From contig JAXLQJ010000007.1 in assembly GCA_046331705.1 (NCBI GenBank), forward strand, positions 62,001-126,000: a stretch of 64,000 nt of DNA. The letters are read 5' to 3'. The translations under genes were made by a program, and so were the position numbers. A model generated the notes under the pieces. The model ran no database searches. It was given only the letters and a program-made list of their open reading frames with translations, and was not told where the DNA came from. This DNA is from a bacterium. Lineage in GTDB: Bacteria > JADJOY01. This document shows positions 1 to 64,000 of the stretch, piece by piece; the first letter of the stretch is position 1; every line of letters begins with the position of its first letter.

Positions 1-94
1 TCCGAGTTGGCCCGTCGTCCAGGCCGCCGGGGTGCGGTGGTACTGAGGATGGCGCGGCGTTCAAGGTGGTCGCTTCGGCGGCTGCCTCGAACAG

Positions 95-110
95 AGCAAG
101 CGCGATGCCG
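95..110 (-). promoter_or_regulatory. Putative sigma-54 (-24/-12) promoter firing leftward out of the window
   Basis: Minus strand reads CGGCATCGCGCTTGCT, i.e. GG-N10-GC with TTGC, close to the TGGCAC-N5-TTGC consensus. The target gene lies outside the window. Confidence 0.5.
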
Positions 111-373
111 CCACGCGTGACTGTCGCGCCACCGGGGGCACGGCCGTCAGGATCAACGCGAACCGTCCGTGCTCCGAACAGTCGCCCTCGACCGTTCGCT
201 TTCGAGACGGTGATCGCCGCCCCCTCGTGGATCGGACCCGGAAAACACAGTCTTTTTGAGTTCGGTCGCAACGTGGCCCCGCGGTTTGCCTCGGTGCGCG
301 GGGCGATCGTCCGAGGGCACGCGCTGCCCGGTCTTCCAGCGCCGCGTAGTCGCGGCTCGTGGGGAGGTACGGC

Positions 374-3300
374 GTGGATCGGCAATCCGTTCCTGGGGGT
401 CGTTCTTCGTCATCACGGTGCTTGCCCTCTTCGGGGTGAGCTCGGTGCCGCGTGGCGGCGGCCGTTCGCCCGGCAGCGGCGCGGCGGTGGCCACCGGCGA
501 GGACACGTCCGCAGCGGACGCGGCGGCAGCGTCGCGATGCGTCGGGCGGAACCCGGCCGCAGATGCTGCGCCGGCGCAGCCCCCGGACGAGGCGTCGCCG
601 CGGTCGTCGAGGTCGCTACGCGGAGCCTGGTCGCCCGCGCCCAGCGCATCGGCGTGCGATGGATGCGAAGCTCGCCATCCAGGTACCGCTGGAGACGAGT
701 GCCGAGGACGCAAGCACGGGGCTGCCCCCAGCGCTCCCGGCGAGCCCCCGATCGGCGGCGGCAGCCCGGAGGAGGCCGCTCGACGCGGCCGCGTCGCCGC
801 GGGCGAGCTTCGAGATGCGCGCGAGCACCTTGCCCCGCCGCGAATCCGAGCTTCGTGCAACCAGCACCGACGTGGTCGAGGTCACGTCGCTGATCGCGAT
901 CGTCCCGGACCCATCGGTGACGAGCATGGAGCTGCGCTTCGACCGCACCATCGCGGCGCTCCTCGCCGGCTTCAAGCCGTACCAATTGGTGCTCGGGCCA
1001 GTGGCTTCCTGGAACGTCGATGGCGCGGGAAACGTGCGCCGTCAGGACCAAGCCCAAGCGGGTGAGGGCTCGCTCAAGGAGCCGGGCGTGCTGGTGCTCC
1101 GGAAGGCCGACGCGCTGATCAAGCAGCCGGCGTGCCGGCACCTCGCTCGGCGGCCGCCGGCAGCACCATACGACTATGCCGTCGTGTTCCTGGTGCCCGA
1201 GACCGCGGTGTGCAGGTCGGCACCGTTCCTGTTGCGCAAGGCCTTCAGCTCACCGCCGGGATCGATCCAGCGCCGGGGAAGTACGGGATTCGCTTCGTCA
1301 GTTGCGGCCCGGCGGCCGATCCGGGCCGCGCGTCATCGTACCGGCCCCGCCTACTCCGCTTCGCTCGAGCCGCTGGCGACGGCGCTCACCAACCTATCGC
1401 TTTTCGCCGGCGCGCCCACGAGGTTCACCCCCGACATGCAGTGGTCTCCACGCTGACCACAACATCACGCCTGAGGCATGGGTAGCACCACAGCGCTTCC
1501 TGCGCGTCACTCCGACGTTCCGCGACCAAACGGATGCTGCGCAGGTTCCTGCGGACCACCCTCGCGCCGTGGAATCAAGGAGGATTTTCCCGCGGCGCTC
1601 ATTCAAGAGACCGACACGGTTTACGGCTCCGCGCAGCTTCTTCGAGCGCGCCATGACGGCGACGAGGCGGTGGCCGGCGACGACTTTCCAGTTCCCGCGC
1701 GATCTGAGCGTCCTGCGGCAGGCCAGCGACGCATCGCGCCGGGAACCTCGGCAACCTGTCCGCGGATGCGCGTTCTCGCTCTCCCAAGGGGTCGGCTTCG
1801 ACATGCGCGACCACCTGGTCTCGCGGGGCGTGCCCGTGATCTCGAGCCACGCCGCCGGGTCTACGCCGGGCTGCTCGACAGCGCAAGGCCGATGATCCGC
1901 CAGCACCGGCTCAGGGCATTCGTCCTCGCCGGCACCAACGAGATGGACCTGCTCTTCGCGGCCCGCGTGATCCGATCGATGCGGATGCACGCCCCATCAC
2001 GTTCCAATGCCGATGCGATCTGGACCCGCTGGTCGAACATCGCGACGCTCGGCGGGACCCTGACGATCAACACCCACCCGCTCGTGGACGCGCCAGCCGA
2101 GCAAGGGCAGGATACCCCGGGAACACCCTGGCCGCGCTATCCTGGCGAGCTCGGGTGCCTACACCGTCTACGAGGGTGTCGAGTACGCCATGGCGCTGAT
2201 GACCGCCGACAATCCTCCCACCGCGATCGCCTATCACACGCCTGGGGCTGGACTGGGCGGGACACGCCGCTCTGGCTCAGCGTGTTGAGCCGCGGCAGCT
2301 ATTGGCCCGTTGCGCTGCTGAACGAGACCCGGGCGTTCGCGGACGTGGCGATGACGCCGCGAATACATCGAGCGCGAAGGAGCTGGGCCGTCCCGCCCGC
2401 GTCATCACCCCGCTCCCGATAGCGTTCTGGTTCCTCGCGATGCTCGTCTCGGCGTTCGCGTTGCTCGGCGTCACGGGATCCCGTCCCGTCATTCCTGGTT
2501 TTCGGCGCCACAATGGGGACGCCTGGATCGGCTGGCTCGTGGGCTTGCTGCAGCCGCTCGGCAATCAACTGGCTGTTGCCGACGACGGCAAGTGACGCGG
2601 ACGCCGAGATCGACGCCGTCTCGGTCCCGCGTATCGCGCCCTCGCCTGTTACCAGGCCCTCGGCGCTCGCCGGGTTGCTGTCGTGCGTGATGCCGCCCCT
2701 CTGCTCAGCAGCACGTTGCGCGCGCGGAACGGACACGTCGACCTCGGCTCGCAGGAAGAGCTGCTCTGGGTGCTGTGCGTGACTGGCGCTCGCGCTCACG
2801 CTGATGGCGGCGGGCCGCGCCACGTGGATCGCGCTTCACGGCCTGCGCAGGCGAGACGATCAACGAGTTCGTGACCTCCGAACGCCGGGCGATCGGCTTT
2901 CTGTGCTGGCATTCCGGATGGCGAGCCATCCTCGCGCATCCAGCGGGCGCATGGCGCCATGACTTCCTGGTGCTGCGGTCGATTCACGTGGAGGAAGCGG
3001 AGGTCTCGCCCGTGCTCGTGATCAGCGTGCTCTGCATCCCCATCTACGGATGGGCGTGGAGCGAGCAGCCGGCGCGCATCCTCCTGGTGGCCTGCCGCAG
3101 GGCGGAGCTGCCGTGGAAGAACGACGGCTTCACCCGCGTTGCGCCAGCGAGCGCGACCACGCTCGGCGACGCCACGCGCGAGGACCTGCGCGTTCGCCGG
3201 CTCGCGAGCTGTGTCGCGCACCGCTTCTCGGTGGCGCGACACCTGGATCGTCATCGGCGGCATGCTCGCGTTGACGGTCGGCGGCAGCCTCGCGATCCCC

Positions 3301-4271
3301 CTCACCTCGCTCCGAGGGCCTGATTCGACTACGCCATGTTCGCGCTGATCGCGGTGTTCGGGATCGGCGCCGCGCTGCGGGCCTGGCGCACCTGGCAATT
3401 CCTGCGCTCCTGGCTCATCCGGCTCGAGTCGCACCCCGTGCGAGGAGCGTTCAATCGGCTGGACCCGGATGTCCGCGGCGCGCCACTGTGGGGATCCGGC
3501 AAGTCACGCGCGACGCTCGTTACCGAGAGGCGCGCGCTCGAGCTCCTGGTGCGAATTCACGAGCTCGGTTCGCGCCGCGCCGCGCTCGGCGCCGAACGGC
3601 GCGCGGCCGTCGCGACGGCCTTCGAAGCGCTCGAGAATCTCGCCGCCGCCGAGGATTCCACGATCGCCGACGAGCGCCGAGCCTGGTTTCGCGCCGAGGC
3701 TCCTCGTGCCCGCCGCACCTACGAGGCGATCCTCGGCCGCGAGACGCAAGCGCTCATCGACGACGTGCTGAGCGAGCCGTGGTGCACGGGGCGGGTTCCA
3801 GCGCCGGCCGCGGCGGCCGATGGCACCAGCGCCGCGGCACCGGATCCGACGAGCGGTGCCGTGGTGGCGCAGCTCGTCGACCTCGCCGAGCAGCTCGTCG
3901 CGACCCGCTGGCTGCGCTTCGTGCGTTACTACCTCGGGCACGTCCGCCTCCAGATCGAGTACGCGGTGGCGGCCTTCGTCGCCATCGTCGTGGCGCTCAG
4001 CGTCTACGCCTTCGCCGGCGTGGGGACGATCCGCGTCGCGATCGTGGTGCTGTCCGCGACCTTCGCCGCGTTCCTCGCGACGGTGCTCGCTCAGGTCGAT
4101 CGCGATCCGCTCATGAGCCGCATCACGGGGACCGACGCGAACAAGCTCACCGCGGATTTTCTCGTGCGGATGGCGACCTACGGACTGCTGCCTGCGATCA
4201 CGGTGCTGATGTCGTTCTTCCCGAGCCTCGCCCGCGTCTTCGCGTACTTCGGCCAGCCCTTTCCGAGATGA
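374..4271 (+). pseudogene. Large polytopic membrane protein of unknown function, broken by many frameshifts (pseudogene or sequencing errors)
   Basis: GGGGAGGT RBS precedes a GTG at 374. Protein-like segments hop between frames: FFVITVLALFG; IAIVPDP..RFDR; EPGVLVLRK; VVFLVPET; GPAYSASL; LIQETDTVYG; FQFPRDLSVLR; LWLSVLSRGSYWPVALL; then hydrophobic helices. The last 311 codons (3336-4271) are intact and multi-TM. Confidence 0.6.
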
Positions 4272-4317
4272 ACGCTCGCCGCGCTCGGGGCGAGGTCGAG
4301 ACGAGCTCGACGGCCGC

Positions 4318-6021
4318 TCAGGGACTCATCTCGTAGGCGTCCGCGAGACCGTGGACGAGCGTCCACATGCGCTGGTAGCGGGCTTCGTCGTGGGCGGGCC
4401 GGCGGATCATCCCCACCGCCGCGCTCGCCTGCTCCGCGGTCGCCGCGGCCTTCTCGCTCAGGCTCAGCGCATGGTGCGAGAAATCGCGCACCAGGAAATC
4501 GAAGATCTGGTCCAGGTGATCGTCGTCGATGCCGTGAAGCGGCGCCGCCTCGAGGATCAGCTGGCCATAGACGACCAGCGCGAAGAGCTCGCCGCCGGCG
4601 AGGAGGAAGTCGATGTCCTTGAGCTGCTCACCGGCAGGCGGGGCCGTGGCGAGCATGGTCTTGAAGGCCTCGATCTGGTCGCGAAAGATCGCGAGATTCG
4701 GCGTCTCGCGAGAGCGGTACGCGAGCTGGTAGTCGTGGAATTGGATCTTGCCGAGCCCCTTCGCCGAGCCCTGTCGGAAGAGGAAGTCGTCGTTGGTGGG
4801 GTCCTCGCGGCGCGGGATCGCCGGCAGATCCGCGGCGCCGAAGAAGTAGCTGGGCATGAACTTCACGATCAGCGCGATGTTGACGTGAACCGTGCCCTCG
4901 AGCTTGGGCAAGCCGCGGATGTCGACGGCGGCCTGCGAGAAGTACATGTCCTTCTCGAATCCCTTGGCCGCGATCACGTCCCACAGCAGATTGATCACGT
5001 CCTCGCCCTGCGTCGTCACCTTCATCTTCGCCATCGGGTTGTAGAGCAGGTAGCGCCGATCCTCCGGCGAGGCCGAGCGCATGTAGTCCGAGGCCCGCAG
5101 CGCGAAGAGCTTCATGGCGACGAGCCGGGCGTAGGCGTCGGTGAAGAGCCGCTTCACGTGGCTGAAGTCGGTGACGCTCATGCCGTAGAGGCGGCGGTGC
5201 GCCGCGTGGTGGACGGCCTCGTAGAGAGCGTGGGTGCAGATCCCGATCGAGGCCCAGCCGAGGTTGTATTTGCCGATGTTGACGGTGTTGAGCGCCGCGT
5301 CCCATGCCGCCGCGCCACGCGACAGGATGTCCCCCTCGCCGATCGGGTAATCACGAAGCTCGTACTGCGACACGTAGTTCTGGCTCGCGCACACGTTCTG
5401 GATCAGGTGGTAGCGCTCGTGGCGCGGGTCCGCGGCGAAGAAGACGTACTCGTCCTTGCCGTCGGCGCCCGTCACCTTGCCGAACGTGGAAACCATCGCG
5501 GCGGCGTTGCCGTTGCCGATGTAGTACTTGCCGCCGTTCGCGAGATAGCCGCCACCGGGCTGCGGCGTGAGGCGCATCTCGGTGGAATAGATGTCGGCGC
5601 CGTGCGCGCGCTCCGAGAGCCCGAACGCGAAGATCCCGCCGGCCTCGAGCGCCGCGGCGGCCTTGCGCTTGAGCGCGGCGTTGCCGCTCATCCAGATCGG
5701 GCCGAGGCCCAGCACCGAGACCTGCCACGTGTACCAGTACTGGAGCCCGTAGAAGCCGAGGATCTCGGCGAAGCGGCAGATCCGCGACGTGTCCCAGCGG
5801 GAGCCCGCGGCCCCCTCGCCGCTCGGCGTGCAGATGGTCGCGAAGATCCGCTCGCGTCCGACGAAATCCAGGAAATCCTGGTACCAGCCGAGCGCGTAGT
5901 AGTCGCTCTTGATGCGTGCCTTCCCCTTGGTCTCGAAGAACTCGATGGTCTTGCGAAGCACCTCCTGCGTGCGCGGATCGAGGTGCGAGGGCGGCGCTGC
6001 GCGGGGATCGAGAAGGATCAT
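4318..6021 (-). CDS. fadE: Acyl-CoA dehydrogenase, mycobacterial FadE4-like long type (567 aa)
   Basis: FAFGLSE..HGAD, GGKYYIGNG and PKLEGT motifs. ATG at 6021 with GGAG RBS. Confidence 0.9.
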   Translation of the reverse strand: MILLDPRAAPPSHLDPRTQEVLRKTIEFFETKGKARIKSDYYALGWYQDFLDFVGRERIFATICTPSGEGAAGSRWDTSRICRFAEILGFYGLQYWYTWQVSVLGLGPIWMSGNAALKRKAAAALEAGGIFAFGLSERAHGADIYSTEMRLTPQPGGGYLANGGKYYIGNGNAAAMVSTFGKVTGADGKDEYVFFAADPRHERYHLIQNVCASQNYVSQYELRDYPIGEGDILSRGAAAWDAALNTVNIGKYNLGWASIGICTHALYEAVHHAAHRRLYGMSVTDFSHVKRLFTDAYARLVAMKLFALRASDYMRSASPEDRRYLLYNPMAKMKVTTQGEDVINLLWDVIAAKGFEKDMYFSQAAVDIRGLPKLEGTVHVNIALIVKFMPSYFFGAADLPAIPRREDPTNDDFLFRQGSAKGLGKIQFHDYQLAYRSRETPNLAIFRDQIEAFKTMLATAPPAGEQLKDIDFLLAGGELFALVVYGQLILEAAPLHGIDDDHLDQIFDFLVRDFSHHALSLSEKAAATAEQASAAVGMIRRPAHDEARYQRMWTLVHGLADAYEMSP

Positions 6022-6155
6022 GGCGGAGGTCTCCGGACGACGAGGGCGCGAAGCCCCGACTCTCTCAATCTTGGGCGTCGGCGGCAAGCGTTCGCAGCGG
6101 CCGCCTCGGTGGCCGCCGTGCGCCCGCGGCGACGCCCGAGCTCGTGACGAACGTC

Positions 6156-6395
6156 GGTCGTGGTTCACGTTGACCGGAATGCATCGGTCGAGTCGCGAGG
6201 GTCCGGGGATCCGTCGGCGGGCACGGCTCACCCCAGAGCGACCCCGTGGAGACGGAGGCTCGCCTGCGCCGCGGCCGCGCGATCGGGGCTCACTCCCCAC
6301 GAGCCCGAACGGGGTGCGCAGCCGCGGAGCGCCCTTCGACGTGTCCCCAGCCCCTCACGCCTCGAATGGGCTCCGCACGAACGTGAACCACGACC
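6156..6395. repeat. Perfect 16-bp inverted repeat pair flanking a hairpin-rich 208-bp spacer
   Basis: GGTCGTGGTTCACGTT (6156-6171) is the exact reverse complement of AACGTGAACCACGACC (6380-6395). An imperfect stem-loop lies at 6324-6376. Confidence 0.8.
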
Positions 6396-6484
6396 CGAAT
6401 GTCACTCCCTTTGCCGAGCCACGCGGCCCTCGGATAGCGTCGGCGCGATTTGCGTTCGTCGCTCCTTCTTCGCAGGAGATCGCC

Positions 6485-7510
6485 ATGGCCAATCCGCAGG
6501 ACCCATCCCGCATCCTGGAGGTCGGCTTCGGCTTCTGGGCCTCGAAGGTATTGCTCACCGCCGTCGAGCTCGGCGTCTTCACGGTGCTCTCCGAACGCGA
6601 GCTCACCGGCGCAGAGCTCGGACGCGAGCTCGGGCTTCATCCTCGCGGGATCTACGATTTCCTGGACACCCTCGTCGCGCTGCGCTTCCTGGAGCGCGAC
6701 GGCGATGGACCCGCCGGGCGATATCGCAACGGCGCCGAGGCGGCGCACTTCCTCGATCGGCGCAAGGCGGGCTACGTCGGCGGCATCCTCGAGATGGCGA
6801 GCGCGCGACTCTTCCGCTTCTGGAGCGATCTCGGGCCGGCGCTCAAGACCGGCCAGCCCCAGAACGAGGCCAAGCACAGCCAGAAGCCCATGTTCGAGGA
6901 GCTCTACGCGGACGTCGAGCGGCTCGAGCAGTTCATGGGCGCCATGACGGGCATCTCCCGCGGCAACTTCGCGGTGCTGGCGGAGAAGTTCGACTTCACG
7001 CGTTACAAGACGCTGTGCGACGTGGGCGGGGCGACCGGGCTGCTCTCGCGCATCGTCGCCGCGCGCCATCCGCACTTGCGCTGCGCCACCTTCGACCTAC
7101 CGGCGGTGGCGCCGATCGCGCGCAAGTGGATCGAGCACGACGGTCTCCGCGAGCGCATCACCGTCCATTCCGGCGACTTCTTCGTCGATCCGCTGCCCAA
7201 GGCCGACGTCATCACGATGGGCATGATCCTCCACGACTGGAACCTGGAGAAGAAGCGGCACCTCATCCGCGCGGCCTACGACGCGCTTCCCGAGAACGGC
7301 GCCTACATCGTCGTCGAGAACCTGATCGACGACGCGCGCCGGGAGAACGCGTTCGGATTGATGATGAGCCTCAACATGCTCATCGAGTTCGGAGATGCCT
7401 TCGACTTCACGGGCGCCGATTTCCGCGGTTGGTGCACGGAGGCCGGCTTCCGGCGGGTCGAGGTCGTGCACCTCGTCGGCCCCTGTAGCGCCGGAATCGC
7501 GTACAAGTAG
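6485..7510 (+). CDS. SAM-dependent O-methyltransferase (Methyltransf_2 plus dimerisation domain, 341 aa)
   Basis: LCDVGGATG, GDFF and ILHDW motifs with an N-terminal wHTH. ATG at 6485 after CAGGAG. Confidence 0.9.
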   Translation: MANPQDPSRILEVGFGFWASKVLLTAVELGVFTVLSERELTGAELGRELGLHPRGIYDFLDTLVALRFLERDGDGPAGRYRNGAEAAHFLDRRKAGYVGGILEMASARLFRFWSDLGPALKTGQPQNEAKHSQKPMFEELYADVERLEQFMGAMTGISRGNFAVLAEKFDFTRYKTLCDVGGATGLLSRIVAARHPHLRCATFDLPAVAPIARKWIEHDGLRERITVHSGDFFVDPLPKADVITMGMILHDWNLEKKRHLIRAAYDALPENGAYIVVENLIDDARRENAFGLMMSLNMLIEFGDAFDFTGADFRGWCTEAGFRRVEVVHLVGPCSAGIAYK

Positions 7511-7543
7511 CCTGCAACGCGGCTCGGCGCGGCTCCGCCTCGA

Positions 7544-8596
7544 TCAGACGGCCTTCAGCGTCGCTGCGAGCTCGCGCAACATGCTCGCGTGGCGGTCGAG
7601 CTCGGCCACCAGGTCGAGGTGCACCGTGGTGAGCACCCCGCCCCAGCGTTCGGCGAGCGCGCGCCCCAGCTCGTCGTAGGTCGCGACGGTCGCGAACAGG
7701 CCGAGCACGTCGTCGCTGACGAGCGCCACCATCTCCCGCCATTGGCCTTGCTTCGAGAGCCGGAAGAGCTCGCTGGCGAGGTCTCCGAGCCCGTGATGCT
7801 CGAACACCGGCCGATAGCTCGGCGTGGAGGCATAGAAGCCCAGCCGCTGTTTCACCAGCGTGGCGTTCTTCGCGAGCTCGGCGGGCGTGGCACCGCTGAC
7901 GATCATCGGCGAGCCCAGCACCAAGAGGGAGGCGGGGTCGCGGCCTGCCTTGCGCGCCCCCTCCGCAACCTGTGGCCGCATGACCTCGCGCACGTAGCTC
8001 GCGCTGCACATCGGGTGCGGGTAGAAGCCGTCGGCAAGCTCCCCGGCGAGCCGCGCCATCGCTTCGTTCACCACCGCCACGTAGATCGGCACGTGCGGCT
8101 CGGCATTCGGGCCCGGGTTGAAGTAAGGCGACATCAGGTCGAAGCGGTAGTGCTCGCCCCGAAACCAAGTCGGCTGCGCGGGGTTCTGAAAGGTCGCGAA
8201 GATGGCGCGGAGGCACGCGAGGTACTCGCGAAGACGGGGCACGGGAGGTGCCGTCCACGGCGCGCCGTAGCGGCGCTCGTTGTGCGCCTTCACCTGCGTC
8301 CCGAGCCCGAGCTCGAAGCGCCCGTTCGAGAACCGCGCCAGGTCCCACGCCGTCTGCGCCATGGCGCCGGGGCTGCGCGGGAACGCGATCGCCACGCCGG
8401 TGCGCAACCGCAGCCGCTCGGTCGCTCCCGCAGCGATGAGCAGCGGCAGGAACGGATCGTGGCCCGCCTCCGGCACCAGCACGCCGTCGAAGCCGAGCGC
8501 CTCGATCGCCCGCGCATTCGCGGCGATGCCTTGGTAACCAGGCCAGCTCGGGTTGTCCTGGAACGAATGGCCGAGGAGCGAGAGCTCGACGCGCAT
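7544..8596 (-). CDS. LLM-class, probably F420-dependent, oxidoreductase (350 aa)
   Basis: EAGHDPF, AIAFPRSP, LGLGTQVKAH and FYASTPSY motifs typical of the MSMEG_2256-type LLM family. Confidence 0.85.
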   Translation of the reverse strand: MRVELSLLGHSFQDNPSWPGYQGIAANARAIEALGFDGVLVPEAGHDPFLPLLIAAGATERLRLRTGVAIAFPRSPGAMAQTAWDLARFSNGRFELGLGTQVKAHNERRYGAPWTAPPVPRLREYLACLRAIFATFQNPAQPTWFRGEHYRFDLMSPYFNPGPNAEPHVPIYVAVVNEAMARLAGELADGFYPHPMCSASYVREVMRPQVAEGARKAGRDPASLLVLGSPMIVSGATPAELAKNATLVKQRLGFYASTPSYRPVFEHHGLGDLASELFRLSKQGQWREMVALVSDDVLGLFATVATYDELGRALAERWGGVLTTVHLDLVAELDRHASMLRELAATLKAV

Positions 8597-9150
8597 CAGG
8601 CCGCTCCTCGTCGTTGCGCGGGCGAGCCCAGAAACGCCTCGACCCGCTCGAAGGGAATGTGGTCGGCGATGACCTCGCCGTAGAAGAGATCGCGGATCAC
8701 GCCGCCTTCGTCGATCAGGAAGTCTCCGGGGATGCGGGTCCGCGTTCCTTCCATCCGTCCGGGAGCGAAGCCCGCCAGCGTCGCGCGCACCGCGCGAGAA
8801 TAGTTCCTCGGGCTCGCGAACGCCGCGACGCTCGCCTCGAGCCCGTAGAGGCGATAGAGCCCCTCGCCGGGGTCCGCGAGGAGCGGGAACGGCGGCCGCT
8901 GGCGTCCCACGTACTCGGCGATGCTCGCCGCGGGCGATTGGAAGACGGCGGCGATCGCGAGACCGCGCGATGCGAGGTCGGGATAGCGCTGAATCAGATC
9001 GCGCACCCGCAGGTTGCAGAGCGGACACGATGCGTAGCGGAAGAACGCGAGCCAGAGCTTGCGCCCCTCGAAGTCGGCGAGGCGGATCGTGGTGCCGTCC
9101 CAGCTCGCGGCGTCGAAGATCGGAGCTCGCATGCCCACCTGAAGTCGCAT
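8596..9150 (-). CDS. AhpC/TSA-like redoxin (thioredoxin fold, CPLC)
   Basis: LAFFRYASCPLC, LLADP and FLIDEGGVIR motifs. GGAGGA RBS. Its stop overlaps the LLM start (TGATG). Confidence 0.85.
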   Translation of the reverse strand: MRLQVGMRAPIFDAASWDGTTIRLADFEGRKLWLAFFRYASCPLCNLRVRDLIQRYPDLASRGLAIAAVFQSPAASIAEYVGRQRPPFPLLADPGEGLYRLYGLEASVAAFASPRNYSRAVRATLAGFAPGRMEGTRTRIPGDFLIDEGGVIRDLFYGEVIADHIPFERVEAFLGSPAQRRGAA

Positions 9151-9408
9151 CGATCGATCCTCCTCGGTCTGCATCATCGCTCGCCAACGCGAGCGCGATG
9201 GCGCGGCGGACCAGGCGCTCGGGCCGCGAGCGGTCCCGAGACGGCGGGAAGCAGCCCGTCCGACCGGGCGCCGAGCGGCACCGCGCCACCGAGCGCGCGC
9301 GGCACCCCAGGCACCGACGGCTACTTAGCACGAGATCTCGACCGGCGACGGTTGCGTGCGCCGCATCGGTGCGGCATGGTCCCGGCCCGCCCCTCTCGGT
9401 CCCCACCG

Positions 9409-10941
9409 ATGACGTCCGCCGCCTCGCCCCTGCTCACGAGCGCCGCCGCTGGCCCTCGGACCGCCGCGGCGCTCGACGATGGCACGCGCCGACGAAGCTG
9501 GGACGAGCTCGAAGCGCGCGTGTCGCGGCTCGCGCGCTGGCTTCGCGACGATCTCGGTCTCGGCCCGGACGATCACGTCGCGAGCCTCGTGGGCAATCGC
9601 GTCGAGGGCGTCGAGCTGATCCTCGCGTCGCTCGCCGCGGGAGTCTGGCTGACGCCGCTCAACTGGCACCTCACCGCCGACGAGATCGCCTACATCGTTC
9701 GCGACGCCGGCACGCGCATCCTCTTCACCGATGCCGCGAACGCAGCCGTCGCCGCACGCGTGGAGGCCGAGCGCCGGATCGAGGTCGGCGCGGAGCTCGA
9801 CCGCCTGCTCGAGCGAGTCCCCGACGCGCCGCTTTCCCCGGACGGGCCCGCAGGCGGCACGATGATCTACACCAGCGGCACCACCGGGAAGCCGAAGGGC
9901 GTCAAGCGCGCCCGCGCGGCCACGCTCGGCGCCGCGCTGGCGCGAATGCGCGACGCGGGCCGCTCCTACGGGCTCGACGGCCGCGGGCCGCACCTGGTGA
10001 CGGGGCCCCTCTATCACGCGGCCCCGAGCCTGCTCGCGATCTACGACCTGCTCAACGGCGCGGCGCTCGTGCTCATGGATCGCTGGGACGCGGCGCGCTG
10101 CCTCGCGCTCATCGACGGGCACGCGATCCGTCACACCCACCTGGTGCCGACGATGTTCGTGCGCCTCCTCAAGCTCGCGCCGGAGCTGCGCGCGGGATTC
10201 GACGGCCGAACGCTGACGCTCGTGCTCCACGGCGCGGCCCCCGTCTCTGCCGAGATCAAGCGCCAGATGATCGCGTGGTGGGGGCCGGTGCTGGTCGAGT
10301 ACTGGGGCGCGACCGAGGGTGGCGTCGCGACGATCGCCAGCGCCGCCGAATGGCTCGCGCGTCCCGGCACGGTCGGACGGCCCATCGCCTCGTTCGAGGT
10401 CTACGCCGCCGACGAGCAAGGCCGACGCCTCCCCGCCGGCGAGGTCGGCCTGCTTCGCTCGCGCCACAAGACCCTGGCGCAGGTCTTCGAGTACCACGGG
10501 GATCCGGCCAAGACCGCGGCCACCCACCCCGAGCCGCACGTCTTCACCACCGGCGATCTCGGCTACGTCGACGGCGAGGGTTACGTCTTTCTCACGGATC
10601 GCACGACCCACCTCATCATCTCGGGCGGCGTGAACATCTATCCCGCCGAGATCGAGGGCGTGCTCGTCGAGCATCCGGCGGTAGCCGATGTGGCGGTCTT
10701 CGGCATTCCCGACGACGAATGGGGTGAATCCGTGAAGGCGGCCGTGGAGCTCGCCGAAGGCTTCAGCGCCTCAGCGGCGCTCGAGGCCGAGCTGCTCGAC
10801 CTCGTCGCGACGCGCCTCGCCCGCTACAAGGTGCCGCGCTCGATCGACTTCGAACGCGCCCTGCCCCGCCTGCCCAACGGCAAGCTCTACGTCCGCGCGC
10901 TGCGCGAGCGCTACTGGCAGGGACGCGCGCGCGCCATCTGA
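9409..10941 (+). CDS. Acyl-CoA synthetase / AMP-binding enzyme (about 510 aa)
   Basis: YTSGTTGKPKG, YWGATEG, TGDLG, IISGGVNIYP and PNGK motifs. Start codon uncertain. Confidence 0.9.
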   Translation: MTSAASPLLTSAAAGPRTAAALDDGTRRRSWDELEARVSRLARWLRDDLGLGPDDHVASLVGNRVEGVELILASLAAGVWLTPLNWHLTADEIAYIVRDAGTRILFTDAANAAVAARVEAERRIEVGAELDRLLERVPDAPLSPDGPAGGTMIYTSGTTGKPKGVKRARAATLGAALARMRDAGRSYGLDGRGPHLVTGPLYHAAPSLLAIYDLLNGAALVLMDRWDAARCLALIDGHAIRHTHLVPTMFVRLLKLAPELRAGFDGRTLTLVLHGAAPVSAEIKRQMIAWWGPVLVEYWGATEGGVATIASAAEWLARPGTVGRPIASFEVYAADEQGRRLPAGEVGLLRSRHKTLAQVFEYHGDPAKTAATHPEPHVFTTGDLGYVDGEGYVFLTDRTTHLIISGGVNIYPAEIEGVLVEHPAVADVAVFGIPDDEWGESVKAAVELAEGFSASAALEAELLDLVATRLARYKVPRSIDFERALPRLPNGKLYVRALRERYWQGRARAI

Positions 10942-10962
10942 CGCCGCGCGCGAGCGCGGGTC

Positions 10963-11790
10963 TCAGCGCGCGTGGCGCTTCACTTCGATGATCTGGTGGA
11001 ACGAGAAACGGCGCAGGAACGGGAAGATCCTGTCGATCACGCCGTCGATCTTCTCGCATCGATCGACGAGCGGGCCGCCGTTGCCGCGCGTGGCCACGAT
11101 CGCGAAGTGGCTGAAGAACGCGAACGGTCCCGGGTAGAGCTGAACCCCACCGAAGATCTCGCCCATGGTGGCGATCTCGCCGCGCGAGAGTGCGTGCTCG
11201 TAGCGCGTGCCCGCGATCGGGAAATTGGGGATCGCGCGGGTGAGCCGGTTCATGAAGTCGAAGAGCGGGTTCTTGTAGGTCGGCTCCCAGAAGACGCCGA
11301 TCCCACCGGGCTTCAGGATTCGGTACACCTCGCGGCTGGTCACGCCGACGTTCACGTGGTGCAGGATCTTGGTGCCCGCCACCGCGTCGACGCTCTGGTC
11401 CGCGAGCTCGATCTGCTCGGCGCTTCCCACCCGCGCCTCGACGCGATCGGCGACACCGTTGCGCTCGCACAGGCGCTTGGTCACCTCGACCAGCTTGGGG
11501 CTCAGGTCGAGCGCGGTGACGCGCACGCCGCGGCGGGCCAGCAGCACCGACATGATCCCGTAGCCACAGCCGAGGTCGAGGAAGTGCAGGTCCTGCGGAT
11601 TGCCGTGGGCCTGGACGAAGCGCGAGAGGACCTCGACGTACTTCGCCATGTTCGGCGGGATGAGGCTCTCGTCGATGATCTTGGTGGCGATCTCGGCGCC
11701 GTGCCGCTCGCCGATGGCGTCGAAGTACTGCCGCTCGTTCTGGTAACGCGCTTCGACGGAAGGATCGGCTGCGAGGTCGAGATTCGTCAT
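10963..11790 (-). CDS. Class I SAM-dependent methyltransferase (275 aa)
   Basis: FLDLGCGYG, ALDLS, ILHH and LKPGG motifs. Confidence 0.88.
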   Translation of the reverse strand: MTNLDLAADPSVEARYQNERQYFDAIGERHGAEIATKIIDESLIPPNMAKYVEVLSRFVQAHGNPQDLHFLDLGCGYGIMSVLLARRGVRVTALDLSPKLVEVTKRLCERNGVADRVEARVGSAEQIELADQSVDAVAGTKILHHVNVGVTSREVYRILKPGGIGVFWEPTYKNPLFDFMNRLTRAIPNFPIAGTRYEHALSRGEIATMGEIFGGVQLYPGPFAFFSHFAIVATRGNGGPLVDRCEKIDGVIDRIFPFLRRFSFHQIIEVKRHAR

Positions 11791-11913
11791 GATGGGATCG
11801 TCGGCGAAGGGGTGAATCGGCGCGTGCGGCGAGCCGCGACGACGTCGACGGGCGTCAGCATCGAGGGTAACACGCCGCAGCCGCGCCCCCGCCGCCGCTC
11901 GCGCCGCGCGTGC

Positions 11914-12555
11914 TCACTGACCGCGAGCCGCCGGCCGGCCCTTGCCGGCGCGGATGGCGGCGACCAGCTCGTCCATGCTGCGAATCGGCTCCGGGAAGAT
12001 CGTGTAGGCGCTGCCGACCTGGCTGGGGTCGACGGCGCCCGAGCCGCCGATCCCCGGCGCCTTGAGCGTGGCGGCCACCTGCGCCGCGCGCGTGTTCTGC
12101 TCGGGCGTCACGTCGGGCCGCCCCGACAGGACCTCGACGCCGGAGATGCCGCGGAAGGTCGCGAGCTTGTCACCCACGCCGAGTCCCGGGGTCGAGCAGA
12201 ACGGGTGCGCCGGGATCACCAGCGCGCCCTTCAAGTCCATGTAGTCGAGCAGCTGCATCGCCTTGAAGTGCACGCTCGAGTCGAGCGCGTCGTCGTCCAC
12301 GACGCCGTAGAGCAACACGCGCCCTTCCTGACAGGAATAGAGCGCGCCGCGCAGCACCGGGAAATCGAGCTCGCGGCCGATCTCGACGACCGATTCGCAG
12401 CCCTCGAACTTCTGGTACTCGGTGAACACCAGCGCATCCAATCCTGCTTCCTTGGCGGCCAGAATCATGTCGCGCGGATCCGCCGACGAGATTTGCTTGC
12501 TCGGCGTGTTCGAGAGCCGCGAGAGCACGTGCAGGTCGATTCGGAACTCGCTCAT
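11914..12555 (-). CDS. PHP-domain protein with degenerate metal ligands (213 aa)
   Basis: RIDLHVLS, GLDALVFTEY, PAHPF and GGSGAV align to the PHP motifs DLHxH, TDH, AHP and GGSDAH. GAGGTG RBS. Confidence 0.75.
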   Translation of the reverse strand: MSEFRIDLHVLSRLSNTPSKQISSADPRDMILAAKEAGLDALVFTEYQKFEGCESVVEIGRELDFPVLRGALYSCQEGRVLLYGVVDDDALDSSVHFKAMQLLDYMDLKGALVIPAHPFCSTPGLGVGDKLATFRGISGVEVLSGRPDVTPEQNTRAAQVAATLKAPGIGGSGAVDPSQVGSAYTIFPEPIRSMDELVAAIRAGKGRPAARGQ

Positions 12556-12713
12556 GTCACCTCGTGTGGCGTGCGTCGACGAGGATCGCCGCGCCGCCCG
12601 TGAGCCCCGCCAGGCACGGCGGAGCACGCTTCAACTAGCTTCACCGGCGCGGGAATGCAACCGCCGGCGCCGCTGCGCCACCGCGGCGCGCGGGCCAGGG
12701 TCCGCGCGCCGAA

Positions 12714-14885
12714 TCAATCGAGGGTGGCCTCCGCCCGGGCGAGATCGGTCACCGGAAACGTGGTGCCGTCCGCGAACACCCAATCGGCGATGTGCTGATT
12801 CACGCGCCGGAATCGCCAGCGCGCGCTGACCCGAAGCGGGCGCCGCTCGCTGCCCGCGAGCGGCACCTCGAAGACCTCGTCGTGGCTCGACCCCGGGGCG
12901 AGGAAGCGGCGGTTCCGCGAGCCGGCGAAGCGCCAGATCTGGTGCTGATCGAGCACGGTGCCGTCGCGATCCACGAACTCGGTGGCGAGCCGGCGCGCGT
13001 CGGGGGCGAGCCGATGATCGGCGTCGAGCGCGCCACTCTCGTACACCAGCGCGCCATCCGCGGCGACCACTCTCAGCTCGAGCCAGACGTCGACCTGGTC
13101 GGCGAGATCCACGGGGAAATCGTGACCGATCGCGTCGTTGGTGGTGGTCACCCGCGCCCGCAGCCGCGCCGCCGGCGACCCATCCGCGCCGGGCACCTCG
13201 TACGGCTCGAGCGCGAGCGTGGTCGGCAGATGCGTCCCGTCCCACAGCACGCGCGCGGCGCGGGGAGTCTCGCGGCGGACGTCCTCCGTGTCGTGCGCGT
13301 TCGGCATGTCGCCGCGCAGGAAGCGATCGTTGATCTCGTCGAGACGCCGGGCTTGCTCGCGGTACTGCGCCGGCACCATCAGCGACAGCGCTTGGTTCGA
13401 GCCGGGAAAGCGGTGATCCCATTGGCGGTACTCGGTGCGATCGCGATCCACGTTGGTCATGTGGCATTCGCGGCAGCGGACCTCGGCGCGATGCGCCCAG
13501 CGCTCGTAGGACGAGAAGAGCGGCGTCAGCTCGAGCTCGGCGGCGCCGTTGTAGGCCGCGGGGATGCGAATGTCGTGGCACGGCCGACACGCGGCGGGCT
13601 CGCGGTAGAGCGGGCGCCGCACCGAGCGGATGTGGAGCCGCGAGTCCAGCGATGCCTGGTAGCGCTGGAAGCCGCTCACGCTGGTGGCGTTCGGCACCGC
13701 TCCAGGGAAGCCCAGCCCCCGGATCATCACCAGCCCGAACGCTCCGTTGCCCGCGGGATGCTCCTCGGCGTCGAGGTAATGGCAGACCTTGCACGACACG
13801 CCCTCGCTGCGGGCGAGCGTCTCCGGAGCGAGGCGCCGCTCGGGCGGGACCGTGAGCGCCACCACCGGATCGTGGCAATTGTCGCAGTAGCGGACCCCGG
13901 CCGCGCCGAGATCGCGCTCGACCTCCGGCAAGAGCGCCAGGTAGAGGCGATTCAGGCCCGCGAAGCGATGACTCGAGATCTCCCAGCGCGCGGCGGCCTC
14001 GTCGTGGCACGCGCGGCACGGCGCCGTCCCCTCGAGCACGGCCGCCACCTCCGGTGCGATCGGCGGCGGCACCACCGCCGACGGACCGAGCGTCGCCACC
14101 CGCATGCGCTCGTCGCCGCGTAGCTCTTCCAGCGGCTTCAGGTTCTTCTCGAGCGAGATCGCGAGCAACGCGGCGCTCGCGAGCACCAACATCCCGAGAC
14201 CGCCCTTCGTCGCCCCGCTCATCCGCCGGCCGAAGCGCCGACCGCGCGTCGCCCAGTGAAACGGCACCAGCGGCGCGAGCGCGAAGGTGGCGGGACCGTG
14301 CAGCCAGTACTTGTCGTTGGCGAACTTGAAATCGGCGAGGATCAGCGCGAATCCCGTGTGCATCATCAGCCACGACGCGACCAGCGCCGCCACCCCGCTC
14401 CACACCGTGAGCGAGCGATGCGCCGGATCGGAAGGCTGAAAGAGCCGTAGCGGTGGCAGCCGCCACGCCAGGATGCGGCGCCCGGGACGGAGCCAAGCGT
14501 AGATCGCCAGCTCGACCACGCCGATCCGCCAGAAGAGCGGGTTGTGCCACGGCGAAACCGCCGGCGGACCGATGCCGCCCCCGAACGTGATCAAGATCAG
14601 GAACACCATCAGCACGGTGGTGCGGTAGCGACCGAGGATCTCCGCCAAGTGGCGGATCACCACGTAGTAGTAGATCGGGAGCAGCGCCATCCCGAGCACC
14701 AGGTGCACCATCACGAACCGGAAATAGCGACGGTCGAACGCGGCATCGAGCAGCAACGGCAAGCCCGTCGCGCCGACGAGCGCGAGACCGGCGAAGAGCG
14801 AGAGGACGATGCGGCGCGAGCGCACGTGGCGGGCGGAGCGAGACGTTCCAGCGGCGGGGGCGCGACCATCGTAGAGCGCGCGCAT
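12714..14885 (-). CDS. Membrane-anchored pentaheme c-type cytochrome (c554-like) with C-terminal beta domain
   Basis: Heme motifs CRACH, CDNCH, CKVCH, CRPCH, CRECH. N-terminal TM helices with His residues. C-terminal GHDFP..WLE motif. Start uncertain (14885 or 15020). Confidence 0.8.
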   Translation of the reverse strand: MRALYDGRAPAAGTSRSARHVRSRRIVLSLFAGLALVGATGLPLLLDAAFDRRYFRFVMVHLVLGMALLPIYYYVVIRHLAEILGRYRTTVLMVFLILITFGGGIGPPAVSPWHNPLFWRIGVVELAIYAWLRPGRRILAWRLPPLRLFQPSDPAHRSLTVWSGVAALVASWLMMHTGFALILADFKFANDKYWLHGPATFALAPLVPFHWATRGRRFGRRMSGATKGGLGMLVLASAALLAISLEKNLKPLEELRGDERMRVATLGPSAVVPPPIAPEVAAVLEGTAPCRACHDEAAARWEISSHRFAGLNRLYLALLPEVERDLGAAGVRYCDNCHDPVVALTVPPERRLAPETLARSEGVSCKVCHYLDAEEHPAGNGAFGLVMIRGLGFPGAVPNATSVSGFQRYQASLDSRLHIRSVRRPLYREPAACRPCHDIRIPAAYNGAAELELTPLFSSYERWAHRAEVRCRECHMTNVDRDRTEYRQWDHRFPGSNQALSLMVPAQYREQARRLDEINDRFLRGDMPNAHDTEDVRRETPRAARVLWDGTHLPTTLALEPYEVPGADGSPAARLRARVTTTNDAIGHDFPVDLADQVDVWLELRVVAADGALVYESGALDADHRLAPDARRLATEFVDRDGTVLDQHQIWRFAGSRNRRFLAPGSSHDEVFEVPLAGSERRPLRVSARWRFRRVNQHIADWVFADGTTFPVTDLARAEATLD

Positions 14886-15136
14886 GCCGGCCGCCACCCG
14901 CAAGGGCTGGCGCCGTCGAGCTCGTCGCGGCCTCGCGTTGGCGGATCGCGGCGGAGCGAGCAGAATTCGCGCACCCCGGCTCCCCGCCGCCCAGGGCTCG
15001 CTCTGCATCCGGATCCTCATCGACCGATCCCGCGTCGACCGCGGCACCGCCGCGTGTCCCGATCCGCGCGACCGGGCTGGCCGCGTTCGCGGCCGCTCCC
15101 GCGCATCGCGCACCCGCGCCAGGACCGCGACGGCGC

Positions 15137-16669
15137 ATGAGTCGCGAAGCCGAGACCGTCGCACCACGAGCGCGCGCCGCCCGAGTCCGCGCGGCGGGCG
15201 TCTGGCTCGCGCGGGTGCTCCGCACCCACCTCGAAGGTCTCGGCCTTCTCGACGCCGTCTACTTCGTCACGCTGTTCACGTTCGGCTCGTACTTCCTGAT
15301 CGACACCCCCGCCAACTTCCTGCTGTTCGCCCTCTACTTCTGGCTGGTGGTGTCGCCGCGCCCTGGCCGGCGCAAGTTCGCGCTCTTCGTGATGCTCACG
15401 AGCGTGATGCTGCTGGCCGCGAGCGGGATGCTGATCTGGGTCGCGCCCCGGGTCACGCCGCCTGGCGTGTACCTCCGCATCGTGCACCAGACCACCGCCC
15501 GCTACGCGCTCCTGATCGGCATGCCGTACCTCATCCGGCACCTGCGAACGCCACTCGCCCCTCACCCGACGCCCTACCGCTGGGCCACCCGCGCGGGCTG
15601 GCTCTTCTTCAAGGTCTCGATCTGGGTTGCGGCGATCCCCGCGCTGCTCACGATCCGTGGACGGCTGACCTCGATCCACACGGCGACCTTGGGCGTTGCG
15701 CTGCCGCTGCTCGCGTACCACGTCTTCGCTTCCGTGCGACGACGGCGCGCCGCCGAGGAGCACCCGCCGCCCGTCGAACCGTTCGCGGTCTCGGAGATGC
15801 TCTCGGGTCCGCTCGTCTGCGGTGCGCTGGCGGTGACGTGCGTGCCGCTCGCGTTCGCCTGTCTCTTCCGGGTGCCGTCGAGTTGGGCCAACTACGACGT
15901 GCCGGACTTCATGGTCCGCTCCAGCACGGCCAACTTCCGGCCGAGCCCCGCGCACACCACACGCGGCGCGGCGTTTCGGCCCGAGCTGCTGGGCGAGTCG
16001 AACGGCTGCGGCCAGGCACCGTGCCATCCCGAGGCGTTCGCCGACTGGCGCCGCTCCGCCCATCACGAGAGCAGCAACGAGCGCTACCAAGCCGAGCTGG
16101 AGCGCGTGGTGCGCTCGGCGGGGCTACCGGCGGCACGGCTCTGCGCCGGCTGTCACGACCCGATCGCGCTCTTCTCCGGCTCGATCGAGCCGGGCGCGCC
16201 GCTCGTCGCCCCCGAGTCGATCCGCGAGGGGATCTCCTGCCTGGTGTGCCATGGGCTCGCACCGGCCGCACGCGTGCCGGGCAACGGCTCCAACGCGTTT
16301 CGGTTCCCCGCGAGCTATTTCGTCGGCCCGGTCAGCTTGCCGACGCTGGTGGGTGGATGGCGCGAGCATCGCGCCGACCTCCACGGTCCGGGCGTCGCCG
16401 ACGATCGGGTGTGTGTCGGCTGCCATCGCTTCCTCGCCGTGCCCCGTGAGCTCGCGGACCTCGACGCGTTGGGCGGCTGGCTCACGTGGCCGGAGCACGC
16501 CCAGGCTCGCATGCGCAGCGAGTGCCGCGGCGAAGCCGGATGCGTGGCGTGCCACATGCCGCGGATCGGCGAGCGCGAGAAGCCCTGGGGAGGTGCCTTA
16601 CCGATCCACCATTTCGATCTCGACGCGATGGCCGGCGGCGCGCACTCGCGTGCGCAGTATCGGAGCTGA
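15137..16669 (+). CDS. Membrane-anchored pentaheme c-type cytochrome (paralog 2, short)
   Basis: CGQAPCH (CX4CH), CAGCH, CLVCH, CVGCH, CVACH. Multiple N-terminal TM helices. Confidence 0.82.
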   Translation: MSREAETVAPRARAARVRAAGVWLARVLRTHLEGLGLLDAVYFVTLFTFGSYFLIDTPANFLLFALYFWLVVSPRPGRRKFALFVMLTSVMLLAASGMLIWVAPRVTPPGVYLRIVHQTTARYALLIGMPYLIRHLRTPLAPHPTPYRWATRAGWLFFKVSIWVAAIPALLTIRGRLTSIHTATLGVALPLLAYHVFASVRRRRAAEEHPPPVEPFAVSEMLSGPLVCGALAVTCVPLAFACLFRVPSSWANYDVPDFMVRSSTANFRPSPAHTTRGAAFRPELLGESNGCGQAPCHPEAFADWRRSAHHESSNERYQAELERVVRSAGLPAARLCAGCHDPIALFSGSIEPGAPLVAPESIREGISCLVCHGLAPAARVPGNGSNAFRFPASYFVGPVSLPTLVGGWREHRADLHGPGVADDRVCVGCHRFLAVPRELADLDALGGWLTWPEHAQARMRSECRGEAGCVACHMPRIGEREKPWGGALPIHHFDLDAMAGGAHSRAQYRS

Positions 16670-16726
16670 GGCCATGGCGCTCGCTCCGCCGCGGCCGTTC
16701 CGCGACCTCGCCCGCCGTCGTTCGCC

Positions 16727-18853
16727 ATGACCCCGCCTGCCTCGAACCAGCGCCAGCGCGTGACGCGCTACGCGTTGCTCTTCACGCTGGTCTTGGCGTC
16801 CGGCTTCCATCACCTCTTTGGCCGCGCGGGCTCGCCGTTCTTCCGCCTCGATCTCGTGGTCCACCCGCTGCTCGGGCTGCTGGCCACGGGCACCATCATC
16901 GTCACGCTCTTCCACCGCGTCCGCGAGGAAGTGCCGGCGTTCGGCTGGATTCACCTCGCGGGCTTCGTGCTCATGGCGTTCGTGGCGTTGGTGCGCTCCT
17001 TCACCATGGCCCACCTGCCGGAGCAACGCAGCAACATGCTCACGGCGGTGCTGAGCCCGTTGCTGGTGGTCTGCACGGCGCATTTCTTCCTGCGCACGGT
17101 GCCGTTGATGGCGGCGTTCTCCCGCGCGCGGCGCGGTTGGGCGCATCTCACGCTCCTCTCGCTCTGGCTGCTCGCCACCTTGGTCGGCGTGCTGATCGCG
17201 AGCAACGCGTTCACCGGCCGCGTTCCGTCGTGGATCCGCGCGTTTCACGCGGCACTCGGTTACGCGGCGGCGGGGGCCGGGGCGTGGGTCCTGCTCAGGC
17301 CCGCGTGGCGACGGCTGCGCGAGTCCGGGCTCGGCCTCGGCGTGACCAGCGGGCTGGTGATCTTCGCCCTCGCCGCCGCGATCACGAACGCCCTCGGCGC
17401 GCGCGTCGAGCAGCTTCCCAAGCTCGCGCCGGTCACGCTTCACCTCTCGGTCGTTCCCAACCGCTTGCGCGCCGCCGACGATCGCGACGACCTCCCCTTC
17501 CCGGTCGACGCCAGCTGGCTCGAGATCAGCGAGAGCTGCCTCGGCGCTGGCTGCCACGCCGACCTCGAGGACGGCTTTCGCCACTCGAGCCACAACGTCT
17601 CGTACCGCACCCCGCACATGCACGCGATCCTCGACCTGCTGGCAGCCGAGGAGGGCGTCGCCGAGCAAGCGATCTGCGCCGGCTGCCACATTCCCGGCTC
17701 GCTGTTTCGCGGGGGACCACCGCCCGCGGCCTACCGAACGCGCACCAACCTGCCGTGCGTCTTCTGCCATTCGATCACCAGCACGACGATCGAGGACCAC
17801 GATCGCTCGCGTCTGACCCTCGGCCTCGACGCCACCGCGCTGGCGCCGTTTCGGGCGGCGGAGACGGCCGGTCGCCCGCTCACCGCCGCCGACCGCACCG
17901 CGATTCAGCTCAACACCCGTGCCCACGGACGCGTCTTCGCGCGTCCACTGCTCGCCGAAGACGCGTTCTGCTTGGCTTGTCACCACAATCCACTGGTTCC
18001 CGCCGATGCGCGATCACCGGTGATCGAGGCGGCACCCGCGCCCGAGAAGACCTCGTCGCTGCCCGGGTTCACGGCGCCTCCCGAGCGCGAGCGCGAGCTT
18101 CGCTGCGTGGATTGCCACCTGCCCCCGTCGCGCGTCCTCGACCCCGGCGGCACGCCGCGCAACCACCTCTTCCCCGGCGCGAACACCACCGTGCTGCGGC
18201 TCCTCGGCTTCGAGGAGGACGCCGCGTTCACCGAGCGCTGGATGCAGAGCCGATTCCTGGCGCGGACACTCGAAGATCTCTACGGACGGCGCGACGTCGT
18301 GCGGCGCGGCGGCGACGAGCGCAAGGCCGCGTTCTTCTACGCCGAGATGCGGGCGTCCTTCGTGGCGCAGCCGAGCGCTGGCAGCGATGCCGTGCTCCGC
18401 ATCGAGACCCGGAACCTCGGCATGGGGCACCCGTTCCCCGCGTCCTCGCTGGGTCTCGGTGAAGCCTGGCTGGAGGTCCGCGTGACCGACGCGAGCGGGC
18501 GCGAGGTGTTCGCAAGCGGCGGGCTCGACGAATCCCAACGCGTGCTCGCCGGCAGCCATACCCTCGGCGGGCGCCTCCTCGATCGGGACGGCACGACCAT
18601 CGATCGCTACCGCGTGTGGGCGGCAGCGCACGAGATCGTCGACCGCCAGATCCCACACCGCGGCTCCGTCACCGACGAGTTCGCCTTCGCCGTCCCCGAG
18701 GGCGCCCAACGCCACCTCAACATCGCGGCGGTCTGGCACTACCGAAAGCTCGGTCAGCCGTTCTGGGACTGGGCCTATCCGAACCAGCGACCCATCCCCA
18801 GCTCGGAGGTCGTCCGCACGTTCACCCAGTTCCCGCTGGCACCGCCGCGCTGA
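16727..18853 (+). CDS. Membrane-anchored pentaheme c-type cytochrome (paralog 3) with C-terminal beta domain
   Basis: CLGAGCH (CX4CH), CAGCH, CVFCH, CLACH, CVDCH. NHLFPG and GHPFP..AWLEVRV motifs. Confidence 0.82.
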   Translation: MTPPASNQRQRVTRYALLFTLVLASGFHHLFGRAGSPFFRLDLVVHPLLGLLATGTIIVTLFHRVREEVPAFGWIHLAGFVLMAFVALVRSFTMAHLPEQRSNMLTAVLSPLLVVCTAHFFLRTVPLMAAFSRARRGWAHLTLLSLWLLATLVGVLIASNAFTGRVPSWIRAFHAALGYAAAGAGAWVLLRPAWRRLRESGLGLGVTSGLVIFALAAAITNALGARVEQLPKLAPVTLHLSVVPNRLRAADDRDDLPFPVDASWLEISESCLGAGCHADLEDGFRHSSHNVSYRTPHMHAILDLLAAEEGVAEQAICAGCHIPGSLFRGGPPPAAYRTRTNLPCVFCHSITSTTIEDHDRSRLTLGLDATALAPFRAAETAGRPLTAADRTAIQLNTRAHGRVFARPLLAEDAFCLACHHNPLVPADARSPVIEAAPAPEKTSSLPGFTAPPERERELRCVDCHLPPSRVLDPGGTPRNHLFPGANTTVLRLLGFEEDAAFTERWMQSRFLARTLEDLYGRRDVVRRGGDERKAAFFYAEMRASFVAQPSAGSDAVLRIETRNLGMGHPFPASSLGLGEAWLEVRVTDASGREVFASGGLDESQRVLAGSHTLGGRLLDRDGTTIDRYRVWAAAHEIVDRQIPHRGSVTDEFAFAVPEGAQRHLNIAAVWHYRKLGQPFWDWAYPNQRPIPSSEVVRTFTQFPLAPPR

Positions 18854-18865
18854 GCCGCGCACCGT

Positions 18866-18885
18866 CGCCCCGATCGATCGGGGCG
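18866..18885. terminator. Perfect 20-bp palindrome between convergent genes (likely bidirectional terminator hairpin)
   Basis: CGCCCCGATC|GATCGGGGCG lies between the stops at 18853 and 18888. No U-tract. Confidence 0.55.
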
Positions 18886-18887
18886 GA

Positions 18888-21800
18888 TCACACGTGGATG
18901 TCGACGGCGGTGGGGACGAACGAGAGCCGAACTCGGGTCTCGGAAGGCGCGAGCAGCAGCGGACGACCCTCCACGAGCACCCGCCGCAGCGGGCGATCGA
19001 GCGGCGAGACCAGCTCGATTCCGCCGGGCGGGGTGCGCAATCCGGGCTCGAACGCGAAGCGCACCACTTCCCCGTCCCCGTTCGGTGAGGCCGTGGCCGT
19101 GATCGTCACGGTCAGCGCTCCGTAGTGGGTCGGCAGCGCGCGCACCTGCACGCCGGCGGGGTCGCGGGCCCATTCCGCCGGAATTCCCGCGCCCAGCACC
19201 AGTGCGGCGTCGCGCTCGCGCTCGTACGCGATCAAGCGCCGGACGGTGCGCAGAAAGCTCGACGCGACCCACCCGTGGGGAAGGTCGCCCAGGAACCGTG
19301 CTGCGCGCTGCTCGCGCCACGCGACCTCCGGCCATTGGCACCAGGCTGGTGGGCGCTGATCGCCGAGCAGCCAGTCGAGCTGTGCCAAGGCACGATCCTT
19401 CCAGCCGAGCCGAAGCAGCGCCGTGGCGTTGCGGATCTCGTACGGCGTGTAACCATCGTTGGGCGCGCGGCCCGCACGTCGCGCCTCGAGCTCGGCCCAG
19501 TAGCGCTCGAAGGTGTGGACGAGCGCCGCCCGGGGGAACCGCTCCGCTTCCTCGCACGGATCGAACGCGATCGACGTGGAGGTGGGATCGAAATCGGCCA
19601 GCTCGACCGAGCCGGGAATGAAGTCGATCCCGGCTCGGTCGATCGTGGCCGCCACGGCGGCGTGCAAGTCGCGCCGCAAAGAGTCGCGAAGGGAGCCGAT
19701 GCGCTCGGCCTCGCCGCGCTCTCCGAGCACCTCCGCCGCGTACGCGGCATCGGTGAGGCCGCGAACCGCGAAGAGGTCGTCCCAGAACGAATGCACGGGT
19801 TGCGAGGAGTAGCCCTCGTGGCTGATCGACTGCGGCAACAGCCCGAAGCAACCGCGCGCGCGAGCCGACTCGTCGAGTCGGGTCGCGCGCAGCGCCGCGA
19901 TCGCATCCACGGCCCGCCGGACACGCGGCCAGAGCTCGCGCAGGAATCCCGCGTCGCCGGAGAGGCGATAGACCTCCACCACACCCCACGCGAGCTGACC
20001 GTGGGAATCGTGCTCGGCCACGGGGTCGATGCCCGCATGATCCACGGCGCAAGGCACGCGGCCATCGGCGTGCTGAAACGGCGCATACCAGCGCAGAAAC
20101 GCGCGCGCTTCGTCGACGAAGCCCAGCTCCGCCAGCGCCGTGCCGGTGAGCGTGCCGTCGCGAATCCACGAGCGCCGGTAGCAGCGCGGCCCCGGTTGGA
20201 TGCGTGGGCCGTCGCGATTGAGCAAGATCCAGCCCAGCGACGCACGCAGGCTGTCGCGAAAGCGCGCTGCGGCGGGCGGCAGCGCGATGGGGAGCGCGGC
20301 GAGTCGCGCGCGAAACGCGTCCCGCGCTGCGGCGAAGCGTTCGTCCGCCCATCCAGGCGCCTGGATCGCGCTCGCGACCCGACCGGTCGAGCGCGGCACG
20401 GCGATCGCGACGGTCTCGGTGGCGCCAGGCGCGACCCGGAGGTCGTACGCGAGCGCGCCTTCGGCGAAGCCGAGGGGATCGTCGATCTCGGTCTCCTTCG
20501 GAAAGCCGCCGGCGAAGATCGTCTCGAGCCCATCGTCGGTGGCGGCGGCGCCGAAACGGCTGGGTGGCGTCACCAGCACCAGCTCGTGGTCATCGACGAC
20601 GATCCGATCGCCACGCCGCGCGAGGCGATGGATCGGCGCCACCGCCGGCAGCACGTTGAGGCTCTGCCACGCGGGCGTCACCTGATAGGGGCGGATCGCG
20701 ATCACCAGCCGAATCGATCGCTCGCGGGCAGCGCGATGGCTGACCCGATAGCGAGCGACGAGCACGCGTTGGTCGCTCGGACCGGTGGCGCACGCGCTCG
20801 CCTCGAGCACGAGATCGCCGGCGCTCCACGTCACCGTGGGCATCGGCAGCGAGCCGTCGACGAGCGCTGGAGTCGCCGTCACGTCCGCCCAGCTCAGCAC
20901 GGTGCCGTCGCAGACCAGGAAGGGTTCCAGCGTGAACCCCTCGGCGGCGACCTCGAGCGCACCATCCTCGCTCAGCAGCGCCTTCTCCGCATCCGCATCG
21001 CCACCTGCGATCGCCCAGTACGCCTGCTCGCCGAGCAAGTGGCGCGGATAGCGTCCGCGCTGCGCGGCCTCGGCGCGGATCGACGCCCAGGCGGCAGGTG
21101 AGAGCACGCGCTCGATGGGCACGATCGCCACACGACGCACCGCGAGCGCCGCGCCCGCGACCCGCCCGAGCTCGAGGCGCAGCCGACGCGCCTCGCCTTC
21201 CCCTCGCGCCAGCCACCGACTCGGCTGAGGGCCGCCCTCGTCCTCGCCGACCACGCTCCATTCGTCTCCGGCCGCGGCGTCGGAGGCGAGCACGCGACTG
21301 GGCGGAAACGGGCCTCTGCCGTCCAACTCGACGAGCACACCGCCCCATTCGCGCAACGCGCCGAGGTCGAGCTCGAGCGCCGGCGCCGGATCGCTGGGCG
21401 CGGGACACCAGGGCTCGGCGCGTGCAGCGTGAGCGATCGAGCTCGCCCCGTGCGGGTTCGCAGCGCTCGACGCCCGCGCCGCCACCACCCGCGGCGGGCC
21501 TTTCACGTCCTCGCGGGCGGCGATCTCGAGCTTCTCGATCCAGAGCGTCCCGGCCCCGCCCCGCCCCGCGGCGAGCGCGATCTCGATGGCGCCGATCTCG
21601 CGCGGCGGCGCGCCGCTCGCCGGCCCCCACGCGAAGCCGAGCGCCGAGCGCCGCAGCACGATCGTCGTGGTCTCGGCGCAGGGGCCGATCGCCTGACGCC
21701 ACCACCACACGTTGGCGTTGGTCGGATCGACGAGCTTGAGCTGGAACTGATTGGGAGCGAGCGCTGCGCGTACGGTGAGGCGCGCGACGTAATGGGACGG

Positions 21801-22037
21801 CATCGCGAATCGCAGCTCGCGCCGCGCGATCACCCAGCTGGTCGATCCCGCGAGGTCGAAGTCGAAACGCAGCGCCAGCCCCGCCGCCGTCGCCTCGCCC
21901 CGCACCGCTGCCGTCGAGCCCGGTGCGGCGTGCGTCACCCAGCTCGCGACCTCGCCGGGCGTCGCCCGCGCCGAATCCCAGATCGCGCTCAGCGGCGGCT
22001 CGTTCACGGCGATGGCTCCCGCAGCGTCACGCGACAC
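18888..22037 (-). CDS. Discoidin (F5/8 type C) domain plus six-hairpin glycosidase-like protein (1049 aa)
   Basis: N-terminal CBM-like and discoidin segments (ARASS, LELDLG). Catalytic-domain motifs QPGPRCYRRSWIRDG, EHDSHG, SISHEGY and GDLPHGW. Confidence 0.75.
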   Translation of the reverse strand: MSRDAAGAIAVNEPPLSAIWDSARATPGEVASWVTHAAPGSTAAVRGEATAAGLALRFDFDLAGSTSWVIARRELRFAMPSHYVARLTVRAALAPNQFQLKLVDPTNANVWWWRQAIGPCAETTTIVLRRSALGFAWGPASGAPPREIGAIEIALAAGRGGAGTLWIEKLEIAAREDVKGPPRVVAARASSAANPHGASSIAHAARAEPWCPAPSDPAPALELDLGALREWGGVLVELDGRGPFPPSRVLASDAAAGDEWSVVGEDEGGPQPSRWLARGEGEARRLRLELGRVAGAALAVRRVAIVPIERVLSPAAWASIRAEAAQRGRYPRHLLGEQAYWAIAGGDADAEKALLSEDGALEVAAEGFTLEPFLVCDGTVLSWADVTATPALVDGSLPMPTVTWSAGDLVLEASACATGPSDQRVLVARYRVSHRAARERSIRLVIAIRPYQVTPAWQSLNVLPAVAPIHRLARRGDRIVVDDHELVLVTPPSRFGAAATDDGLETIFAGGFPKETEIDDPLGFAEGALAYDLRVAPGATETVAIAVPRSTGRVASAIQAPGWADERFAAARDAFRARLAALPIALPPAAARFRDSLRASLGWILLNRDGPRIQPGPRCYRRSWIRDGTLTGTALAELGFVDEARAFLRWYAPFQHADGRVPCAVDHAGIDPVAEHDSHGQLAWGVVEVYRLSGDAGFLRELWPRVRRAVDAIAALRATRLDESARARGCFGLLPQSISHEGYSSQPVHSFWDDLFAVRGLTDAAYAAEVLGERGEAERIGSLRDSLRRDLHAAVAATIDRAGIDFIPGSVELADFDPTSTSIAFDPCEEAERFPRAALVHTFERYWAELEARRAGRAPNDGYTPYEIRNATALLRLGWKDRALAQLDWLLGDQRPPAWCQWPEVAWREQRAARFLGDLPHGWVASSFLRTVRRLIAYERERDAALVLGAGIPAEWARDPAGVQVRALPTHYGALTVTITATASPNGDGEVVRFAFEPGLRTPPGGIELVSPLDRPLRRVLVEGRPLLLAPSETRVRLSFVPTAVDIHV

Positions 22038-23775
22038 GGAACGTGATCGGCTCGTGATCGTGCGGGGTGAGGACCCAGCGGCGGTGGTGGTGCTCGGCGA
22101 CTCCGGGCCGATACGCGATCGAGATCACCCCCGAGCGCGGCAAGCGCGACGCCAGCAGCTGGTAGTAGCGGCGCTCGCGCTCCTCGTCGAGGGCGGTGGT
22201 CGCTTGATCGAGGAAGATCCACTCGGGCTCGTGCAGCAGCGTGCGCGCCAAGCCCAGCCATTGCTGCTGGACCGGCGTCAGGTATTGATCCCACGGCTTG
22301 TGCTCGTCGAGGTGCGCCGCGAGGTGCTCGAGCTCGACCAGGCGCAGCAGCTCGCGCACGTCGTCGTCGGGAAAGGGACCGTCGGAGTCGGGGTGGTTCA
22401 TCACCGCGCGCAACGACGCGATCGGCAGGTACGGCCGCTGGGAGACGAAGTGGAGCCGCCCGTGGGCGGGGATCTCGATCACCCCGGCCCCGAACGGCCA
22501 CATGCCCGCGATCGCACGCAGCAGCGCGGTCTTGCCCACGCCGGACGGCCCGGAGATCGCGACCCGCTCGCCGGGCGAGAGCGTCGCGTTGGCGCCAGTG
22601 ACGAGCACCCGCCCGCCCGGCACCTCGATGCGCACGTCGCGCAGGCGGATCTCGGTGTGGTTCGTCAGCTCGATGCGGATGCGCCCGCCCAGGCTGAGCT
22701 CGAGCTCGGTCTTGTCCATGAGGTCCGCGAACGTCGAGAGCCGCTCGATGCTGGCGCGCCAGCGCGCGATCTCCTGGTACGCGTTCACGAACCACGTGAG
22801 CGCCCCCGAGACCTGGCCGTACGCGATCCGCACCTGGGCCAGCGCTCCCAGCGTCAACGCACCCGAGAACACCGCCGGCGCGGACGCGAGCATCGGGATG
22901 AGCCCGTTGAGCTGGCCCACACCGCCGGTGAGCAGCGTGAGGTTCCGCTGCGCGCGGATCAGCTCGAGCCAGTTGTCGAGCACCGAGCGAAAACGCGTCA
23001 TCGCGGCGCGACGCTCGAAGTCCTCGCCGCGCGAGAAGGCGATCGCCTCGATGTTGTCGCGGAAGCGCACCAGCGAGTAGCGGAAATCCGCCTCGAACCG
23101 CAGCCGATCGTAGTTGATCGGCACCAGCCGACGCCCCGTGAGGTGGGTGATCCACATGGCGAACAAGGCGTAGCCGATGGCCACCCACATCAGGAATCCA
23201 GGCACGTGGTAGTCCTGGCCATGGATCGAGATCGGCCAGTCGCGCGAGAGCCCCCACAGGAGCCCGCCGAACGAGAGCAGCGTCGCCAGCGCCGACAGCA
23301 GCGAGAGCGAGAGACCGAGCGCGCTCGCGACGAAATCGCGGATGTCCTCGGCGATCCGCTGGTCGGGATTGTCCATCTCGCCGCGGTGCAGCTCCGCCTG
23401 ACAGAACGCGTGCCGATTGACCCAGCGCTGCAGGTAGTGGGCGGTCACGTTCTGCCGCCAGCGCACCTCGAGGTACTGACGGATGTAGATGCGCAACGTG
23501 GTCATGAGCAGGAACACGAACGACACGACCACGAACAGCACCACGGCCTCGCCGAACGCGGAAGGCGAGCTCATCTGGAACGAGTCCAGGATCTTGCCTT
23601 CCGCCGACGCGATCAGCACCGTTCCGTAGACCGCGCCGAGCTCCATCGCCGCCGCGAGCCCGAGCATGACCGCCGCCCAGGTCGCCTCGGGCGCGCTCCA
23701 GTAGATGACCAGCAATCGCCACAGATTGTGAGCGAATCTGCGGTCGAACCGCGTGCCGGCGCGTCCGTTCGACAT
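22027..23775 (-). CDS. ABC half-transporter, YddA/BacA(Rv1819c)/ABCD family, with degenerate NBD
   Basis: DNPDQRIAED, EADFRYSLVRFRDNIEAIAF and Walker A GPSGVGKT. Signature is LTPVQ, Walker B is FLDQA and H-switch is SIAYR. Confidence 0.88.
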   Translation of the reverse strand: MSNGRAGTRFDRRFAHNLWRLLVIYWSAPEATWAAVMLGLAAAMELGAVYGTVLIASAEGKILDSFQMSSPSAFGEAVVLFVVVSFVFLLMTTLRIYIRQYLEVRWRQNVTAHYLQRWVNRHAFCQAELHRGEMDNPDQRIAEDIRDFVASALGLSLSLLSALATLLSFGGLLWGLSRDWPISIHGQDYHVPGFLMWVAIGYALFAMWITHLTGRRLVPINYDRLRFEADFRYSLVRFRDNIEAIAFSRGEDFERRAAMTRFRSVLDNWLELIRAQRNLTLLTGGVGQLNGLIPMLASAPAVFSGALTLGALAQVRIAYGQVSGALTWFVNAYQEIARWRASIERLSTFADLMDKTELELSLGGRIRIELTNHTEIRLRDVRIEVPGGRVLVTGANATLSPGERVAISGPSGVGKTALLRAIAGMWPFGAGVIEIPAHGRLHFVSQRPYLPIASLRAVMNHPDSDGPFPDDDVRELLRLVELEHLAAHLDEHKPWDQYLTPVQQQWLGLARTLLHEPEWIFLDQATTALDEERERRYYQLLASRLPRSGVISIAYRPGVAEHHHRRWVLTPHDHEPITFRVA

Positions 23776-24011
23776 CGTGCTCACCTGGTCGGGTTCGGCC
23801 GATCCCTTTCCTCACGTGTCGCGCGGAGCGAACGCAGAGGTATACGGCGACTCACGACCTCCGTGCCAGCGGAATCGATCGGCGCTGCACCGGCTCCGCT
23901 CGGCGGCGCCAGCGCGCCCGCGCCGCGCCGGACCACCGCCACGCGCTCGCCACGCCTACTCGAGACTTCGGCAGCTGGACGATCGACAGGAGCGCGAAAC
24001 GAGCACGCATG

Positions 24012-24782
24012 TCAGCCGAGAGCCAGGATCGCCGCGCCATAGGCTCCCATGAGCTGGGGCTCGGCGGGCACCACCACCGGCTCGCCGGCGATCTCACCCA
24101 GCATCGCGCGCACGGCGTCGTTCCGCGCGACCCCACCCGAGACCATGAGCGGTAGCTCGAGGCCGACGCCGCGGACCATGGCCGCGAGCCGACCGATGAG
24201 CGAGCGATGAAGCCCCTTGAGGATCGCTTCCAGCTCGGCGCCGTGGGCGATGAGCGAGATGATCTCGCTCTCGGCGAAGACCGTGCACGTGCTGCTGATC
24301 GCCTCTTCGCCACGCGCCGCGAGGGCGCGCGCGCCGAGCTCGGCGATCGGCACTCCCAGGCGGCTCGCGGTGTTCTCCAGGAACCGACCCGTGCCCGCGG
24401 CGCATTTGTCGTTCATCAGGAAGTCGACCGCGCGTCCGCCCTCACCCACGCGAATGACCTTCGAGTCCTGGCCGCCGATGTCCACCAACGTGCCGCGTCG
24501 CCCCAGCGCGGCGAAGACGCCGCGGGCGTGGCACGTGATCTCGGTCACCTGGCGCGAGACGTCCTTGACGAGCTTGCGGCCGTAACCGGTGGCGATCGCC
24601 GGGACGGCGCCGCCCGCCTTCACCTCGAGCCGCAGCGCGTCCAGCATCCGCGCCACCTGGTCTTCGACCCGGGGGGCCGCGGGCTCGATGGCGTGGCTGA
24701 GCAGCGAGCCGTCGGACGCGATGGCGACCAGCTTGGTGGTGGTCGACCCCGCGTCGATGCCGATCGCCGCGGCGCTCGTCAT
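24012..24782 (-). CDS. 2-hydroxyacyl-CoA dehydratase activase (HgdC/HadI, BadF/BcrA ATPase family)
   Basis: GIDAGSTTTK, TEITCHARG, DIGGQDSK, MNDKCAAGTG and STCTVFAESE motifs. ATGA overlap with the upstream gene. Confidence 0.93.
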   Translation of the reverse strand: MTSAAAIGIDAGSTTTKLVAIASDGSLLSHAIEPAAPRVEDQVARMLDALRLEVKAGGAVPAIATGYGRKLVKDVSRQVTEITCHARGVFAALGRRGTLVDIGGQDSKVIRVGEGGRAVDFLMNDKCAAGTGRFLENTASRLGVPIAELGARALAARGEEAISSTCTVFAESEIISLIAHGAELEAILKGLHRSLIGRLAAMVRGVGLELPLMVSGGVARNDAVRAMLGEIAGEPVVVPAEPQLMGAYGAAILALG

Positions 24783-26197
24783 CCGCGCGCTTCCATCATC
24801 TCGACGAACGCCTCCAGCCGCGCGTTGCCCTGCTCGTCCGCCCACGCGCGCGGGTCCGAGTGATCCGCCTCGAGAAGCAGCGCGGGAAGGTCGAGCTCGC
24901 GGGCGAGCAGCTCGCGCTCGTCGATCTGCCCGAGCGAGTACGGCTTGCAGGAACGGTCCGAGTGCAGCACGGCGCCGTCGAGAGCGAACTCCTTCACCAT
25001 CCGCTTCATCACCCGCAGCTTGTCGGCGGGCGAGCGGTTCAGGATCGGGTGGAGGTAGACCTTGGCCATCGAGTCGAGGGGCTTGGTCGGATCGATCAGC
25101 GGCGCCAGCTCGCCCCAGGCGTAGGTGTACGTGGACACCACCACGTTCACCCCGTGCTGAGCGAGGAGCTTCGAGAAGCTGCCGATCCGGTACCAGATCG
25201 GGAGGTTGTCCCAGAGCACCCGGTAGCGCTCGTTCTTGACCGCGCCGATGCCCTTGGCGACTCGCGCGTCCAGCTCGGCCAGCATCCGGCGGTAGTAGGC
25301 CACGGTCACGGCGTCGCCCCGGAGATCCACGATCGGCCCCATGTGGATGAAGCCGTCGAACGCGGTCATCGGCGCCGGGCGGTGCTGCGAGCGGTCGAGC
25401 ACCTCGAGCCAGAGGTCCGCGGCGTCACGGGCGTGCTGAAGCACCGTCTCGAAGCGCTTCTCGTCGAGCGCCTTGCCCGCCACGCGCTCGGCTACCGGAA
25501 TGATCCCCTCGATCTGCCGCTTCACGTACTCGATCTGGTGCGGCTGCGCTTCGCCGTAGAGAAACGGCGTGTCGATGACCACCAACGGCACGCCGAAGAG
25601 ATCCGCCAGGTTTCGGTACCAGTAGAGGACCGTCTGGCAGATGTTCGTGCAGCACAGCAGCAGGTCCGGCCGCGGCAGGCGCCCCACCGGCGTCTTGCCG
25701 GAGAGCACGGTGCCCAGGTCCGTGCGGGCGTACGAGCACAGATCGCGCGAGAAGCCCGCGTTCTCGGCCTCGGTGGCGATCTCCTCGGTCTTGCGTCGCA
25801 CTCCGCACAGCGCCGCGTGGTTCTCCGGATAGATCAGGAAGAAGTCGAACGCCTTGAGGACCTCGGCGGGAGCGCCGCTGGTCACCCACGCGACCTTCCG
25901 GACACCGCTCGCGTAGCGCCCCTCCAGGTAGTGGCGCGTCATCAGCTCTTTCATCTGCGCCACGCACACCAGCGGCGGTGCGAGCAGGTCGGTGGGCTTG
26001 GGACGATGGCGCCGGATCGCGCGCTCGTCGCGCCAGCGCTGGATGCGCAGCGCCGGCTTGCCGAAGAGCTCGTAGCCGAAGAGATGCGCCAGGCGATTCG
26101 AGGGAGCGAACGCCGCCGCGGGCGCGATGGCGCCCGGTGACGAGCCGCGCGCGCTGGCGCCCGGGGCGACGGGAAGCGTCGAGGCGTTGGCGCTCAT
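24779..26197 (-). CDS. 2-hydroxyacyl-CoA dehydratase / benzoyl-CoA reductase-like subunit (HGD-D)
   Basis: YPENHAA, GFSRDLCSY, TNICQT and DRSCKPYS Fe-S Cys motifs. ATGA overlaps on both sides. Confidence 0.88.
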   Translation of the reverse strand: MSANASTLPVAPGASARGSSPGAIAPAAAFAPSNRLAHLFGYELFGKPALRIQRWRDERAIRRHRPKPTDLLAPPLVCVAQMKELMTRHYLEGRYASGVRKVAWVTSGAPAEVLKAFDFFLIYPENHAALCGVRRKTEEIATEAENAGFSRDLCSYARTDLGTVLSGKTPVGRLPRPDLLLCCTNICQTVLYWYRNLADLFGVPLVVIDTPFLYGEAQPHQIEYVKRQIEGIIPVAERVAGKALDEKRFETVLQHARDAADLWLEVLDRSQHRPAPMTAFDGFIHMGPIVDLRGDAVTVAYYRRMLAELDARVAKGIGAVKNERYRVLWDNLPIWYRIGSFSKLLAQHGVNVVVSTYTYAWGELAPLIDPTKPLDSMAKVYLHPILNRSPADKLRVMKRMVKEFALDGAVLHSDRSCKPYSLGQIDERELLARELDLPALLLEADHSDPRAWADEQGNARLEAFVEMMEARG

Positions 26198-27279
26198 TGA
26201 AGCGTCTCCACGAACGCCTCGATCCGCGTCACCGCCTGCTGGCTCAAGCTCGGCACCAGCTCGTGCTCGATGTGGGTCATGGGATAGCCGGCTTCCGCGA
26301 GGTGGTGGCGAAGGCGCGGCAGATCGAAGAGCTCGGGCTCGCAGAACTTGACGCCGTAGACGAGCATCCCGCGCGCGCCGCTCGCCTGCATTCGCGTGAT
26401 CAGCTCGTGGGAGCGCACGGCGATGCGCGTCCCGCGCGTGGGATCGGCCGGACCGTCGAGGATCGCCTTGGCGACACGCTCGAGCGCGCTGCCCTTGTCG
26501 GGCATGTCGTAGACGCGCCGAAACCCGCACGCGAGGTCGTCCGCGACCACCGTGGCGCCGGCGGCGCGGATCGCGTCGAAGAGCGTCATCGGCTCGGTCA
26601 CGATTCCCGAGAGCAGGATCGGCACGCCGTCCGCCGGGCGCGGGTCGTGGCGCTCGACGGCGCCCGCGATGCGGATGAAGTCCTCGGAGGGCAGGTATTC
26701 CCGCGAGCGAACCAGGGTGTAGAACTCCCGATCGGTGAGCGGCAGACGAGCGCGATCGTGATAGAGCGCCGCGAGCGCCCGGATCGCCGCGGCCTCGGTG
26801 TCGAGCGCCACCTTCCAGTCGGCTTCGGTCGGCGTCTTGCCGGACATCGCCTCCAACTCGCGGCCGAGTCGCGCCAGCTCGTCCACGTAGTAGAGATAGT
26901 CCGCCTCGCGCCGGTCGCGTGGGTGATAGACGGTGAGCACCCGCTGCCGCGGCCGCACGAAATCACCGAGAACGGCGGCCATCCCCTGCATGGCGTCGCA
27001 CGTGTGCGGGACCAGCAGCCCATCCGCCACGTCGGCTCCGCCCGAGAGCAGAAACGACGTCGCCTTCACGACGATGTCGCAGGTGTACGCCTGGAAATGA
27101 CGCGCGCCCTGCGCCATGGGCGCTTCGGGCGGTCCCCACAGCTCCACCGGGTGGAAGCCGTACGCGCTCAGCAACGGCCGCGGGTAGTGGATCGGCAACA
27201 CCGCGATGATGCGTTTGCCCTCACCGCGCACCCGCTGGATCACCTCGGCGCGGCTGGGCAGCACCTCCGGCAACGACAT
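26194..27279 (-). CDS. 2-hydroxyacyl-CoA dehydratase / benzoyl-CoA reductase-like subunit (HGD-D)
   Basis: FQAYTC, PHTCD, VKFCEPELFD and TRIEAFVE motifs. Confidence 0.88.
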   Translation of the reverse strand: MSLPEVLPSRAEVIQRVRGEGKRIIAVLPIHYPRPLLSAYGFHPVELWGPPEAPMAQGARHFQAYTCDIVVKATSFLLSGGADVADGLLVPHTCDAMQGMAAVLGDFVRPRQRVLTVYHPRDRREADYLYYVDELARLGRELEAMSGKTPTEADWKVALDTEAAAIRALAALYHDRARLPLTDREFYTLVRSREYLPSEDFIRIAGAVERHDPRPADGVPILLSGIVTEPMTLFDAIRAAGATVVADDLACGFRRVYDMPDKGSALERVAKAILDGPADPTRGTRIAVRSHELITRMQASGARGMLVYGVKFCEPELFDLPRLRHHLAEAGYPMTHIEHELVPSLSQQAVTRIEAFVETLQ

Positions 27280-27359
27280 GGCTCGCCCCCCTTCTCGAAC
27301 CCACGCACTCGCCGCTTCCTCATCAAGACGCGTGCCCGAACGCCGTTCGGCGGAGCGCG

Positions 27360-27376
27360 TGCCCGAGGCATGCCAA
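27360..27376 (-). promoter_or_regulatory. Possible sigma-54 promoter for the dehydratase operon
   Basis: Minus strand TTGGCATGCCTCGGGCA is GG-N10-GC, about 80 bp upstream of the ATG at 27279. The -12 element is non-consensus. Confidence 0.4.
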
Positions 27377-27632
27377 TCCGCGTGCGACGCGCACGTTGCG
27401 CGCCGTCGTGGGATGTCGATCACCGAGTGACGCAACCGGCCGGTGACGTGCCGTCAGCGGCCATCCCACCGGCCGCACCGACCGGTGACGTCGGTCCAGA
27501 GCGAGTCCTCGGCGCACAGACACACGTTGCACGGATGACGGCGCCGGTGATAGCCCGGCGGACGATGCGCCCGCGAGCGGTAATCGGCACGCCGTCAGCG
27601 CGGGAATCGCGGTCCGAGCCGAGCGCACGGAC

Positions 27633-28223
27633 ATGAACGTCGCCACCGGCCTCGCGCTCGTCTGGGAGATCGATCCCGGCGACCCACGCCGCCGCGCCCG
27701 CGCCACGGAGGTGCTCGTATCGTCCTCCGAGGTGCCCTTTCCACCCCTCTGCCCCGCCTGCCTCGGACCCGCGACCACGATCGTGGAGGTGAGCTACGAG
27801 GCGAGCGTACGCGGCAACCGCCGCTGCTGCCGCGTTCCCCATTGCGCGGCGTGCGCCGCCGAGATCGCCCGCCGCGCGCGCCGGGTGGGGGTGGGCTTCG
27901 CGAGTGCCTTCGTCGCGCAGCTGGCCGTGGCGTGGCTCACCGGCGCTCTAGCGATGCGGTTCGCGATGGCGGCCGATCCCCTGCCCGGCCTGGTCGTGGC
28001 GACGAAGGCGCTGCCGACCGCGGTGGCGCCCGTGGTGCTGCGCTGGATCTGGCTCGCGTATCGGCGCTGCTGGTACCTGGGCGTTCGCATCGTCGGCGCC
28101 GATCCCGTGGGGACACGGGTTCACCTGGCCATCGACGAGCCCGCCTATGTCGCCGAGCTGCTGCGCCTCGATCCCACCGCGCGGGTCGTCGCCCGTCGTG
28201 GACCCACTCGGTCGAGTCGCTGA
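27633..28223 (+). CDS. Hypothetical membrane protein with a Cys4 zinc-ribbon-like motif
   Basis: FPPLCPAC ... VPHCAAC followed by two hydrophobic helices. Confidence 0.6.
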   Translation: MNVATGLALVWEIDPGDPRRRARATEVLVSSSEVPFPPLCPACLGPATTIVEVSYEASVRGNRRCCRVPHCAACAAEIARRARRVGVGFASAFVAQLAVAWLTGALAMRFAMAADPLPGLVVATKALPTAVAPVVLRWIWLAYRRCWYLGVRIVGADPVGTRVHLAIDEPAYVAELLRLDPTARVVARRGPTRSSR

Positions 28224-28298
28224 GCGCGACGCCCGTCGTCGACCGCCGCGCTCGGAGCAAGCTTGTTCCCGAGCGACCGAAACCGCTAGCCTCGAAGG

Positions 28299-30197
28299 AT
28301 GACCGTCACCCCACCGCGTGACGCCGTCGAGCCGGCGCTCGCACCCGCGCTCGGCACGGTGGCGCTCGCCCCAGCCGCGGCGAGCCACGTCCGGCCGTTC
28401 GAGCGCGCCCCGCTCAGCGGCTGGCGCGGCGCGATCCTGCAGCGCATTCCCGCCCTCGATTCGCTGCGCAGCTACGGTCTCGGCCACGCGCGCGCCGATC
28501 TGGTGGCGGGGCTGACGGTCGCCACGGTGGCGGTGCCACAGGCCATGGCCTACGCGATCGTGGCCGGGATCCCGCCGGAATACGGGCTCTACACCGCGAT
28601 CGTGATGACCGCCGTGGGGGCGCTCTTCGATTCCTCGCGCCAGCTCATCAACGGGCCCACCAACGCGATCTCGATCGCGGTGCTGAGCGCCATCGGCGTG
28701 CTGCCGCCGGAGCAGCGCCTCCAGGCCGCGATCCTGCTCGCGTTCCTGGTGGGCAGCGTCCAGATCGGGATCACGCTGCTCAAGCTCGGCGACCTGACGC
28801 GCTACATCTCGCACTCCGTGATCCTCGGGTTCACCGTGGGCGCGAGCCTGCTCTTGGTCCTCGACCAGCTCAAGAACCTGCTCGGTCTCAAGGCCATGGG
28901 CGGCGTCCACGACTCGTTCCTGATGAGGTTCTGGGCCACCCTCGCCCATGGCGGCTCGGTCCACGCGCCGACGCTGCTCGTGGGGCTCGGCACCGTGCTC
29001 GTGATCGTCGCGCTGCGCGCGTTGAAGACGCGACTACGCATGCCGCTGCTGCCCGACCTGCTGCTCACGGTGATCGCGGCGGCGGCGGCGAGCGCGTACT
29101 TCGGACTCGAGGCGAGCGGCGTCAAGGTCGTCGGCGAGATCCCGCGCAAGCTGCCGTCCTTCGCGCTGCCGCCCCTCGACACGCCGCTGCTGCAGACCCT
29201 CGCGACCCCCGCGCTCGCGATCGCCACTCTCGGCTTGCTGGAAGCGATCTCGATGGCCAAGGCGATCGCGGCGCAGACCCGCCAGAAGCTCGACATCAAC
29301 CAGCAATGCCTCTCCGAGGGGCTCGCCAACCTGAGTGGCTCGTTCTTCCACTGCTTCCCGGGCTCGGGGTCGCTCACGCGTTCGGCGATCAATCAGCAAG
29401 CGGGCGGCATGACCCAGTGGTCGGGCGTGATCTCCGCCGCGGCGGTGGCGGGGATCGTCCTCGCCTTCGCGCCCTACGCTCGGTTCATCCCGCGCACCAC
29501 GATGGCGGGGATACTGGTGGTGTCGTCCTGGCGGATGGTGGACTGGCCGGCGCTTCGCTACCACTGGCGCGCGTCGCGCTTCGACAAGGTCATCGTCGCC
29601 GTGACGGCGCTCGCAGCGGTGGGGATCAGCGTCGAGTTCTGCGTGTTGATCGGCGTCTTCATGTCGTTCCTGCTCGCGGTGCCGCGCGCCGGACGCATGC
29701 TGCTCACCGAGTTCGTGGTCACCGCCGAGGGTGTCATCCACGAGCGGCTCGAGGGCGAGCCGGTGTGCGGGCGCATCCTCGTGTTCGGGCTGGAAGGGGA
29801 GATGTTCTTCGGCGCGCAGGCGGACCTGGAGCGCCACCTGGAGACGATCGAAGGACGCATCGGTCCGGAGACCAAGGTGGTGGTGCTGCGAGTGAAGCGC
29901 GTGCGCAGCCCCGATGCGGTCGGGATGCACCTCCTCGACGAGCACCTGCGCCGCATCGAGCAGCGTGGTGTGCACGTGGTGCTGGTCGGTGTGCGCAGCG
30001 ACCTCGAGCAGGCGCTCGAGCGCACCGGCATCGCCGCGCGCCTCAACCCGAATCACATCTTCCACGAGCAACCCATCCGGCACACCAGCACCCAGAAGGG
30101 TGTCCAGTTCGCGTACGAGCTGATCGAGCAGCCCTGCGAGACCTGCCCGCGGCGCGATCCCGAAGTGCGCGCCAAGCAGTTCCGTTACAACGTGTGA
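28299..30197 (+). CDS. sulP: SulP/SLC26 anion transporter with STAS domain
   Basis: DLVAGLTVA..VPQAMAYA, GLYTAI, GPTNA and GSLTRSA motifs. STAS segment GEMFFG. C-terminal CETC. Confidence 0.93.
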   Translation: MTVTPPRDAVEPALAPALGTVALAPAAASHVRPFERAPLSGWRGAILQRIPALDSLRSYGLGHARADLVAGLTVATVAVPQAMAYAIVAGIPPEYGLYTAIVMTAVGALFDSSRQLINGPTNAISIAVLSAIGVLPPEQRLQAAILLAFLVGSVQIGITLLKLGDLTRYISHSVILGFTVGASLLLVLDQLKNLLGLKAMGGVHDSFLMRFWATLAHGGSVHAPTLLVGLGTVLVIVALRALKTRLRMPLLPDLLLTVIAAAAASAYFGLEASGVKVVGEIPRKLPSFALPPLDTPLLQTLATPALAIATLGLLEAISMAKAIAAQTRQKLDINQQCLSEGLANLSGSFFHCFPGSGSLTRSAINQQAGGMTQWSGVISAAAVAGIVLAFAPYARFIPRTTMAGILVVSSWRMVDWPALRYHWRASRFDKVIVAVTALAAVGISVEFCVLIGVFMSFLLAVPRAGRMLLTEFVVTAEGVIHERLEGEPVCGRILVFGLEGEMFFGAQADLERHLETIEGRIGPETKVVVLRVKRVRSPDAVGMHLLDEHLRRIEQRGVHVVLVGVRSDLEQALERTGIAARLNPNHIFHEQPIRHTSTQKGVQFAYELIEQPCETCPRRDPEVRAKQFRYNV

Positions 30198-30237
30198 GCG
30201 CCGCGCGCGCTCGTCCGGCCCGTCAGCTACGCGCGAT

Positions 30238-31452
30238 TCAGGCGGTGGCGGCGGCCCTGCGGCGGCCGAGCGACGCCCAGAGCGGCGACATCGCCCGCAG
30301 CCGCTCGACGCCGCGCACCAAGCACTCGATCGCCGTGTCCACATCCGCCTCGCTGGTGCCGCGCCCCACGCCGAGCCGGAGCGACGCGTGTGCAAGCTCG
30401 TCGCTGCAGCCGATCGCCTTGAGGACGTAGGACGCTTCCTTGCTGGCGGAGGTGCACGCCGAGCCGGAGGCCACGGCGATCTCCGGCATGCTCAGCATCA
30501 ACGACTCGCCCTCGATGCACTCGAAGCTCACGTTGAGGTTGTTGGGGAGGCGACCCTCGGCGGGGCCGTTGCGGTGCACCCGCTCGAGTCGGGTGGAGAT
30601 TCCGTGCCACAGTCGATCGCGCAACGCCGCCATGCGGGTCGCGTGACTGGCCCCCTCGGTGCGGGCGATCGCCGCCGCCTCGCCGAGGCCGACGATGCCC
30701 GGCACGTTGAGCGTGCCGGGACGCAACCCGTGCTCCTGCCCGCCCCCGTGAAGCAACGGCTCGAGGCGAATCGTCGGCCGGCGCGGCGCCACGTAGAGCG
30801 CTCCGACGCCCTTCGGCCCGTACATCTTGTGGCCGGAGATGGAGAGCAGATCGATGGCATCGCGCTCGACGTCCACCGACAACTGTCCGAGCGCTTGCGC
30901 CGCGTCGCAGTGAAAGAGGATCCCACGCTCGCGGCAGAGCCGACCGATCGCGCCCACGGGTTGCACCGTGCCGATCTCGTTGTTGGCGTACATGACGCTC
31001 ACCAGCACCGTGCGATCGGTGAGCGCCGCCTTCAGGTCGTCCGGATCGAGGTTCCCGTCGCGATCGACGGGCAGCACCGTCACCCGGGCGCCCTCCTTCT
31101 CGAGGGCGCGCAGCGGGTCGAGGACCGCCTTGTGCTCGGTGCGCTGGGTCACCACGTGGTCGCCGCGGCGCCGCAGCGCCCGCACCGCGCCGAGCAGCGC
31201 CAGGTTGTTGCTCTCGGTGGCGCCGCTGGTGAAGACGAGGCTCTTGGCCTTCGCGGCCCCGATCAGGTCGGCGACCTGCCGACGCGCGCGCTCCACGGCC
31301 TCCTCCGCCTGCCACCCGTAGGTGTGGGTGCGCGAGGCGGGATTGCCGTAGACCTCGAGGAAGGTGCGGGAAACCGCGGCGACCACCCGCGGATCGACGG
31401 GCGTGGTGGCGTTGTGATCGAGGTAGATCGGTGGACGCGCGGCACTCGTCAC
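30238..31452 (-). CDS. iscS: Cysteine desulfurase (IscS/NifS group I)
   Basis: YLDHNATT, FTSGATESNN, SGHKMYGPKG and SGSACTS motifs. GTG start overlaps the iscA stop (GTGA). Confidence 0.95.
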   Translation of the reverse strand: MTSAARPPIYLDHNATTPVDPRVVAAVSRTFLEVYGNPASRTHTYGWQAEEAVERARRQVADLIGAAKAKSLVFTSGATESNNLALLGAVRALRRRGDHVVTQRTEHKAVLDPLRALEKEGARVTVLPVDRDGNLDPDDLKAALTDRTVLVSVMYANNEIGTVQPVGAIGRLCRERGILFHCDAAQALGQLSVDVERDAIDLLSISGHKMYGPKGVGALYVAPRRPTIRLEPLLHGGGQEHGLRPGTLNVPGIVGLGEAAAIARTEGASHATRMAALRDRLWHGISTRLERVHRNGPAEGRLPNNLNVSFECIEGESLMLSMPEIAVASGSACTSASKEASYVLKAIGCSDELAHASLRLGVGRGTSEADVDTAIECLVRGVERLRAMSPLWASLGRRRAAATA

Positions 31453-31769
31453 GAGAACGACTTGCCGCACCCACAGGTCGACGAGGCGTTGGGGTTCTCG
31501 ATCTTGAACCCCGCGCCGTAGAGCCCGTCCACGTAATCGAGGCGCACGCCCGTCAGGTAGATGAGGCTCTTGGCGTCGATGAACACCTTCACGCCGTTGA
31601 CGTCGAAGGTCTTGTCCTTGGCACCGGGGGCCGGGTCGAAGCCCATCTGATACTGGAGCCCAGCGCAGCCTCCGCCGACCACCCGCATGCGCAGCCCGGC
31701 TTCGGGCTTCTGTTCCTTGCTCATCAGGTCGCGGATCTTGGCCGCGGCCGAATCGGTCACCGTGATCAT
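31449..31769 (-). CDS. iscA: Fe-S cluster A-type carrier (IscA/HesB)
   Basis: GGGCAG and NPNASSTCGCGKSF motifs. GAGGA RBS. Confidence 0.95.
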   Translation of the reverse strand: MITVTDSAAAKIRDLMSKEQKPEAGLRMRVVGGGCAGLQYQMGFDPAPGAKDKTFDVNGVKVFIDAKSLIYLTGVRLDYVDGLYGAGFKIENPNASSTCGCGKSFS

Positions 31770-31821
31770 CGTCGTTCCTCTCGTGTGGCGCACCGGGGCG
31801 GAAGCGCGCGCGGATCGCGCG

Positions 31822-32235
31822 TCAAGTCACCCACTGAATGTGCGCGAAATCGCCGATTTTCGCTCCCGCGAGCGAACCGCGTAGCTCGTCGCGTAGCCCG
31901 TTCCAGAACGTCCGTAACGAGCACAGGTCCTCGTGCTGGCAGAGATTGGGAAGCCGCTGGCAATCGAAGAGCTCGATGGGTCCCTCGAGCGCCTCGATCA
32001 CGTCCGCCAGCGAGATCTCGCTCGACGGCTTCGCCAGCCGGATGCCGCCGTTGGTGCCGCGCCGCGAGCTCAAGATCCCCGCGTTCGCGAGCTCGCGAAC
32101 GATGCTTCCCAGAAACCGCTCCGAGATCCCCTTCGAACGCGCGACCTGGCGTACGCTCGTGAACTCGCCATTCGAGAGCTTCGCGAGATCGATGAGGAGC
32201 AACAGCCCGTAGTCCGTCGCCTTGCTGAATTTCAT
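31822..32235 (-). CDS. Rrf2-family transcriptional regulator with three Cys
   Basis: ATDYG, SRRGTNGG..LAK and CX6CX5C. Leads the iscA-iscS operon. Confidence 0.92.
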   Translation of the reverse strand: MKFSKATDYGLLLLIDLAKLSNGEFTSVRQVARSKGISERFLGSIVRELANAGILSSRRGTNGGIRLAKPSSEISLADVIEALEGPIELFDCQRLPNLCQHEDLCSLRTFWNGLRDELRGSLAGAKIGDFAHIQWVT

Positions 32236-32350
32236 CGCTCACGCGCCTGCACCACGTCCGTGCCCATCGTCCACCCACACATCCAGCTGGAATGCTCATT
32301 TCGCCGTAAAAACTAGGCAAAACCGCAGTGTAACCACGCGGTTCGGCACG

Positions 32351-33439
32351 TCAAACGGCCGGCCCGGCGTGGCCCGCGCCGTCCCTCGCCGCCGCGCGCG
32401 GCTGGTCGTGGGTTGCGAGCCAGCGCTCGAGGCGGGCGGAGGCCGTGGTCCCGCCCGGGTCGGTGGCGAGGAAACGGACGGTCGTGGCGATGTCGCCCCC
32501 CAGTCCCACATGGAGCGCGCGGAAGCGGCCGAGATCGAGGAGGTAGAGCTTGAGGCCGAGCAGGAACGCGTTGTTCCAGGGCACGTCGGCGTAGCGACGA
32601 AAGACGCCCACGTCGGCGGCGCGCAGCCGATCCTGCCAGGCAGCCATGCGCGCATCGCGCCCCTCGATCTTCTCGAGCGGCGAGCCCGGCCCGCCGTAGT
32701 AGGCCGTGAGGTCGGCGAAGAGCTCCTTCAGGAACGCCGTGAAACGCTCCTGATCGTCGAGCCGCTGTCGGAAGGCGCGCAGCTCTGGCGAGTCGGGGCC
32801 CTTGGTCCGCGTGAGGAAGAGCGCCGCTCCCTCGCCGCCGACGAACGTCGCCAACGCCTCGTTGAAGTCGGTGTTGCCCTTCTCGAAGATCGTGGCGTGG
32901 GTGGACTCGTGGATGATCGTGTCCACCAGCGAGGCGTCCGTTCGATTCAGCATCGGCGACAACACCGGATCGTCGAACCAGCCGAGCGTCGAGTACGCGT
33001 CCACCTCGCGCAGATACGTATCGAAGCCCTGCTCCGCCAGCTCGGCGCGCGCCTCCTCGGCGCGCGCGCGATCGAAGAAGCCCTGGTACGGCAGGCGGCC
33101 CACGATCGGGAAGCTCCACAGATAGGGCTCCAGCCGGTCCTTCGGCGCCGCCGAGAGCGCGATCGAGGTGAACGACCGGTCGAGCGCGACGTACGTCTCG
33201 TAGCTATGGCCGGGTGTGAGCCCGATCTCCACCGCGAGCCGGCGCGCCTCGCCGACGATCTCGAGCTTGGAGCGCACCTTCGGGTCGAGCGTCGGGTCCG
33301 CCAGCACCTTCGCGATCGGCTGCCGGTTCCAGAGGATCTCGAGCTGGCCCCGCGACACGTGCGCCAGATAACCGACGGCGCAGCCCGGCAGCACCGAGAT
33401 CGCCAACGGGACCACCGCCCACCACCATCGATTCGTCAT
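32351..33439 (-). CDS. Predicted zinc aminopeptidase lipoprotein (DUF2265/Aminopep family)
   Basis: Lipobox LPGC, WSFPIVG, AYSTLGWFDDP, HESTH (HExxH) and FNE motifs. Confidence 0.85.
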   Translation of the reverse strand: MTNRWWWAVVPLAISVLPGCAVGYLAHVSRGQLEILWNRQPIAKVLADPTLDPKVRSKLEIVGEARRLAVEIGLTPGHSYETYVALDRSFTSIALSAAPKDRLEPYLWSFPIVGRLPYQGFFDRARAEEARAELAEQGFDTYLREVDAYSTLGWFDDPVLSPMLNRTDASLVDTIIHESTHATIFEKGNTDFNEALATFVGGEGAALFLTRTKGPDSPELRAFRQRLDDQERFTAFLKELFADLTAYYGGPGSPLEKIEGRDARMAAWQDRLRAADVGVFRRYADVPWNNAFLLGLKLYLLDLGRFRALHVGLGGDIATTVRFLATDPGGTTASARLERWLATHDQPRAAARDGAGHAGPAV

Positions 33440-33619
33440 CGCCTCGCCTCGGTCGCGCCGCCGTCGGCGATGGGTCGCCGTGGCCAGCGAGCGTAGAAGA
33501 GCGAGCCCGTCGCGTCGAGGCGCGGCGCCACGGGAGAATACGCGCGGACGGCAATCTCGCCGGCCGCGTGTTAGGGTCCGCTCGCGGCGCCTCCCCTCGC
33601 GCGATCCGCCTCCTCGAAG

Positions 33620-34690
33620 ATGATTGCTGCGGGCGCTCGGCTGCTTCGATCCGCCTATCTCGATTGGCCAGCGCTCGCGTCCGCGGCGCTCGCCACGCGC
33701 GACGGCTTCCGGCGCGTCCTCGATCTGGCGCGAGCACGGGGCTCACTCACGCGCGCCGGCTGGCGCGGCGATGCCCGCTGCGTGCGCTGCGGTCTCGCCG
33801 CACGCGTGCCGGGCGTCTCCCTCGACCTCCTCGGCCGTTGCCGCGAATGCGTCGCCGCGCCCGTTCCCGGCCTGCCGCCAGCGATCCTCGGCGCCCTACC
33901 CGAGATCTCCCTGGCGCGCATCGCTGAGACCGCCGCGCGCCGCTGCCTCGTCCCGCGCGCCGACGGCGGCGTGGATGCCGTCGTGGCGCTCTCGGGCGGC
34001 AAGGACAGCTTGCTCGCCTTGATCGGTGCCCGCGCGCTCGACCTGCGGGTGGTGGCCGTCACGCTCGACAACGGCTTCTTGCTCGCGCCCGCGCTGGCGA
34101 ACGCCCGCGCCTGGTGCGAGCGGCTCGGCGTGCCGCTGGCGATCCGCCGGGAGCCGATGCACGACGTCGTGCGCGCGGCGCTGCGCCGCAAGCGCTTGGT
34201 GCCGTGGCCGTGCATCGCTTGCTTCGACCGCTTGAGCCGGGTGCTGCTCGCCGAGGCGGCGCGGGTCGATGCACGCACGATCCTCACGGGGCTGCGCTAT
34301 CGCTGGCCGAGCGGAAGCGCGCTGGCGCCGGCCAGCGAGGCATTCGCGCCCTACGCCCCACCGCGCGAAGCCGCGCGCGTCGCCGTGCTCAACCTTCCCG
34401 CGGCCCTCGGGCTCACCGAGACCGAGGAACGTGCGCTGCTCGCCCGGCTCGGCTGGCACGACCCTGGGCTGGAGGGTCATTCGACCAACTGCCTGCTGCC
34501 CGCGCACTTCGAGCATCTGCACCGGACGCGAGTGGGACATCCGCACGAATCGGTCCGATTCGTCGCGCGCGAGGCACGCGAAGGCGTCATCACGGCCGCG
34601 CTCGCCGTCGCGCGCATGGCCGGCGCGCCGCCCCGGGACGAGCACCGCGACGAGCTGGCGCGACGCCTCGCCGAGGATGGTCGCGAGTGA
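33620..34690 (+). CDS. PP-loop ATP pyrophosphatase, N-acetyl-sugar amidotransferase (WbuX/WbpG)-like, Cys-rich
   Basis: CVRC..CREC, SGGKDS, TLDNGF, PCIAC and HSTNC motifs. Confidence 0.7.
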   Translation: MIAAGARLLRSAYLDWPALASAALATRDGFRRVLDLARARGSLTRAGWRGDARCVRCGLAARVPGVSLDLLGRCRECVAAPVPGLPPAILGALPEISLARIAETAARRCLVPRADGGVDAVVALSGGKDSLLALIGARALDLRVVAVTLDNGFLLAPALANARAWCERLGVPLAIRREPMHDVVRAALRRKRLVPWPCIACFDRLSRVLLAEAARVDARTILTGLRYRWPSGSALAPASEAFAPYAPPREAARVAVLNLPAALGLTETEERALLARLGWHDPGLEGHSTNCLLPAHFEHLHRTRVGHPHESVRFVAREAREGVITAALAVARMAGAPPRDEHRDELARRLAEDGRE

Positions 34691-35742
34691 TCCGGGTCGC
34701 GCTCCTCGACCCGACGCTGCACGCGGCGTTCGACGCGTACGTCGCGGATCATCCGCACGCGTCGGTGTTCCACACCCGCGCCTGGCTCGACAACGCGTGT
34801 GCGGCGCTCGCCGCCGAGCCGCGCACGTTCGTGGCGTGCGACGGTGACGCCGTCGTGGGAGCGCTGCCGGCGGCCCGCCTCGCGAGCCCCCTCGGCGGGG
34901 CGCGGCTCGTCTCGATCCCCTTCTGCCGATACCTGCCGGTGCTCGCGAGCGACGCCGACACCGTGTCCGCGCTCGTCGAGACGGCCCGGCGCGATGCTCG
35001 TGCCCTCGGCTGTCGCTACCTCGAGCTCCGTTCCGGTCCGCTCGCGTCGGCGCCCGCGGGTGCCGTGTCACGCCACCACTTCGACAACTGGTCGATCGAC
35101 CTCGCCGGCGGCGAGGCCGCGTGCTGGGCGCGCCTGCACCCCCGCAGCACGCGGCGCGCGATCCGCTTCGCCGAGCGCCACGGTGTCGAGGTGCGCCGCG
35201 TCTCGACTCCCGAGGGCTACCGGATCCTGACGGGCCTGGACGCGATGACCCGCCGTCGACAGGGGGTGCCGCGCCACCCCGCCGCGTTCCTGCGCGGGCT
35301 CGGCGAGCGCTTCGAGCCCTCCGACCAGGCGCTGCTCTTGATCGCGGTTCGCGACGGGGAAGCCGTCGCGGCCGAGCTGGCGCTGCGCCATCGCTCGACC
35401 TGGCACGGCATCCTCGGCGTGGACGGGCGCGCCGGCACCACGACCTGGCGAGCCAGCACCTTGTTGCTCTGGGAAGCGATTCGCCATGCGATCCGCACCG
35501 GGGCCGAGCGCTTCGATCTCGGTCCCGCGCATCGCGGCAACGCCGGGCTCACCGCGTTCAAGCGTCGTTTCGGCGCGCTGGCGACCCCCGCCGACACGCT
35601 CACGTTCGCGCTCGCCGGTCGTGCCCGCGACGCAGCCAGGATCGATGCGCCGTGGATTCGCGCCGCGCGCTGGGCGCTCCGCACGCTTCCTCCGCCGCTG
35701 CACGGCGCCGTGTCGCCGCTGCTCGTCGCCGAGGTGGCATGA
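34687..35742 (+). CDS. FemAB-like GNAT acyl/aminoacyl transferase
   Basis: ASVFHTRAW, LVSIPF, YLELR, LLWEAI..FDLG and GLTAFKRRFGA motifs. GTGA and ATGA overlaps. Confidence 0.8.
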   Translation: MIRVALLDPTLHAAFDAYVADHPHASVFHTRAWLDNACAALAAEPRTFVACDGDAVVGALPAARLASPLGGARLVSIPFCRYLPVLASDADTVSALVETARRDARALGCRYLELRSGPLASAPAGAVSRHHFDNWSIDLAGGEAACWARLHPRSTRRAIRFAERHGVEVRRVSTPEGYRILTGLDAMTRRRQGVPRHPAAFLRGLGERFEPSDQALLLIAVRDGEAVAAELALRHRSTWHGILGVDGRAGTTTWRASTLLLWEAIRHAIRTGAERFDLGPAHRGNAGLTAFKRRFGALATPADTLTFALAGRARDAARIDAPWIRAARWALRTLPPPLHGAVSPLLVAEVA

Positions 35743-36806
35743 TCCCGCCGATCGTCGTGTGGCGCGCCTTTCGCGTGTGGCGCGCGTGGCGGCGCGGACG
35801 GCCGAAGCCACTCTCGGTGACGTATTTCGTGAACGGCGCGTGCAACCTGCGTTGCCGCGGCTGCTTCTTCTTCGAGCACCCACCCGAATCGCTGGACGCC
35901 GATGCCGAGCTCGGCACGCACGAGGCGCTCGCGCTCGTGGACGATCTCGCGCGGCTCGGCGTACCGTTCCTCGAGCTGGTCGGCGGCGAGCCCTTCCTGC
36001 GCCGCGACCTGCTCGAGCTGGCGCGCCATGCCCGAAAGCGCGGGTTGTGGTGCGGCGTCACGACCAACGGGACACGCCTCGACGCGGCGGTCGCCGCCGA
36101 GGCGCGTCGGACGTTTCGCACGGTCTTCGTCTCCCTCGACGGCTTCGAGGCGGCGCACGACGTCGTGCGCGGCGTCGGCGGCTACGCCCGAGCGCTCGCG
36201 GGGCTCGATCACCTGCTCGCGGCGCCGGGACGAGCGCTGGTGGGCGTGAGCACGATCCTGACGCCCGAGAACCTCGCGAGCCTGCCGGATTTCGCGGCGT
36301 TTCTGCGGGCGCGAGGCGTCGGCCAGTGGGTCCTGTCCTCGGCGCTGGCGCCTGCGCCCGCCGTGGATCCCGCGGCAGCGGCGCCCGTGCTCGCGCGCCT
36401 CGCACGGCTGCGCCGGGAGGACCCCGAGTTCTTCCCGCAAGAAGAGCGGTTCTTCGCGGCGCTGCTCGGCCTGCAACGCGGCGAGGGTCGATACGGCTGT
36501 CACGTCGATCAGCTCCTGCACGTCTCGGTGACGCCTTCGGGGGAGACGTCGGCGTGCTGTCTCTGGCCCGTCCCCCTTGGCCCTGCCTCGCAGGGCGAGC
36601 TTGCAGCGACGCTCGCGCGGGCCGCGCGCGAGCCGAGCCGATTCGAGCCCGTGGATCGCTGTAGCGGCTGCGCGCGGCACGATTACGCGTACACGATGGC
36701 GCTCTTCCGGCGCCCGCTGCCGCGACGGGTGGGCGAAGGTCTGCGGCTCGCGCTCGGCCGCGGCCTCGCGTCGCCGTCAGCCGGCGCGGACGGCGAGCGG
36801 CGCTGA
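35739..36806 (+). CDS. Radical SAM protein with C-terminal SPASM/twitch-type Cys
   Basis: CNLRCRGC, GGEP, TTNG and VSLDG motifs. Auxiliary Cys YGC..ACC..CSGC. Confidence 0.88.
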   Translation: MIPPIVVWRAFRVWRAWRRGRPKPLSVTYFVNGACNLRCRGCFFFEHPPESLDADAELGTHEALALVDDLARLGVPFLELVGGEPFLRRDLLELARHARKRGLWCGVTTNGTRLDAAVAAEARRTFRTVFVSLDGFEAAHDVVRGVGGYARALAGLDHLLAAPGRALVGVSTILTPENLASLPDFAAFLRARGVGQWVLSSALAPAPAVDPAAAAPVLARLARLRREDPEFFPQEERFFAALLGLQRGEGRYGCHVDQLLHVSVTPSGETSACCLWPVPLGPASQGELAATLARAAREPSRFEPVDRCSGCARHDYAYTMALFRRPLPRRVGEGLRLALGRGLASPSAGADGERR

Positions 36807-38327
36807 GGCCGTCACCGCCCGGCCGCGACGGTTGCGCGCGCTCGCGCGGCCCACCAACGCCCGCGCGCGAAAGCGCAGTCCCACGCCGACGGTCATGAGG
36901 AAATCCGCGGCCGCGGCGCGATCCACGAAGAACGGGTAGCTCGCGAGGTGGGTCAGCGCGGCCAGCTTCCCCCACGGCCGGCGCATCACGCGCGCGAGCC
37001 ACGGCCGCAGCCAGCTCGGCGCGGCCACGTACGCCGGCAGCATCCGCGACAGCGTGAACGCGGTCCCGCCGTACGGTTGGCGAAGCGGCGAGCGACCGTG
37101 GTAGCTGCCGCGGCCCTCCTCGATCGCCAGCACGTCCGCGGGCGCGAGCAACCCGCGTTCGACGCAGCTGCGTAGGAGTGGCGTGCCGGGCAAGGGAAAG
37201 AACACGAAGCTCTTGACCGAGTCGGCGCCGGTCGCCGCCGCGAGCTCGACCGTGGACCACATGTCCGCCGGCGTCTCGTCCGGGAACCCGAAGATGACGT
37301 CGACGTAGAGATGGATCCCCGCGGCGCGGATCTTTCGCGCCGCCTCCAGCACCCGGGCGGTGGGCATGGGGCGGGCGCGGATGGATTCGTTGAGCGGCTC
37401 GCTGCCGACCTCGAGCCCCATCGCCAGCTCGCTGCAGCCCGCCAGCCGAAGCGCGCGGAGCATGCGATCCGACACCAGCAGCGGATACGCGTTGCCCCAG
37501 AACGGCAGGCCGACGCGCTCGCGGTAGATGGGCGCGAAGGCCTCGATCCAGCGCTCGTCGAGCGCGAACAGCTCGTCGACGAATGCGACGCTTCGCGGCC
37601 GGTGGCGCGCCTTCGCCTCCGCGAGCTCGGCGATCACGCTGGCGACCGAGCGGCGGCGCAGGAACTTGCCGTCGTCGCGCTCGCGATGGAGGTCCTGAAG
37701 CGCGGTGTTGGTGCAGTACGTACAGCGAAACGGGCAGCCGCGCAGGGTGTTGCACGCCAGCGCGCTTTCCGCGACGCCCTCGCGACGGAAGAGCTCCCGA
37801 TCCGGAAACGGCAGCGCATCGAGGTCCTGGCGCAGCGGCCGCGGCGGTCCGGCCACGATCTCCCCTCCCGCCTTCCGCGTCCAGAGCCCGGGGATGGTCT
37901 CGGTGGAGCCACCGCGTTCGAGGGCGCGCGCCAGCTCGCGGATCACGTCCTCGCCGTCGCCGACACAGACGTAGTCCGCCCAGCCCGCCTCGAGCGTGCG
38001 CCGCGGCAGCATCGTCGCGTGGACGCCGCCCGCGACCACCGGCACGCCGAGCCGCTCGCGCACCGCGCGCGCGACCTCCGCCAAGGTCGGCACCAGGTTG
38101 GTCCACACCGACACCGCCACCAGCTCCGGCTGGAACGCGGCGATCCGCGTCAGGATCTCCGCGCGCGTCGGTCCGAGGAACCCGAGCGCCCCGAGATCGG
38201 CGTACGGGTGGTGGCGGAAGCCGGGATCGAAGACGAGCCCGACCTCGTGGCCATCGGCTCGCAGCGCCGCCGCGAGGTACTCGATCCCGATCGACTCGGC
38301 GACCTGATGAAAGAAGAGGACGCGCAC
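36777..38327 (-). CDS. B12-binding domain radical SAM enzyme
   Basis: GIEYLAA, GGVHAT, GDGE, LDALPFPDR and RGCPFRCTYC motifs. 3' end overlaps the convergent gene by 30 bp. Confidence 0.92.
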   Translation of the reverse strand: MRVLFFHQVAESIGIEYLAAALRADGHEVGLVFDPGFRHHPYADLGALGFLGPTRAEILTRIAAFQPELVAVSVWTNLVPTLAEVARAVRERLGVPVVAGGVHATMLPRRTLEAGWADYVCVGDGEDVIRELARALERGGSTETIPGLWTRKAGGEIVAGPPRPLRQDLDALPFPDRELFRREGVAESALACNTLRGCPFRCTYCTNTALQDLHRERDDGKFLRRRSVASVIAELAEAKARHRPRSVAFVDELFALDERWIEAFAPIYRERVGLPFWGNAYPLLVSDRMLRALRLAGCSELAMGLEVGSEPLNESIRARPMPTARVLEAARKIRAAGIHLYVDVIFGFPDETPADMWSTVELAAATGADSVKSFVFFPLPGTPLLRSCVERGLLAPADVLAIEEGRGSYHGRSPLRQPYGGTAFTLSRMLPAYVAAPSWLRPWLARVMRRPWGKLAALTHLASYPFFVDRAAAADFLMTVGVGLRFRARALVGRASARNRRGRAVTASAPLAVRAG

Positions 38328-38349
38328 CGAGGCTCACCCGCGAGCGCGG

Positions 38350-38371
38350 CGCGGTCGTTGACCCGACCGCG
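38350..38371. terminator. 8-bp stem-loop downstream of the secreted-protein gene
   Basis: CGCGGTCG-ttgacc-CGACCGCG lies between co-directional genes. Confidence 0.35.
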
Positions 38372-38383
38372 GCGCGCCGGAGC

Positions 38384-39751
38384 TCAACCGGCCGGCTTGG
38401 TCAGCGGCGTCGCCGTCGGCTTGAGCGGCTTGTCGATCATCGTCAGCCAGGTCTTCTCGTCTCCCGGCTGCCAATGCTCGGGGTACATGTAGAAGAGCCG
38501 CATGTCGTAGTTCCCCTTCTCGAGTGGGAAGAGGTCGAACTTGAAGGCGACCTCGCCGATCGAGCCGGGAACGTTCTCGGGGTCGTCTTCAGTCGTGAGG
38601 TCGTCGGTGTAGGTGAGATCGGTGACCGGCGCGAGCGGCTTGGGCATCTCGACGAACCACAAGAACGTGCCCGGGGTGCCGGTGAGCAGATGCCAGTTCG
38701 GGCGCCTGGGGTCGAGGTTCTTCTCGTCCTCCGACGTCACCCCGTCGACGACGTGCCAGGGATCCTTCGCACCGGGGCTCGGTCGGTAGTACTTCATCCC
38801 CTTGCCCTGCTCGTTCAGATCCACGCTGAGCTTGAACCACGCTTCCCTGGCGATGCTCGGGAAGTCCACGGTCTGCTGGATCTTCGCCGGCGCCTGGTGG
38901 AAGTCGCGGTAATACGTCGCGAACACTTGCACCGTCGGCGAGACCTCGATGCCCATGAAGGAAAGCCGGTTCTTCACCATGCGCATCGCGCGCACCGGCC
39001 CATCGAAATAGGCCGCCACCTTACTGTCCCACTCCTCCTCGTCGAAGCTCAGGGACAGCAAGAGCTTGGTCTTGATGTACGTGCGCAGCTTGAGGCGATC
39101 AACGAAGTTCACGCCGGAGCCGCCGGCCGCCGTCGGAATGGTGATGTTCGAGAAGAAGATGTGGTCTTTCCCTGGCGTGTACTGCATCGTGTAGTGCTCG
39201 GCGGTGATGCGCTCCTGCGCCGGGTCGTAGCTCACGTAATCCGCCTTCGAGCGCGGCGCCTTGGCGTCGAACGCGAACAGGTAGACGAAGCCGCTGGTGC
39301 CATCGACCGGGTCGCTCACGGCGATCTCGGCACCGTCGCTTGCACCCTCGGGCCAGGCCGCGGCGTCGAGACGCGAGCCGGAATCGTCCGCCATGAACAC
39401 CAGCTCGTCTTGCTTGTCGAGGAGCCCGTTGCCGTCCCCCGGGTTCGCCTCCTTGCCACCGGGAAACACATACGCACCCGCGGCGGTCTTCTCGTCGACC
39501 TGGAAGGGAATCGGCGCGAGCCCCGCTGCCCCCAGCGCGAAAAGCCCGAGCTGTTCGACCTTCTTGCCCAGCAGCGTGGGTGTGATCTCCCCCGTGACGA
39601 CGACCGGATCGGGCACGCGATGGAGCGTCTTGGCGCCGCTCGGGGCCGCGTCCTGAGCGAGCGCCCGCGCCGCCAACCCCAGGCTCAGCACCGCTGCCAT
39701 CCACGCACCCGCGGCCACGCGGGCAGCACATCGCCGTCGATCTCGATTCAT
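38384..39751 (-). CDS. Secreted hypothetical protein (about 455 aa, acidic, beta-rich)
   Basis: GAGGAGG RBS. Signal peptide ending ARALA-Q. PDPVVV, PIPFQVDE and DELVFM segments. Pro/Thr-rich tail. Confidence 0.8.
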   Translation of the reverse strand: MNRDRRRCAARVAAGAWMAAVLSLGLAARALAQDAAPSGAKTLHRVPDPVVVTGEITPTLLGKKVEQLGLFALGAAGLAPIPFQVDEKTAAGAYVFPGGKEANPGDGNGLLDKQDELVFMADDSGSRLDAAAWPEGASDGAEIAVSDPVDGTSGFVYLFAFDAKAPRSKADYVSYDPAQERITAEHYTMQYTPGKDHIFFSNITIPTAAGGSGVNFVDRLKLRTYIKTKLLLSLSFDEEEWDSKVAAYFDGPVRAMRMVKNRLSFMGIEVSPTVQVFATYYRDFHQAPAKIQQTVDFPSIAREAWFKLSVDLNEQGKGMKYYRPSPGAKDPWHVVDGVTSEDEKNLDPRRPNWHLLTGTPGTFLWFVEMPKPLAPVTDLTYTDDLTTEDDPENVPGSIGEVAFKFDLFPLEKGNYDMRLFYMYPEHWQPGDEKTWLTMIDKPLKPTATPLTKPAG

Positions 39752-39951
39752 GTACACGAGCCTCCTCGAAGATTGGCGCGTCGTCGCGCGCAAAGCCGCG
39801 CCATCCTCTATCGATCCGCCCTGAGACGGCAAGCGTTTCGATGCTCCGCTCGCGGGCTTCGCTGGCGACGCACGCGCTGGCCGGGCCTCGGGATATGATG
39901 CGCGCGCCCGGCGCCCCCACCGTCGCGGACCCGCCGCCTGTCCAGCACCCC

Positions 39952-41586
39952 ATGCCCGAGGTCGTCCTCTTCCAGCCCGCCCTCGGGTACTGGGAGTACT
40001 TCGTCCGCGACGTGCCGATCTCGCTGCTCGCGGTGGCGCGCCACGTGGCGCCGCGTCACGCCGTGGAGCTCGTGGATGGGCGTATCCCGGGATGGCGTGA
40101 GCGGCTCGCTGCCGCGCTCGCCAGCAGGCCGCGTTGCCTCGGCATCACCGTGAAGACCGGTCGGCCGATCACGTTCGCGCTCGAAGCCTCGGCCATCGCG
40201 CGGTCGGTCGCACCGGAAGTACCCATCGTCTGGGGCGGCGTCCATCCCAGCCTCCTACCCGAGCAGACCCTCGCGCACCCACACGTCGACGTGGTGGTGG
40301 AAGGCGAGGCCGAGGAAACCTTTCGCGACCTGGTCGAGGTCTTCGGCAGCGCCGCACCGGACCTCGCGAGCGTGGCGGGCATCTGGTTCCGGCGCGACGG
40401 CGAGATCGTCCGCACCGCCGCGCGCCCGGTGGTGAGCCTCAACGCCCTCACGCCGCTGCCCTACGAGCTGGTGCGCTTCGCCGATTACGAGGGGCGTTCG
40501 GCCCTCGGCGCCGCGCGCGCGGGGTTCTTCGAGACCGGCCGCGGCTGCCCGTGGACCTGTCACTACTGCTACAACGAGCGCTTCCACGACGCGCGCTGGA
40601 GGCCGTTCAAGGCCGACAAGATCGTGGAGAACCTGCGCCATCTGCGCTCGTTCTGGGACGTGTCGACCCTCTATTTCGTCGACGACAGCTTCTTCACCGA
40701 TCCCAAGCGCCCGGTGACCCTGGCGCAGGCGCTCCTCGACGGCGACCACCGCCTGACGTGGCGCTGCGAGGGTTGCGTTCACGACCTCGCCAAGCTCGGC
40801 GCCGCCGACCTCGCGCTGATCCGCCGCGCCGGCTGCGACTGGGTGGCGATGGGAGTCGAGACCGGCTCGGCGCGGCTGCGAGCGAGCTACGACAAGCGTC
40901 TGGACGTCGCCGAGCTCTTCGAGGTCAATCGCCGACTCGGTGCCGCGGGGATCCACGCGAACTTCAACATCATGACCGGATTCCTGGGAGAGACCCGCGA
41001 CGACTTGCGGGCCACCACCCGCCTCGCCCTCGAGCTGCTCGACGCGAACCCAGCGGCGACCGTGCAATCGTTCCAGGCGGCGGTGCCCTATCCCGGCACC
41101 CGCTACGCCGCGACCGTCGAGGAAGCCGGACACGCCCTGCCCGGCCACCTGGAAGAGTGGCAGCGCACCAATCCCGAGGACTGGATGCGTACCGTGCCGT
41201 GGCTGGACGCCAAGGGCCGAAACCTGCTGCGCAGCCTGTTCCTGGCGTCCTTGTTCGTGGACGGGAAGGTGCGCGAGCGCGCGGGCACCGGCCCACGCTC
41301 GTGGCCGCTACGGTTGCTGGGTGCGCTCTACCGCCCCATCGCGCGCTTCCGGATTCGCCATCTGATCGCCGCCTTCCCCATCGAGGCGCTGCTCTTCGAC
41401 ACCTTGCTCAATCACCGCTACGTGCGGGCCACCCGACCGGACGCGGGCGCCCCATCGCCTGCGGCGGCGACCCACCTCCCCGTGCGTGCCACGGTTCTGC
41501 CTCCCGCTGGGCCGCAGGGCGGACACCTCGCCGGCAGTTCCTGGATGGGCGACGAGCGCGCGAAGGCCGCGGAGCTCGCCTCGTGA
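39952..41586 (+). CDS. B12-binding domain radical SAM enzyme
   Basis: VPISLL, VWGGVHPS, GEAE, GRGCPWTCHYC, GVETG and PYPGT motifs. Start approximate. Confidence 0.92.
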   Translation: MPEVVLFQPALGYWEYFVRDVPISLLAVARHVAPRHAVELVDGRIPGWRERLAAALASRPRCLGITVKTGRPITFALEASAIARSVAPEVPIVWGGVHPSLLPEQTLAHPHVDVVVEGEAEETFRDLVEVFGSAAPDLASVAGIWFRRDGEIVRTAARPVVSLNALTPLPYELVRFADYEGRSALGAARAGFFETGRGCPWTCHYCYNERFHDARWRPFKADKIVENLRHLRSFWDVSTLYFVDDSFFTDPKRPVTLAQALLDGDHRLTWRCEGCVHDLAKLGAADLALIRRAGCDWVAMGVETGSARLRASYDKRLDVAELFEVNRRLGAAGIHANFNIMTGFLGETRDDLRATTRLALELLDANPAATVQSFQAAVPYPGTRYAATVEEAGHALPGHLEEWQRTNPEDWMRTVPWLDAKGRNLLRSLFLASLFVDGKVRERAGTGPRSWPLRLLGALYRPIARFRIRHLIAAFPIEALLFDTLLNHRYVRATRPDAGAPSPAAATHLPVRATVLPPAGPQGGHLAGSSWMGDERAKAAELAS

Positions 41587-41662
41587 CCCGGCGGCGGCTC
41601 CCCAGCACCCCGCGGCGCGACGCCGGTCGTGGTCGCATGTAGGCGTCACGCCTCTCGTTTCT

Positions 41663-41692
41663 TTGACAGTGGCCAAAACGGCATGGTACCCA
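41663..41692 (+). promoter_or_regulatory. Possible sigma-70 promoter for the 41857-48830 operon
   Basis: Perfect -35 TTGACA at 41663-41668 in a locally AT-richer patch. Weak extended -10 (TGG-TACCCA). Confidence 0.4.
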
Positions 41693-41856
41693 TCTGCCAC
41701 GCTCCGATGCCGCCGCTGGTGGCTCGGGCCACCCCCCCAAACTCGCTTCGGGCCGCTGCGGCTCGGGGTCGAGGGATCGGGTAACCGGTCCTCGCGTAGC
41801 CGGCACCGCGCCCCCACGGCCCTTCGGCCCGGCGGCACGAGGAGCACGACACCCCG

Positions 41857-42984
41857 ATGGGACTCTGGAAGAACCTCAACGAGGTCTACGAGTTCCGGCG
41901 CGCGAAGCAGAACCTGCTCAACTCCGTCGCCTTCCGCCTCGACCGCCCGCTCACCAAGCCCGAGAACGTCACCTTCCTGCTCACCCACGGCTGCAACCTC
42001 ACTTGCCACATGTGCGAGTGCGGGAGCGTCGGCGTGAACCCCGACGGCGGCGGCTACATCGTCGCCAAGCGCGACGAGATGACGCGCGAGCAGTTCGCCC
42101 ACGTCATCGACCAGCTCGACGATTGGGGCGTGAAGAACCTGATCTTCTCGGGCGGCGAGGTGTTGCTGCGCAAGCACGATCTCTTGGCGCTGGTGCGCCA
42201 CGCAGCCGACAAGGGCTTCAACACCACCGTCGTGTCCAACTCGCTCGCGTGGACCGAGGACCTGGCCCACACCTTCGCGGACGCGGGGCTCACGAACTTC
42301 ACGTCGTCGCTCGACGGCGCGTGCGCCGAGACCCACGACAAGATCCGCGGCAAGCCGGGCTCGTTCGACAAGGTCGTCCGCACGCTGCGGCAGTTCGCGG
42401 CGCTCAAGGCGACCCACCCGCGCCTCTCCACCAACACCACCACGGTGGTGCAGAAGGACAACTGGCGCGAGCTGCCCGACGTCTGCCACCTGCTCACGGA
42501 CGTGGGCGTCACCTGCATCATGTACCAGGCCGTGAGCGGCGATTATCCGCACCTGCTGGTGCCGATCGAGGAGCTCGACGAGTTCAAGGCCGTGCTCGCC
42601 CGGCTGCTCGAGCTCAAGGCCGCGGGCGCGCCGATCTGGAACGGCCCCGAGTACTTCGACACCTTGCCGCGCTATTACACGGAGAAGGTGGTCAACCAGG
42701 GCAAGTTCCACCTCGGCAACTGCCTGGCGGGCTACGACAATCTCATCATCTCCCCCAACGGAACCATCGACATCTGCGGCTACGGGCCCTACGGCGTGAG
42801 CCTCAAGGACGTGCCGCTGCTCGAGCTCTGGCACTCGCAGGCTTACCGCGAGGCGCGCGAGCGCATCGCCAAGTGCGAGACCCAGTGCCTCTATCTCTGC
42901 TACCAGAAGACCGACCTGGGCCAGCTCACCAAGCAGGTCGGAGGTGTCGTGAAGACGTTCGTCGCCGAGGCGCTGCGCAACTGA
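41857..42984 (+). CDS. Radical SAM/SPASM-twitch protein
   Basis: CNLTCHMC, SGGE, SLDG..THDKIRG motifs. Auxiliary Cys CLAG..IC..CETQCLYLC. Confidence 0.92.
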   Translation: MGLWKNLNEVYEFRRAKQNLLNSVAFRLDRPLTKPENVTFLLTHGCNLTCHMCECGSVGVNPDGGGYIVAKRDEMTREQFAHVIDQLDDWGVKNLIFSGGEVLLRKHDLLALVRHAADKGFNTTVVSNSLAWTEDLAHTFADAGLTNFTSSLDGACAETHDKIRGKPGSFDKVVRTLRQFAALKATHPRLSTNTTTVVQKDNWRELPDVCHLLTDVGVTCIMYQAVSGDYPHLLVPIEELDEFKAVLARLLELKAAGAPIWNGPEYFDTLPRYYTEKVVNQGKFHLGNCLAGYDNLIISPNGTIDICGYGPYGVSLKDVPLLELWHSQAYREARERIAKCETQCLYLCYQKTDLGQLTKQVGGVVKTFVAEALRN

Positions 42985-43056
42985 TCGCGCGGGCCGCGAC
43001 GAACGAGAGGCCTTGCGCACCCCCGCGAGACCGCTGATCGAGGAGCGAGGACAGGG

Positions 43057-44589
43057 ATGCCTCAACGCCGCCGCGTGATCCTGGTGCAATGCCCGACCTG
43101 GGCCGCCGAGAAGCCACCGCTCGGGATCCCCTATCTGCTCGCGCACCTGCGCAAGCACGGCCACGACTGTCGCGCCTTCGACTTCAACATCGAGCTCTTC
43201 CACGAGATCGATCCCAAGCACCGGGATCTGTGGAACGAGGGCGCGTACAAGATCTGGATGGACTACCACTTCTTCTCCATCCTCTACCCCGAATACTTCC
43301 CGTTCGCGATGGACGAGACGCGCGAGATCTTCGATCTCGTGAACGCCAAGTCGGCGCTGTGGGCGGACCGCATCCTCGAGAGCGATCCCGGCATCGTCGG
43401 CTTCACGGCGATGGCCAACACCACGCTCTTCGCGCTGGCCACCTGTCGTGAGCTCAAGAAGCGCCGCCCCGAGCTTCCCATCGTCTTCGGCGGACCCAAT
43501 TGCCTGCGCGGCACCAACGAGCGCTTCTTCCTCCAGACCGGCTGGGTGGACGCCGTGATCCCCGGCGAGGGCGAGGAGACGCTGCGCCGCCTGGTGGTCA
43601 CGCTCGAGGAGCACGACGAGCTGCGTCCGATCCCGGGCGTGCTCGTCCGCACGCCCGAGGGCGGGATCGCCGACGGCGGCGAGGCCGAGCTGGTGCGGCC
43701 GCTCGACTCCCTCGCCTTCCCCGACTTCTCGGACTTCTACCCCGAGAAGTACCTCTACAAGTTCGAAGAGCTGCCCATGACGCTGAGCCGCGGCTGTGTG
43801 GCCAAGTGCTCGTTCTGCATCGACTGGATCTTCTGGGAAGCGATGCGCTTCCGCAGCGCCGACAACATCGTCGCGGAGATGAATCACCACCGCACCCGTT
43901 ACGGCGCCAACCGCTTCTACTTCAACGACCTCATCTTCAACGGCAACCTTCGCCAGGTCGAGGGCATGTGCGACCAGCTGGTCGCGCAGGGATCGCCGTT
44001 CCACTGGAGCGGCAACGCGCGCGTCCGGCCCATGATGAAGCCCGAGCTGCTGCGCAAGCTCTACCACGCGGGCTGCAGGAACATTCACTACGGCCTCGAG
44101 CACGGCAGCCAACGCATGCTCGATCTCATGCACAAGAGCCTGAAGATCGAGGACTACTCGACGGCGATGCGCAACGGTCATCGCGCCGGCATCCGCTTCT
44201 CGGTGAGCCTCATCCTCGGACCACCCACCGAGACGTTCTGGGACTACCTCCAGTGCATGCTCTTCGTGGCGCGCCATCGCCATTGCCTGAAGGAGGTCCA
44301 CGTGGGCAGCCTGCTCTTGATGCGGGGCTCGCCGCTCTGGAAGGACCTCGACCAATACGGCATCGTGCTTCCCGAGAAGCTCTCGTTCCCGCCCGAGCTG
44401 GCGCACTGCGAGGGCTACACCTACCCCTTCTTGCACAACTGGGAAACGCGCGACGGCAAGAACACGCGCGACAAGCGCGAGCGCAACATGCTCTTCTTCC
44501 GCAAGGTGGTCCGCTGGCTGGGCATGGAAGAGAATCAAGCGGGGAGCGAGCTGGAAGAGTTCTACGAAGCCCAGCTCGCGCAGGCATGA
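43057..44589 (+). CDS. B12-binding domain radical SAM enzyme
   Basis: PPLGIPYL, FGGP, GEGE, SRGCVAKCSFC and GLEHGS motifs. Confidence 0.92.
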   Translation: MPQRRRVILVQCPTWAAEKPPLGIPYLLAHLRKHGHDCRAFDFNIELFHEIDPKHRDLWNEGAYKIWMDYHFFSILYPEYFPFAMDETREIFDLVNAKSALWADRILESDPGIVGFTAMANTTLFALATCRELKKRRPELPIVFGGPNCLRGTNERFFLQTGWVDAVIPGEGEETLRRLVVTLEEHDELRPIPGVLVRTPEGGIADGGEAELVRPLDSLAFPDFSDFYPEKYLYKFEELPMTLSRGCVAKCSFCIDWIFWEAMRFRSADNIVAEMNHHRTRYGANRFYFNDLIFNGNLRQVEGMCDQLVAQGSPFHWSGNARVRPMMKPELLRKLYHAGCRNIHYGLEHGSQRMLDLMHKSLKIEDYSTAMRNGHRAGIRFSVSLILGPPTETFWDYLQCMLFVARHRHCLKEVHVGSLLLMRGSPLWKDLDQYGIVLPEKLSFPPELAHCEGYTYPFLHNWETRDGKNTRDKRERNMLFFRKVVRWLGMEENQAGSELEEFYEAQLAQA

Positions 44590-45875
44590 GCGAGCGCGCG
44601 ACCATGGCCTTCTCCTCGATCACGTCGGCGTTCTCGGGCGCCGGGCCGCTGGTGAACCGCTGGGCCAGCGCCGTCCGCGAGGGGGCCAAGCGCCTGCTGG
44701 CGCCGCGACCGGTCTCCCTCGAGCCCGGCGTGACCCCGCCGCCGTCGATCAATCCGGACACGTTCCTGTGTGTCGAGATGACCGACCACTGCGATCTCGC
44801 GTGCCGCATGTGCGACCAGGTGCTGCGCGAGCTGCCGCATTTCATGGCCAAGGGCTTCTTGCCCGTCGAGACCTGGGAGAAGATCCTCGGCGATCTCAAG
44901 CGCGGCGGCGTCCACCTCCACGGGCTCTCGCCCATCTGGGTGGGCGAGTCGCTGCTGCATCCCGAGTTCCCGCGGATGCTCCGCTACGCGTTCGATCTCA
45001 ACGCGCACAACTCGCTCTTCGACGCGTTCTCGATCAACACCAACGCGACGTCGCTCACGCCCGAGGCCACCGAGGCCATCCTCGACGCCGCCAATCGCCC
45101 CGACATCCGGGAGAACACCTTCTGGGGACTGGTGATGTCCATCGACGCCACCACTCCCGAGGTCTACGCGGCGATCAAGAAGAAGGAGCGCCTCGCGCGG
45201 GTCGAGGAGAACTGCCGTCACTTCATCCGCCGCCAGCTCGAGCGCGGTCACCGCTTCCCGCTGCCGATCCTCAAGTTCATCGTGATGGCCGAGAACGTCC
45301 ACGAGGCGAAGCCCTTCCTCGAGCGCTGGTCGAGGTTCTACGAAGAGCTCGGCATCGACTTCCAGGTCAACTACGACTACCAGCCGCCGATCGTGAAGCC
45401 CTGCATCTTCTTCGACAAGTTCATCGGCGAGGACCCGCCCGCCGACGAGGAGCGCCATCGGCAGGTGGCTCTCGAGCTCGGGCTCATCGCCGCGGATGTC
45501 GCCGAGCGCAAGGAGCGGATCGTCCAGAGCGACGAGCAGGTCGGCGCGCACGCCGTGCGACGCCCCTGCCCGGCGCTCTGGAAATCCCCGATGGTGGCGC
45601 AAAACGGCGACGTCGCCCCCTGCTGCCACGACTCCGGACTCGAGCTCAAGATCGGCAATCTGAAGACCGACGACTTCATGGAGCTCTGGACCAAGGGGAA
45701 GGTGGTCGAGTACCGGATCAAGCACGTGGTCGGCGACTTCGATTTCGGTCCCTGCAAGTACTGTCCGAACCAACGCCACCCGACGATCAGCGACGACGAG
45801 ATCGTCGCCTACCTGCGCGACATCGGCCGCGCCGACCTGGTCCGCCGCTACCTCCGCCGCATCGCCGCCGGCTGA
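44586..45875 (+). CDS. Radical SAM/SPASM-twitch protein (BtrN-like dehydrogenase type)
   Basis: CDLACRMC, WVGES, INTN and SIDA motifs. Auxiliary Cys RRPC..PCCHD..CKYC. ATGA overlap with the upstream B12-rSAM gene. Confidence 0.9.
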   Translation: MSERATMAFSSITSAFSGAGPLVNRWASAVREGAKRLLAPRPVSLEPGVTPPPSINPDTFLCVEMTDHCDLACRMCDQVLRELPHFMAKGFLPVETWEKILGDLKRGGVHLHGLSPIWVGESLLHPEFPRMLRYAFDLNAHNSLFDAFSINTNATSLTPEATEAILDAANRPDIRENTFWGLVMSIDATTPEVYAAIKKKERLARVEENCRHFIRRQLERGHRFPLPILKFIVMAENVHEAKPFLERWSRFYEELGIDFQVNYDYQPPIVKPCIFFDKFIGEDPPADEERHRQVALELGLIAADVAERKERIVQSDEQVGAHAVRRPCPALWKSPMVAQNGDVAPCCHDSGLELKIGNLKTDDFMELWTKGKVVEYRIKHVVGDFDFGPCKYCPNQRHPTISDDEIVAYLRDIGRADLVRRYLRRIAAG

Positions 45876-45971
45876 TAGGATCCGCCGCGCGGCGGCCCGC
45901 CTCCCGACCGCGCGGCGCGGCGGCTCGCTCGCCGGCGCGTACCGGGCGCCGACGAGCCGTGCGCCCAGCGC

Positions 45972-48026
45972 ATGCGGCCCCCTTCGCTCATGGCCTCGCT
46001 TCGCGAACGCGCTCGGTGGCGGCTGCGCCACGTGGCGGCGTCCGCAGGCCTCGTGGACACCTTCGCGCCGGCGGCGATCCTCGTGCTCGGCGGCTGGCTC
46101 AGGCTGCGTGAGCTGAGCTGGACACGCTTCACGTCCGATCAGGCGAATCTCCTCGGCGCGATCCGCGGGCTGGTCCGCTACGGTCGCTGGCCGACGCTCG
46201 GACCGGACATCGGACCCGGCTTCTGGCAGTGGGGGCACCTGGGGCCGGCCCACTTCTATCTCTCCGCACCGGCGTTCTGGGCGAGCGACGGCTTGCCTGA
46301 GGCGATCGTCGCGTTCGTGGCTCTGCTCCACGTGGCGGGCCTCGCCTGCGTGATGCGCGTGGGACGCCAGTTCATCGCGCCGCGCGCTGGGCTGGCGGCG
46401 GGGCTGCTGCTGGCGGTGGCGCCTTATCCGGTCTTCGTTTCCCGCGAGCTCGTGAACTTCACGTTCGTGCCGCCGGTGGTGGCGCTCTTGCTCCTGGCGA
46501 CGTTGAACGCGGCGGTGGCGGGGCGACTTCGCTGGCTCGCCGTGGCGCTTCCGTGTGTCGCGTTCCTCGTTCAGGTGCACGCCAGCACCTGGGCGCTCGC
46601 CCCCTTGCCGCTGGTCGCGGTGGTGGCGGCCCGCGGGCGCTGGCGAGCGTTCCTGTCCGCGAGCCTGCTCGGCGTCGCGGTCTCGGCCGTCGTTCTCGCG
46701 CCGTATCTGTGGGGCCAGGTTCACGATGGCTTCCGCGACTTGCGGCTCTTCCTGCACGCGGCGGCGGTGGGGCAAGCGAACGAAGCCGAGGTCCCGTTCC
46801 CGAACCTCGCAGGACTCGCGTTCGCGTTCGATGCGCTTCACGCCCTGCCCCACGATCCCTACGTGGCCACGCCGGCGGACGCCGCGGTGGCAGGGGTGGC
46901 GCGTGCGCTGGTCGCTGCGGGAGCGCTGCTCGCCGTCGCCTCCGTCCTCGACGGCGTGCGGCGACGGCGCCTCGAGCGCGGCACGATTCGCGATGTGGCG
47001 TTGGCGTTCGCGTTCCTGGCGGCGCCGCTGGCGCTGATCCGCTTCCGCCACGAGCTCTACCATCGCCACGTGATCGCCGCGGCACCCGTCGCCGCGCTCT
47101 TGGTGGCGCGCGCCTTCGCCGCGAGCTCGGCTCGGTCACGATGGCTGCGCGCGTTGGGAGGCACGGTGATCGCCGGTCTCGCCATCGCGCTCACCGCGCG
47201 GACCCTCGCGCACCAGCGCGCGGTCGTCACCGAGCACCGCATCGCCGGCGGGATCCCGCTCGCCGTGCAGGAGGAGCTGGCCCACGCGTTGAGCGTCGCA
47301 GGCGGGTTGCGCTGGGATTCGAGCGAGCGATTGCGCATGCCCGGCCAGGACGACTCGCGCTTCGGCTTGCGCTACCTCCTCGAGGAGCTCGCGCCGCGCA
47401 CGGTCAGCGACCGCGCGCGGGCCGTCGCCCCGCGCAGCTGGTTCACCGTGGCGGAGCGGCATTCCTGGGATGCTGCCGGGCCGCTCGCGCCCGACCTCGC
47501 GTGGCTCGCGGCCGGCCCGTATCCGGTCGCCGTCACCCGCTCCCCGATCCCTCGCGATGCCGTCGAGCTGCGAACCGGGGATGCCGCGGCGATCCGCACG
47601 GCGCTGCCCTGGAGCGGGACCAGCGCCGCGGCGACGGCGGAGATCACGGCGCACCCCGCGCGCCCGGCCGACGCGGTTGCGAAGGAGTCGATCTGGCTGG
47701 TCACGACCAACGGGTGCGTCGACGGCGTGTGGGCGGACGGCACCCGCATCCACGCGAGCCATTGCACGGGCAGCGCCGCGTCACACCCGTGGCCGCGCGC
47801 GGAAGGCTTCGTTCTTCCCGTACCTTCTGGCACAATCCGCGTCGCTCTCCGCCACGGCGGCCCCGGGCTCTGGATCGACCTATGCGAGCTTCCCTTCGCT
47901 CCCCCACCGCGCCCCGCGGCACCTGCCGCCGCGATCGAGTGGGCGGGCATCACGATTCATCGGCCCGACGCCGCGAGCACCGAGCCACCGCTCGGCGGCG
48001 GTCCGGCAGCGCGCTTCCTGCGATGA
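45972..48026 (+). CDS. GT-C fold glycosyltransferase (ArnT/PMT family-like) with C-terminal periplasmic domain
   Basis: Many TM helices. LRLRELS..FTSDQA first-loop acidic motif and HLGPAHFYL. Confidence 0.75.
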   Translation: MRPPSLMASLRERARWRLRHVAASAGLVDTFAPAAILVLGGWLRLRELSWTRFTSDQANLLGAIRGLVRYGRWPTLGPDIGPGFWQWGHLGPAHFYLSAPAFWASDGLPEAIVAFVALLHVAGLACVMRVGRQFIAPRAGLAAGLLLAVAPYPVFVSRELVNFTFVPPVVALLLLATLNAAVAGRLRWLAVALPCVAFLVQVHASTWALAPLPLVAVVAARGRWRAFLSASLLGVAVSAVVLAPYLWGQVHDGFRDLRLFLHAAAVGQANEAEVPFPNLAGLAFAFDALHALPHDPYVATPADAAVAGVARALVAAGALLAVASVLDGVRRRRLERGTIRDVALAFAFLAAPLALIRFRHELYHRHVIAAAPVAALLVARAFAASSARSRWLRALGGTVIAGLAIALTARTLAHQRAVVTEHRIAGGIPLAVQEELAHALSVAGGLRWDSSERLRMPGQDDSRFGLRYLLEELAPRTVSDRARAVAPRSWFTVAERHSWDAAGPLAPDLAWLAAGPYPVAVTRSPIPRDAVELRTGDAAAIRTALPWSGTSAAATAEITAHPARPADAVAKESIWLVTTNGCVDGVWADGTRIHASHCTGSAASHPWPRAEGFVLPVPSGTIRVALRHGGPGLWIDLCELPFAPPPRPAAPAAAIEWAGITIHRPDAASTEPPLGGGPAARFLR

Positions 48027-48110
48027 CGCGCGCAAACGCGCGGACCCAGCCGCCGGCGCGACGCGCCGCGAATCCTGCGCGGCTCGCGACCCACCGGGAT
48101 TCCCGCGACC

Positions 48111-48830
48111 GTGCGTGACGACGGCGACGGGGATCGCGCGATCGTCGTCATCCCGACGCTCGACGAGGCCGAGAACATCGGGCCCCTCGCCGCCGAGTTG
48201 CTGGCGCTGCCCGATCGGCTGGACCTGCTCGTGGTCGACGACTCGTCCCGCGACGGCACCGCGGAGCGGGTGCGGGCGATCGCCCGCGAGACCCAGCGCG
48301 TCCACCTCCTCGAGCGCCCGCGTCGCCTCGGTCTCGGCACCGCGTATCGCGACGGCTTTCGCTGGGCGCTGGAACGCGGCTACGGCCGGCTCGTCCAGAT
48401 GGACGCCGACCATTCCCATCGACCCGAGGACGTGCCGCGGCTGCTCGAGGCGCTCACGCGCGCGGACATCGCGGTCGGGTCGCGCTACCTGCCGGCCAGC
48501 CGCATCACGGGCTGGCCGAGGCGTCGCTGGCTGCTCTCGCGGTGCGCCGCGCTCTACGTCGCCCCGATCCTCGGGCTCGGTGTCTCGGACCCGATGGGCG
48601 GCTTCAAGGCGTACCGCGCGGCCGCGCTCAGCCGCATGGGGCTCGACGCGTTCCAGGCCACCGGCTACCTCTTCCAGGCGGAGAGCCTGTTTCGCGCCTC
48701 GCGCGCCGGCTGCAGCCTGGAGGAAGTCGCCATCCACTTCCGCGACCGCGCAGCGGGGGTGAGCAAGATGACGGGTGGCATCATCCTCGAGGCGGCGCTC
48801 GGTCCCTTTCGCATTCGCTTCGGACGCTGA
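48111..48830 (+). CDS. Polyprenol-phosphate mannose (hexose) synthase, DPM1-like GT2
   Basis: IPTLDEAEN, VVDDSSRDGT, GLGTAY, QMDADHSH and GSRY motifs. Confidence 0.9.
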   Translation: MRDDGDGDRAIVVIPTLDEAENIGPLAAELLALPDRLDLLVVDDSSRDGTAERVRAIARETQRVHLLERPRRLGLGTAYRDGFRWALERGYGRLVQMDADHSHRPEDVPRLLEALTRADIAVGSRYLPASRITGWPRRRWLLSRCAALYVAPILGLGVSDPMGGFKAYRAAALSRMGLDAFQATGYLFQAESLFRASRAGCSLEEVAIHFRDRAAGVSKMTGGIILEAALGPFRIRFGR

Positions 48831-48866
48831 CGCGCGCACTCGGCGCGACGGCAGCTCGGACAGCGC

Positions 48867-50333
48867 TCAGCTCGCCTGGCCCGCGACGGGTGCGCCGAGG
48901 TTGCTCGGATCCCAGCCGCCTCCGAGCGCCTTGTAGAGCGCCACCAGCTCGAAGGCCACCACGCCGTCGCTCACCACCACGGCGTCCTCGGCGGCGTAGA
49001 GCGTCCGCTCGGCGTCGAGGACCTGCAGAAACGTGGCCAGGCCGTTCCGGTAGAGATCGCGCGCCAGCTCGACGGCACGGCGGCTGGCGTCGGCCGCCGC
49101 CACCAATTGCCCGTGCCGCACGCGCTCGCGCGCGAAGCCGCTGAGCGCGTTCTCGACGTCCTCCAGCGACTCGAGCACCGCCTTGCGATAGGCCTCGAGC
49201 GCCTGCTGCTCGCGCGCATCCGCGGCCTCGATCTGCGCGCGGATCCGGCCGCCTTCGAAGATCGGCCAGCGGATCGAGGGGCCGAGCGAGTACGTCCGGC
49301 TCGCCACGTCGAGGAAATCGCCGATCGCGATCGATTCGAGCCCCAGCGCTCCGGTGAGCGCGAAGCTGGGGAAGAGCTCCGCCGTGGCCACGCCGATCCG
49401 CGCGGTGGCGGCCGCCAATCCGCGCTCGGCTCGGCGCAGGTCCGGACGCCGGCGCAACAACTCGGACGGAAGCCCGACCGGGATCCGCCGTGCCAGCGCC
49501 TCGGGATCGGAAGCACCAGGGATGTCCGCGTGGACCGCGAGCTCGCCGCGCAGCGCTTCCGGCGCTCGCCCCAGAAGCACGCCGAGCCGGTGCAACGCGC
49601 GATCGCGCTCGGCTTCGAGCCGTGGTCGGGCGGCCTCGGTGGTCGCGAGCAAGGCACGCGATTGAGCGACGTCGAGCTCGCCGGCGAGGCCGGCGCGGAA
49701 GCGATCCTCGGTGAGCGCGAGCGAGCTTCGCTGGCTCGCGAGGTTTCGATCCGCGATCGCCGACCGACGCTCGCTCCCGCGCAGCGTGACGTAGGTGCGC
49801 GCGACCTCCGCGGCCAGCAGCACCTGGACGTCACGCACTCCCTCTTCGGCCGCCTCGACCTCGGCCCGCGCCGCCTCCACCGCGCGACGCCGGCCGCCGA
49901 ACACGTCGATCTCCCACGACGCGTCGAACCCCGCTTGAAAGAGATCGAACTCGGGATCGGGCAAGAACCCGCCGATGAAGCCCTGACCGCTGAGGCGCTC
50001 GCGCGTGTACGCCGCCTGGCTGCCGAGCGCCGGCGTGTCGCCGGCTCCGCTCACCCGCTCGGCAGCGCGCGCTTCCCGGACGCGCGCGCGGGCCATCGCC
50101 ACGTCGAGGCTGGCCTCGAGCGAGCGCTCCACCAACGAGCTCAGCGTGGGATCGCCGAACGATCGCCACCAGCGCGCCAGGATCTGCGCGTCCTCGGTGC
50201 CGCTCGGCGAGGCGTTCGCCGCGGCGCCGCGCGACCACGCGTTCGGCAGCTCGAGGGGCGGCGGCGCGTAGTCGGGCCCCACCGTACAGCTCGCCAACCC
50301 GATCGCGATCCCGAGGGCCGCCGCGCGCCGCAT
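48867..50333 (-). CDS. Efflux outer-membrane factor lipoprotein (NodT/OprM/TolC family)
   Basis: Lipobox LASC-TVGPDY, SWEIDVFG, PSELLRRRPD and LYKALGGGW motifs. Confidence 0.93.
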   Translation of the reverse strand: MRRAAALGIAIGLASCTVGPDYAPPPLELPNAWSRGAAANASPSGTEDAQILARWWRSFGDPTLSSLVERSLEASLDVAMARARVREARAAERVSGAGDTPALGSQAAYTRERLSGQGFIGGFLPDPEFDLFQAGFDASWEIDVFGGRRRAVEAARAEVEAAEEGVRDVQVLLAAEVARTYVTLRGSERRSAIADRNLASQRSSLALTEDRFRAGLAGELDVAQSRALLATTEAARPRLEAERDRALHRLGVLLGRAPEALRGELAVHADIPGASDPEALARRIPVGLPSELLRRRPDLRRAERGLAAATARIGVATAELFPSFALTGALGLESIAIGDFLDVASRTYSLGPSIRWPIFEGGRIRAQIEAADAREQQALEAYRKAVLESLEDVENALSGFARERVRHGQLVAAADASRRAVELARDLYRNGLATFLQVLDAERTLYAAEDAVVVSDGVVAFELVALYKALGGGWDPSNLGAPVAGQAS

Positions 50334-50353
50334 CCCGCTCCTCCTCGTCCTCG

Positions 50354-52006
50354 TCAATGGCCCGTGGCCCGTGCGCCGTGTGGATCCACGCGCGCCACCA
50401 TCAGCGCGAGCGGGGCCACCAGCAACAACGCCAGCGACATGAACCGGAACGCATCGAGGACGGCCAGCACGCTGGCCTGGCGTCCCACCTCGCCGGCGAT
50501 CATCGTCAACGCGCGGTCGTGCGCGATCCCCACGTTCGCGCCGTGGGGCAGCATCGCCGTGGTGAATCGGGCGAGCGCCTCGCGCGCCGGCGTGTCGAAC
50601 GGGTTCACGTGTGCCGCGAGGATCGCCTGGTGGACCTGGGCGCGCCGCGCCAGGATCGTGGTGACGATCGAGATGCCGACGCTGGCGCCCACGTTGCGCG
50701 CGAGGTTGATCAGGCTGGAGGCGCTGTTGTTCTTCCCGGGCGGCACCGTCGCGAAGGCCACCGTGTTGATCGGCACGAACAGGAACGCGAGCCCGACGCC
50801 CTGGACGACGCGATCGAACGCGACCTGGCCGAAGGTGGAATCGAGCGAGAGGTGCGTGAGACGGAAGAGCGCGTAGCTGCTCATCAGCAGACCGAACAGG
50901 ATGAGCCAGCGCGGTTGGACGCGCGTGACGAGCGTCCCCACCAGCGGCATGAGCGCCATGATCGTGAGCGCACCGCCGGTGAGCGCCATCCCGCTCTGCA
51001 TCGCCGTGTACCCCATGACCGTCTGCAGGAAGATCGGCAACAGCACCGTGCTGCCGAGCAGCGCGAAACCGAGGGCGAACATGAGCGTGAACGCGGTGCC
51101 GAAGGCGCGCGTGCCGAGCAGCCGCAGATCCACGATCGGATCGCGCTGGCGCAGCTCCCACACGATCGCCGCGGCGATCCCGAGCGCCGCGAGCACGGCG
51201 AACACGACGATGAAGCGCGACTCGAACCAGTCGTCCTCTTGTCCCTTGTCGAGGACGACTTGCAGACAGCCGAGCCCGAGCGTCACGAGACCGAGGCCGA
51301 TACCGTCGATCGGGCTGCCCCGCTTCGCCGCGCGCTCGGCGCGCTCGTGCGGCGGGTCCTCGACCACCCAGCGGCTCAAGACCAGCGAGAGGATCCCCAC
51401 CGGCACGTTCAGGTAGAACACCCAGCGCCACGAGAAGTTGTCGGTGATCCACCCGCCGAGGGTCGGGCCGAGCGCCGGCGCGCTGACCACGGCCACGCCG
51501 TAGACCGCGAAGGCCATGCCGCGTTTCGCCGGCTCGAACGTGTCGGCCAGGATCGCCTGCTCGCTCGGCTGCAGCCCGCCGCCGCCCGCCCCCTGCAGGA
51601 TGCGAAAGACGATGAGCCACCCCAGGCTCGGCGCCAGCCCGCACAGCGCCGAGCTCACGGTGAAGATCGCGACACACGTCATGTAGAAGCGCTTGCGCCC
51701 GACGAGTCGGCTCAGCCAGGCGCTGAGCGGGAGCACGATCGCGTTGGCGACCAGGTACGACGTGAGCACCCAGGTGGCTTCGTGAGTCGTCGACGAGAGA
51801 CTGCCGGCCATGTGCGGCAGCGCGACGTTGGCGATGCTGGTGTCGAGCACCTCCATGAACGTCGCGAGCGTCACCGTGAGCGCAACCACCCACGGATTGT
51901 GGGAAGGCCGCCACACCGCCGCCGGACCTGCCGTCGGGCGCGCCACCGCTGCCGGGCCATCGGCGACGAGCGGGCTGGCGTCGCCCGCAGCGGCCGCCGC
52001 GTTCAT
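50354..52006 (-). CDS. emrB: DHA2-family MFS efflux permease (EmrB/QacA)
   Basis: FMEVLDTSIANVALP, WVLTSY and GPTLGGWITDN motifs. ATGA overlap with emrA. Confidence 0.93.
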   Translation of the reverse strand: MNAAAAAGDASPLVADGPAAVARPTAGPAAVWRPSHNPWVVALTVTLATFMEVLDTSIANVALPHMAGSLSSTTHEATWVLTSYLVANAIVLPLSAWLSRLVGRKRFYMTCVAIFTVSSALCGLAPSLGWLIVFRILQGAGGGGLQPSEQAILADTFEPAKRGMAFAVYGVAVVSAPALGPTLGGWITDNFSWRWVFYLNVPVGILSLVLSRWVVEDPPHERAERAAKRGSPIDGIGLGLVTLGLGCLQVVLDKGQEDDWFESRFIVVFAVLAALGIAAAIVWELRQRDPIVDLRLLGTRAFGTAFTLMFALGFALLGSTVLLPIFLQTVMGYTAMQSGMALTGGALTIMALMPLVGTLVTRVQPRWLILFGLLMSSYALFRLTHLSLDSTFGQVAFDRVVQGVGLAFLFVPINTVAFATVPPGKNNSASSLINLARNVGASVGISIVTTILARRAQVHQAILAAHVNPFDTPAREALARFTTAMLPHGANVGIAHDRALTMIAGEVGRQASVLAVLDAFRFMSLALLLVAPLALMVARVDPHGARATGH

Positions 52007-53046
52007 CGCACCTTCACGTCCGGAACCACCGACATCCCCGGCGCCAGACCGACCAAGCTCGAGGCCGGCTCGTCGAAGCGGATCCGCACCGGCACCCGCT
52101 GGACCACCTTCACGTAGTTTCCCGTGGCGTTCTCGGGCGGCATGAGGCTGAACCGCGCCGCTGCTCCCGCTTGGATGCTCTGCACGTGCGCGGCGAGCCG
52201 GCGATCGGGAAACGCATCGGCGCGCACCTCCACCGATTGCCCCGGCCGCATGTCGGTGAGCTGGGTCTCCTTGAAGTTCGCCACCACCCAGACCTCGTCC
52301 CCGACCAGCGCCATCAAGGCCTGCCCCACCTGCACGAAGTCCCCCACCTCGACGCTCTTCATGGTGACGCGACCCGCCTTCGGCGCACGCACCTCCGTGT
52401 ACGAGAGCTGCTGCTCGGCCTGCCGAACGAGCACCGCGGCGCTCTCGACCTCGGCAGCGCGGGTGGCGACCTGGGACTCCGCGAGCGTGATCTCGGCCCG
52501 CGCGGCTTGCTCGCGGCTGCGCGCCAAGGCGGTCTCCGCCACCGTGCGCTTGGCCAACGTCTCCGCGTTGTCCAGCGCTTGGCGCGAGACCGCGCCCGCC
52601 GATACCTGCTGGTAGCGATGCAGGTCCTGGGCGGCGTTGCGTTCCTCCACCGCCGCGGCCTCCGCCGCCGCGTGGGCCTGATCCAGGGCCGCCTGCGCGA
52701 CCATCACCTGGGCGCGCGCCTGCACCAGCCGTCCCTCCGCCTCGGCGCGGGCCGCCGCGGCGCGCTCTCGTTCGTGGCGCAGGTCGGTCGACTCGAGTGC
52801 GACGAGCAGCGCCCCCGCCTCGACCCGCTGATCGGAGACCACCGCGACCGTGGCCACGCGGCCCGGAACCTGCGGCGCGACTCGCACGACCGTGCCGTCG
52901 ACGAACGCATCGTCCGTGGACTCGTAGTGGTGCGACTGCCAGGCGTAGCGGCCTCCTGCGCTCGCCGCGGCGAGGATCACGAGGGTCGGGAGGATCCAAC
53001 GCACGGGAGACCGTCGACTCGTCTGGGGGGGCTTCACCGGGTCCAT
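52003..53046 (-). CDS. emrA: HlyD/EmrA membrane fusion protein
   Basis: ESTDDAFV, ANFKETQ and PPENATGNYVKVVQRVPV motifs. Confidence 0.95.
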   Translation of the reverse strand: MDPVKPPQTSRRSPVRWILPTLVILAAASAGGRYAWQSHHYESTDDAFVDGTVVRVAPQVPGRVATVAVVSDQRVEAGALLVALESTDLRHERERAAAARAEAEGRLVQARAQVMVAQAALDQAHAAAEAAAVEERNAAQDLHRYQQVSAGAVSRQALDNAETLAKRTVAETALARSREQAARAEITLAESQVATRAAEVESAAVLVRQAEQQLSYTEVRAPKAGRVTMKSVEVGDFVQVGQALMALVGDEVWVVANFKETQLTDMRPGQSVEVRADAFPDRRLAAHVQSIQAGAAARFSLMPPENATGNYVKVVQRVPVRIRFDEPASSLVGLAPGMSVVPDVKVR

Positions 53047-53079
53047 CGTGCTCGCTCTCTCGCTCGGGGATTCCGCGAA

Positions 53080-53099
53080 ATGGTTTGGAGCCGAACTAC
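53080..53099. promoter_or_regulatory. Putative MarR operator upstream of emrA
   Basis: ATGGTTTGGAGCCGAACTAC is an imperfect palindrome, 16/20 identical to the site upstream of marR. Confidence 0.7.
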
Positions 53100-53112
53100 T
53101 TGGGCAAAAAAA

Positions 53113-53637
53113 TCAACCTGCCCCGGCGCGCGCGACGGCGTCGCGCACCTTGCCGAGCAATCGCACCAGCGCTCGTCGATCGGCCTCGCCCAGGCCGGCG
53201 ACCATCGTGGCCGTCATGCGGAAATAGTCGGGCAGCAGCCGATCGAGACAGGCCTGACCCTGCTCGGTGAGCGCCACCAGCGTCATGCGACGGTCGCCAG
53301 GATGGGCGGCGCGACGCACCAGGCGATCGCGCTCGAGCCCGTCGAGGAGCCCCGTCATCGTCGCGCGGGTCACGCCCAGCCAGTCGGCGATCTCCGAGGG
53401 CAGCGCGTTTCGCCCCTTTTCGCGCAGCAGGTACATCAGCACTCCGAAGCGCCCGGGCGCGATGTCGTGCTGCGCCAGGTAGGTCTCGATCGTCCGCGCG
53501 ACCGCGTTCCCGGTCACCACGATCGACAGGTACGCCTCGACCCCCGTGGGATCCATGGAGGAATAGCGGCGCGCGAGCGCGCGCGTGGTCTCGAAGCGCG
53601 GAAGCTCACGGAGCTGGATGCTGGATCGGTTCGCCAT
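53113..53637 (-). CDS. MarR-family transcriptional regulator
   Basis: PSEIA..VTRATMTGLLDGLE and DRR..LTEQG motifs. Confidence 0.93.
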   Translation of the reverse strand: MANRSSIQLRELPRFETTRALARRYSSMDPTGVEAYLSIVVTGNAVARTIETYLAQHDIAPGRFGVLMYLLREKGRNALPSEIADWLGVTRATMTGLLDGLERDRLVRRAAHPGDRRMTLVALTEQGQACLDRLLPDYFRMTATMVAGLGEADRRALVRLLGKVRDAVARAGAG

Positions 53638-53648
53638 CGGGAGCCGAC

Positions 53649-53677
53649 ATGGTAAGGAGGCGAACTATCTTCGCCAA
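53649..53677 (-). promoter_or_regulatory. Sigma-70 promoter of marR with an overlapping MarR operator
   Basis: Minus strand TTGGCG-N17-TACCAT. Operator ATGGTAAGGAGGCGAACTAT (53649-53668) covers the spacer and -10. Confidence 0.7.
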
Positions 53678-53809
53678 GGGCGGTCGCGGCGAGGCTGACG
53701 CCTCGGTCCGCGACCACGAGCGGCGTCCGCGCCGTGGCGCCGGATCCCGCGCACCCAGGGCATCGCCGCGGACGACCTCCGTCGCCGGCGACGCTTCACC
53801 CGGCGCCGC

Positions 53810-54922
53810 TCAGCCGCGCGCGTCAGCCGACCAGCGCCGGTAGGCCTTCACTTCCGCCCTGGTCATGTTGGTGTAGTTGGCGCTCTTGGGAATGATGCAG
53901 TCCTGGCACATCGCGAGGTCGCGGTAGCTGCCGTCGATCGCCTGCTGGCGCCACGCGGCGAGCTTCGCGTTCCGCCACCACACGTCGTGGAACGTCTCGG
54001 AGCGCAGATCGCCGAGCACGTTCACCATCTCGTTGTCGCGCGTGCAGGTGGTGACGCGCCCGTCCCAGTTCACCACCGGCGACTTGAAGAAGCCCGAGCA
54101 CGTGTGGGTGTTGGGGACGAGGATCTTGGAGCGCAGCCGCTCGACGAGGCCCCGGCGATCCTCCCCCACCAATCCCAGGCTCCTCATCAGCTCCAGATAG
54201 CGCGCGTTCGAGGCCTCCTGGTCGCGAGCGTCCAGGCAGTCGAGCTGGCGGAAGAACACGCAATTGTCGCGGTCGAAGTTGGGATGGAAGGCCGCGGCAC
54301 CGCAGTCGAGACCGCGCCGCTCGCACTCGCTGCGCCAGCGCCCCAGGAAGTCCGGCGCTTCGGCGGCGTTCGACTCGTGAACGATGAACTGGAACACCAG
54401 CTTCGGGTAGAGGGAGCGCTTCTCGGCGCGCAGCTTCACCAGCTCGCGCACGTTCGACTCGACGAGCGCGAAGTCGTTCTTTCCCTTGATGCCGACGTAG
54501 GTCTCGGGGCGCGCCGCGTCGATCGTGCAATGCCAGACCTGGAAGATGCTGTCGGTGTCGTTGGTGGCGAGCTCGCGAACGGCGGGACGCAACAAGTTCC
54601 CGTTGGTGTGGACCTCGACCTTCTTGAAGACTCGCTCGCGGGCGTTGAGCTCGAGCACGAACCGGTAGAGCTCGGCGAACTTGGGGTGCATCAGCGGCTC
54701 GCCGATCCAGAAGAGAATCAGCGTGTGGAATTGGAGCCGATGGCGCGCCATGTCCTCGAGCGCGGCATAGAACACGTCGGGGTTCAGGAACCCGCCGTCG
54801 TCGATGTGGGGATGGATGTCGTACTGCTGGATGCAGTGCTTGCACTTCAGGTTGCAGAGGTTGGTGAGCTCGAAGACGACGTAGCTCCCCTCGAAGGTCG
54901 GGACGACGCCGTTCACGCTCAT
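53810..54922 (-). CDS. Radical SAM/SPASM-twitch protein (BtrN-like), paralog of 44586-45875
   Basis: CNLKCKHC, WIGEP, VHTNG and TIDA motifs. Auxiliary Cys HTC..TTCTRD..CQDC. ATGA overlap with the upstream B12-rSAM gene. Confidence 0.9.
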   Translation of the reverse strand: MSVNGVVPTFEGSYVVFELTNLCNLKCKHCIQQYDIHPHIDDGGFLNPDVFYAALEDMARHRLQFHTLILFWIGEPLMHPKFAELYRFVLELNARERVFKKVEVHTNGNLLRPAVRELATNDTDSIFQVWHCTIDAARPETYVGIKGKNDFALVESNVRELVKLRAEKRSLYPKLVFQFIVHESNAAEAPDFLGRWRSECERRGLDCGAAAFHPNFDRDNCVFFRQLDCLDARDQEASNARYLELMRSLGLVGEDRRGLVERLRSKILVPNTHTCSGFFKSPVVNWDGRVTTCTRDNEMVNVLGDLRSETFHDVWWRNAKLAAWRQQAIDGSYRDLAMCQDCIIPKSANYTNMTRAEVKAYRRWSADARG

Positions 54923-56301
54923 GTCCGAAACGCCCATTCCATCACCCGCCACCCCGCGCTCATGCCCCGCGCGATCCCGCCGAGCCCGCGGCCGAAGCCG
55001 AGCAGCTCCAGGATCGCGCGCGGCCGCAAGTAGAAACGTAGATAGGCCTCGCGCAAGAGCCGCGCGAGCGATCGATCGTCCCAAGCCGGCCCCATCGCCG
55101 TGAGCCGCCGCGCCTCGGCGTCGAGCGGGCTCAACGCCGGGCTCTCGCGGATCCACCCCTCGCGCTCGGCCATGGCGTGCAGCGGCGTCGACTCGAAGGG
55201 CGAGAGCGTCGAGAACTGTGCGTAGGTGGGGGCGATCTCCGTGGCCAGGCGAATCGTCTCTCGGGCCTGCGCATGCGTCTGCGTCGGCAAGCCCAAGATG
55301 AAGTAGGCGAGCGTCGTCACCTCTTCCTCGCGACAGAGCTGGAACGCGCGGCGGACGTGCTCGACGCGAAACCCCTTGCGCAAGAACGCCAGCCCTTCGT
55401 CCGAGCCGTTGTCGACGCCGAACGCGAGCATCGCCAGGCCGGCACGCTTCATCAGCCGCAGCAGCTCGCGGTCCACCTGCTCGACGCGCGCCTCGGCCTT
55501 CCACCGAAAGCGCAGGCCACGGCGCAGGATCTCCTCGCAGATCGCGACCACTCGATCGCGCCGGAGCGTGAAGAGATCGTCGTAGAAGATCACGAACGGC
55601 GGCTCGTCGCCGTGGACCAGGCGCGCCAGCTCCTCGCCCACCGCGTGCGCCGAACGCGCGCGATACGGGTCGCCGTGCACGGCTTTCTCGCAGAAGATGC
55701 AGCGAAAGGGACAACCGCGTGAAGTTATCGCCGTCGCGATCCGCGCGGTTCGCCACAGCGGATAGCGATAGCCCTTCGCCGGCAGCAGATGACGGGCCGG
55801 CAGCGGCAGCGCGTCGAGATCGGCGATCGGCGCGGGTGGCGGCCCCTCCTGGTCACGCGTGACCACGCCGGCGATGCGCGCCGCCGATCCGGGGTCACCC
55901 GCGGCAACGCTCGCGACCAGCGCCGCGAACGAGCGCTCGCCTTCACCGCGCACCACGAACGAGGCCTCGGGAATCTCGTCGAAGATCCGCGCGCCGCGCA
56001 CGGTGGCATGCGGGCCGCCGATCACGACCGGCACGCCGAGCGGCTCGAGCACGCGGGCGGCGCGCACCGTGTCCTCGAACACCGGGGTCAGCCCGCCCAA
56101 GCCGATCAGCTCGGGCGCGAAGCGGCGCGCGCGAGCGAGCAAGCGCTCCCCCTCGAGGCGCTCGACGCGCGCGTCGAGCAAGCCCACGTCGTGCCCCTGA
56201 GCCTCGAGGCTTCCCGCCAGGTAGAGCAGACCGAGCGGCGGGACGCTCACGCCGCTTTCCGGGCGACGACGGCGGGGCGGCTGAACCAGAAGAACGCGCA
56301 T
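54919..56301 (-). CDS. B12-binding domain radical SAM enzyme
   Basis: PPLGLLYLA, GGPHAT, GEGE, DLDALPLPAR and TSRGCPFRCIFC motifs. Confidence 0.92.
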   Translation of the reverse strand: MRVLLVQPPRRRRPESGVSVPPLGLLYLAGSLEAQGHDVGLLDARVERLEGERLLARARRFAPELIGLGGLTPVFEDTVRAARVLEPLGVPVVIGGPHATVRGARIFDEIPEASFVVRGEGERSFAALVASVAAGDPGSAARIAGVVTRDQEGPPPAPIADLDALPLPARHLLPAKGYRYPLWRTARIATAITSRGCPFRCIFCEKAVHGDPYRARSAHAVGEELARLVHGDEPPFVIFYDDLFTLRRDRVVAICEEILRRGLRFRWKAEARVEQVDRELLRLMKRAGLAMLAFGVDNGSDEGLAFLRKGFRVEHVRRAFQLCREEEVTTLAYFILGLPTQTHAQARETIRLATEIAPTYAQFSTLSPFESTPLHAMAEREGWIRESPALSPLDAEARRLTAMGPAWDDRSLARLLREAYLRFYLRPRAILELLGFGRGLGGIARGMSAGWRVMEWAFRT

Positions 56302-56439
56302 CGAGCGACGAACGAGGTCGGCGGGAAACCGGGAGTGGCGGCGGCGCGTTCCGAGGGGAAAACGAGTGTCCCCTTCCCACCCCCACGCGTCAATGGTCGG
56401 GCGCGGGCGCTCGGCGAACACTCCCTGGCCGCGGCGTGC

Positions 56440-57537
56440 TCAGTCCGTCCACGCGATGTCGTGGAGGGTGAGCCCGTCGCGCCGGATCCAGCCGTAGATC
56501 GCGCGCGGCGAGATCCTTCGCTCGCGCCGGAGGCGCCAGCGCGCCGCCAGCATCCGCGGCACGCCGATCCAACCGTCGGCGAGGCTCCGCAGCGCGGCGC
56601 CGATCAGCCCCGCGCCGCGGGCGCGCTCCTGGAAGCGCGCCGAGGCGCCGCGACCGCGCACCACGCCCCACGCCTGCACGAGATGGCGTACGGCGGTGAG
56701 CGCCGGATTGAGCGCGACCAAGCCGAGCGGAAAATGCTTCGCGACCAGCCACACGCGGTTGCGTTCGACGTGATAGGCCTTGAAGGGCGAATAGGCGCCG
56801 GCCGTGACCGAGCCCACGTGCCACGCGAGCGCATCGGGCACGTACCGGCAACGATAGCCAGCGAGCCGGGCGCGGATGCCGAGCTCGGTGTCCTCGCCGT
56901 ACGCGAAGAAGCGTTCCTCGAGGCCGCCGCAGCCGAGCAACAGCTCGCGGCGATAGAGCGCCGCGGCACCGCTCGGGAAGAGCACGTCACGGCGCGTGTC
57001 GTATTGAGCGCGATCGATCTCGAGCCGGCCCCGGCCCCGGTTGAGGCCGTCGGCCGCGAGCAGATGGCCGGTGGTGTCGAGTCGCCCTGGAGAGCCCGCC
57101 AGCAGCACCTTTCCCGCGCACATCCCCACGCGCGGGTCGCGCTCCGCCTCGGCGATCAACGCGCCAGCCCAATCCGGGTGCGCCCAGGCGTCGTCGTTGA
57201 GCAACAGCACGTAGCGCCCGCGCGCGGCGCGAAGCCCCAGGTTCACGCCTGCCGCGAACCCCGCGTCGTGGCCCGCGACGATCACGGTGACCGCGGCGAG
57301 ATCCGCCGCCCATGCCGCTTCGAGGCGCGCGTCGCGCGCCCGAGCGAGCACCAGCAGGATCTCGAGCTCGACTCCTCGCTGCGCGCGCAGCGAGGCGAGC
57401 GTGACCCGCAGCGGATCCGGCAGGTCGCGGGACACGACGATCGCCGACGCGAGCGGCGAGACCTCGAGCGCGTCCTGCGGCGCGCGAGCGGGATGCGGAG
57501 GCGGAGCCGGCTCGTGCGCGCGCGCCGCGCGGCTCAC
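56440..57537 (-). CDS. Glycosyltransferase family 2 (rhamnosyltransferase/WsfF-like)
   Basis: GFAAGVNLG, LLNDDA, SGAAALYR, FFAYGEDTELG and ERNR motifs. GTG start overlaps the glnD stop (start uncertain). Confidence 0.88.
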   Translation of the reverse strand: MSRAARAHEPAPPPHPARAPQDALEVSPLASAIVVSRDLPDPLRVTLASLRAQRGVELEILLVLARARDARLEAAWAADLAAVTVIVAGHDAGFAAGVNLGLRAARGRYVLLLNDDAWAHPDWAGALIAEAERDPRVGMCAGKVLLAGSPGRLDTTGHLLAADGLNRGRGRLEIDRAQYDTRRDVLFPSGAAALYRRELLLGCGGLEERFFAYGEDTELGIRARLAGYRCRYVPDALAWHVGSVTAGAYSPFKAYHVERNRVWLVAKHFPLGLVALNPALTAVRHLVQAWGVVRGRGASARFQERARGAGLIGAALRSLADGWIGVPRMLAARWRLRRERRISPRAIYGWIRRDGLTLHDIAWTD

Positions 57538-60269
57538 GCGTCGCCTGGTGGCGGCAAGGCCGCGAGCAGCCGCTGGCGCAGCTCCGCTTGACGCTCGGGC
57601 TCGGCGATCTTCCGACCCTCGCGATCCGTGACGTAGAACGAGTCCGTCACCTGATCCGCCTGGGTCGAGATCTTGGCGAGGTGGATGTCGAGGCCGAGCT
57701 CGGTCATCACCGACGCGATCGAATGAAGCAAGCCCACACGATCGGTGGCGAACACGTCCACGACGGTGGCCGTGCCCGAGCTCGAGTTGTCGATCTCGAC
57801 CCGGTCGGGAACCCGCCGTGGCGCCATCGTGCGCAAGGCGCTCGGCGGCTTGCCGAGATCGCCGAGCCCCGCGAGGTCGCGCTCGCCGCGAACCACCGCC
57901 TCGGCGTCCTTGAGCACGCGTTCCCAGCGTGCCGCCGCGGCCGCGTGCGGCGTCATGAACGAAGCCGATACCTGGAAGGTGTCGATCGCGATGCCGTTGG
58001 TCGTGGTCGCGAGCTGCGCGCCGTTGATGTTCACACCGTGCGCCGCGAGCACCCCGCACAGATCGCGGAAGAGCCCCGGTCGGTCGTGGGCCGCGACGGC
58101 GAGCGTGGCGAACGCGCCGGCCGGCTCCGCGAGCACCCGGCTCGCGAACCCGTCGGCCTCCACCTCCTGCGCCAGGAACGCGTAGCGCAGGCACCAGCGC
58201 GGGTTGCTGCGCAGGAAGAACGCGGGCGGCAGCCGCTCGAGGAATCCCTGCGCGCTGCCGTCGATCCCGTGACGCGCGAGCAGCTGCGCCAGGAGCTCGC
58301 GCCGCGCTGCCCATCGCGCCTCGACGTCCGAGCGGAAATCGCCGCTGTCGAAGACCCGCTTCGCCTTGACGTAGAGATCGTCGAGCAGGTGCGCCTTCCA
58401 CGGCGTCCAGGTGCCCGGCCCGACCGCCCGCACGTCGGCGTAGGTGAGCAGGTAGAGCAGCTCCATCTCCTCGAGGGTGCGCACGCGTCTGCAGAAGTTG
58501 GCGATCTCTTCCGGGTCGTCGAGGTTGCGCCGCTGGCTGAAGCGCGACATCAGCAGGTGGACTTGCACCAGGCGCGCCGCCAGCTCGCGCTGCTCGACGG
58601 TCAGCCCGAGACGGTGGCCCGCGTCTTCCACCATGGCGGCACCCTTCTCCGAGTGGCCGCCGCCCAATCCCTTGCCCATGTCGTGGAAGATCACCGCGAG
58701 ATGCAGCACCTCCGGGTCGGTGACCCGCTCCAGCATGCGGCGCAGCCGCGGCGGGCCGTCGTAATCCGTCGCATCCTCGATGCGCCGCAGCTCCCGCACC
58801 GCCACCAGCGTGTGCCGATCCACGGTGTACACGTGGTAGGCGTCGTGCTGGACCAGGCAGACCGCGTGCTCCATCTCGGGCAGCACCCGCGCGAGCAAGC
58901 CCACCTCGTGCATCGCCGTGAGCGCGCGATCGAGGTTCTTGCCGAGCTTCAACATGCCGCGAAACTCTTCGTTCACTGCCGGCACGTCGCACAGGCCGTT
59001 CGAGTCGTCGTGAGCGAGGCGCTCGAGGGTCTCGAGCGTCTTGTGCGAGATCTCGACGCCGTTCTCCTGCGCCAGCCGGAACACGCGGATGCGCGCCGCG
59101 GGATCGCGCTCGAGGAGCCCAGCGTCGGCCACCAGGTACTGGCTGCGCACCACCAGGAATCCATCGCCCACGGCGCGCTTGCGCAGGAACCAGCCGACCT
59201 CCTTCTGGCTCGCGCCGGCGCGGCAGCGCTGGATCATGCGAAAGCCGAAGCGCTGGATGGTGGCGGCGTTGCGATAGTAGTCGCGCATGAACTGCTCGAC
59301 CCCGAGCAACCCGTCGACGGCCCGATAGCCGAACCCTTCCGCCACCTTCTCCTGGAGGTCGAAGCTCAAGCGATCGGTGCGCCGTCCCACCTGGTAGTGC
59401 AGCTCGTTGCGCACGCGCAACAGGAAATCCCACGCCCGCTCCACCTCGTTGAGCGTGCGCCGGGTGAGCACCGCGCGATGCACCAGGTCGTCGAAGCTCG
59501 TGGCGCCGAAATGCACCTGCGCGAGCCACAGCGCCGTGTGCAGATCCCGGAGCCCTCCCTCCGCCTCCTTGATGTTGGGCTCGAGGATGTAGACCGAGCC
59601 GCCGTAGCGCTCGTGGCGCTTCTCCGACTCCTCGATCTTCGCGGCGATGAAGGCCTCCGCCTTGCGTCCGCCGGTCTTCTTCTCGATCGCGCGCCGGCAG
59701 CGCGCCGCGAGCTCCGCGTCGCCCACCACCAACCGCGCATCGAGCATCGCCGTCCGCACCTTCACGTCCTCGACGGCGAGGTCGGCGCACTGCTCGACGG
59801 TGCGATGGCTGAAGCCCACGTCGAGGTGCACGTCCCAGAGCGCGTAGAGGATGCGCTCGGCGACGTTCTCCGAGTACGGCCCCTTCTTCCACGGATGGAG
59901 GAAGACCACGTCGAGGTCCGAATGCGGCGCCAGGTCCTCGCGGCCATAGCCGCCCACGGCCAGCAGCGCCATGCGCTGATCGAGGCTCGGGTTGCGCTCG
60001 AAGTACTCGGCCTCGGAGGCGCGGAAGAGCGTCTGCAGCAGGTGATCGTAGATCTCGGTGGTGAGGCGAACCGCGGTGCGACCCGAGACTCCCTCGCCGT
60101 GGCGCCGCTTCACCCATTCGTTGCCGGCGTCCAGATAGCGGCGGATCGCCGCCGTGTCGGGGAAGGCCCCGTCGGCGACCAGCGATGCCGTGAGGTCCGC
60201 GGGCAGATGCTCGCGCCCGAGGGGAGCGCGCGGCTCGATGGTTTCGGTGAGAGGCGGTGACGAGAACAT
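57534..60269 (-). CDS. glnD: [Protein-PII] uridylyltransferase/uridylyl-removing enzyme
   Basis: AVGGYGR..SDLD, LEPNIKEAEGGLRD, YHVYTVD, FHDMGKG and two ACT domains (DRPGL, DRVGLL). Confidence 0.96.
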   Translation of the reverse strand: MFSSPPLTETIEPRAPLGREHLPADLTASLVADGAFPDTAAIRRYLDAGNEWVKRRHGEGVSGRTAVRLTTEIYDHLLQTLFRASEAEYFERNPSLDQRMALLAVGGYGREDLAPHSDLDVVFLHPWKKGPYSENVAERILYALWDVHLDVGFSHRTVEQCADLAVEDVKVRTAMLDARLVVGDAELAARCRRAIEKKTGGRKAEAFIAAKIEESEKRHERYGGSVYILEPNIKEAEGGLRDLHTALWLAQVHFGATSFDDLVHRAVLTRRTLNEVERAWDFLLRVRNELHYQVGRRTDRLSFDLQEKVAEGFGYRAVDGLLGVEQFMRDYYRNAATIQRFGFRMIQRCRAGASQKEVGWFLRKRAVGDGFLVVRSQYLVADAGLLERDPAARIRVFRLAQENGVEISHKTLETLERLAHDDSNGLCDVPAVNEEFRGMLKLGKNLDRALTAMHEVGLLARVLPEMEHAVCLVQHDAYHVYTVDRHTLVAVRELRRIEDATDYDGPPRLRRMLERVTDPEVLHLAVIFHDMGKGLGGGHSEKGAAMVEDAGHRLGLTVEQRELAARLVQVHLLMSRFSQRRNLDDPEEIANFCRRVRTLEEMELLYLLTYADVRAVGPGTWTPWKAHLLDDLYVKAKRVFDSGDFRSDVEARWAARRELLAQLLARHGIDGSAQGFLERLPPAFFLRSNPRWCLRYAFLAQEVEADGFASRVLAEPAGAFATLAVAAHDRPGLFRDLCGVLAAHGVNINGAQLATTTNGIAIDTFQVSASFMTPHAAAAARWERVLKDAEAVVRGERDLAGLGDLGKPPSALRTMAPRRVPDRVEIDNSSSGTATVVDVFATDRVGLLHSIASVMTELGLDIHLAKISTQADQVTDSFYVTDREGRKIAEPERQAELRQRLLAALPPPGDA

Positions 60270-60359
60270 CGCGTTCGGCCCAGGATTCGCGGGGCCGCGT
60301 AGTATACGGGCCCGAGCGCGCGTTCCGCGAAGCGACGAGCGCGCGGCGCGCGCCGCGCC

Positions 60360-62198
60360 TCAATCGGCGGCGTACATCTCGGGGTAGCGCGCGGCCATCT
60401 CGCGTCGCAGCTGAGCCAGGATGGCCTCGGCGTCGTCGAGCTCGAAGAGCTCGTCCGCGAATTGGCGGCATTCGAGCCGCGTGACCGAGCGCACGATGCG
60501 CTTGATCACCGGGATGGAATGCGGGTTCATGCTGAAGGTGTCGAGCCCCATGCCGAGCAAGAGCATCGTGTAGAGCCCGTCGCTCGCCATCTCGCCGCAC
60601 AGGCTCACCGGAATGTGGGCCGCGCGGCCGGCCTCCACCACCCGCCGAATCATGCGCAGGATCGCGGGATGGGTGGGCTGGTAGAGATCGGCGATCTGCT
60701 CGTTCACGCGATCGATCGCGAGCGAGTACTGGATCAGATCGTTGGTGCCGATGCTCAGGAAGTCGACCTCGCGGGCGATCAGGTCGACGATGGTGGCCGA
60801 GGACGGCGTCTCGATCATGCAGCCCAGCGGCACGCGCTCGTCGAACTCGACTCCACGCGTGCGCAGATCCTGGCGCACCTCCTCGAAGATCCGCCGGCTC
60901 GCGCGGATCTCGGAGAGGCCCGAGACCATCGGCAGCATGATCTGCAAGCGACCGAACGCGCTGGCGCGCAGGATGCCGCGCAGCTGCGCCTTGAAGAGCT
61001 CGGGGTGCTTGAGGCAGAGGCGGATCGCGCGCAGGCCGAGCGCGGGGTTCACCTCGGGCGCGAGGTCGAGCAGCGCCGAGACCTTGTCGCCGCCCAGGTC
61101 GAGGGTGCGGATGATCGCCGGATGCGGCGCGGTGCGCTCGGCCACCTCGCGATAGACGGCGAATTGCTCCTCCTCGCTCGGAAGGTCGTTGCGGTTCATG
61201 TAGAGGAACTCGGTGCGATAGAGCCCGATCCCCTCGCCGCCGGCCTCGATCACCGCGGGAATCTCGCGATTCATCTCGATGTTCGCCGCGAGCTGCACAC
61301 GCTCGCCGTCGAGCGTCACCGCCGGCAGGTGCAGGTCCTTGGCGAGGTCCTGCTCGAAGCGGTGCAGGCGATCGACGAGCCGCAGGTAATGGGCGTAGTC
61401 GTCGCGGGTCGGGTAGAGGATCACCTTCCCCACCCGTCCATCGACGATCAGCGGACAGCCCGACTCGACCCGTCGCGTGACGTTCTCGAGGCCCACCACC
61501 GCGGTGATCTCGAGGGCGCGCGCCATGATCGCCGTGTGGGAGGTGGGCCCGCCGACGTCGGTCAGGAACCCCGCCACGCGATCGGGCGTCATCTGCGCGG
61601 TGTCCGCGGGCGACAGGTCGTGCGCCACCACCACGACCTTGTCGGGAACCTGCGCGAGCTTCTCGTGGGTCTGCCCCGTGAGCCGCATGAGCACGCGGCC
61701 CGCGACGTGGTCGAGGTCGCGGCGCCGCTCGCGGAGGTAGGGATCCTGGATGCCGTCGAAGATCTTCTTGAGCTTGTCGATCTGCTCGCCGAGCGCCGCC
61801 TCGGCGTTGATCTTCTCGGAGCGGATCAGCGCCGCCGTCTCCTCGGCGATCATCCGGTCGTCGAGGATCATCACGTAGGTGTCGAGGATGAAGAGGTGCT
61901 GCGCGAGATCCTTGTCCGGGATCTGGGCGCGCAGGGCCTTCAGGCCCTGCTTGGCCTCCCGCAGCGCTCGGCGGAAGCGCTTGACCTCGGCTTCCACCTC
62001 GGGCTTGCGCAGCTTGCGCAACGCCACGGGCGAGGGCCCGGGATCGAGCAAGAAGGCCTTGCCGATGACGATGCCGGGCGCGACCCCGATACCGTGCAGC
62101 ACGATCGGCTCGCGCGCGAAGCTCGGCTTGTTCGCCGGCCGCGCGCGAGGCTGGGCCTTGCGCCTGCGCTGCTTAACGGTCTTCGCCGAAGCGGGCAT
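60360..62198 (-). CDS. ptsI: PEP-protein phosphotransferase, PTS enzyme I
   Basis: TSHTAIMAR, GLYRTE, NPALGLRAIR, SIGTNDL and CGEMA motifs. No GAF domain. Confidence 0.96.
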   Translation of the reverse strand: MPASAKTVKQRRRKAQPRARPANKPSFAREPIVLHGIGVAPGIVIGKAFLLDPGPSPVALRKLRKPEVEAEVKRFRRALREAKQGLKALRAQIPDKDLAQHLFILDTYVMILDDRMIAEETAALIRSEKINAEAALGEQIDKLKKIFDGIQDPYLRERRRDLDHVAGRVLMRLTGQTHEKLAQVPDKVVVVAHDLSPADTAQMTPDRVAGFLTDVGGPTSHTAIMARALEITAVVGLENVTRRVESGCPLIVDGRVGKVILYPTRDDYAHYLRLVDRLHRFEQDLAKDLHLPAVTLDGERVQLAANIEMNREIPAVIEAGGEGIGLYRTEFLYMNRNDLPSEEEQFAVYREVAERTAPHPAIIRTLDLGGDKVSALLDLAPEVNPALGLRAIRLCLKHPELFKAQLRGILRASAFGRLQIMLPMVSGLSEIRASRRIFEEVRQDLRTRGVEFDERVPLGCMIETPSSATIVDLIAREVDFLSIGTNDLIQYSLAIDRVNEQIADLYQPTHPAILRMIRRVVEAGRAAHIPVSLCGEMASDGLYTMLLLGMGLDTFSMNPHSIPVIKRIVRSVTRLECRQFADELFELDDAEAILAQLRREMAARYPEMYAAD

Positions 62199-62448
62199 CG
62201 ATCAGTTCCTTCAAGGCGTTCATCGCCTGAGCGGCATCGTCGCCCTCGGCCTGCACGCGCAGCGGGCTACCGCATGGCGCAGCCAGGATCATCAGGTTCA
62301 TGATGCTCTTGCCGTTGGCCGCCTCACCACGGTGGTGGACGGTGATCTTCGCCTTGAACCGGCTGGCCGTCTGGACGAACAGCGCGGCGGCGCGCGCGTG
62401 CAGGCCCTTCTGGTTCCTGAGCGTGAGCGTCTCCTCGACCGCTTTCAC
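62173..62448 (-). CDS. ptsH: Phosphocarrier protein HPr
   Basis: GLHARAA (His15) and NGKSIM (Ser46). Confidence 0.95.
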   Translation of the reverse strand: MKAVEETLTLRNQKGLHARAAALFVQTASRFKAKITVHHRGEAANGKSIMNLMILAAPCGSPLRVQAEGDDAAQAMNALKELIDARFGEDR

Positions 62449-62870
62449 CGAGCGTCTCCGACTGCATGCTTGCGCTGGGCCAAGACCTCGCTCGCGAGCT
62501 GAATGTGTCGCTTGCCGTATTCCTTGAGCTGAGTCCCCAGCTCGGCGAGCGTACGCCCCGTCCGCGAGGTACTAATCTTCATCAACATCGGTAGATTCAC
62601 TCCGGATAGCACATCGACTCGCCCTTCTTCGAGAAACGAGAGGCTCACGTTGGTCGAGGTGCCGCCGAAGAGGTCCGTGAGCACGAGCACGCCATGGCCC
62701 GCCTCGACCGATTGGATCGCCGCCTCGATCGTGGGCCGGATCTGATGCAGCGCCGCCTCGGGCGGCACCTCCACCGCCACGAAGCGCTCGAGCGGCCCCA
62801 CGATGGACTCGACGGCGCTCTTGAGCTCGACGCCCAATCGGCCATGGGCCACGATCACGATTCCGACCAC
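62445..62870 (-). CDS. PTS mannose/fructose-family EIIA component
   Basis: IVIVAHG, LTDLFGGT and GVNLPM motifs. GTG start with GGAG RBS. Confidence 0.92.
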   Translation of the reverse strand: MVGIVIVAHGRLGVELKSAVESIVGPLERFVAVEVPPEAALHQIRPTIEAAIQSVEAGHGVLVLTDLFGGTSTNVSLSFLEEGRVDVLSGVNLPMLMKISTSRTGRTLAELGTQLKEYGKRHIQLASEVLAQRKHAVGDAR

Positions 62871-62886
62871 GTCGCGCTCCCGCCTC

Positions 62887-63759
62887 TCACGTCGTCGCCG
62901 CGGGCACCGCGTCCCGATGGCGGACCGAAAACTTACACGATTCGACGTCCTTGAGACGCTCGCCGAGCGCCTCCACGATCGCCACCGAGCGGTGCTTGCC
63001 GCCGGTGCAGCCCACGGCGATCGAGACCAGGTGCTTCCCCTCGCGGTGGTAGCGCGGCAGCAGGAAGCGCAGCAACCCCTCGACGTGGGCGAGGAAGGCC
63101 TCGGCCTCGCCGCCGCGAAACACGAAGGTTCGCACCCGCGGCTCCCGCCCATCGTGGTCGCGCAGCTCGGCCTCGTAGTGCGGATTGGGCAGGAACCGCA
63201 CGTCGAACACCACGTCGGCGTCCTGCGGCAGGCCGTTGCGGAAGCCGAACGACACCAACGCGACCTCGAGCGCCGGAATGCGATCGCGGCCGAACTCTTC
63301 CTGAACGATGCGGCGCAGCGCGTGGACGTTGAGCGAGGAGGTGTCGATCACCCGCTGCGCCATCGCCCGGAACTCGCCCAGCAGCAACCGCTCGTGGGCG
63401 ACGCCGTTCACGATCGACGAGGAGTCGAGGGGATGCGCGCGGCGTACCTCGCGGAAGCGCCGCACCAGGCCCTCCTCACTGCATTCCAGGAAGACCACGG
63501 TGAGCGACGAGACCTCGTCGCGCACGGCGCGCAGCTCGTCGGGAGCGCTGCCCAGGAAGCTCCCCTCGCGGACGTCCATCACCACCAGCACGCGCTCGAG
63601 CTGGGGGCTCGAGCCCTTCGCCAGCTGCACGAAGTCACCGAGCAGCGGCGCCGGCAGGTTGTCGACGCAGTAGTAACCGAGGTCCTCGAACGCCTTGGCG
63701 ACGGTCGTCTTCCCCGAGCCGGAGAGCCCGGTCACGACCACGAGGTTCAGCCCTTCCAC
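62887..63759 (-). CDS. rapZ: RNase adapter RapZ (YhbJ/YvcJ)
   Basis: TGLSGSGKT, CVDNLP, SFGF, DVRFLPNP and GCTGGKHRSV motifs. Confidence 0.95.
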   Translation of the reverse strand: MEGLNLVVVTGLSGSGKTTVAKAFEDLGYYCVDNLPAPLLGDFVQLAKGSSPQLERVLVVMDVREGSFLGSAPDELRAVRDEVSSLTVVFLECSEEGLVRRFREVRRAHPLDSSSIVNGVAHERLLLGEFRAMAQRVIDTSSLNVHALRRIVQEEFGRDRIPALEVALVSFGFRNGLPQDADVVFDVRFLPNPHYEAELRDHDGREPRVRTFVFRGGEAEAFLAHVEGLLRFLLPRYHREGKHLVSIAVGCTGGKHRSVAIVEALGERLKDVESCKFSVRHRDAVPAATT

Positions 63760-64000
63760 GAGCGGCCCTTCCCGCGGATCGCGCGCATCACCTTCTGCTC
63801 GAAGCGGATGGCCGAGTGGTGCCCCATGTTCTTGAGCGCCTGGTTGCGCGCCGCCACCTCGAGGATGGTGCCCAGGTTCCGCCCCGGGCTCACCGGCACC
63901 GCGACCGAGGGCAGCGCCACACCGAGGATTTCGCGCGTGCCCTCGTCGACGCCGAGCCGGTCGATGGGCGTCTCGACACGCCACGGCACCAGGTCCACCA
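63747..64000 (-). CDS. hprK: HPr kinase/phosphorylase, C-terminal part (truncated by the window edge)
   Basis: DRLG..PVSPGRNL..ILEVAARN motif and position upstream of rapZ. Confidence 0.9.
   Translation of the reverse strand, partial: VDLVPWRVETPIDRLGVDEGTREILGVALPSVAVPVSPGRNLGTILEVAARNQALKNMGHHSAIRFEQKVMRAIRGKGRSWKG

Follow-up and report, generated by a model that had tools for sequence, protein, structure and literature searches.

Why would one bacterial locus encode eight radical SAM (rSAM) enzymes among glycosyltransferases? The question is raised by an uncultured wastewater bacterium (genome 8.17 Mb, 95.7% complete) from a phylum that in GTDB comprises six genomes and two known genera. 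Within the window (the whole 64,000-nucleotide stretch of DNA analyzed here), the eight rSAM genes lie at 35.7–56.4 kb, four encoding B12-domain enzymes and four encoding SPASM/twitch-type enzymes. A first-pass annotation had reported these two groups of CX3CX2C proteins, together with a GT-C transferase, a DPM1-like synthase, another GT2, a PP-loop amidotransferase-like enzyme, a FemAB-like GNAT and a secreted protein, and had proposed an undescribed radical-based pathway that builds a modified cell-surface glycan, glycoprotein or glycolipid. Pfam matches and motifs bear out the rSAMs, family, fold or motif evidence bears out each of their companions, and no description of such a pathway was found in the literature searched. 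The island points to unstudied chemical editing of cell-surface sugars.

Gene Content of the Island

The island is organized in five transcription units on alternating strands. It is split by an efflux operon, on which the first-pass annotation was silent. The features are as follows.

33620..34690, +, PP-loop ATPase, amidotransferase-like; SGGKDS motif, N-terminal Cys4 ribbon (CxxC...CxxC); heads unit 1
34687..35742, +, FemAB-like/Acetyltransf_6 protein; Pfam Acetyltransf_6 5.6e-16, FemAB 3.4e-7
35739..36806, +, rA, rSAM with twitch-like C-terminal Cys pattern; Radical_SAM 2.7e-18, Fer4_12
36777..38327, -, rB, B12-binding-domain rSAM; B12-binding 1.6e-19, Radical_SAM 1.6e-18
38384..39751, -, secreted protein, predicted beta-sandwich fold; signal-peptide-like N-terminus from Met28
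39952..41586 (possible start 39841), +, rC, B12-binding-domain rSAM; B12-binding 8.8e-15, Radical_SAM 3.2e-20
41634..41693, +, conserved box in the rC-rD gap; contains TTGACA
41857..42984, +, rD, SPASM-twitch rSAM, core gene; Radical_SAM 1.6e-21, SPASM 2.4e-4
43057..44589, +, rE, B12-binding-domain rSAM, core gene; B12-binding 2.5e-12, Radical_SAM 1.5e-13
44586..45875, +, rF, BtrN-like twitch rSAM, core gene; Radical_SAM and SPASM
45972..48026, +, GT-C-fold membrane glycosyltransferase; nine hydrophobic segments in residues 21–385, beta-rich C-terminal domain of ~250 aa
48111..48830, +, GT2 polyprenyl-phosphate sugar synthase (DPM1/GtrB/ArnC-like); Glycos_transf_2 9.5e-25
48867..53637, -, MarR-EmrA-EmrB-NodT efflux operon; NCBIfam efflux_EmrB 469 bits, outer_NodT 375 bits, both above cut-off
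53810..54937, -, rG, BtrN-like twitch rSAM; Radical_SAM and SPASM
54919..56421, -, rH, B12-binding-domain rSAM, AprD4-like; B12-binding 9.2e-22, Radical_SAM 5.2e-19
56440..57462, -, second GT2 (EpsD-like); Glyco_tranf_2_3 2.5e-18, Glycos_transf_2 2.3e-15; heads the GT2-rH-rG unit

Translational coupling is indicated by 4-nt overlaps from the PP-loop stop to the FemAB-like start, from the FemAB-like gene to rA, and from the rE stop to the rF start, as well as by a 19-nt overlap at the rH/rG junction. Each of the eight rSAMs has a single CX3CX2C motif. According to Pfam, four (rB, rC, rE and rH) combine B12-binding with Radical_SAM and three (rD, rF and rG) combine Radical_SAM with SPASM; rA has no Pfam SPASM match, yet its downstream cysteines follow the pattern C-X18-CC-X33-C-X2-C. 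None of the eight reaches an NCBIfam cut-off, including those for HpnJ, HpnR, BchE, NirJ, AhbC/D and RiPP maturases, an outcome that does not refute the first-pass reading by placing them in characterized housekeeping clusters.

Radical SAM Enzymes and Their Nearest Solved Relatives

For five of the eight rSAMs, the nearest solved relatives are the sugar-acting enzymes BtrN, BlsE and AprD4, with the proviso that all functional assignments are based on 14–35% identity to characterized enzymes. In rA, the CX3CX2C motif at residue 35 is followed by Cys 254, 273, 274, 308 and 311; its top PDB match is BlsE (7vob, 2.6e-14) and its top NCBIfam match NirJ (103 bits, 515 needed). The enzyme rD, 28% identical to rA, matches BlsE (3.5e-17), SkfB and DesII (1.8e-8). 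The paralogs rF and rG (29% identity, BLASTP 4e-48) form a family whose profile finds BtrN first in the PDB (4m7t, 9.5e-27) and the tetraether synthase GDGT-MAS second (3.5e-14). The four auxiliary-cluster cysteines of BtrN align with those of the family, and C328, C346, C390 and C393 of rF are invariant across 18 members. Speaking against a sugar substrate, the predicted rF model (pLDDT 82.5) retrieves the peptide maturases SuiB, SkfB and CteB ahead of BtrN in Foldseek.

The four B12-domain rSAMs are mutually only 25–31% identical, and each has closer paralogs elsewhere in the genome. PDB matches of rC (TokK 3.5e-13, CysS, OxsB) and rE (9ccb, TokK, CysS) place these two closest to TokK/CysS-type B12 methylases. 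By comparison, rB matches AprD4 (1.1e-9) and TokK (3.5e-9), and rH matches AprD4 far more strongly (6fd2, 6.1e-25), with an NCBIfam AprD4 score of 113 bits where 500 are needed.

Glycosyltransferases and Accessory Enzymes

The GT-C protein matches PMT_2 below the Pfam cut-off (3.7e-4). Its predicted model (pLDDT 67) resembles EmbA/B/C, AglB, ArnT, STT3, ALG9/12 and AftA, and GT-C enzymes account for all 28 PDB hits at E<=1e-3. A search of 5.8 billion proteins found only seven homologs, and the protein is fast-evolving (58–71% identity in relatives); Asp56 is invariant in eight homologs. The adjoining DPM1-like GT2, 87–88% identical in relatives, consists of the catalytic domain only, without a hydrophobic segment. 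Its PDB matches are led by the Pyrococcus furiosus Dol-P-Man synthase (5mlz, 1.5e-22), followed by ArnC, and its NCBIfam matches to AglJ and PpgS are under cut-off. The second GT2 (69–77% identical in relatives) likewise scores under cut-off for EPS_EpsD (48 bits).

Upstream, the PP-loop protein has weak NCBIfam matches to the N-acetyl sugar amidotransferase WbuX (31.8 bits, cut-off 203) and to LarE, and the FemAB-like protein matches the PEP-CTERM-associated FemAB family at 115 bits, under the cut-off of 260.

Conservation in Relatives

Gene order is preserved in the three relatives compared, which represent both genera of the phylum. G003 retains all 14 non-efflux genes, G002 all 10 that its contig can hold, and G005 has 10 and four genes on two contigs. 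Conservation is uneven. The genes rD, rE, rF and rG are 84–98% identical among relatives, above the markers GlnD (91/84/78) and IscS (87/78/76). For example, rD reaches 95/91/88% in G002/G003/G005; rE, the best-conserved island gene and present in all six genomes of the phylum, 98/94/94%; and rG 93/88/84% in G002, G003 and locus L097. Identity is lower for rB (79% in G003 and G005), rA (69%), the PP-loop protein (49–67% in G003 and G005) and the GT-C protein.

Around this constant 14-gene order, both the flanking DNA and the efflux insert differ between genomes. The pump lies within the island in G000 and G003, survives in G002 only as the C-terminal end of NodT and the N-terminal end of MarR, and in G005 gives way to another secreted-protein gene between rG and the GT2. 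Lost from one relative and missing in another genus, the efflux operon was rejected as a member of the system. As for the proposal that the whole island is one pathway, the 14-gene order speaks for it, and the unequal conservation of the five transcription units speaks against one shared product for all eight rSAMs.

Genome-Wide Clustering

From our own gene calls and family closure, 117 rSAMs of the two classes were counted in the genome, where they fall into 68 separate clusters or singletons. At this density, 0.34 would be expected per 24 kb; the island holds eight, the genome maximum, and the next best intervals hold five. Clustering in the island exceeds chance. A GT2 or GT4 gene lies no more than five genes away from 31 of the 117, as compared with 11.7 ± 4.3 in rotated controls; no rotation out of 2000 gave as many as 31. 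SPASM-type enzymes are paired with B12-type enzymes in 19 of 29 cases (3.2 by chance). A GT4::rSAM-SPASM fusion is also encoded in this genome, on contig C13, and C39 and C13 have additional rSAM-glycosyltransferase islands. A point against a glycan role is that 68 of the 88 B12-class rSAMs have no GT2 or GT4 nearby.

Homologs and Fusions Outside the Phylum

The first-pass annotation had made its proposal depend on co-occurrence of rSAMs and glycosyltransferases in other genomes. Such co-occurrence is kept in both genera of the phylum, and an E-F pair recurs in a polysaccharide cluster of Omnitrophota. There, on contig L082, an rF-like rSAM (35% identity, E 9e-71) is fused to a GT4, rF aligning over its full length with the N-terminal half of the fusion. 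The fusion gene belongs to a Wzt/Wzy_C/GT2/GT4 cluster. Two genes before it lies a B12-rSAM that, among our gene calls for the wastewater genome, matches rE best (147 bits; the runner-up scores 109). A scan of the 150 best F/G-family representatives found 39 long forms, with partners including GT4 (four), class-III aminotransferase (two), sulfotransferase (two), GDSL (one) and a B12-rSAM module (three); domains for peptide recognition or proteolysis occur in none of the 39. DegT aminotransferases stand beside F/G-like genes in 16 of the 68 loci outside the family, which parallels BtrN and its partner, the aminotransferase BtrS.

Other loci weigh against glycan tailoring. Some 40 MAG loci whose titles name Myxococcota, Deltaproteobacteria or proteobacteria encode homologs of rG (34–44% identity), a reciprocal best match being confirmed for the one locus checked (L056); this common Myxococcota-type F/G module has no recognizable glycosyltransferase within 10 kb. 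Glycosyltransferase or B12 queries from the island matched only one of the 68 outside F/G-family loci (L082; E<=1e-8). Of 47 metagenome loci that encode rE-like enzymes, most are low-GC contigs on which the neighboring genes are virus-like. Among the three that were run through Pfam, one (L150) has a GT4. In favor of a sugar role, the rE-like enzyme of L150 is encoded between NeuB, this GT4 and a sugar nucleotidyltransferase.

A Proposed Route to an Edited Envelope Glycan

Synteny, glycosyltransferase fusions, rSAM-glycosyltransferase co-localization and sugar-acting solved relatives lend support to the proposal of envelope-glycan tailoring. With somewhat better than even confidence, we favor a reading in which radical chemistry tailors a sugar, lipid-linked or nucleotide-bound, and a Gtr-like GT2/GT-C module delivers it to an envelope glycan. 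Gene content, family placement, synteny, fusions and co-localization are directly established; from them we infer a chemistry of methylation, oxidation and deoxygenation. The module would act like Gtr and Arn systems, with periplasmic glycosylation by a GT2 and a GT-C enzyme. As precedents, auxiliary enzymes are described as diversifying the donor sugar of three-component GT-C systems (PMC11127046), and the rSAMs Cds and HpnJ as remodeling sugar head groups (PMC13459092).

The core operon would be rD-rE-rF-GT-C-GT2 (41857–48830). By homology, the DPM1-like GT2 would work on the cytoplasmic face, where it charges polyprenyl phosphate with the sugar of a nucleotide donor. The rSAMs may edit this sugar while it is still nucleotide-bound or once it is lipid-linked, with a 5'-deoxyadenosyl radical abstracting hydrogen. 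The BtrN-like rF and rG could convert a secondary alcohol into a ketone; rD and rA, being BlsE/DesII-like, could perform a decarboxylation-, deamination- or epimerization-type step; the class-B rC and rE, methylcobalamin-dependent methylation of an unactivated carbon; and the AprD4-like rH, removal of a hydroxyl. The edited lipid-linked sugar would then be moved across the membrane by a flippase, and the GT-C enzyme, whose beta-rich C-terminal domain may hold the acceptor, would transfer it in the periplasm to a glycan, lipid or protein. As an accessory unit, the PP-loop protein, the FemAB-like protein and rA may amidate or aminoacylate a sugar at a carboxylate or amine, with rB plus the secreted protein and GT2-rH-rG as further units. 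Set against this route, Pfam and NCBIfam families reveal no flippase of GtrA, MATE or Wzx type in the island, and genes for sugar-nucleotide synthesis and acceptor-glycan assembly are likewise absent from it.

Alternative Readings

It is unlikely, though deserving of real weight, that the island is a chance neighborhood of small cassettes, three to five of them and each independent, in a genome rich in rSAM paralogs, with separate substrates, possibly but not necessarily related to glycans. The alternating units, the strong difference in conservation between them, the unrelated efflux operon mid-island in one genus, the divergence of the B12-rSAMs from one another and the 68 genomic clusters or singletons all fit such an arrangement, as does the observation that rSAMs beside F-/G-like genes in L056 best match contigs C13 and C39, not rD or rA. 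The 14-gene order common to two genera, the density of rSAMs and the genome-wide SPASM/B12 pairing argue against it. Rather improbable is a pathway in which a lipid is the rSAM substrate, be it an acyl, isoprenoid or polyprenyl chain or, as for HpnJ and Cds, the head group of a glycolipid, and GT2/GT-C only adds the head group. The order GT2 then B12-rSAM does resemble HpnI-HpnJ; GDGT-MAS ranks second for the F/G profile; and rH scores 198 bits for BchE, 162 for HpnJ and 151 for the ladderane-type lipid B12-rSAM TIGR04072. Both B12 and SPASM-like types are also among the known lipid-modifying rSAMs (PMC13459092). Yet all three rH scores are below cut-off (481 needed for BchE, 578 for HpnJ), the genome has no match to squalene-hopene cyclase at 95.7% completeness, no lipid-synthesis gene was found in the island among Pfam and NCBIfam families, the F/G profile matches BtrN far better than any other solved structure, and the F/G fusion partners are GT4, aminotransferase and sulfotransferase, with no lipid enzymes.

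A diffusible small molecule, such as an aminoglycoside-like pseudo-oligosaccharide or a glycoside exported by the embedded EmrAB-NodT pump under MarR, is very unlikely. BtrN, AprD4, BlsE and DesII all come from antibiotic pathways, and the MarR-regulated tripartite pump is embedded in the island in G000 and G003, with pump genes adjoining it in L024 and L026; on the other side, G002 and G005 have lost or replaced the pump and retain all rSAM and glycosyltransferase genes, and neither a cyclitol synthase nor an aminotransferase is encoded in the island. Furthermore, a GT-C enzyme with a polyprenyl-phosphate sugar synthase implies periplasmic transfer from a lipid carrier, a step that we know of in no aminoglycoside pathway. 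Least probable of these alternatives is a RiPP matured by the rSAMs and then glycosylated. Peptide maturation is frequent among SPASM enzymes, rA and rD also match StsB and the mycofactocin maturase, peptide maturases lead the Foldseek matches of rF, and the best NCBIfam matches of rE are ApyD and, at the top, the RiPP C-methyltransferase subfamily TIGR03975, which also counts against a glycan role. However, the latter score is 180 bits where 282 are needed, and no NCBIfam cut-off is reached. In agreement with the first-pass annotation, which saw no precursor peptide or RRE, there is no Pfam PqqD/RRE match, and the sole gap above 200 bp in the rSAM operons (rC-rD, 271 bp) contains no conserved ORF in four genomes. 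Because CX3CX2C lies at residues 28–69 in the four SPASM-type enzymes, there is no room for an N-terminal recognition domain. Leader peptidase and peptide exporter are absent, and peptide-handling fusions number zero among the 39 long F/G forms.

Intergenic Box and Secreted Protein

The rC-rD gap, free of small conserved ORFs in G000, G002, G003 and G005, contains in these four genomes a single invariant block, the box at 41634..41693. The box may be where the promoter of the rD-to-GT2 operon lies; a consensus scan called no sigma-70 promoter there. The secreted protein has no Pfam match at E<=1. As a lead only, its Atlas model resembles carbohydrate-active enzyme domains, namely the DUF4861, PcRGLX rhamnogalacturonan-lyase-like and GH38 C-terminal clusters. 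The protein has seven paralogs in the genome.

Gene Content and Layout of the Island

Since the window has a GC content of ~70%, genes were called by third-position GC, and the calls were checked with Pfam and NCBIfam. The region from 33620 to 57537 (the island) contains 18 genes, including four efflux genes. The first-pass annotation had described eight radical SAM enzymes (rSAMs, here rA to rH) interleaved with glycosyltransferases (GTs), a PP-loop protein, a FemAB-like protein and a secreted protein. This inventory is correct in every item; an efflux operon in mid-island had gone unmentioned.

Genes of the island (window positions, strand, description)
33620-34690, +, PP-loop protein, in a unit with the FemAB-like gene and rA
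34687-35742, +, FemAB-like protein, with 4-nt overlaps with the PP-loop gene and rA
35739-36806, +, rA, rSAM
36777-38327, -, rB, B12-rSAM, in a unit with the secreted-protein gene
38384-39751, -, secreted protein without a Pfam family
39952-41586, +, rC, B12-rSAM, followed by a 271-bp gap before rD
41857-42984, +, rD, rSAM
43057-44589, +, rE, B12-rSAM
44586-45875, +, rF, rSAM, its start overlapping rE by 4 nt
45972-48026, +, GT-C transferase, 85 bp upstream of the DPM1-like GT2
48111-48830, +, DPM1-like GT2
53637-48867, -, efflux operon (MarR, EmrA, EmrB, NodT)
54937-53810, -, rG, rSAM
56421-54919, -, rH, B12-rSAM, with a 19-nt overlap with rG
57462-56440, -, second GT2, first gene of the GT2-rH-rG unit

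Each of the eight rSAMs carries one CX3CX2C motif (8/8). In rB, rC, rE and rH, which match PF02310 and PF04055 above the gathering scores, the motif starts at residues 198, 199, 247 and 237; these four are predicted to have the class B cobalamin-dependent architecture, in which an N-terminal B12-binding domain precedes the rSAM core. GenK and Fom3 are C-methyltransferases of this class. The four non-B12 enzymes (motif starting at residue 35 in rA, 46 in rD, 69 in rF and 28 in rG) share a downstream C-X17/18-C ... C-X2/3-C pattern.

Housekeeping genes flank the island, namely IscR-IscA-IscS and an aminopeptidase upstream and GlnD, PtsP and RapZ downstream. The IscR-IscA-IscS genes (30238-32235, minus strand) lie 1.4 kb from the island with the single aminopeptidase gene between, and on another contig of the source genome (C46) an Rrf2-SufBCDS operon stands directly beside a run of five rSAM genes (L101:2462-8039). 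Both Fe-S assembly loci seen thus adjoin rSAM clusters, which could reflect chance or co-regulated cluster supply. Base composition also varies along the island. At 42000-46000 and 54000-56000, which cover rD, rE, rF, rG and rH, overall GC is 0.66-0.68, compared with 0.70-0.74 nearby, and third-position GC is highest in these same conserved stretches (rD 0.96, rE 0.92); the combination fits a constrained amino-acid composition rather than recent transfer. Other genes of the window are unrelated to the island, including two divergent large proteins with weak multi-haem cytochrome c7/c554 matches (12714-16669), an SbmA/BacA-like ABC transporter (22027-23784) and a homologue of the 2-hydroxyglutaryl-CoA dehydratase D-component (26194-27435).

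Comparison With Characterized Radical SAM Families

None of the eight rSAMs reached an NCBIfam cut-off, and assignment of the island enzymes to characterized rSAM families was accordingly rejected. The cut-offs of the heme and heme d1 rSAM equivalogs (NirJ, AhbC and AhbD) lie at 500-650.

NCBIfam scores of the island rSAMs (bits; cut-off after "of")
rH, BchE (TIGR02026), 198.4 of 481.35
rC, rE and rB, BchE, 115.7, 99.9 and 90.5
rH, HpnJ, 161.8 of 577.6
rH, HpnR, 129.2 of 650
rH, AprD4 (NF033070), 113 of 500
rE, TIGR03975 (RiPP C-methyltransferase subfamily), 180.1 of 281.85
rE, ApyD, 157 of 750
rA, HpnH, 51.2 of 225
rA, NirJ, 102.8 of 515 (rA alignments cover the N-terminal core only)
rA, StsB, 97.5 of 625
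rD, AhbD, 95.6 of 500
rG, tungsten-cofactor maturase, 86 of 380
rF, best score, 55 of 400

Squalene-hopene cyclase (PF13243) had no match in the source genome (8.17 Mb in 118 contigs, 95.7% complete), while control genomes were positive as expected. A hopanoid link was thus rejected, as the cyclase was not found and no score reached the HpnJ, HpnR or HpnH cut-off. The possibility raised at first pass, that these are housekeeping enzymes of the HpnJ, BchE, Ahb or NirJ families, is not borne out by these results.

The best PDB relative of rD is BlsE (3.5e-17), followed by DesII (1.8e-8), and that of rA is also BlsE (2.6e-14). AprD4 (6fd2) is the nearest to rH (6.1e-25), AprD4 (1.1e-9) and TokK (3.5e-9) to rB, TokK to rC (3.5e-13), and 9ccb and then TokK to rE. 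A single-sequence search with rF found no PDB protein. When a profile of 18 sequences of the family of rF, rG and their homologues (the F/G family) was used instead, BtrN (4m7t) was the best of 37 matches at 9.5e-27, the next being GDGT-MAS at 3.5e-14, and the HMMER alignment with BtrN spans the core and the twitch domain, Cys motif included. The CX3CX2C cysteines of rF are C69/73/76, and C328, C346, C390 and C393, invariant in the 18 sequences, align with the twitch domain of BtrN; rF and rG are therefore predicted to carry, besides CX3CX2C, a single four-Cys auxiliary motif of the twitch type. Foldseek matches of the rF model (pLDDT 82.5) were SuiB, SkfB, CteB, BtrN, anSME, DesII and BlsE, with BtrN seventh behind SuiB, SkfB and CteB among others; such generic SPASM/twitch matches do not discriminate between peptide and sugar substrates, and the model was set aside for this purpose. 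Taken by sequence, five of the eight rSAMs appear closest, among solved proteins, to an enzyme acting on a sugar, cyclitol or nucleoside sugar, and two to a cobalamin C-methylase.

BtrN is the 2-deoxy-scyllo-inosamine dehydrogenase of butirosin synthesis, a twitch rSAM that works in partnership with the aminotransferase BtrS. It leads all other solved proteins by twelve orders of magnitude in the F/G profile search, and relatives of rF and rG are fused to or encoded beside aminotransferases, as BtrN works with BtrS. However, rF and rG are 100-160 residues longer, the island itself lacks an aminotransferase, and the surroundings are GT genes and an envelope-type context rather than an aminoglycoside cluster. 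AprD4, the radical SAM 1,2-diol dehydratase of apramycin synthesis, is nearest to rH (and marginally to rB) and has the same layout, with the rSAM core placed after a B12-like N-terminal domain, but the island contains no AprD3-like reductase partner, and rH scores higher against BchE and HpnJ in NCBIfam. With TokK and CysS, their best solved relatives, rC and rE share the B12-binding and rSAM architecture, although at low identity (E 1e-7 to 1e-13), and neither TokK nor CysS acts on a carrier-linked sugar.

The order GT2-rH in the island also resembles the HpnI-HpnK-HpnJ arrangement of a glycosyltransferase followed by a B12-type rSAM. Here the differences are that rH falls below the HpnJ cut-off (162 of 578 bits) and that the source genome yielded no squalene-hopene cyclase; for calditol synthase (Cds), the difference is that the organism of the island is a bacterium. 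HpnJ and Cds have been proposed to be rSAMs that alter a sugar once it has been joined to a membrane lipid (PMC13459092).

The GT2/GT-C Module

The DPM1-like GT2 matches the Pyrococcus Dol-P-Man synthase 5mlz at 1.5e-22 and ArnC at 1.7e-4, and the gene at 48111-48830 is predicted to encode a polyprenyl-phosphate sugar synthase of the GT2 family. The adjacent GT-C has no PDB sequence match, PMT_2 falls below the Pfam cut-off, and only seven homologues were found in 5.8 billion proteins. All 28 Foldseek matches of its model (pLDDT 67) at E<=1e-3 are GT-C enzymes, with TM up to 0.39/0.50, and Asp56 in the first loop region is invariant. Since these matches spread over five groups (Emb, AglB/STT3, ArnT, ALG and Aft) at TM <= 0.5, assignment to a subfamily was tried and abandoned.

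The module recalls three-component periplasmic glycosylation systems (GtrA/GtrB/GtrC, ArnC/ArnT and that of Citrobacter youngae) in that its GT2 synthase gene stands beside that of a fast-evolving GT-C with a C-terminal extracytoplasmic domain. It departs from them in three respects: the island lacks a flippase gene, its GT-C fits no recognized family, and the auxiliary enzymes would be up to eight rSAMs instead of epimerases or deformylases. Among the island's genes, neither Pfam nor NCBIfam gave a match to a dedicated flippase such as GtrA or MATE, and no membrane ORF of >=90 aa was left unassigned. A flippase may be encoded elsewhere; sugar-nucleotide and polymer-assembly genes were likewise not found in the island. 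In the C. youngae system of a polyprenyl-phosphoribose synthase, a MATE protein and GT136, auxiliary epimerases diversify the added pentofuranose (PMC11127046). No description of rSAMs as auxiliary sugar-diversifying enzymes in three-component systems was found in the literature searched, and the subscription literature may hold more. As a lead only, the Atlas model of the secreted protein (38384-39751) resembles the beta-sandwich domains of carbohydrate-active enzymes.

Conservation Across the Phylum

The GTDB phylum comprises six genomes in two genera. rE is found in all six, and orthologues of rF (87-95% identity) in all five family genomes; none was found in a sample of 35 genomes from elsewhere in the domain, which gave two weak matches. 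In G003, a genome of the same genus, the order of all 14 non-efflux genes is unchanged. The G002 contig, which begins within the secreted-protein gene, keeps the remaining ten genes in order. In G005, from the other genus, one contig runs from the PP-loop gene through the GT-C and another carries rH-rG-GT2-GT-C.

Identity (%) to G002, G003 and G005
rE, 98 / 94 / 94
rD, 95 / 91 / 88
rF, 94 / 92 / 86
rG, 93 / 88 / 84
DPM1-like GT2, 88 / 87 / 85
GlnD (calibration), 91 / 84 / 77-79
IscS (calibration), 87 / 78 / 76

These figures define rD-rE-rF, rG and the GT2 as a strongly constrained core. Other genes evolve faster, among them rA (69-70% identity), the PP-loop protein (49-67%) and the GT-C (58-71%), and rapid evolution of the GT-C is what we would expect if it were an acceptor-specific transferase. 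The efflux operon behaves differently. In G002 it is reduced to a C-terminal piece of NodT beside an N-terminal piece of MarR (L019:10557-11095), and in G005 the site (L097:2700-4400) is occupied by a gene of about 410 residues for a secreted protein with Cys-rich repeats. Given these deletion remnants and this replacement, the operon was rejected as a part of the pathway and is regarded as a lineage-specific insert.

Radical SAM Enzymes in the Source Genome

A search of the source genome with rH alone returned 73 matches. Two-round phmmer closure over our 6143 gene calls gave 88 B12-class and 29 SPASM-type enzymes, or 117 rSAMs in 68 clusters or singletons. The lineage as a whole shows a massive expansion of rSAMs: an initial survey gave 68-86 candidates for every one of the six phylum genomes. 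The expectation for 24 kb is 0.34; with eight rSAMs the island ranks first in the genome, and no other window exceeds five. Its four B12-rSAMs are mutually 25-31% identical, and for every one a more similar paralogue lies on a different contig. Local duplication is therefore ruled out as their origin, and the island appears to have been assembled from different subfamilies.

Genome-wide, 31 of the 117 rSAMs lie within five genes of a GT2 or GT4, compared with 11.7 +- 4.3 by rotation (0/2000 rotations reach 31), and a B12-type rSAM occurs within five genes of 19 of the 29 SPASM-type enzymes (3.2 expected); these counts include the island itself, and neighboring genes are not independent. Most B12-rSAMs of the genome (68/88) are not near a GT2 or GT4.

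Two other contigs carry islands of related composition. On C39 (L099-L100, about 44-66 kb), two B12-rSAMs and three further rSAMs occur with an EryCIII-like GT1, three GT4, a GT2 followed by DUF2304, a rhamnosidase-like hydrolase and a metallo-beta-lactamase-fold protein, and the island ends at a tyrosine recombinase gene. The C13 island contains MetK, SAH hydrolase, WbqC, an rSAM-SPASM, a B12-rSAM, a GT4, another rSAM-SPASM and a GT4::rSAM-SPASM fusion of 781 residues (L102:17332-19674).

Links to Glycan Genes in Other Genomes

A scan with the F/G alignment, taking one genome per species, gave 75 loci. In one of these, L082, titled Omnitrophota, an rF-like enzyme present at full length (35% identity, E 9e-71) forms a single 810-residue protein with a GT4, within a Wzt / Wzy_C / GT2 / GT4 cluster. 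Among the gene calls of the source genome, the best match of the fusion is rF (226 bits, versus 97 for rG), and that of a B12-rSAM two genes upstream is rE (147 bits, next 109). The pairing of an rE-like B12-rSAM with an rF-like enzyme is thus shared with another phylum, where it stands among polysaccharide genes. Together with the gene order kept in G002, G003 and G005, this locus bears out the co-occurrence of rSAMs and GTs in other genomes. When the GT and B12 queries of the island were compared with the 68 F/G loci outside the phylum, L082 alone gave a match (1/68).

An exhaustive profile search returned 11,777 cluster representatives of the F/G family at E<=1e-30. Among the 150 best representatives, 39 forms of >=524 residues were scanned for fusions: four contain a GT4, two a class-III aminotransferase, two a sulfotransferase (one together with Methyltransf_24), one a GDSL domain and three a B12-rSAM module, and most of the remainder are tandem rSAM-SPASM modules. 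A peptide-handling domain was found in none of the 39. The GT4, aminotransferase and sulfotransferase fusions required this exhaustive search; a word-indexed search for longer forms of rF returned one tandem rSAM-SPASM protein only. Public representatives such as P0033, P0039, P0045, P0053 and P0015 reach up to 1927 residues and comprise two to four tandem rSAM-SPASM modules, in some cases with a B12-rSAM module.

Outside the phylum, an F-like gene and a G-like gene commonly occur together, and each of them has a further SPASM rSAM next to it. Recurrent neighbors are a MopE/FG-GAP secreted protein (19 loci), a DegT aminotransferase (16), an ABC ATPase (16), a prepilin peptidase (11) and an ABC-2 permease (8), and the DegT neighbors are consistent with sugar chemistry. 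The module, seen among loci L028-L098, is widespread in MAGs titled Myxococcota, Deltaproteobacteria or proteobacteria, with a large secreted protein of MopE/FG-GAP/Ig-like type, and one locus (L028) has about seven consecutive rSAM/SPASM genes. At L056, the rSAMs adjoining the F-like gene and the G-like gene best match genes on C13 and C39 of the source genome rather than rD or rA, which indicates that the modules reshuffle.

A metagenome scan with the rE alignment gave 79 loci, in 47 of which the best match among the source-genome gene calls is rE. The contigs are mostly of 24-40% GC, and the recurrent neighbors have no Pfam family or are an intein, SET, dCMP deaminase or Hsp20; the contigs look like large viruses or phages. 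Apart from L150, these loci shed no light on what the island does. A GT4 was present in one of the three loci run through Pfam (L150), where the rE-like gene lies between NeuB, two methyltransferases, a GT4 and a sugar nucleotidyltransferase. In L107-L151, rE-like B12-rSAMs of 670-714 residues occur within runs of 5-6 rSAM genes.

Proposed Pathway and Alternative Targets

From its predicted genes, the island would combine sugar-tailoring rSAMs with a GT2/GT-C glycosylation module of the three-component type. In the pathway we propose, the DPM1-like GT2 would make a polyprenyl-phosphate sugar, and the rSAMs would edit this sugar or its nucleotide precursor: rF and rG by BtrN-like oxidation, rC and rE by cobalamin-dependent methylation, rH by AprD4-like deoxygenation, and rA and rD by BlsE/DesII-like chemistry. 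A flippase, its gene not found in the island, would then move the edited product across the membrane, and the GT-C would transfer the sugar to an envelope acceptor. The comparative evidence tips somewhat in favor of a glycan-tailoring system, and so lends support to the first-pass reading of a pathway for a modified cell-surface glycan or glycolipid.

Three other kinds of target deserve consideration. Maturation of a precursor peptide would agree with the best NCBIfam score of rE, which is to a RiPP C-methyltransferase subfamily (TIGR03975), below its cut-off. However, the only gap of more than 200 bp within the rSAM operons, that between rC and rD (41587-41856), holds a 51-aa ORF (41629-41784) in the source genome that is not conserved in G002, G003 or G005 and was thus ruled out as a precursor; the other gaps measure 57-181 bp. 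The conserved element of the rC-rD gap is a 60-bp box with TTGACA. Furthermore, no PqqD/RRE match was obtained at E<=1e-3, and there is no room for such a domain ahead of CX3CX2C in rA, rD, rF and rG. The earlier remark that neither a precursor peptide nor an RRE is visible thus holds, and RiPP maturation is not borne out. A small-molecule cluster exporting its product through its own pump is also unlikely, because the pump is dispensable, as its remnants in G002 and replacement in G005 show, and because the combination of a polyprenyl-phosphate sugar synthase and a GT-C implies an extracytoplasmic transfer step.

The rSAMs may, alternatively, act on a lipid chain. Head-group remodeling of the kind proposed for HpnJ or Cds (PMC13459092) would be a special case of the glycan-tailoring pathway and not a competitor to it.

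A bolder version of sugar editing is also conceivable, though we consider it rather improbable. Here the eight rSAMs would form a modular toolkit that rewrites a single sugar on polyprenyl phosphate through oxidation (rF/rG), C-methylation (rC/rE), deoxygenation (rH) and decarboxylation- or rearrangement-type reactions (rA/rD), yielding a branched, deoxy or carbocyclic sugar new to glycobiology that a private GT-C would place on the surface. The ~117 rSAMs of the lineage and the similar Omnitrophota islands would then represent one widespread and unrecognized oxygen-independent radical strategy for diversifying surface glycans.

To our knowledge, sugar-tailoring rSAMs come almost only from antibiotic pathways (BtrN, AprD4, BlsE, DesII and GenK), with two lipid head-group cases (HpnJ and Cds). 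If rSAMs act on the donor sugars of ordinary envelope glycosylation as well, the surface glycans of bacteria would span a wider range of chemistry than glycobiology now assumes, including C-methylated, deoxy, keto/amino or ring-contracted sugars made without oxygen. Such a role would also begin to explain the roughly one hundred B12- and SPASM-type rSAM genes without assigned function in some uncultured lineages.

Occurrence and Transcription

A promoter and terminator scan was uninformative, with no sigma-70-like site and three terminator-like sites compared with 5.0 from shuffles. Three metatranscriptome runs from two studies contain contigs that match, over 150-270 nt and at 98-100% identity, pieces of the secreted-protein gene, the rC-rD gap, rD, rE, rF and rH. 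These are assembled contigs in which DNA carry-over is possible, and they give a weak hint of transcription; stretches without contig cover are uninformative. The core operon (rD-rE-rF-GT-C-GT2) comprises five genes in 7 kb, is strongly conserved and is partly matched by these short RNA-library contigs, and on account of these features it is tractable for heterologous reconstitution. At least half of the sampled words of the 7.1-kb core stretch were present in 16 DNA runs from nine studies, one of them possibly the source, labeled as activated sludge, sludge, wastewater, anaerobic digester or plain metagenome.
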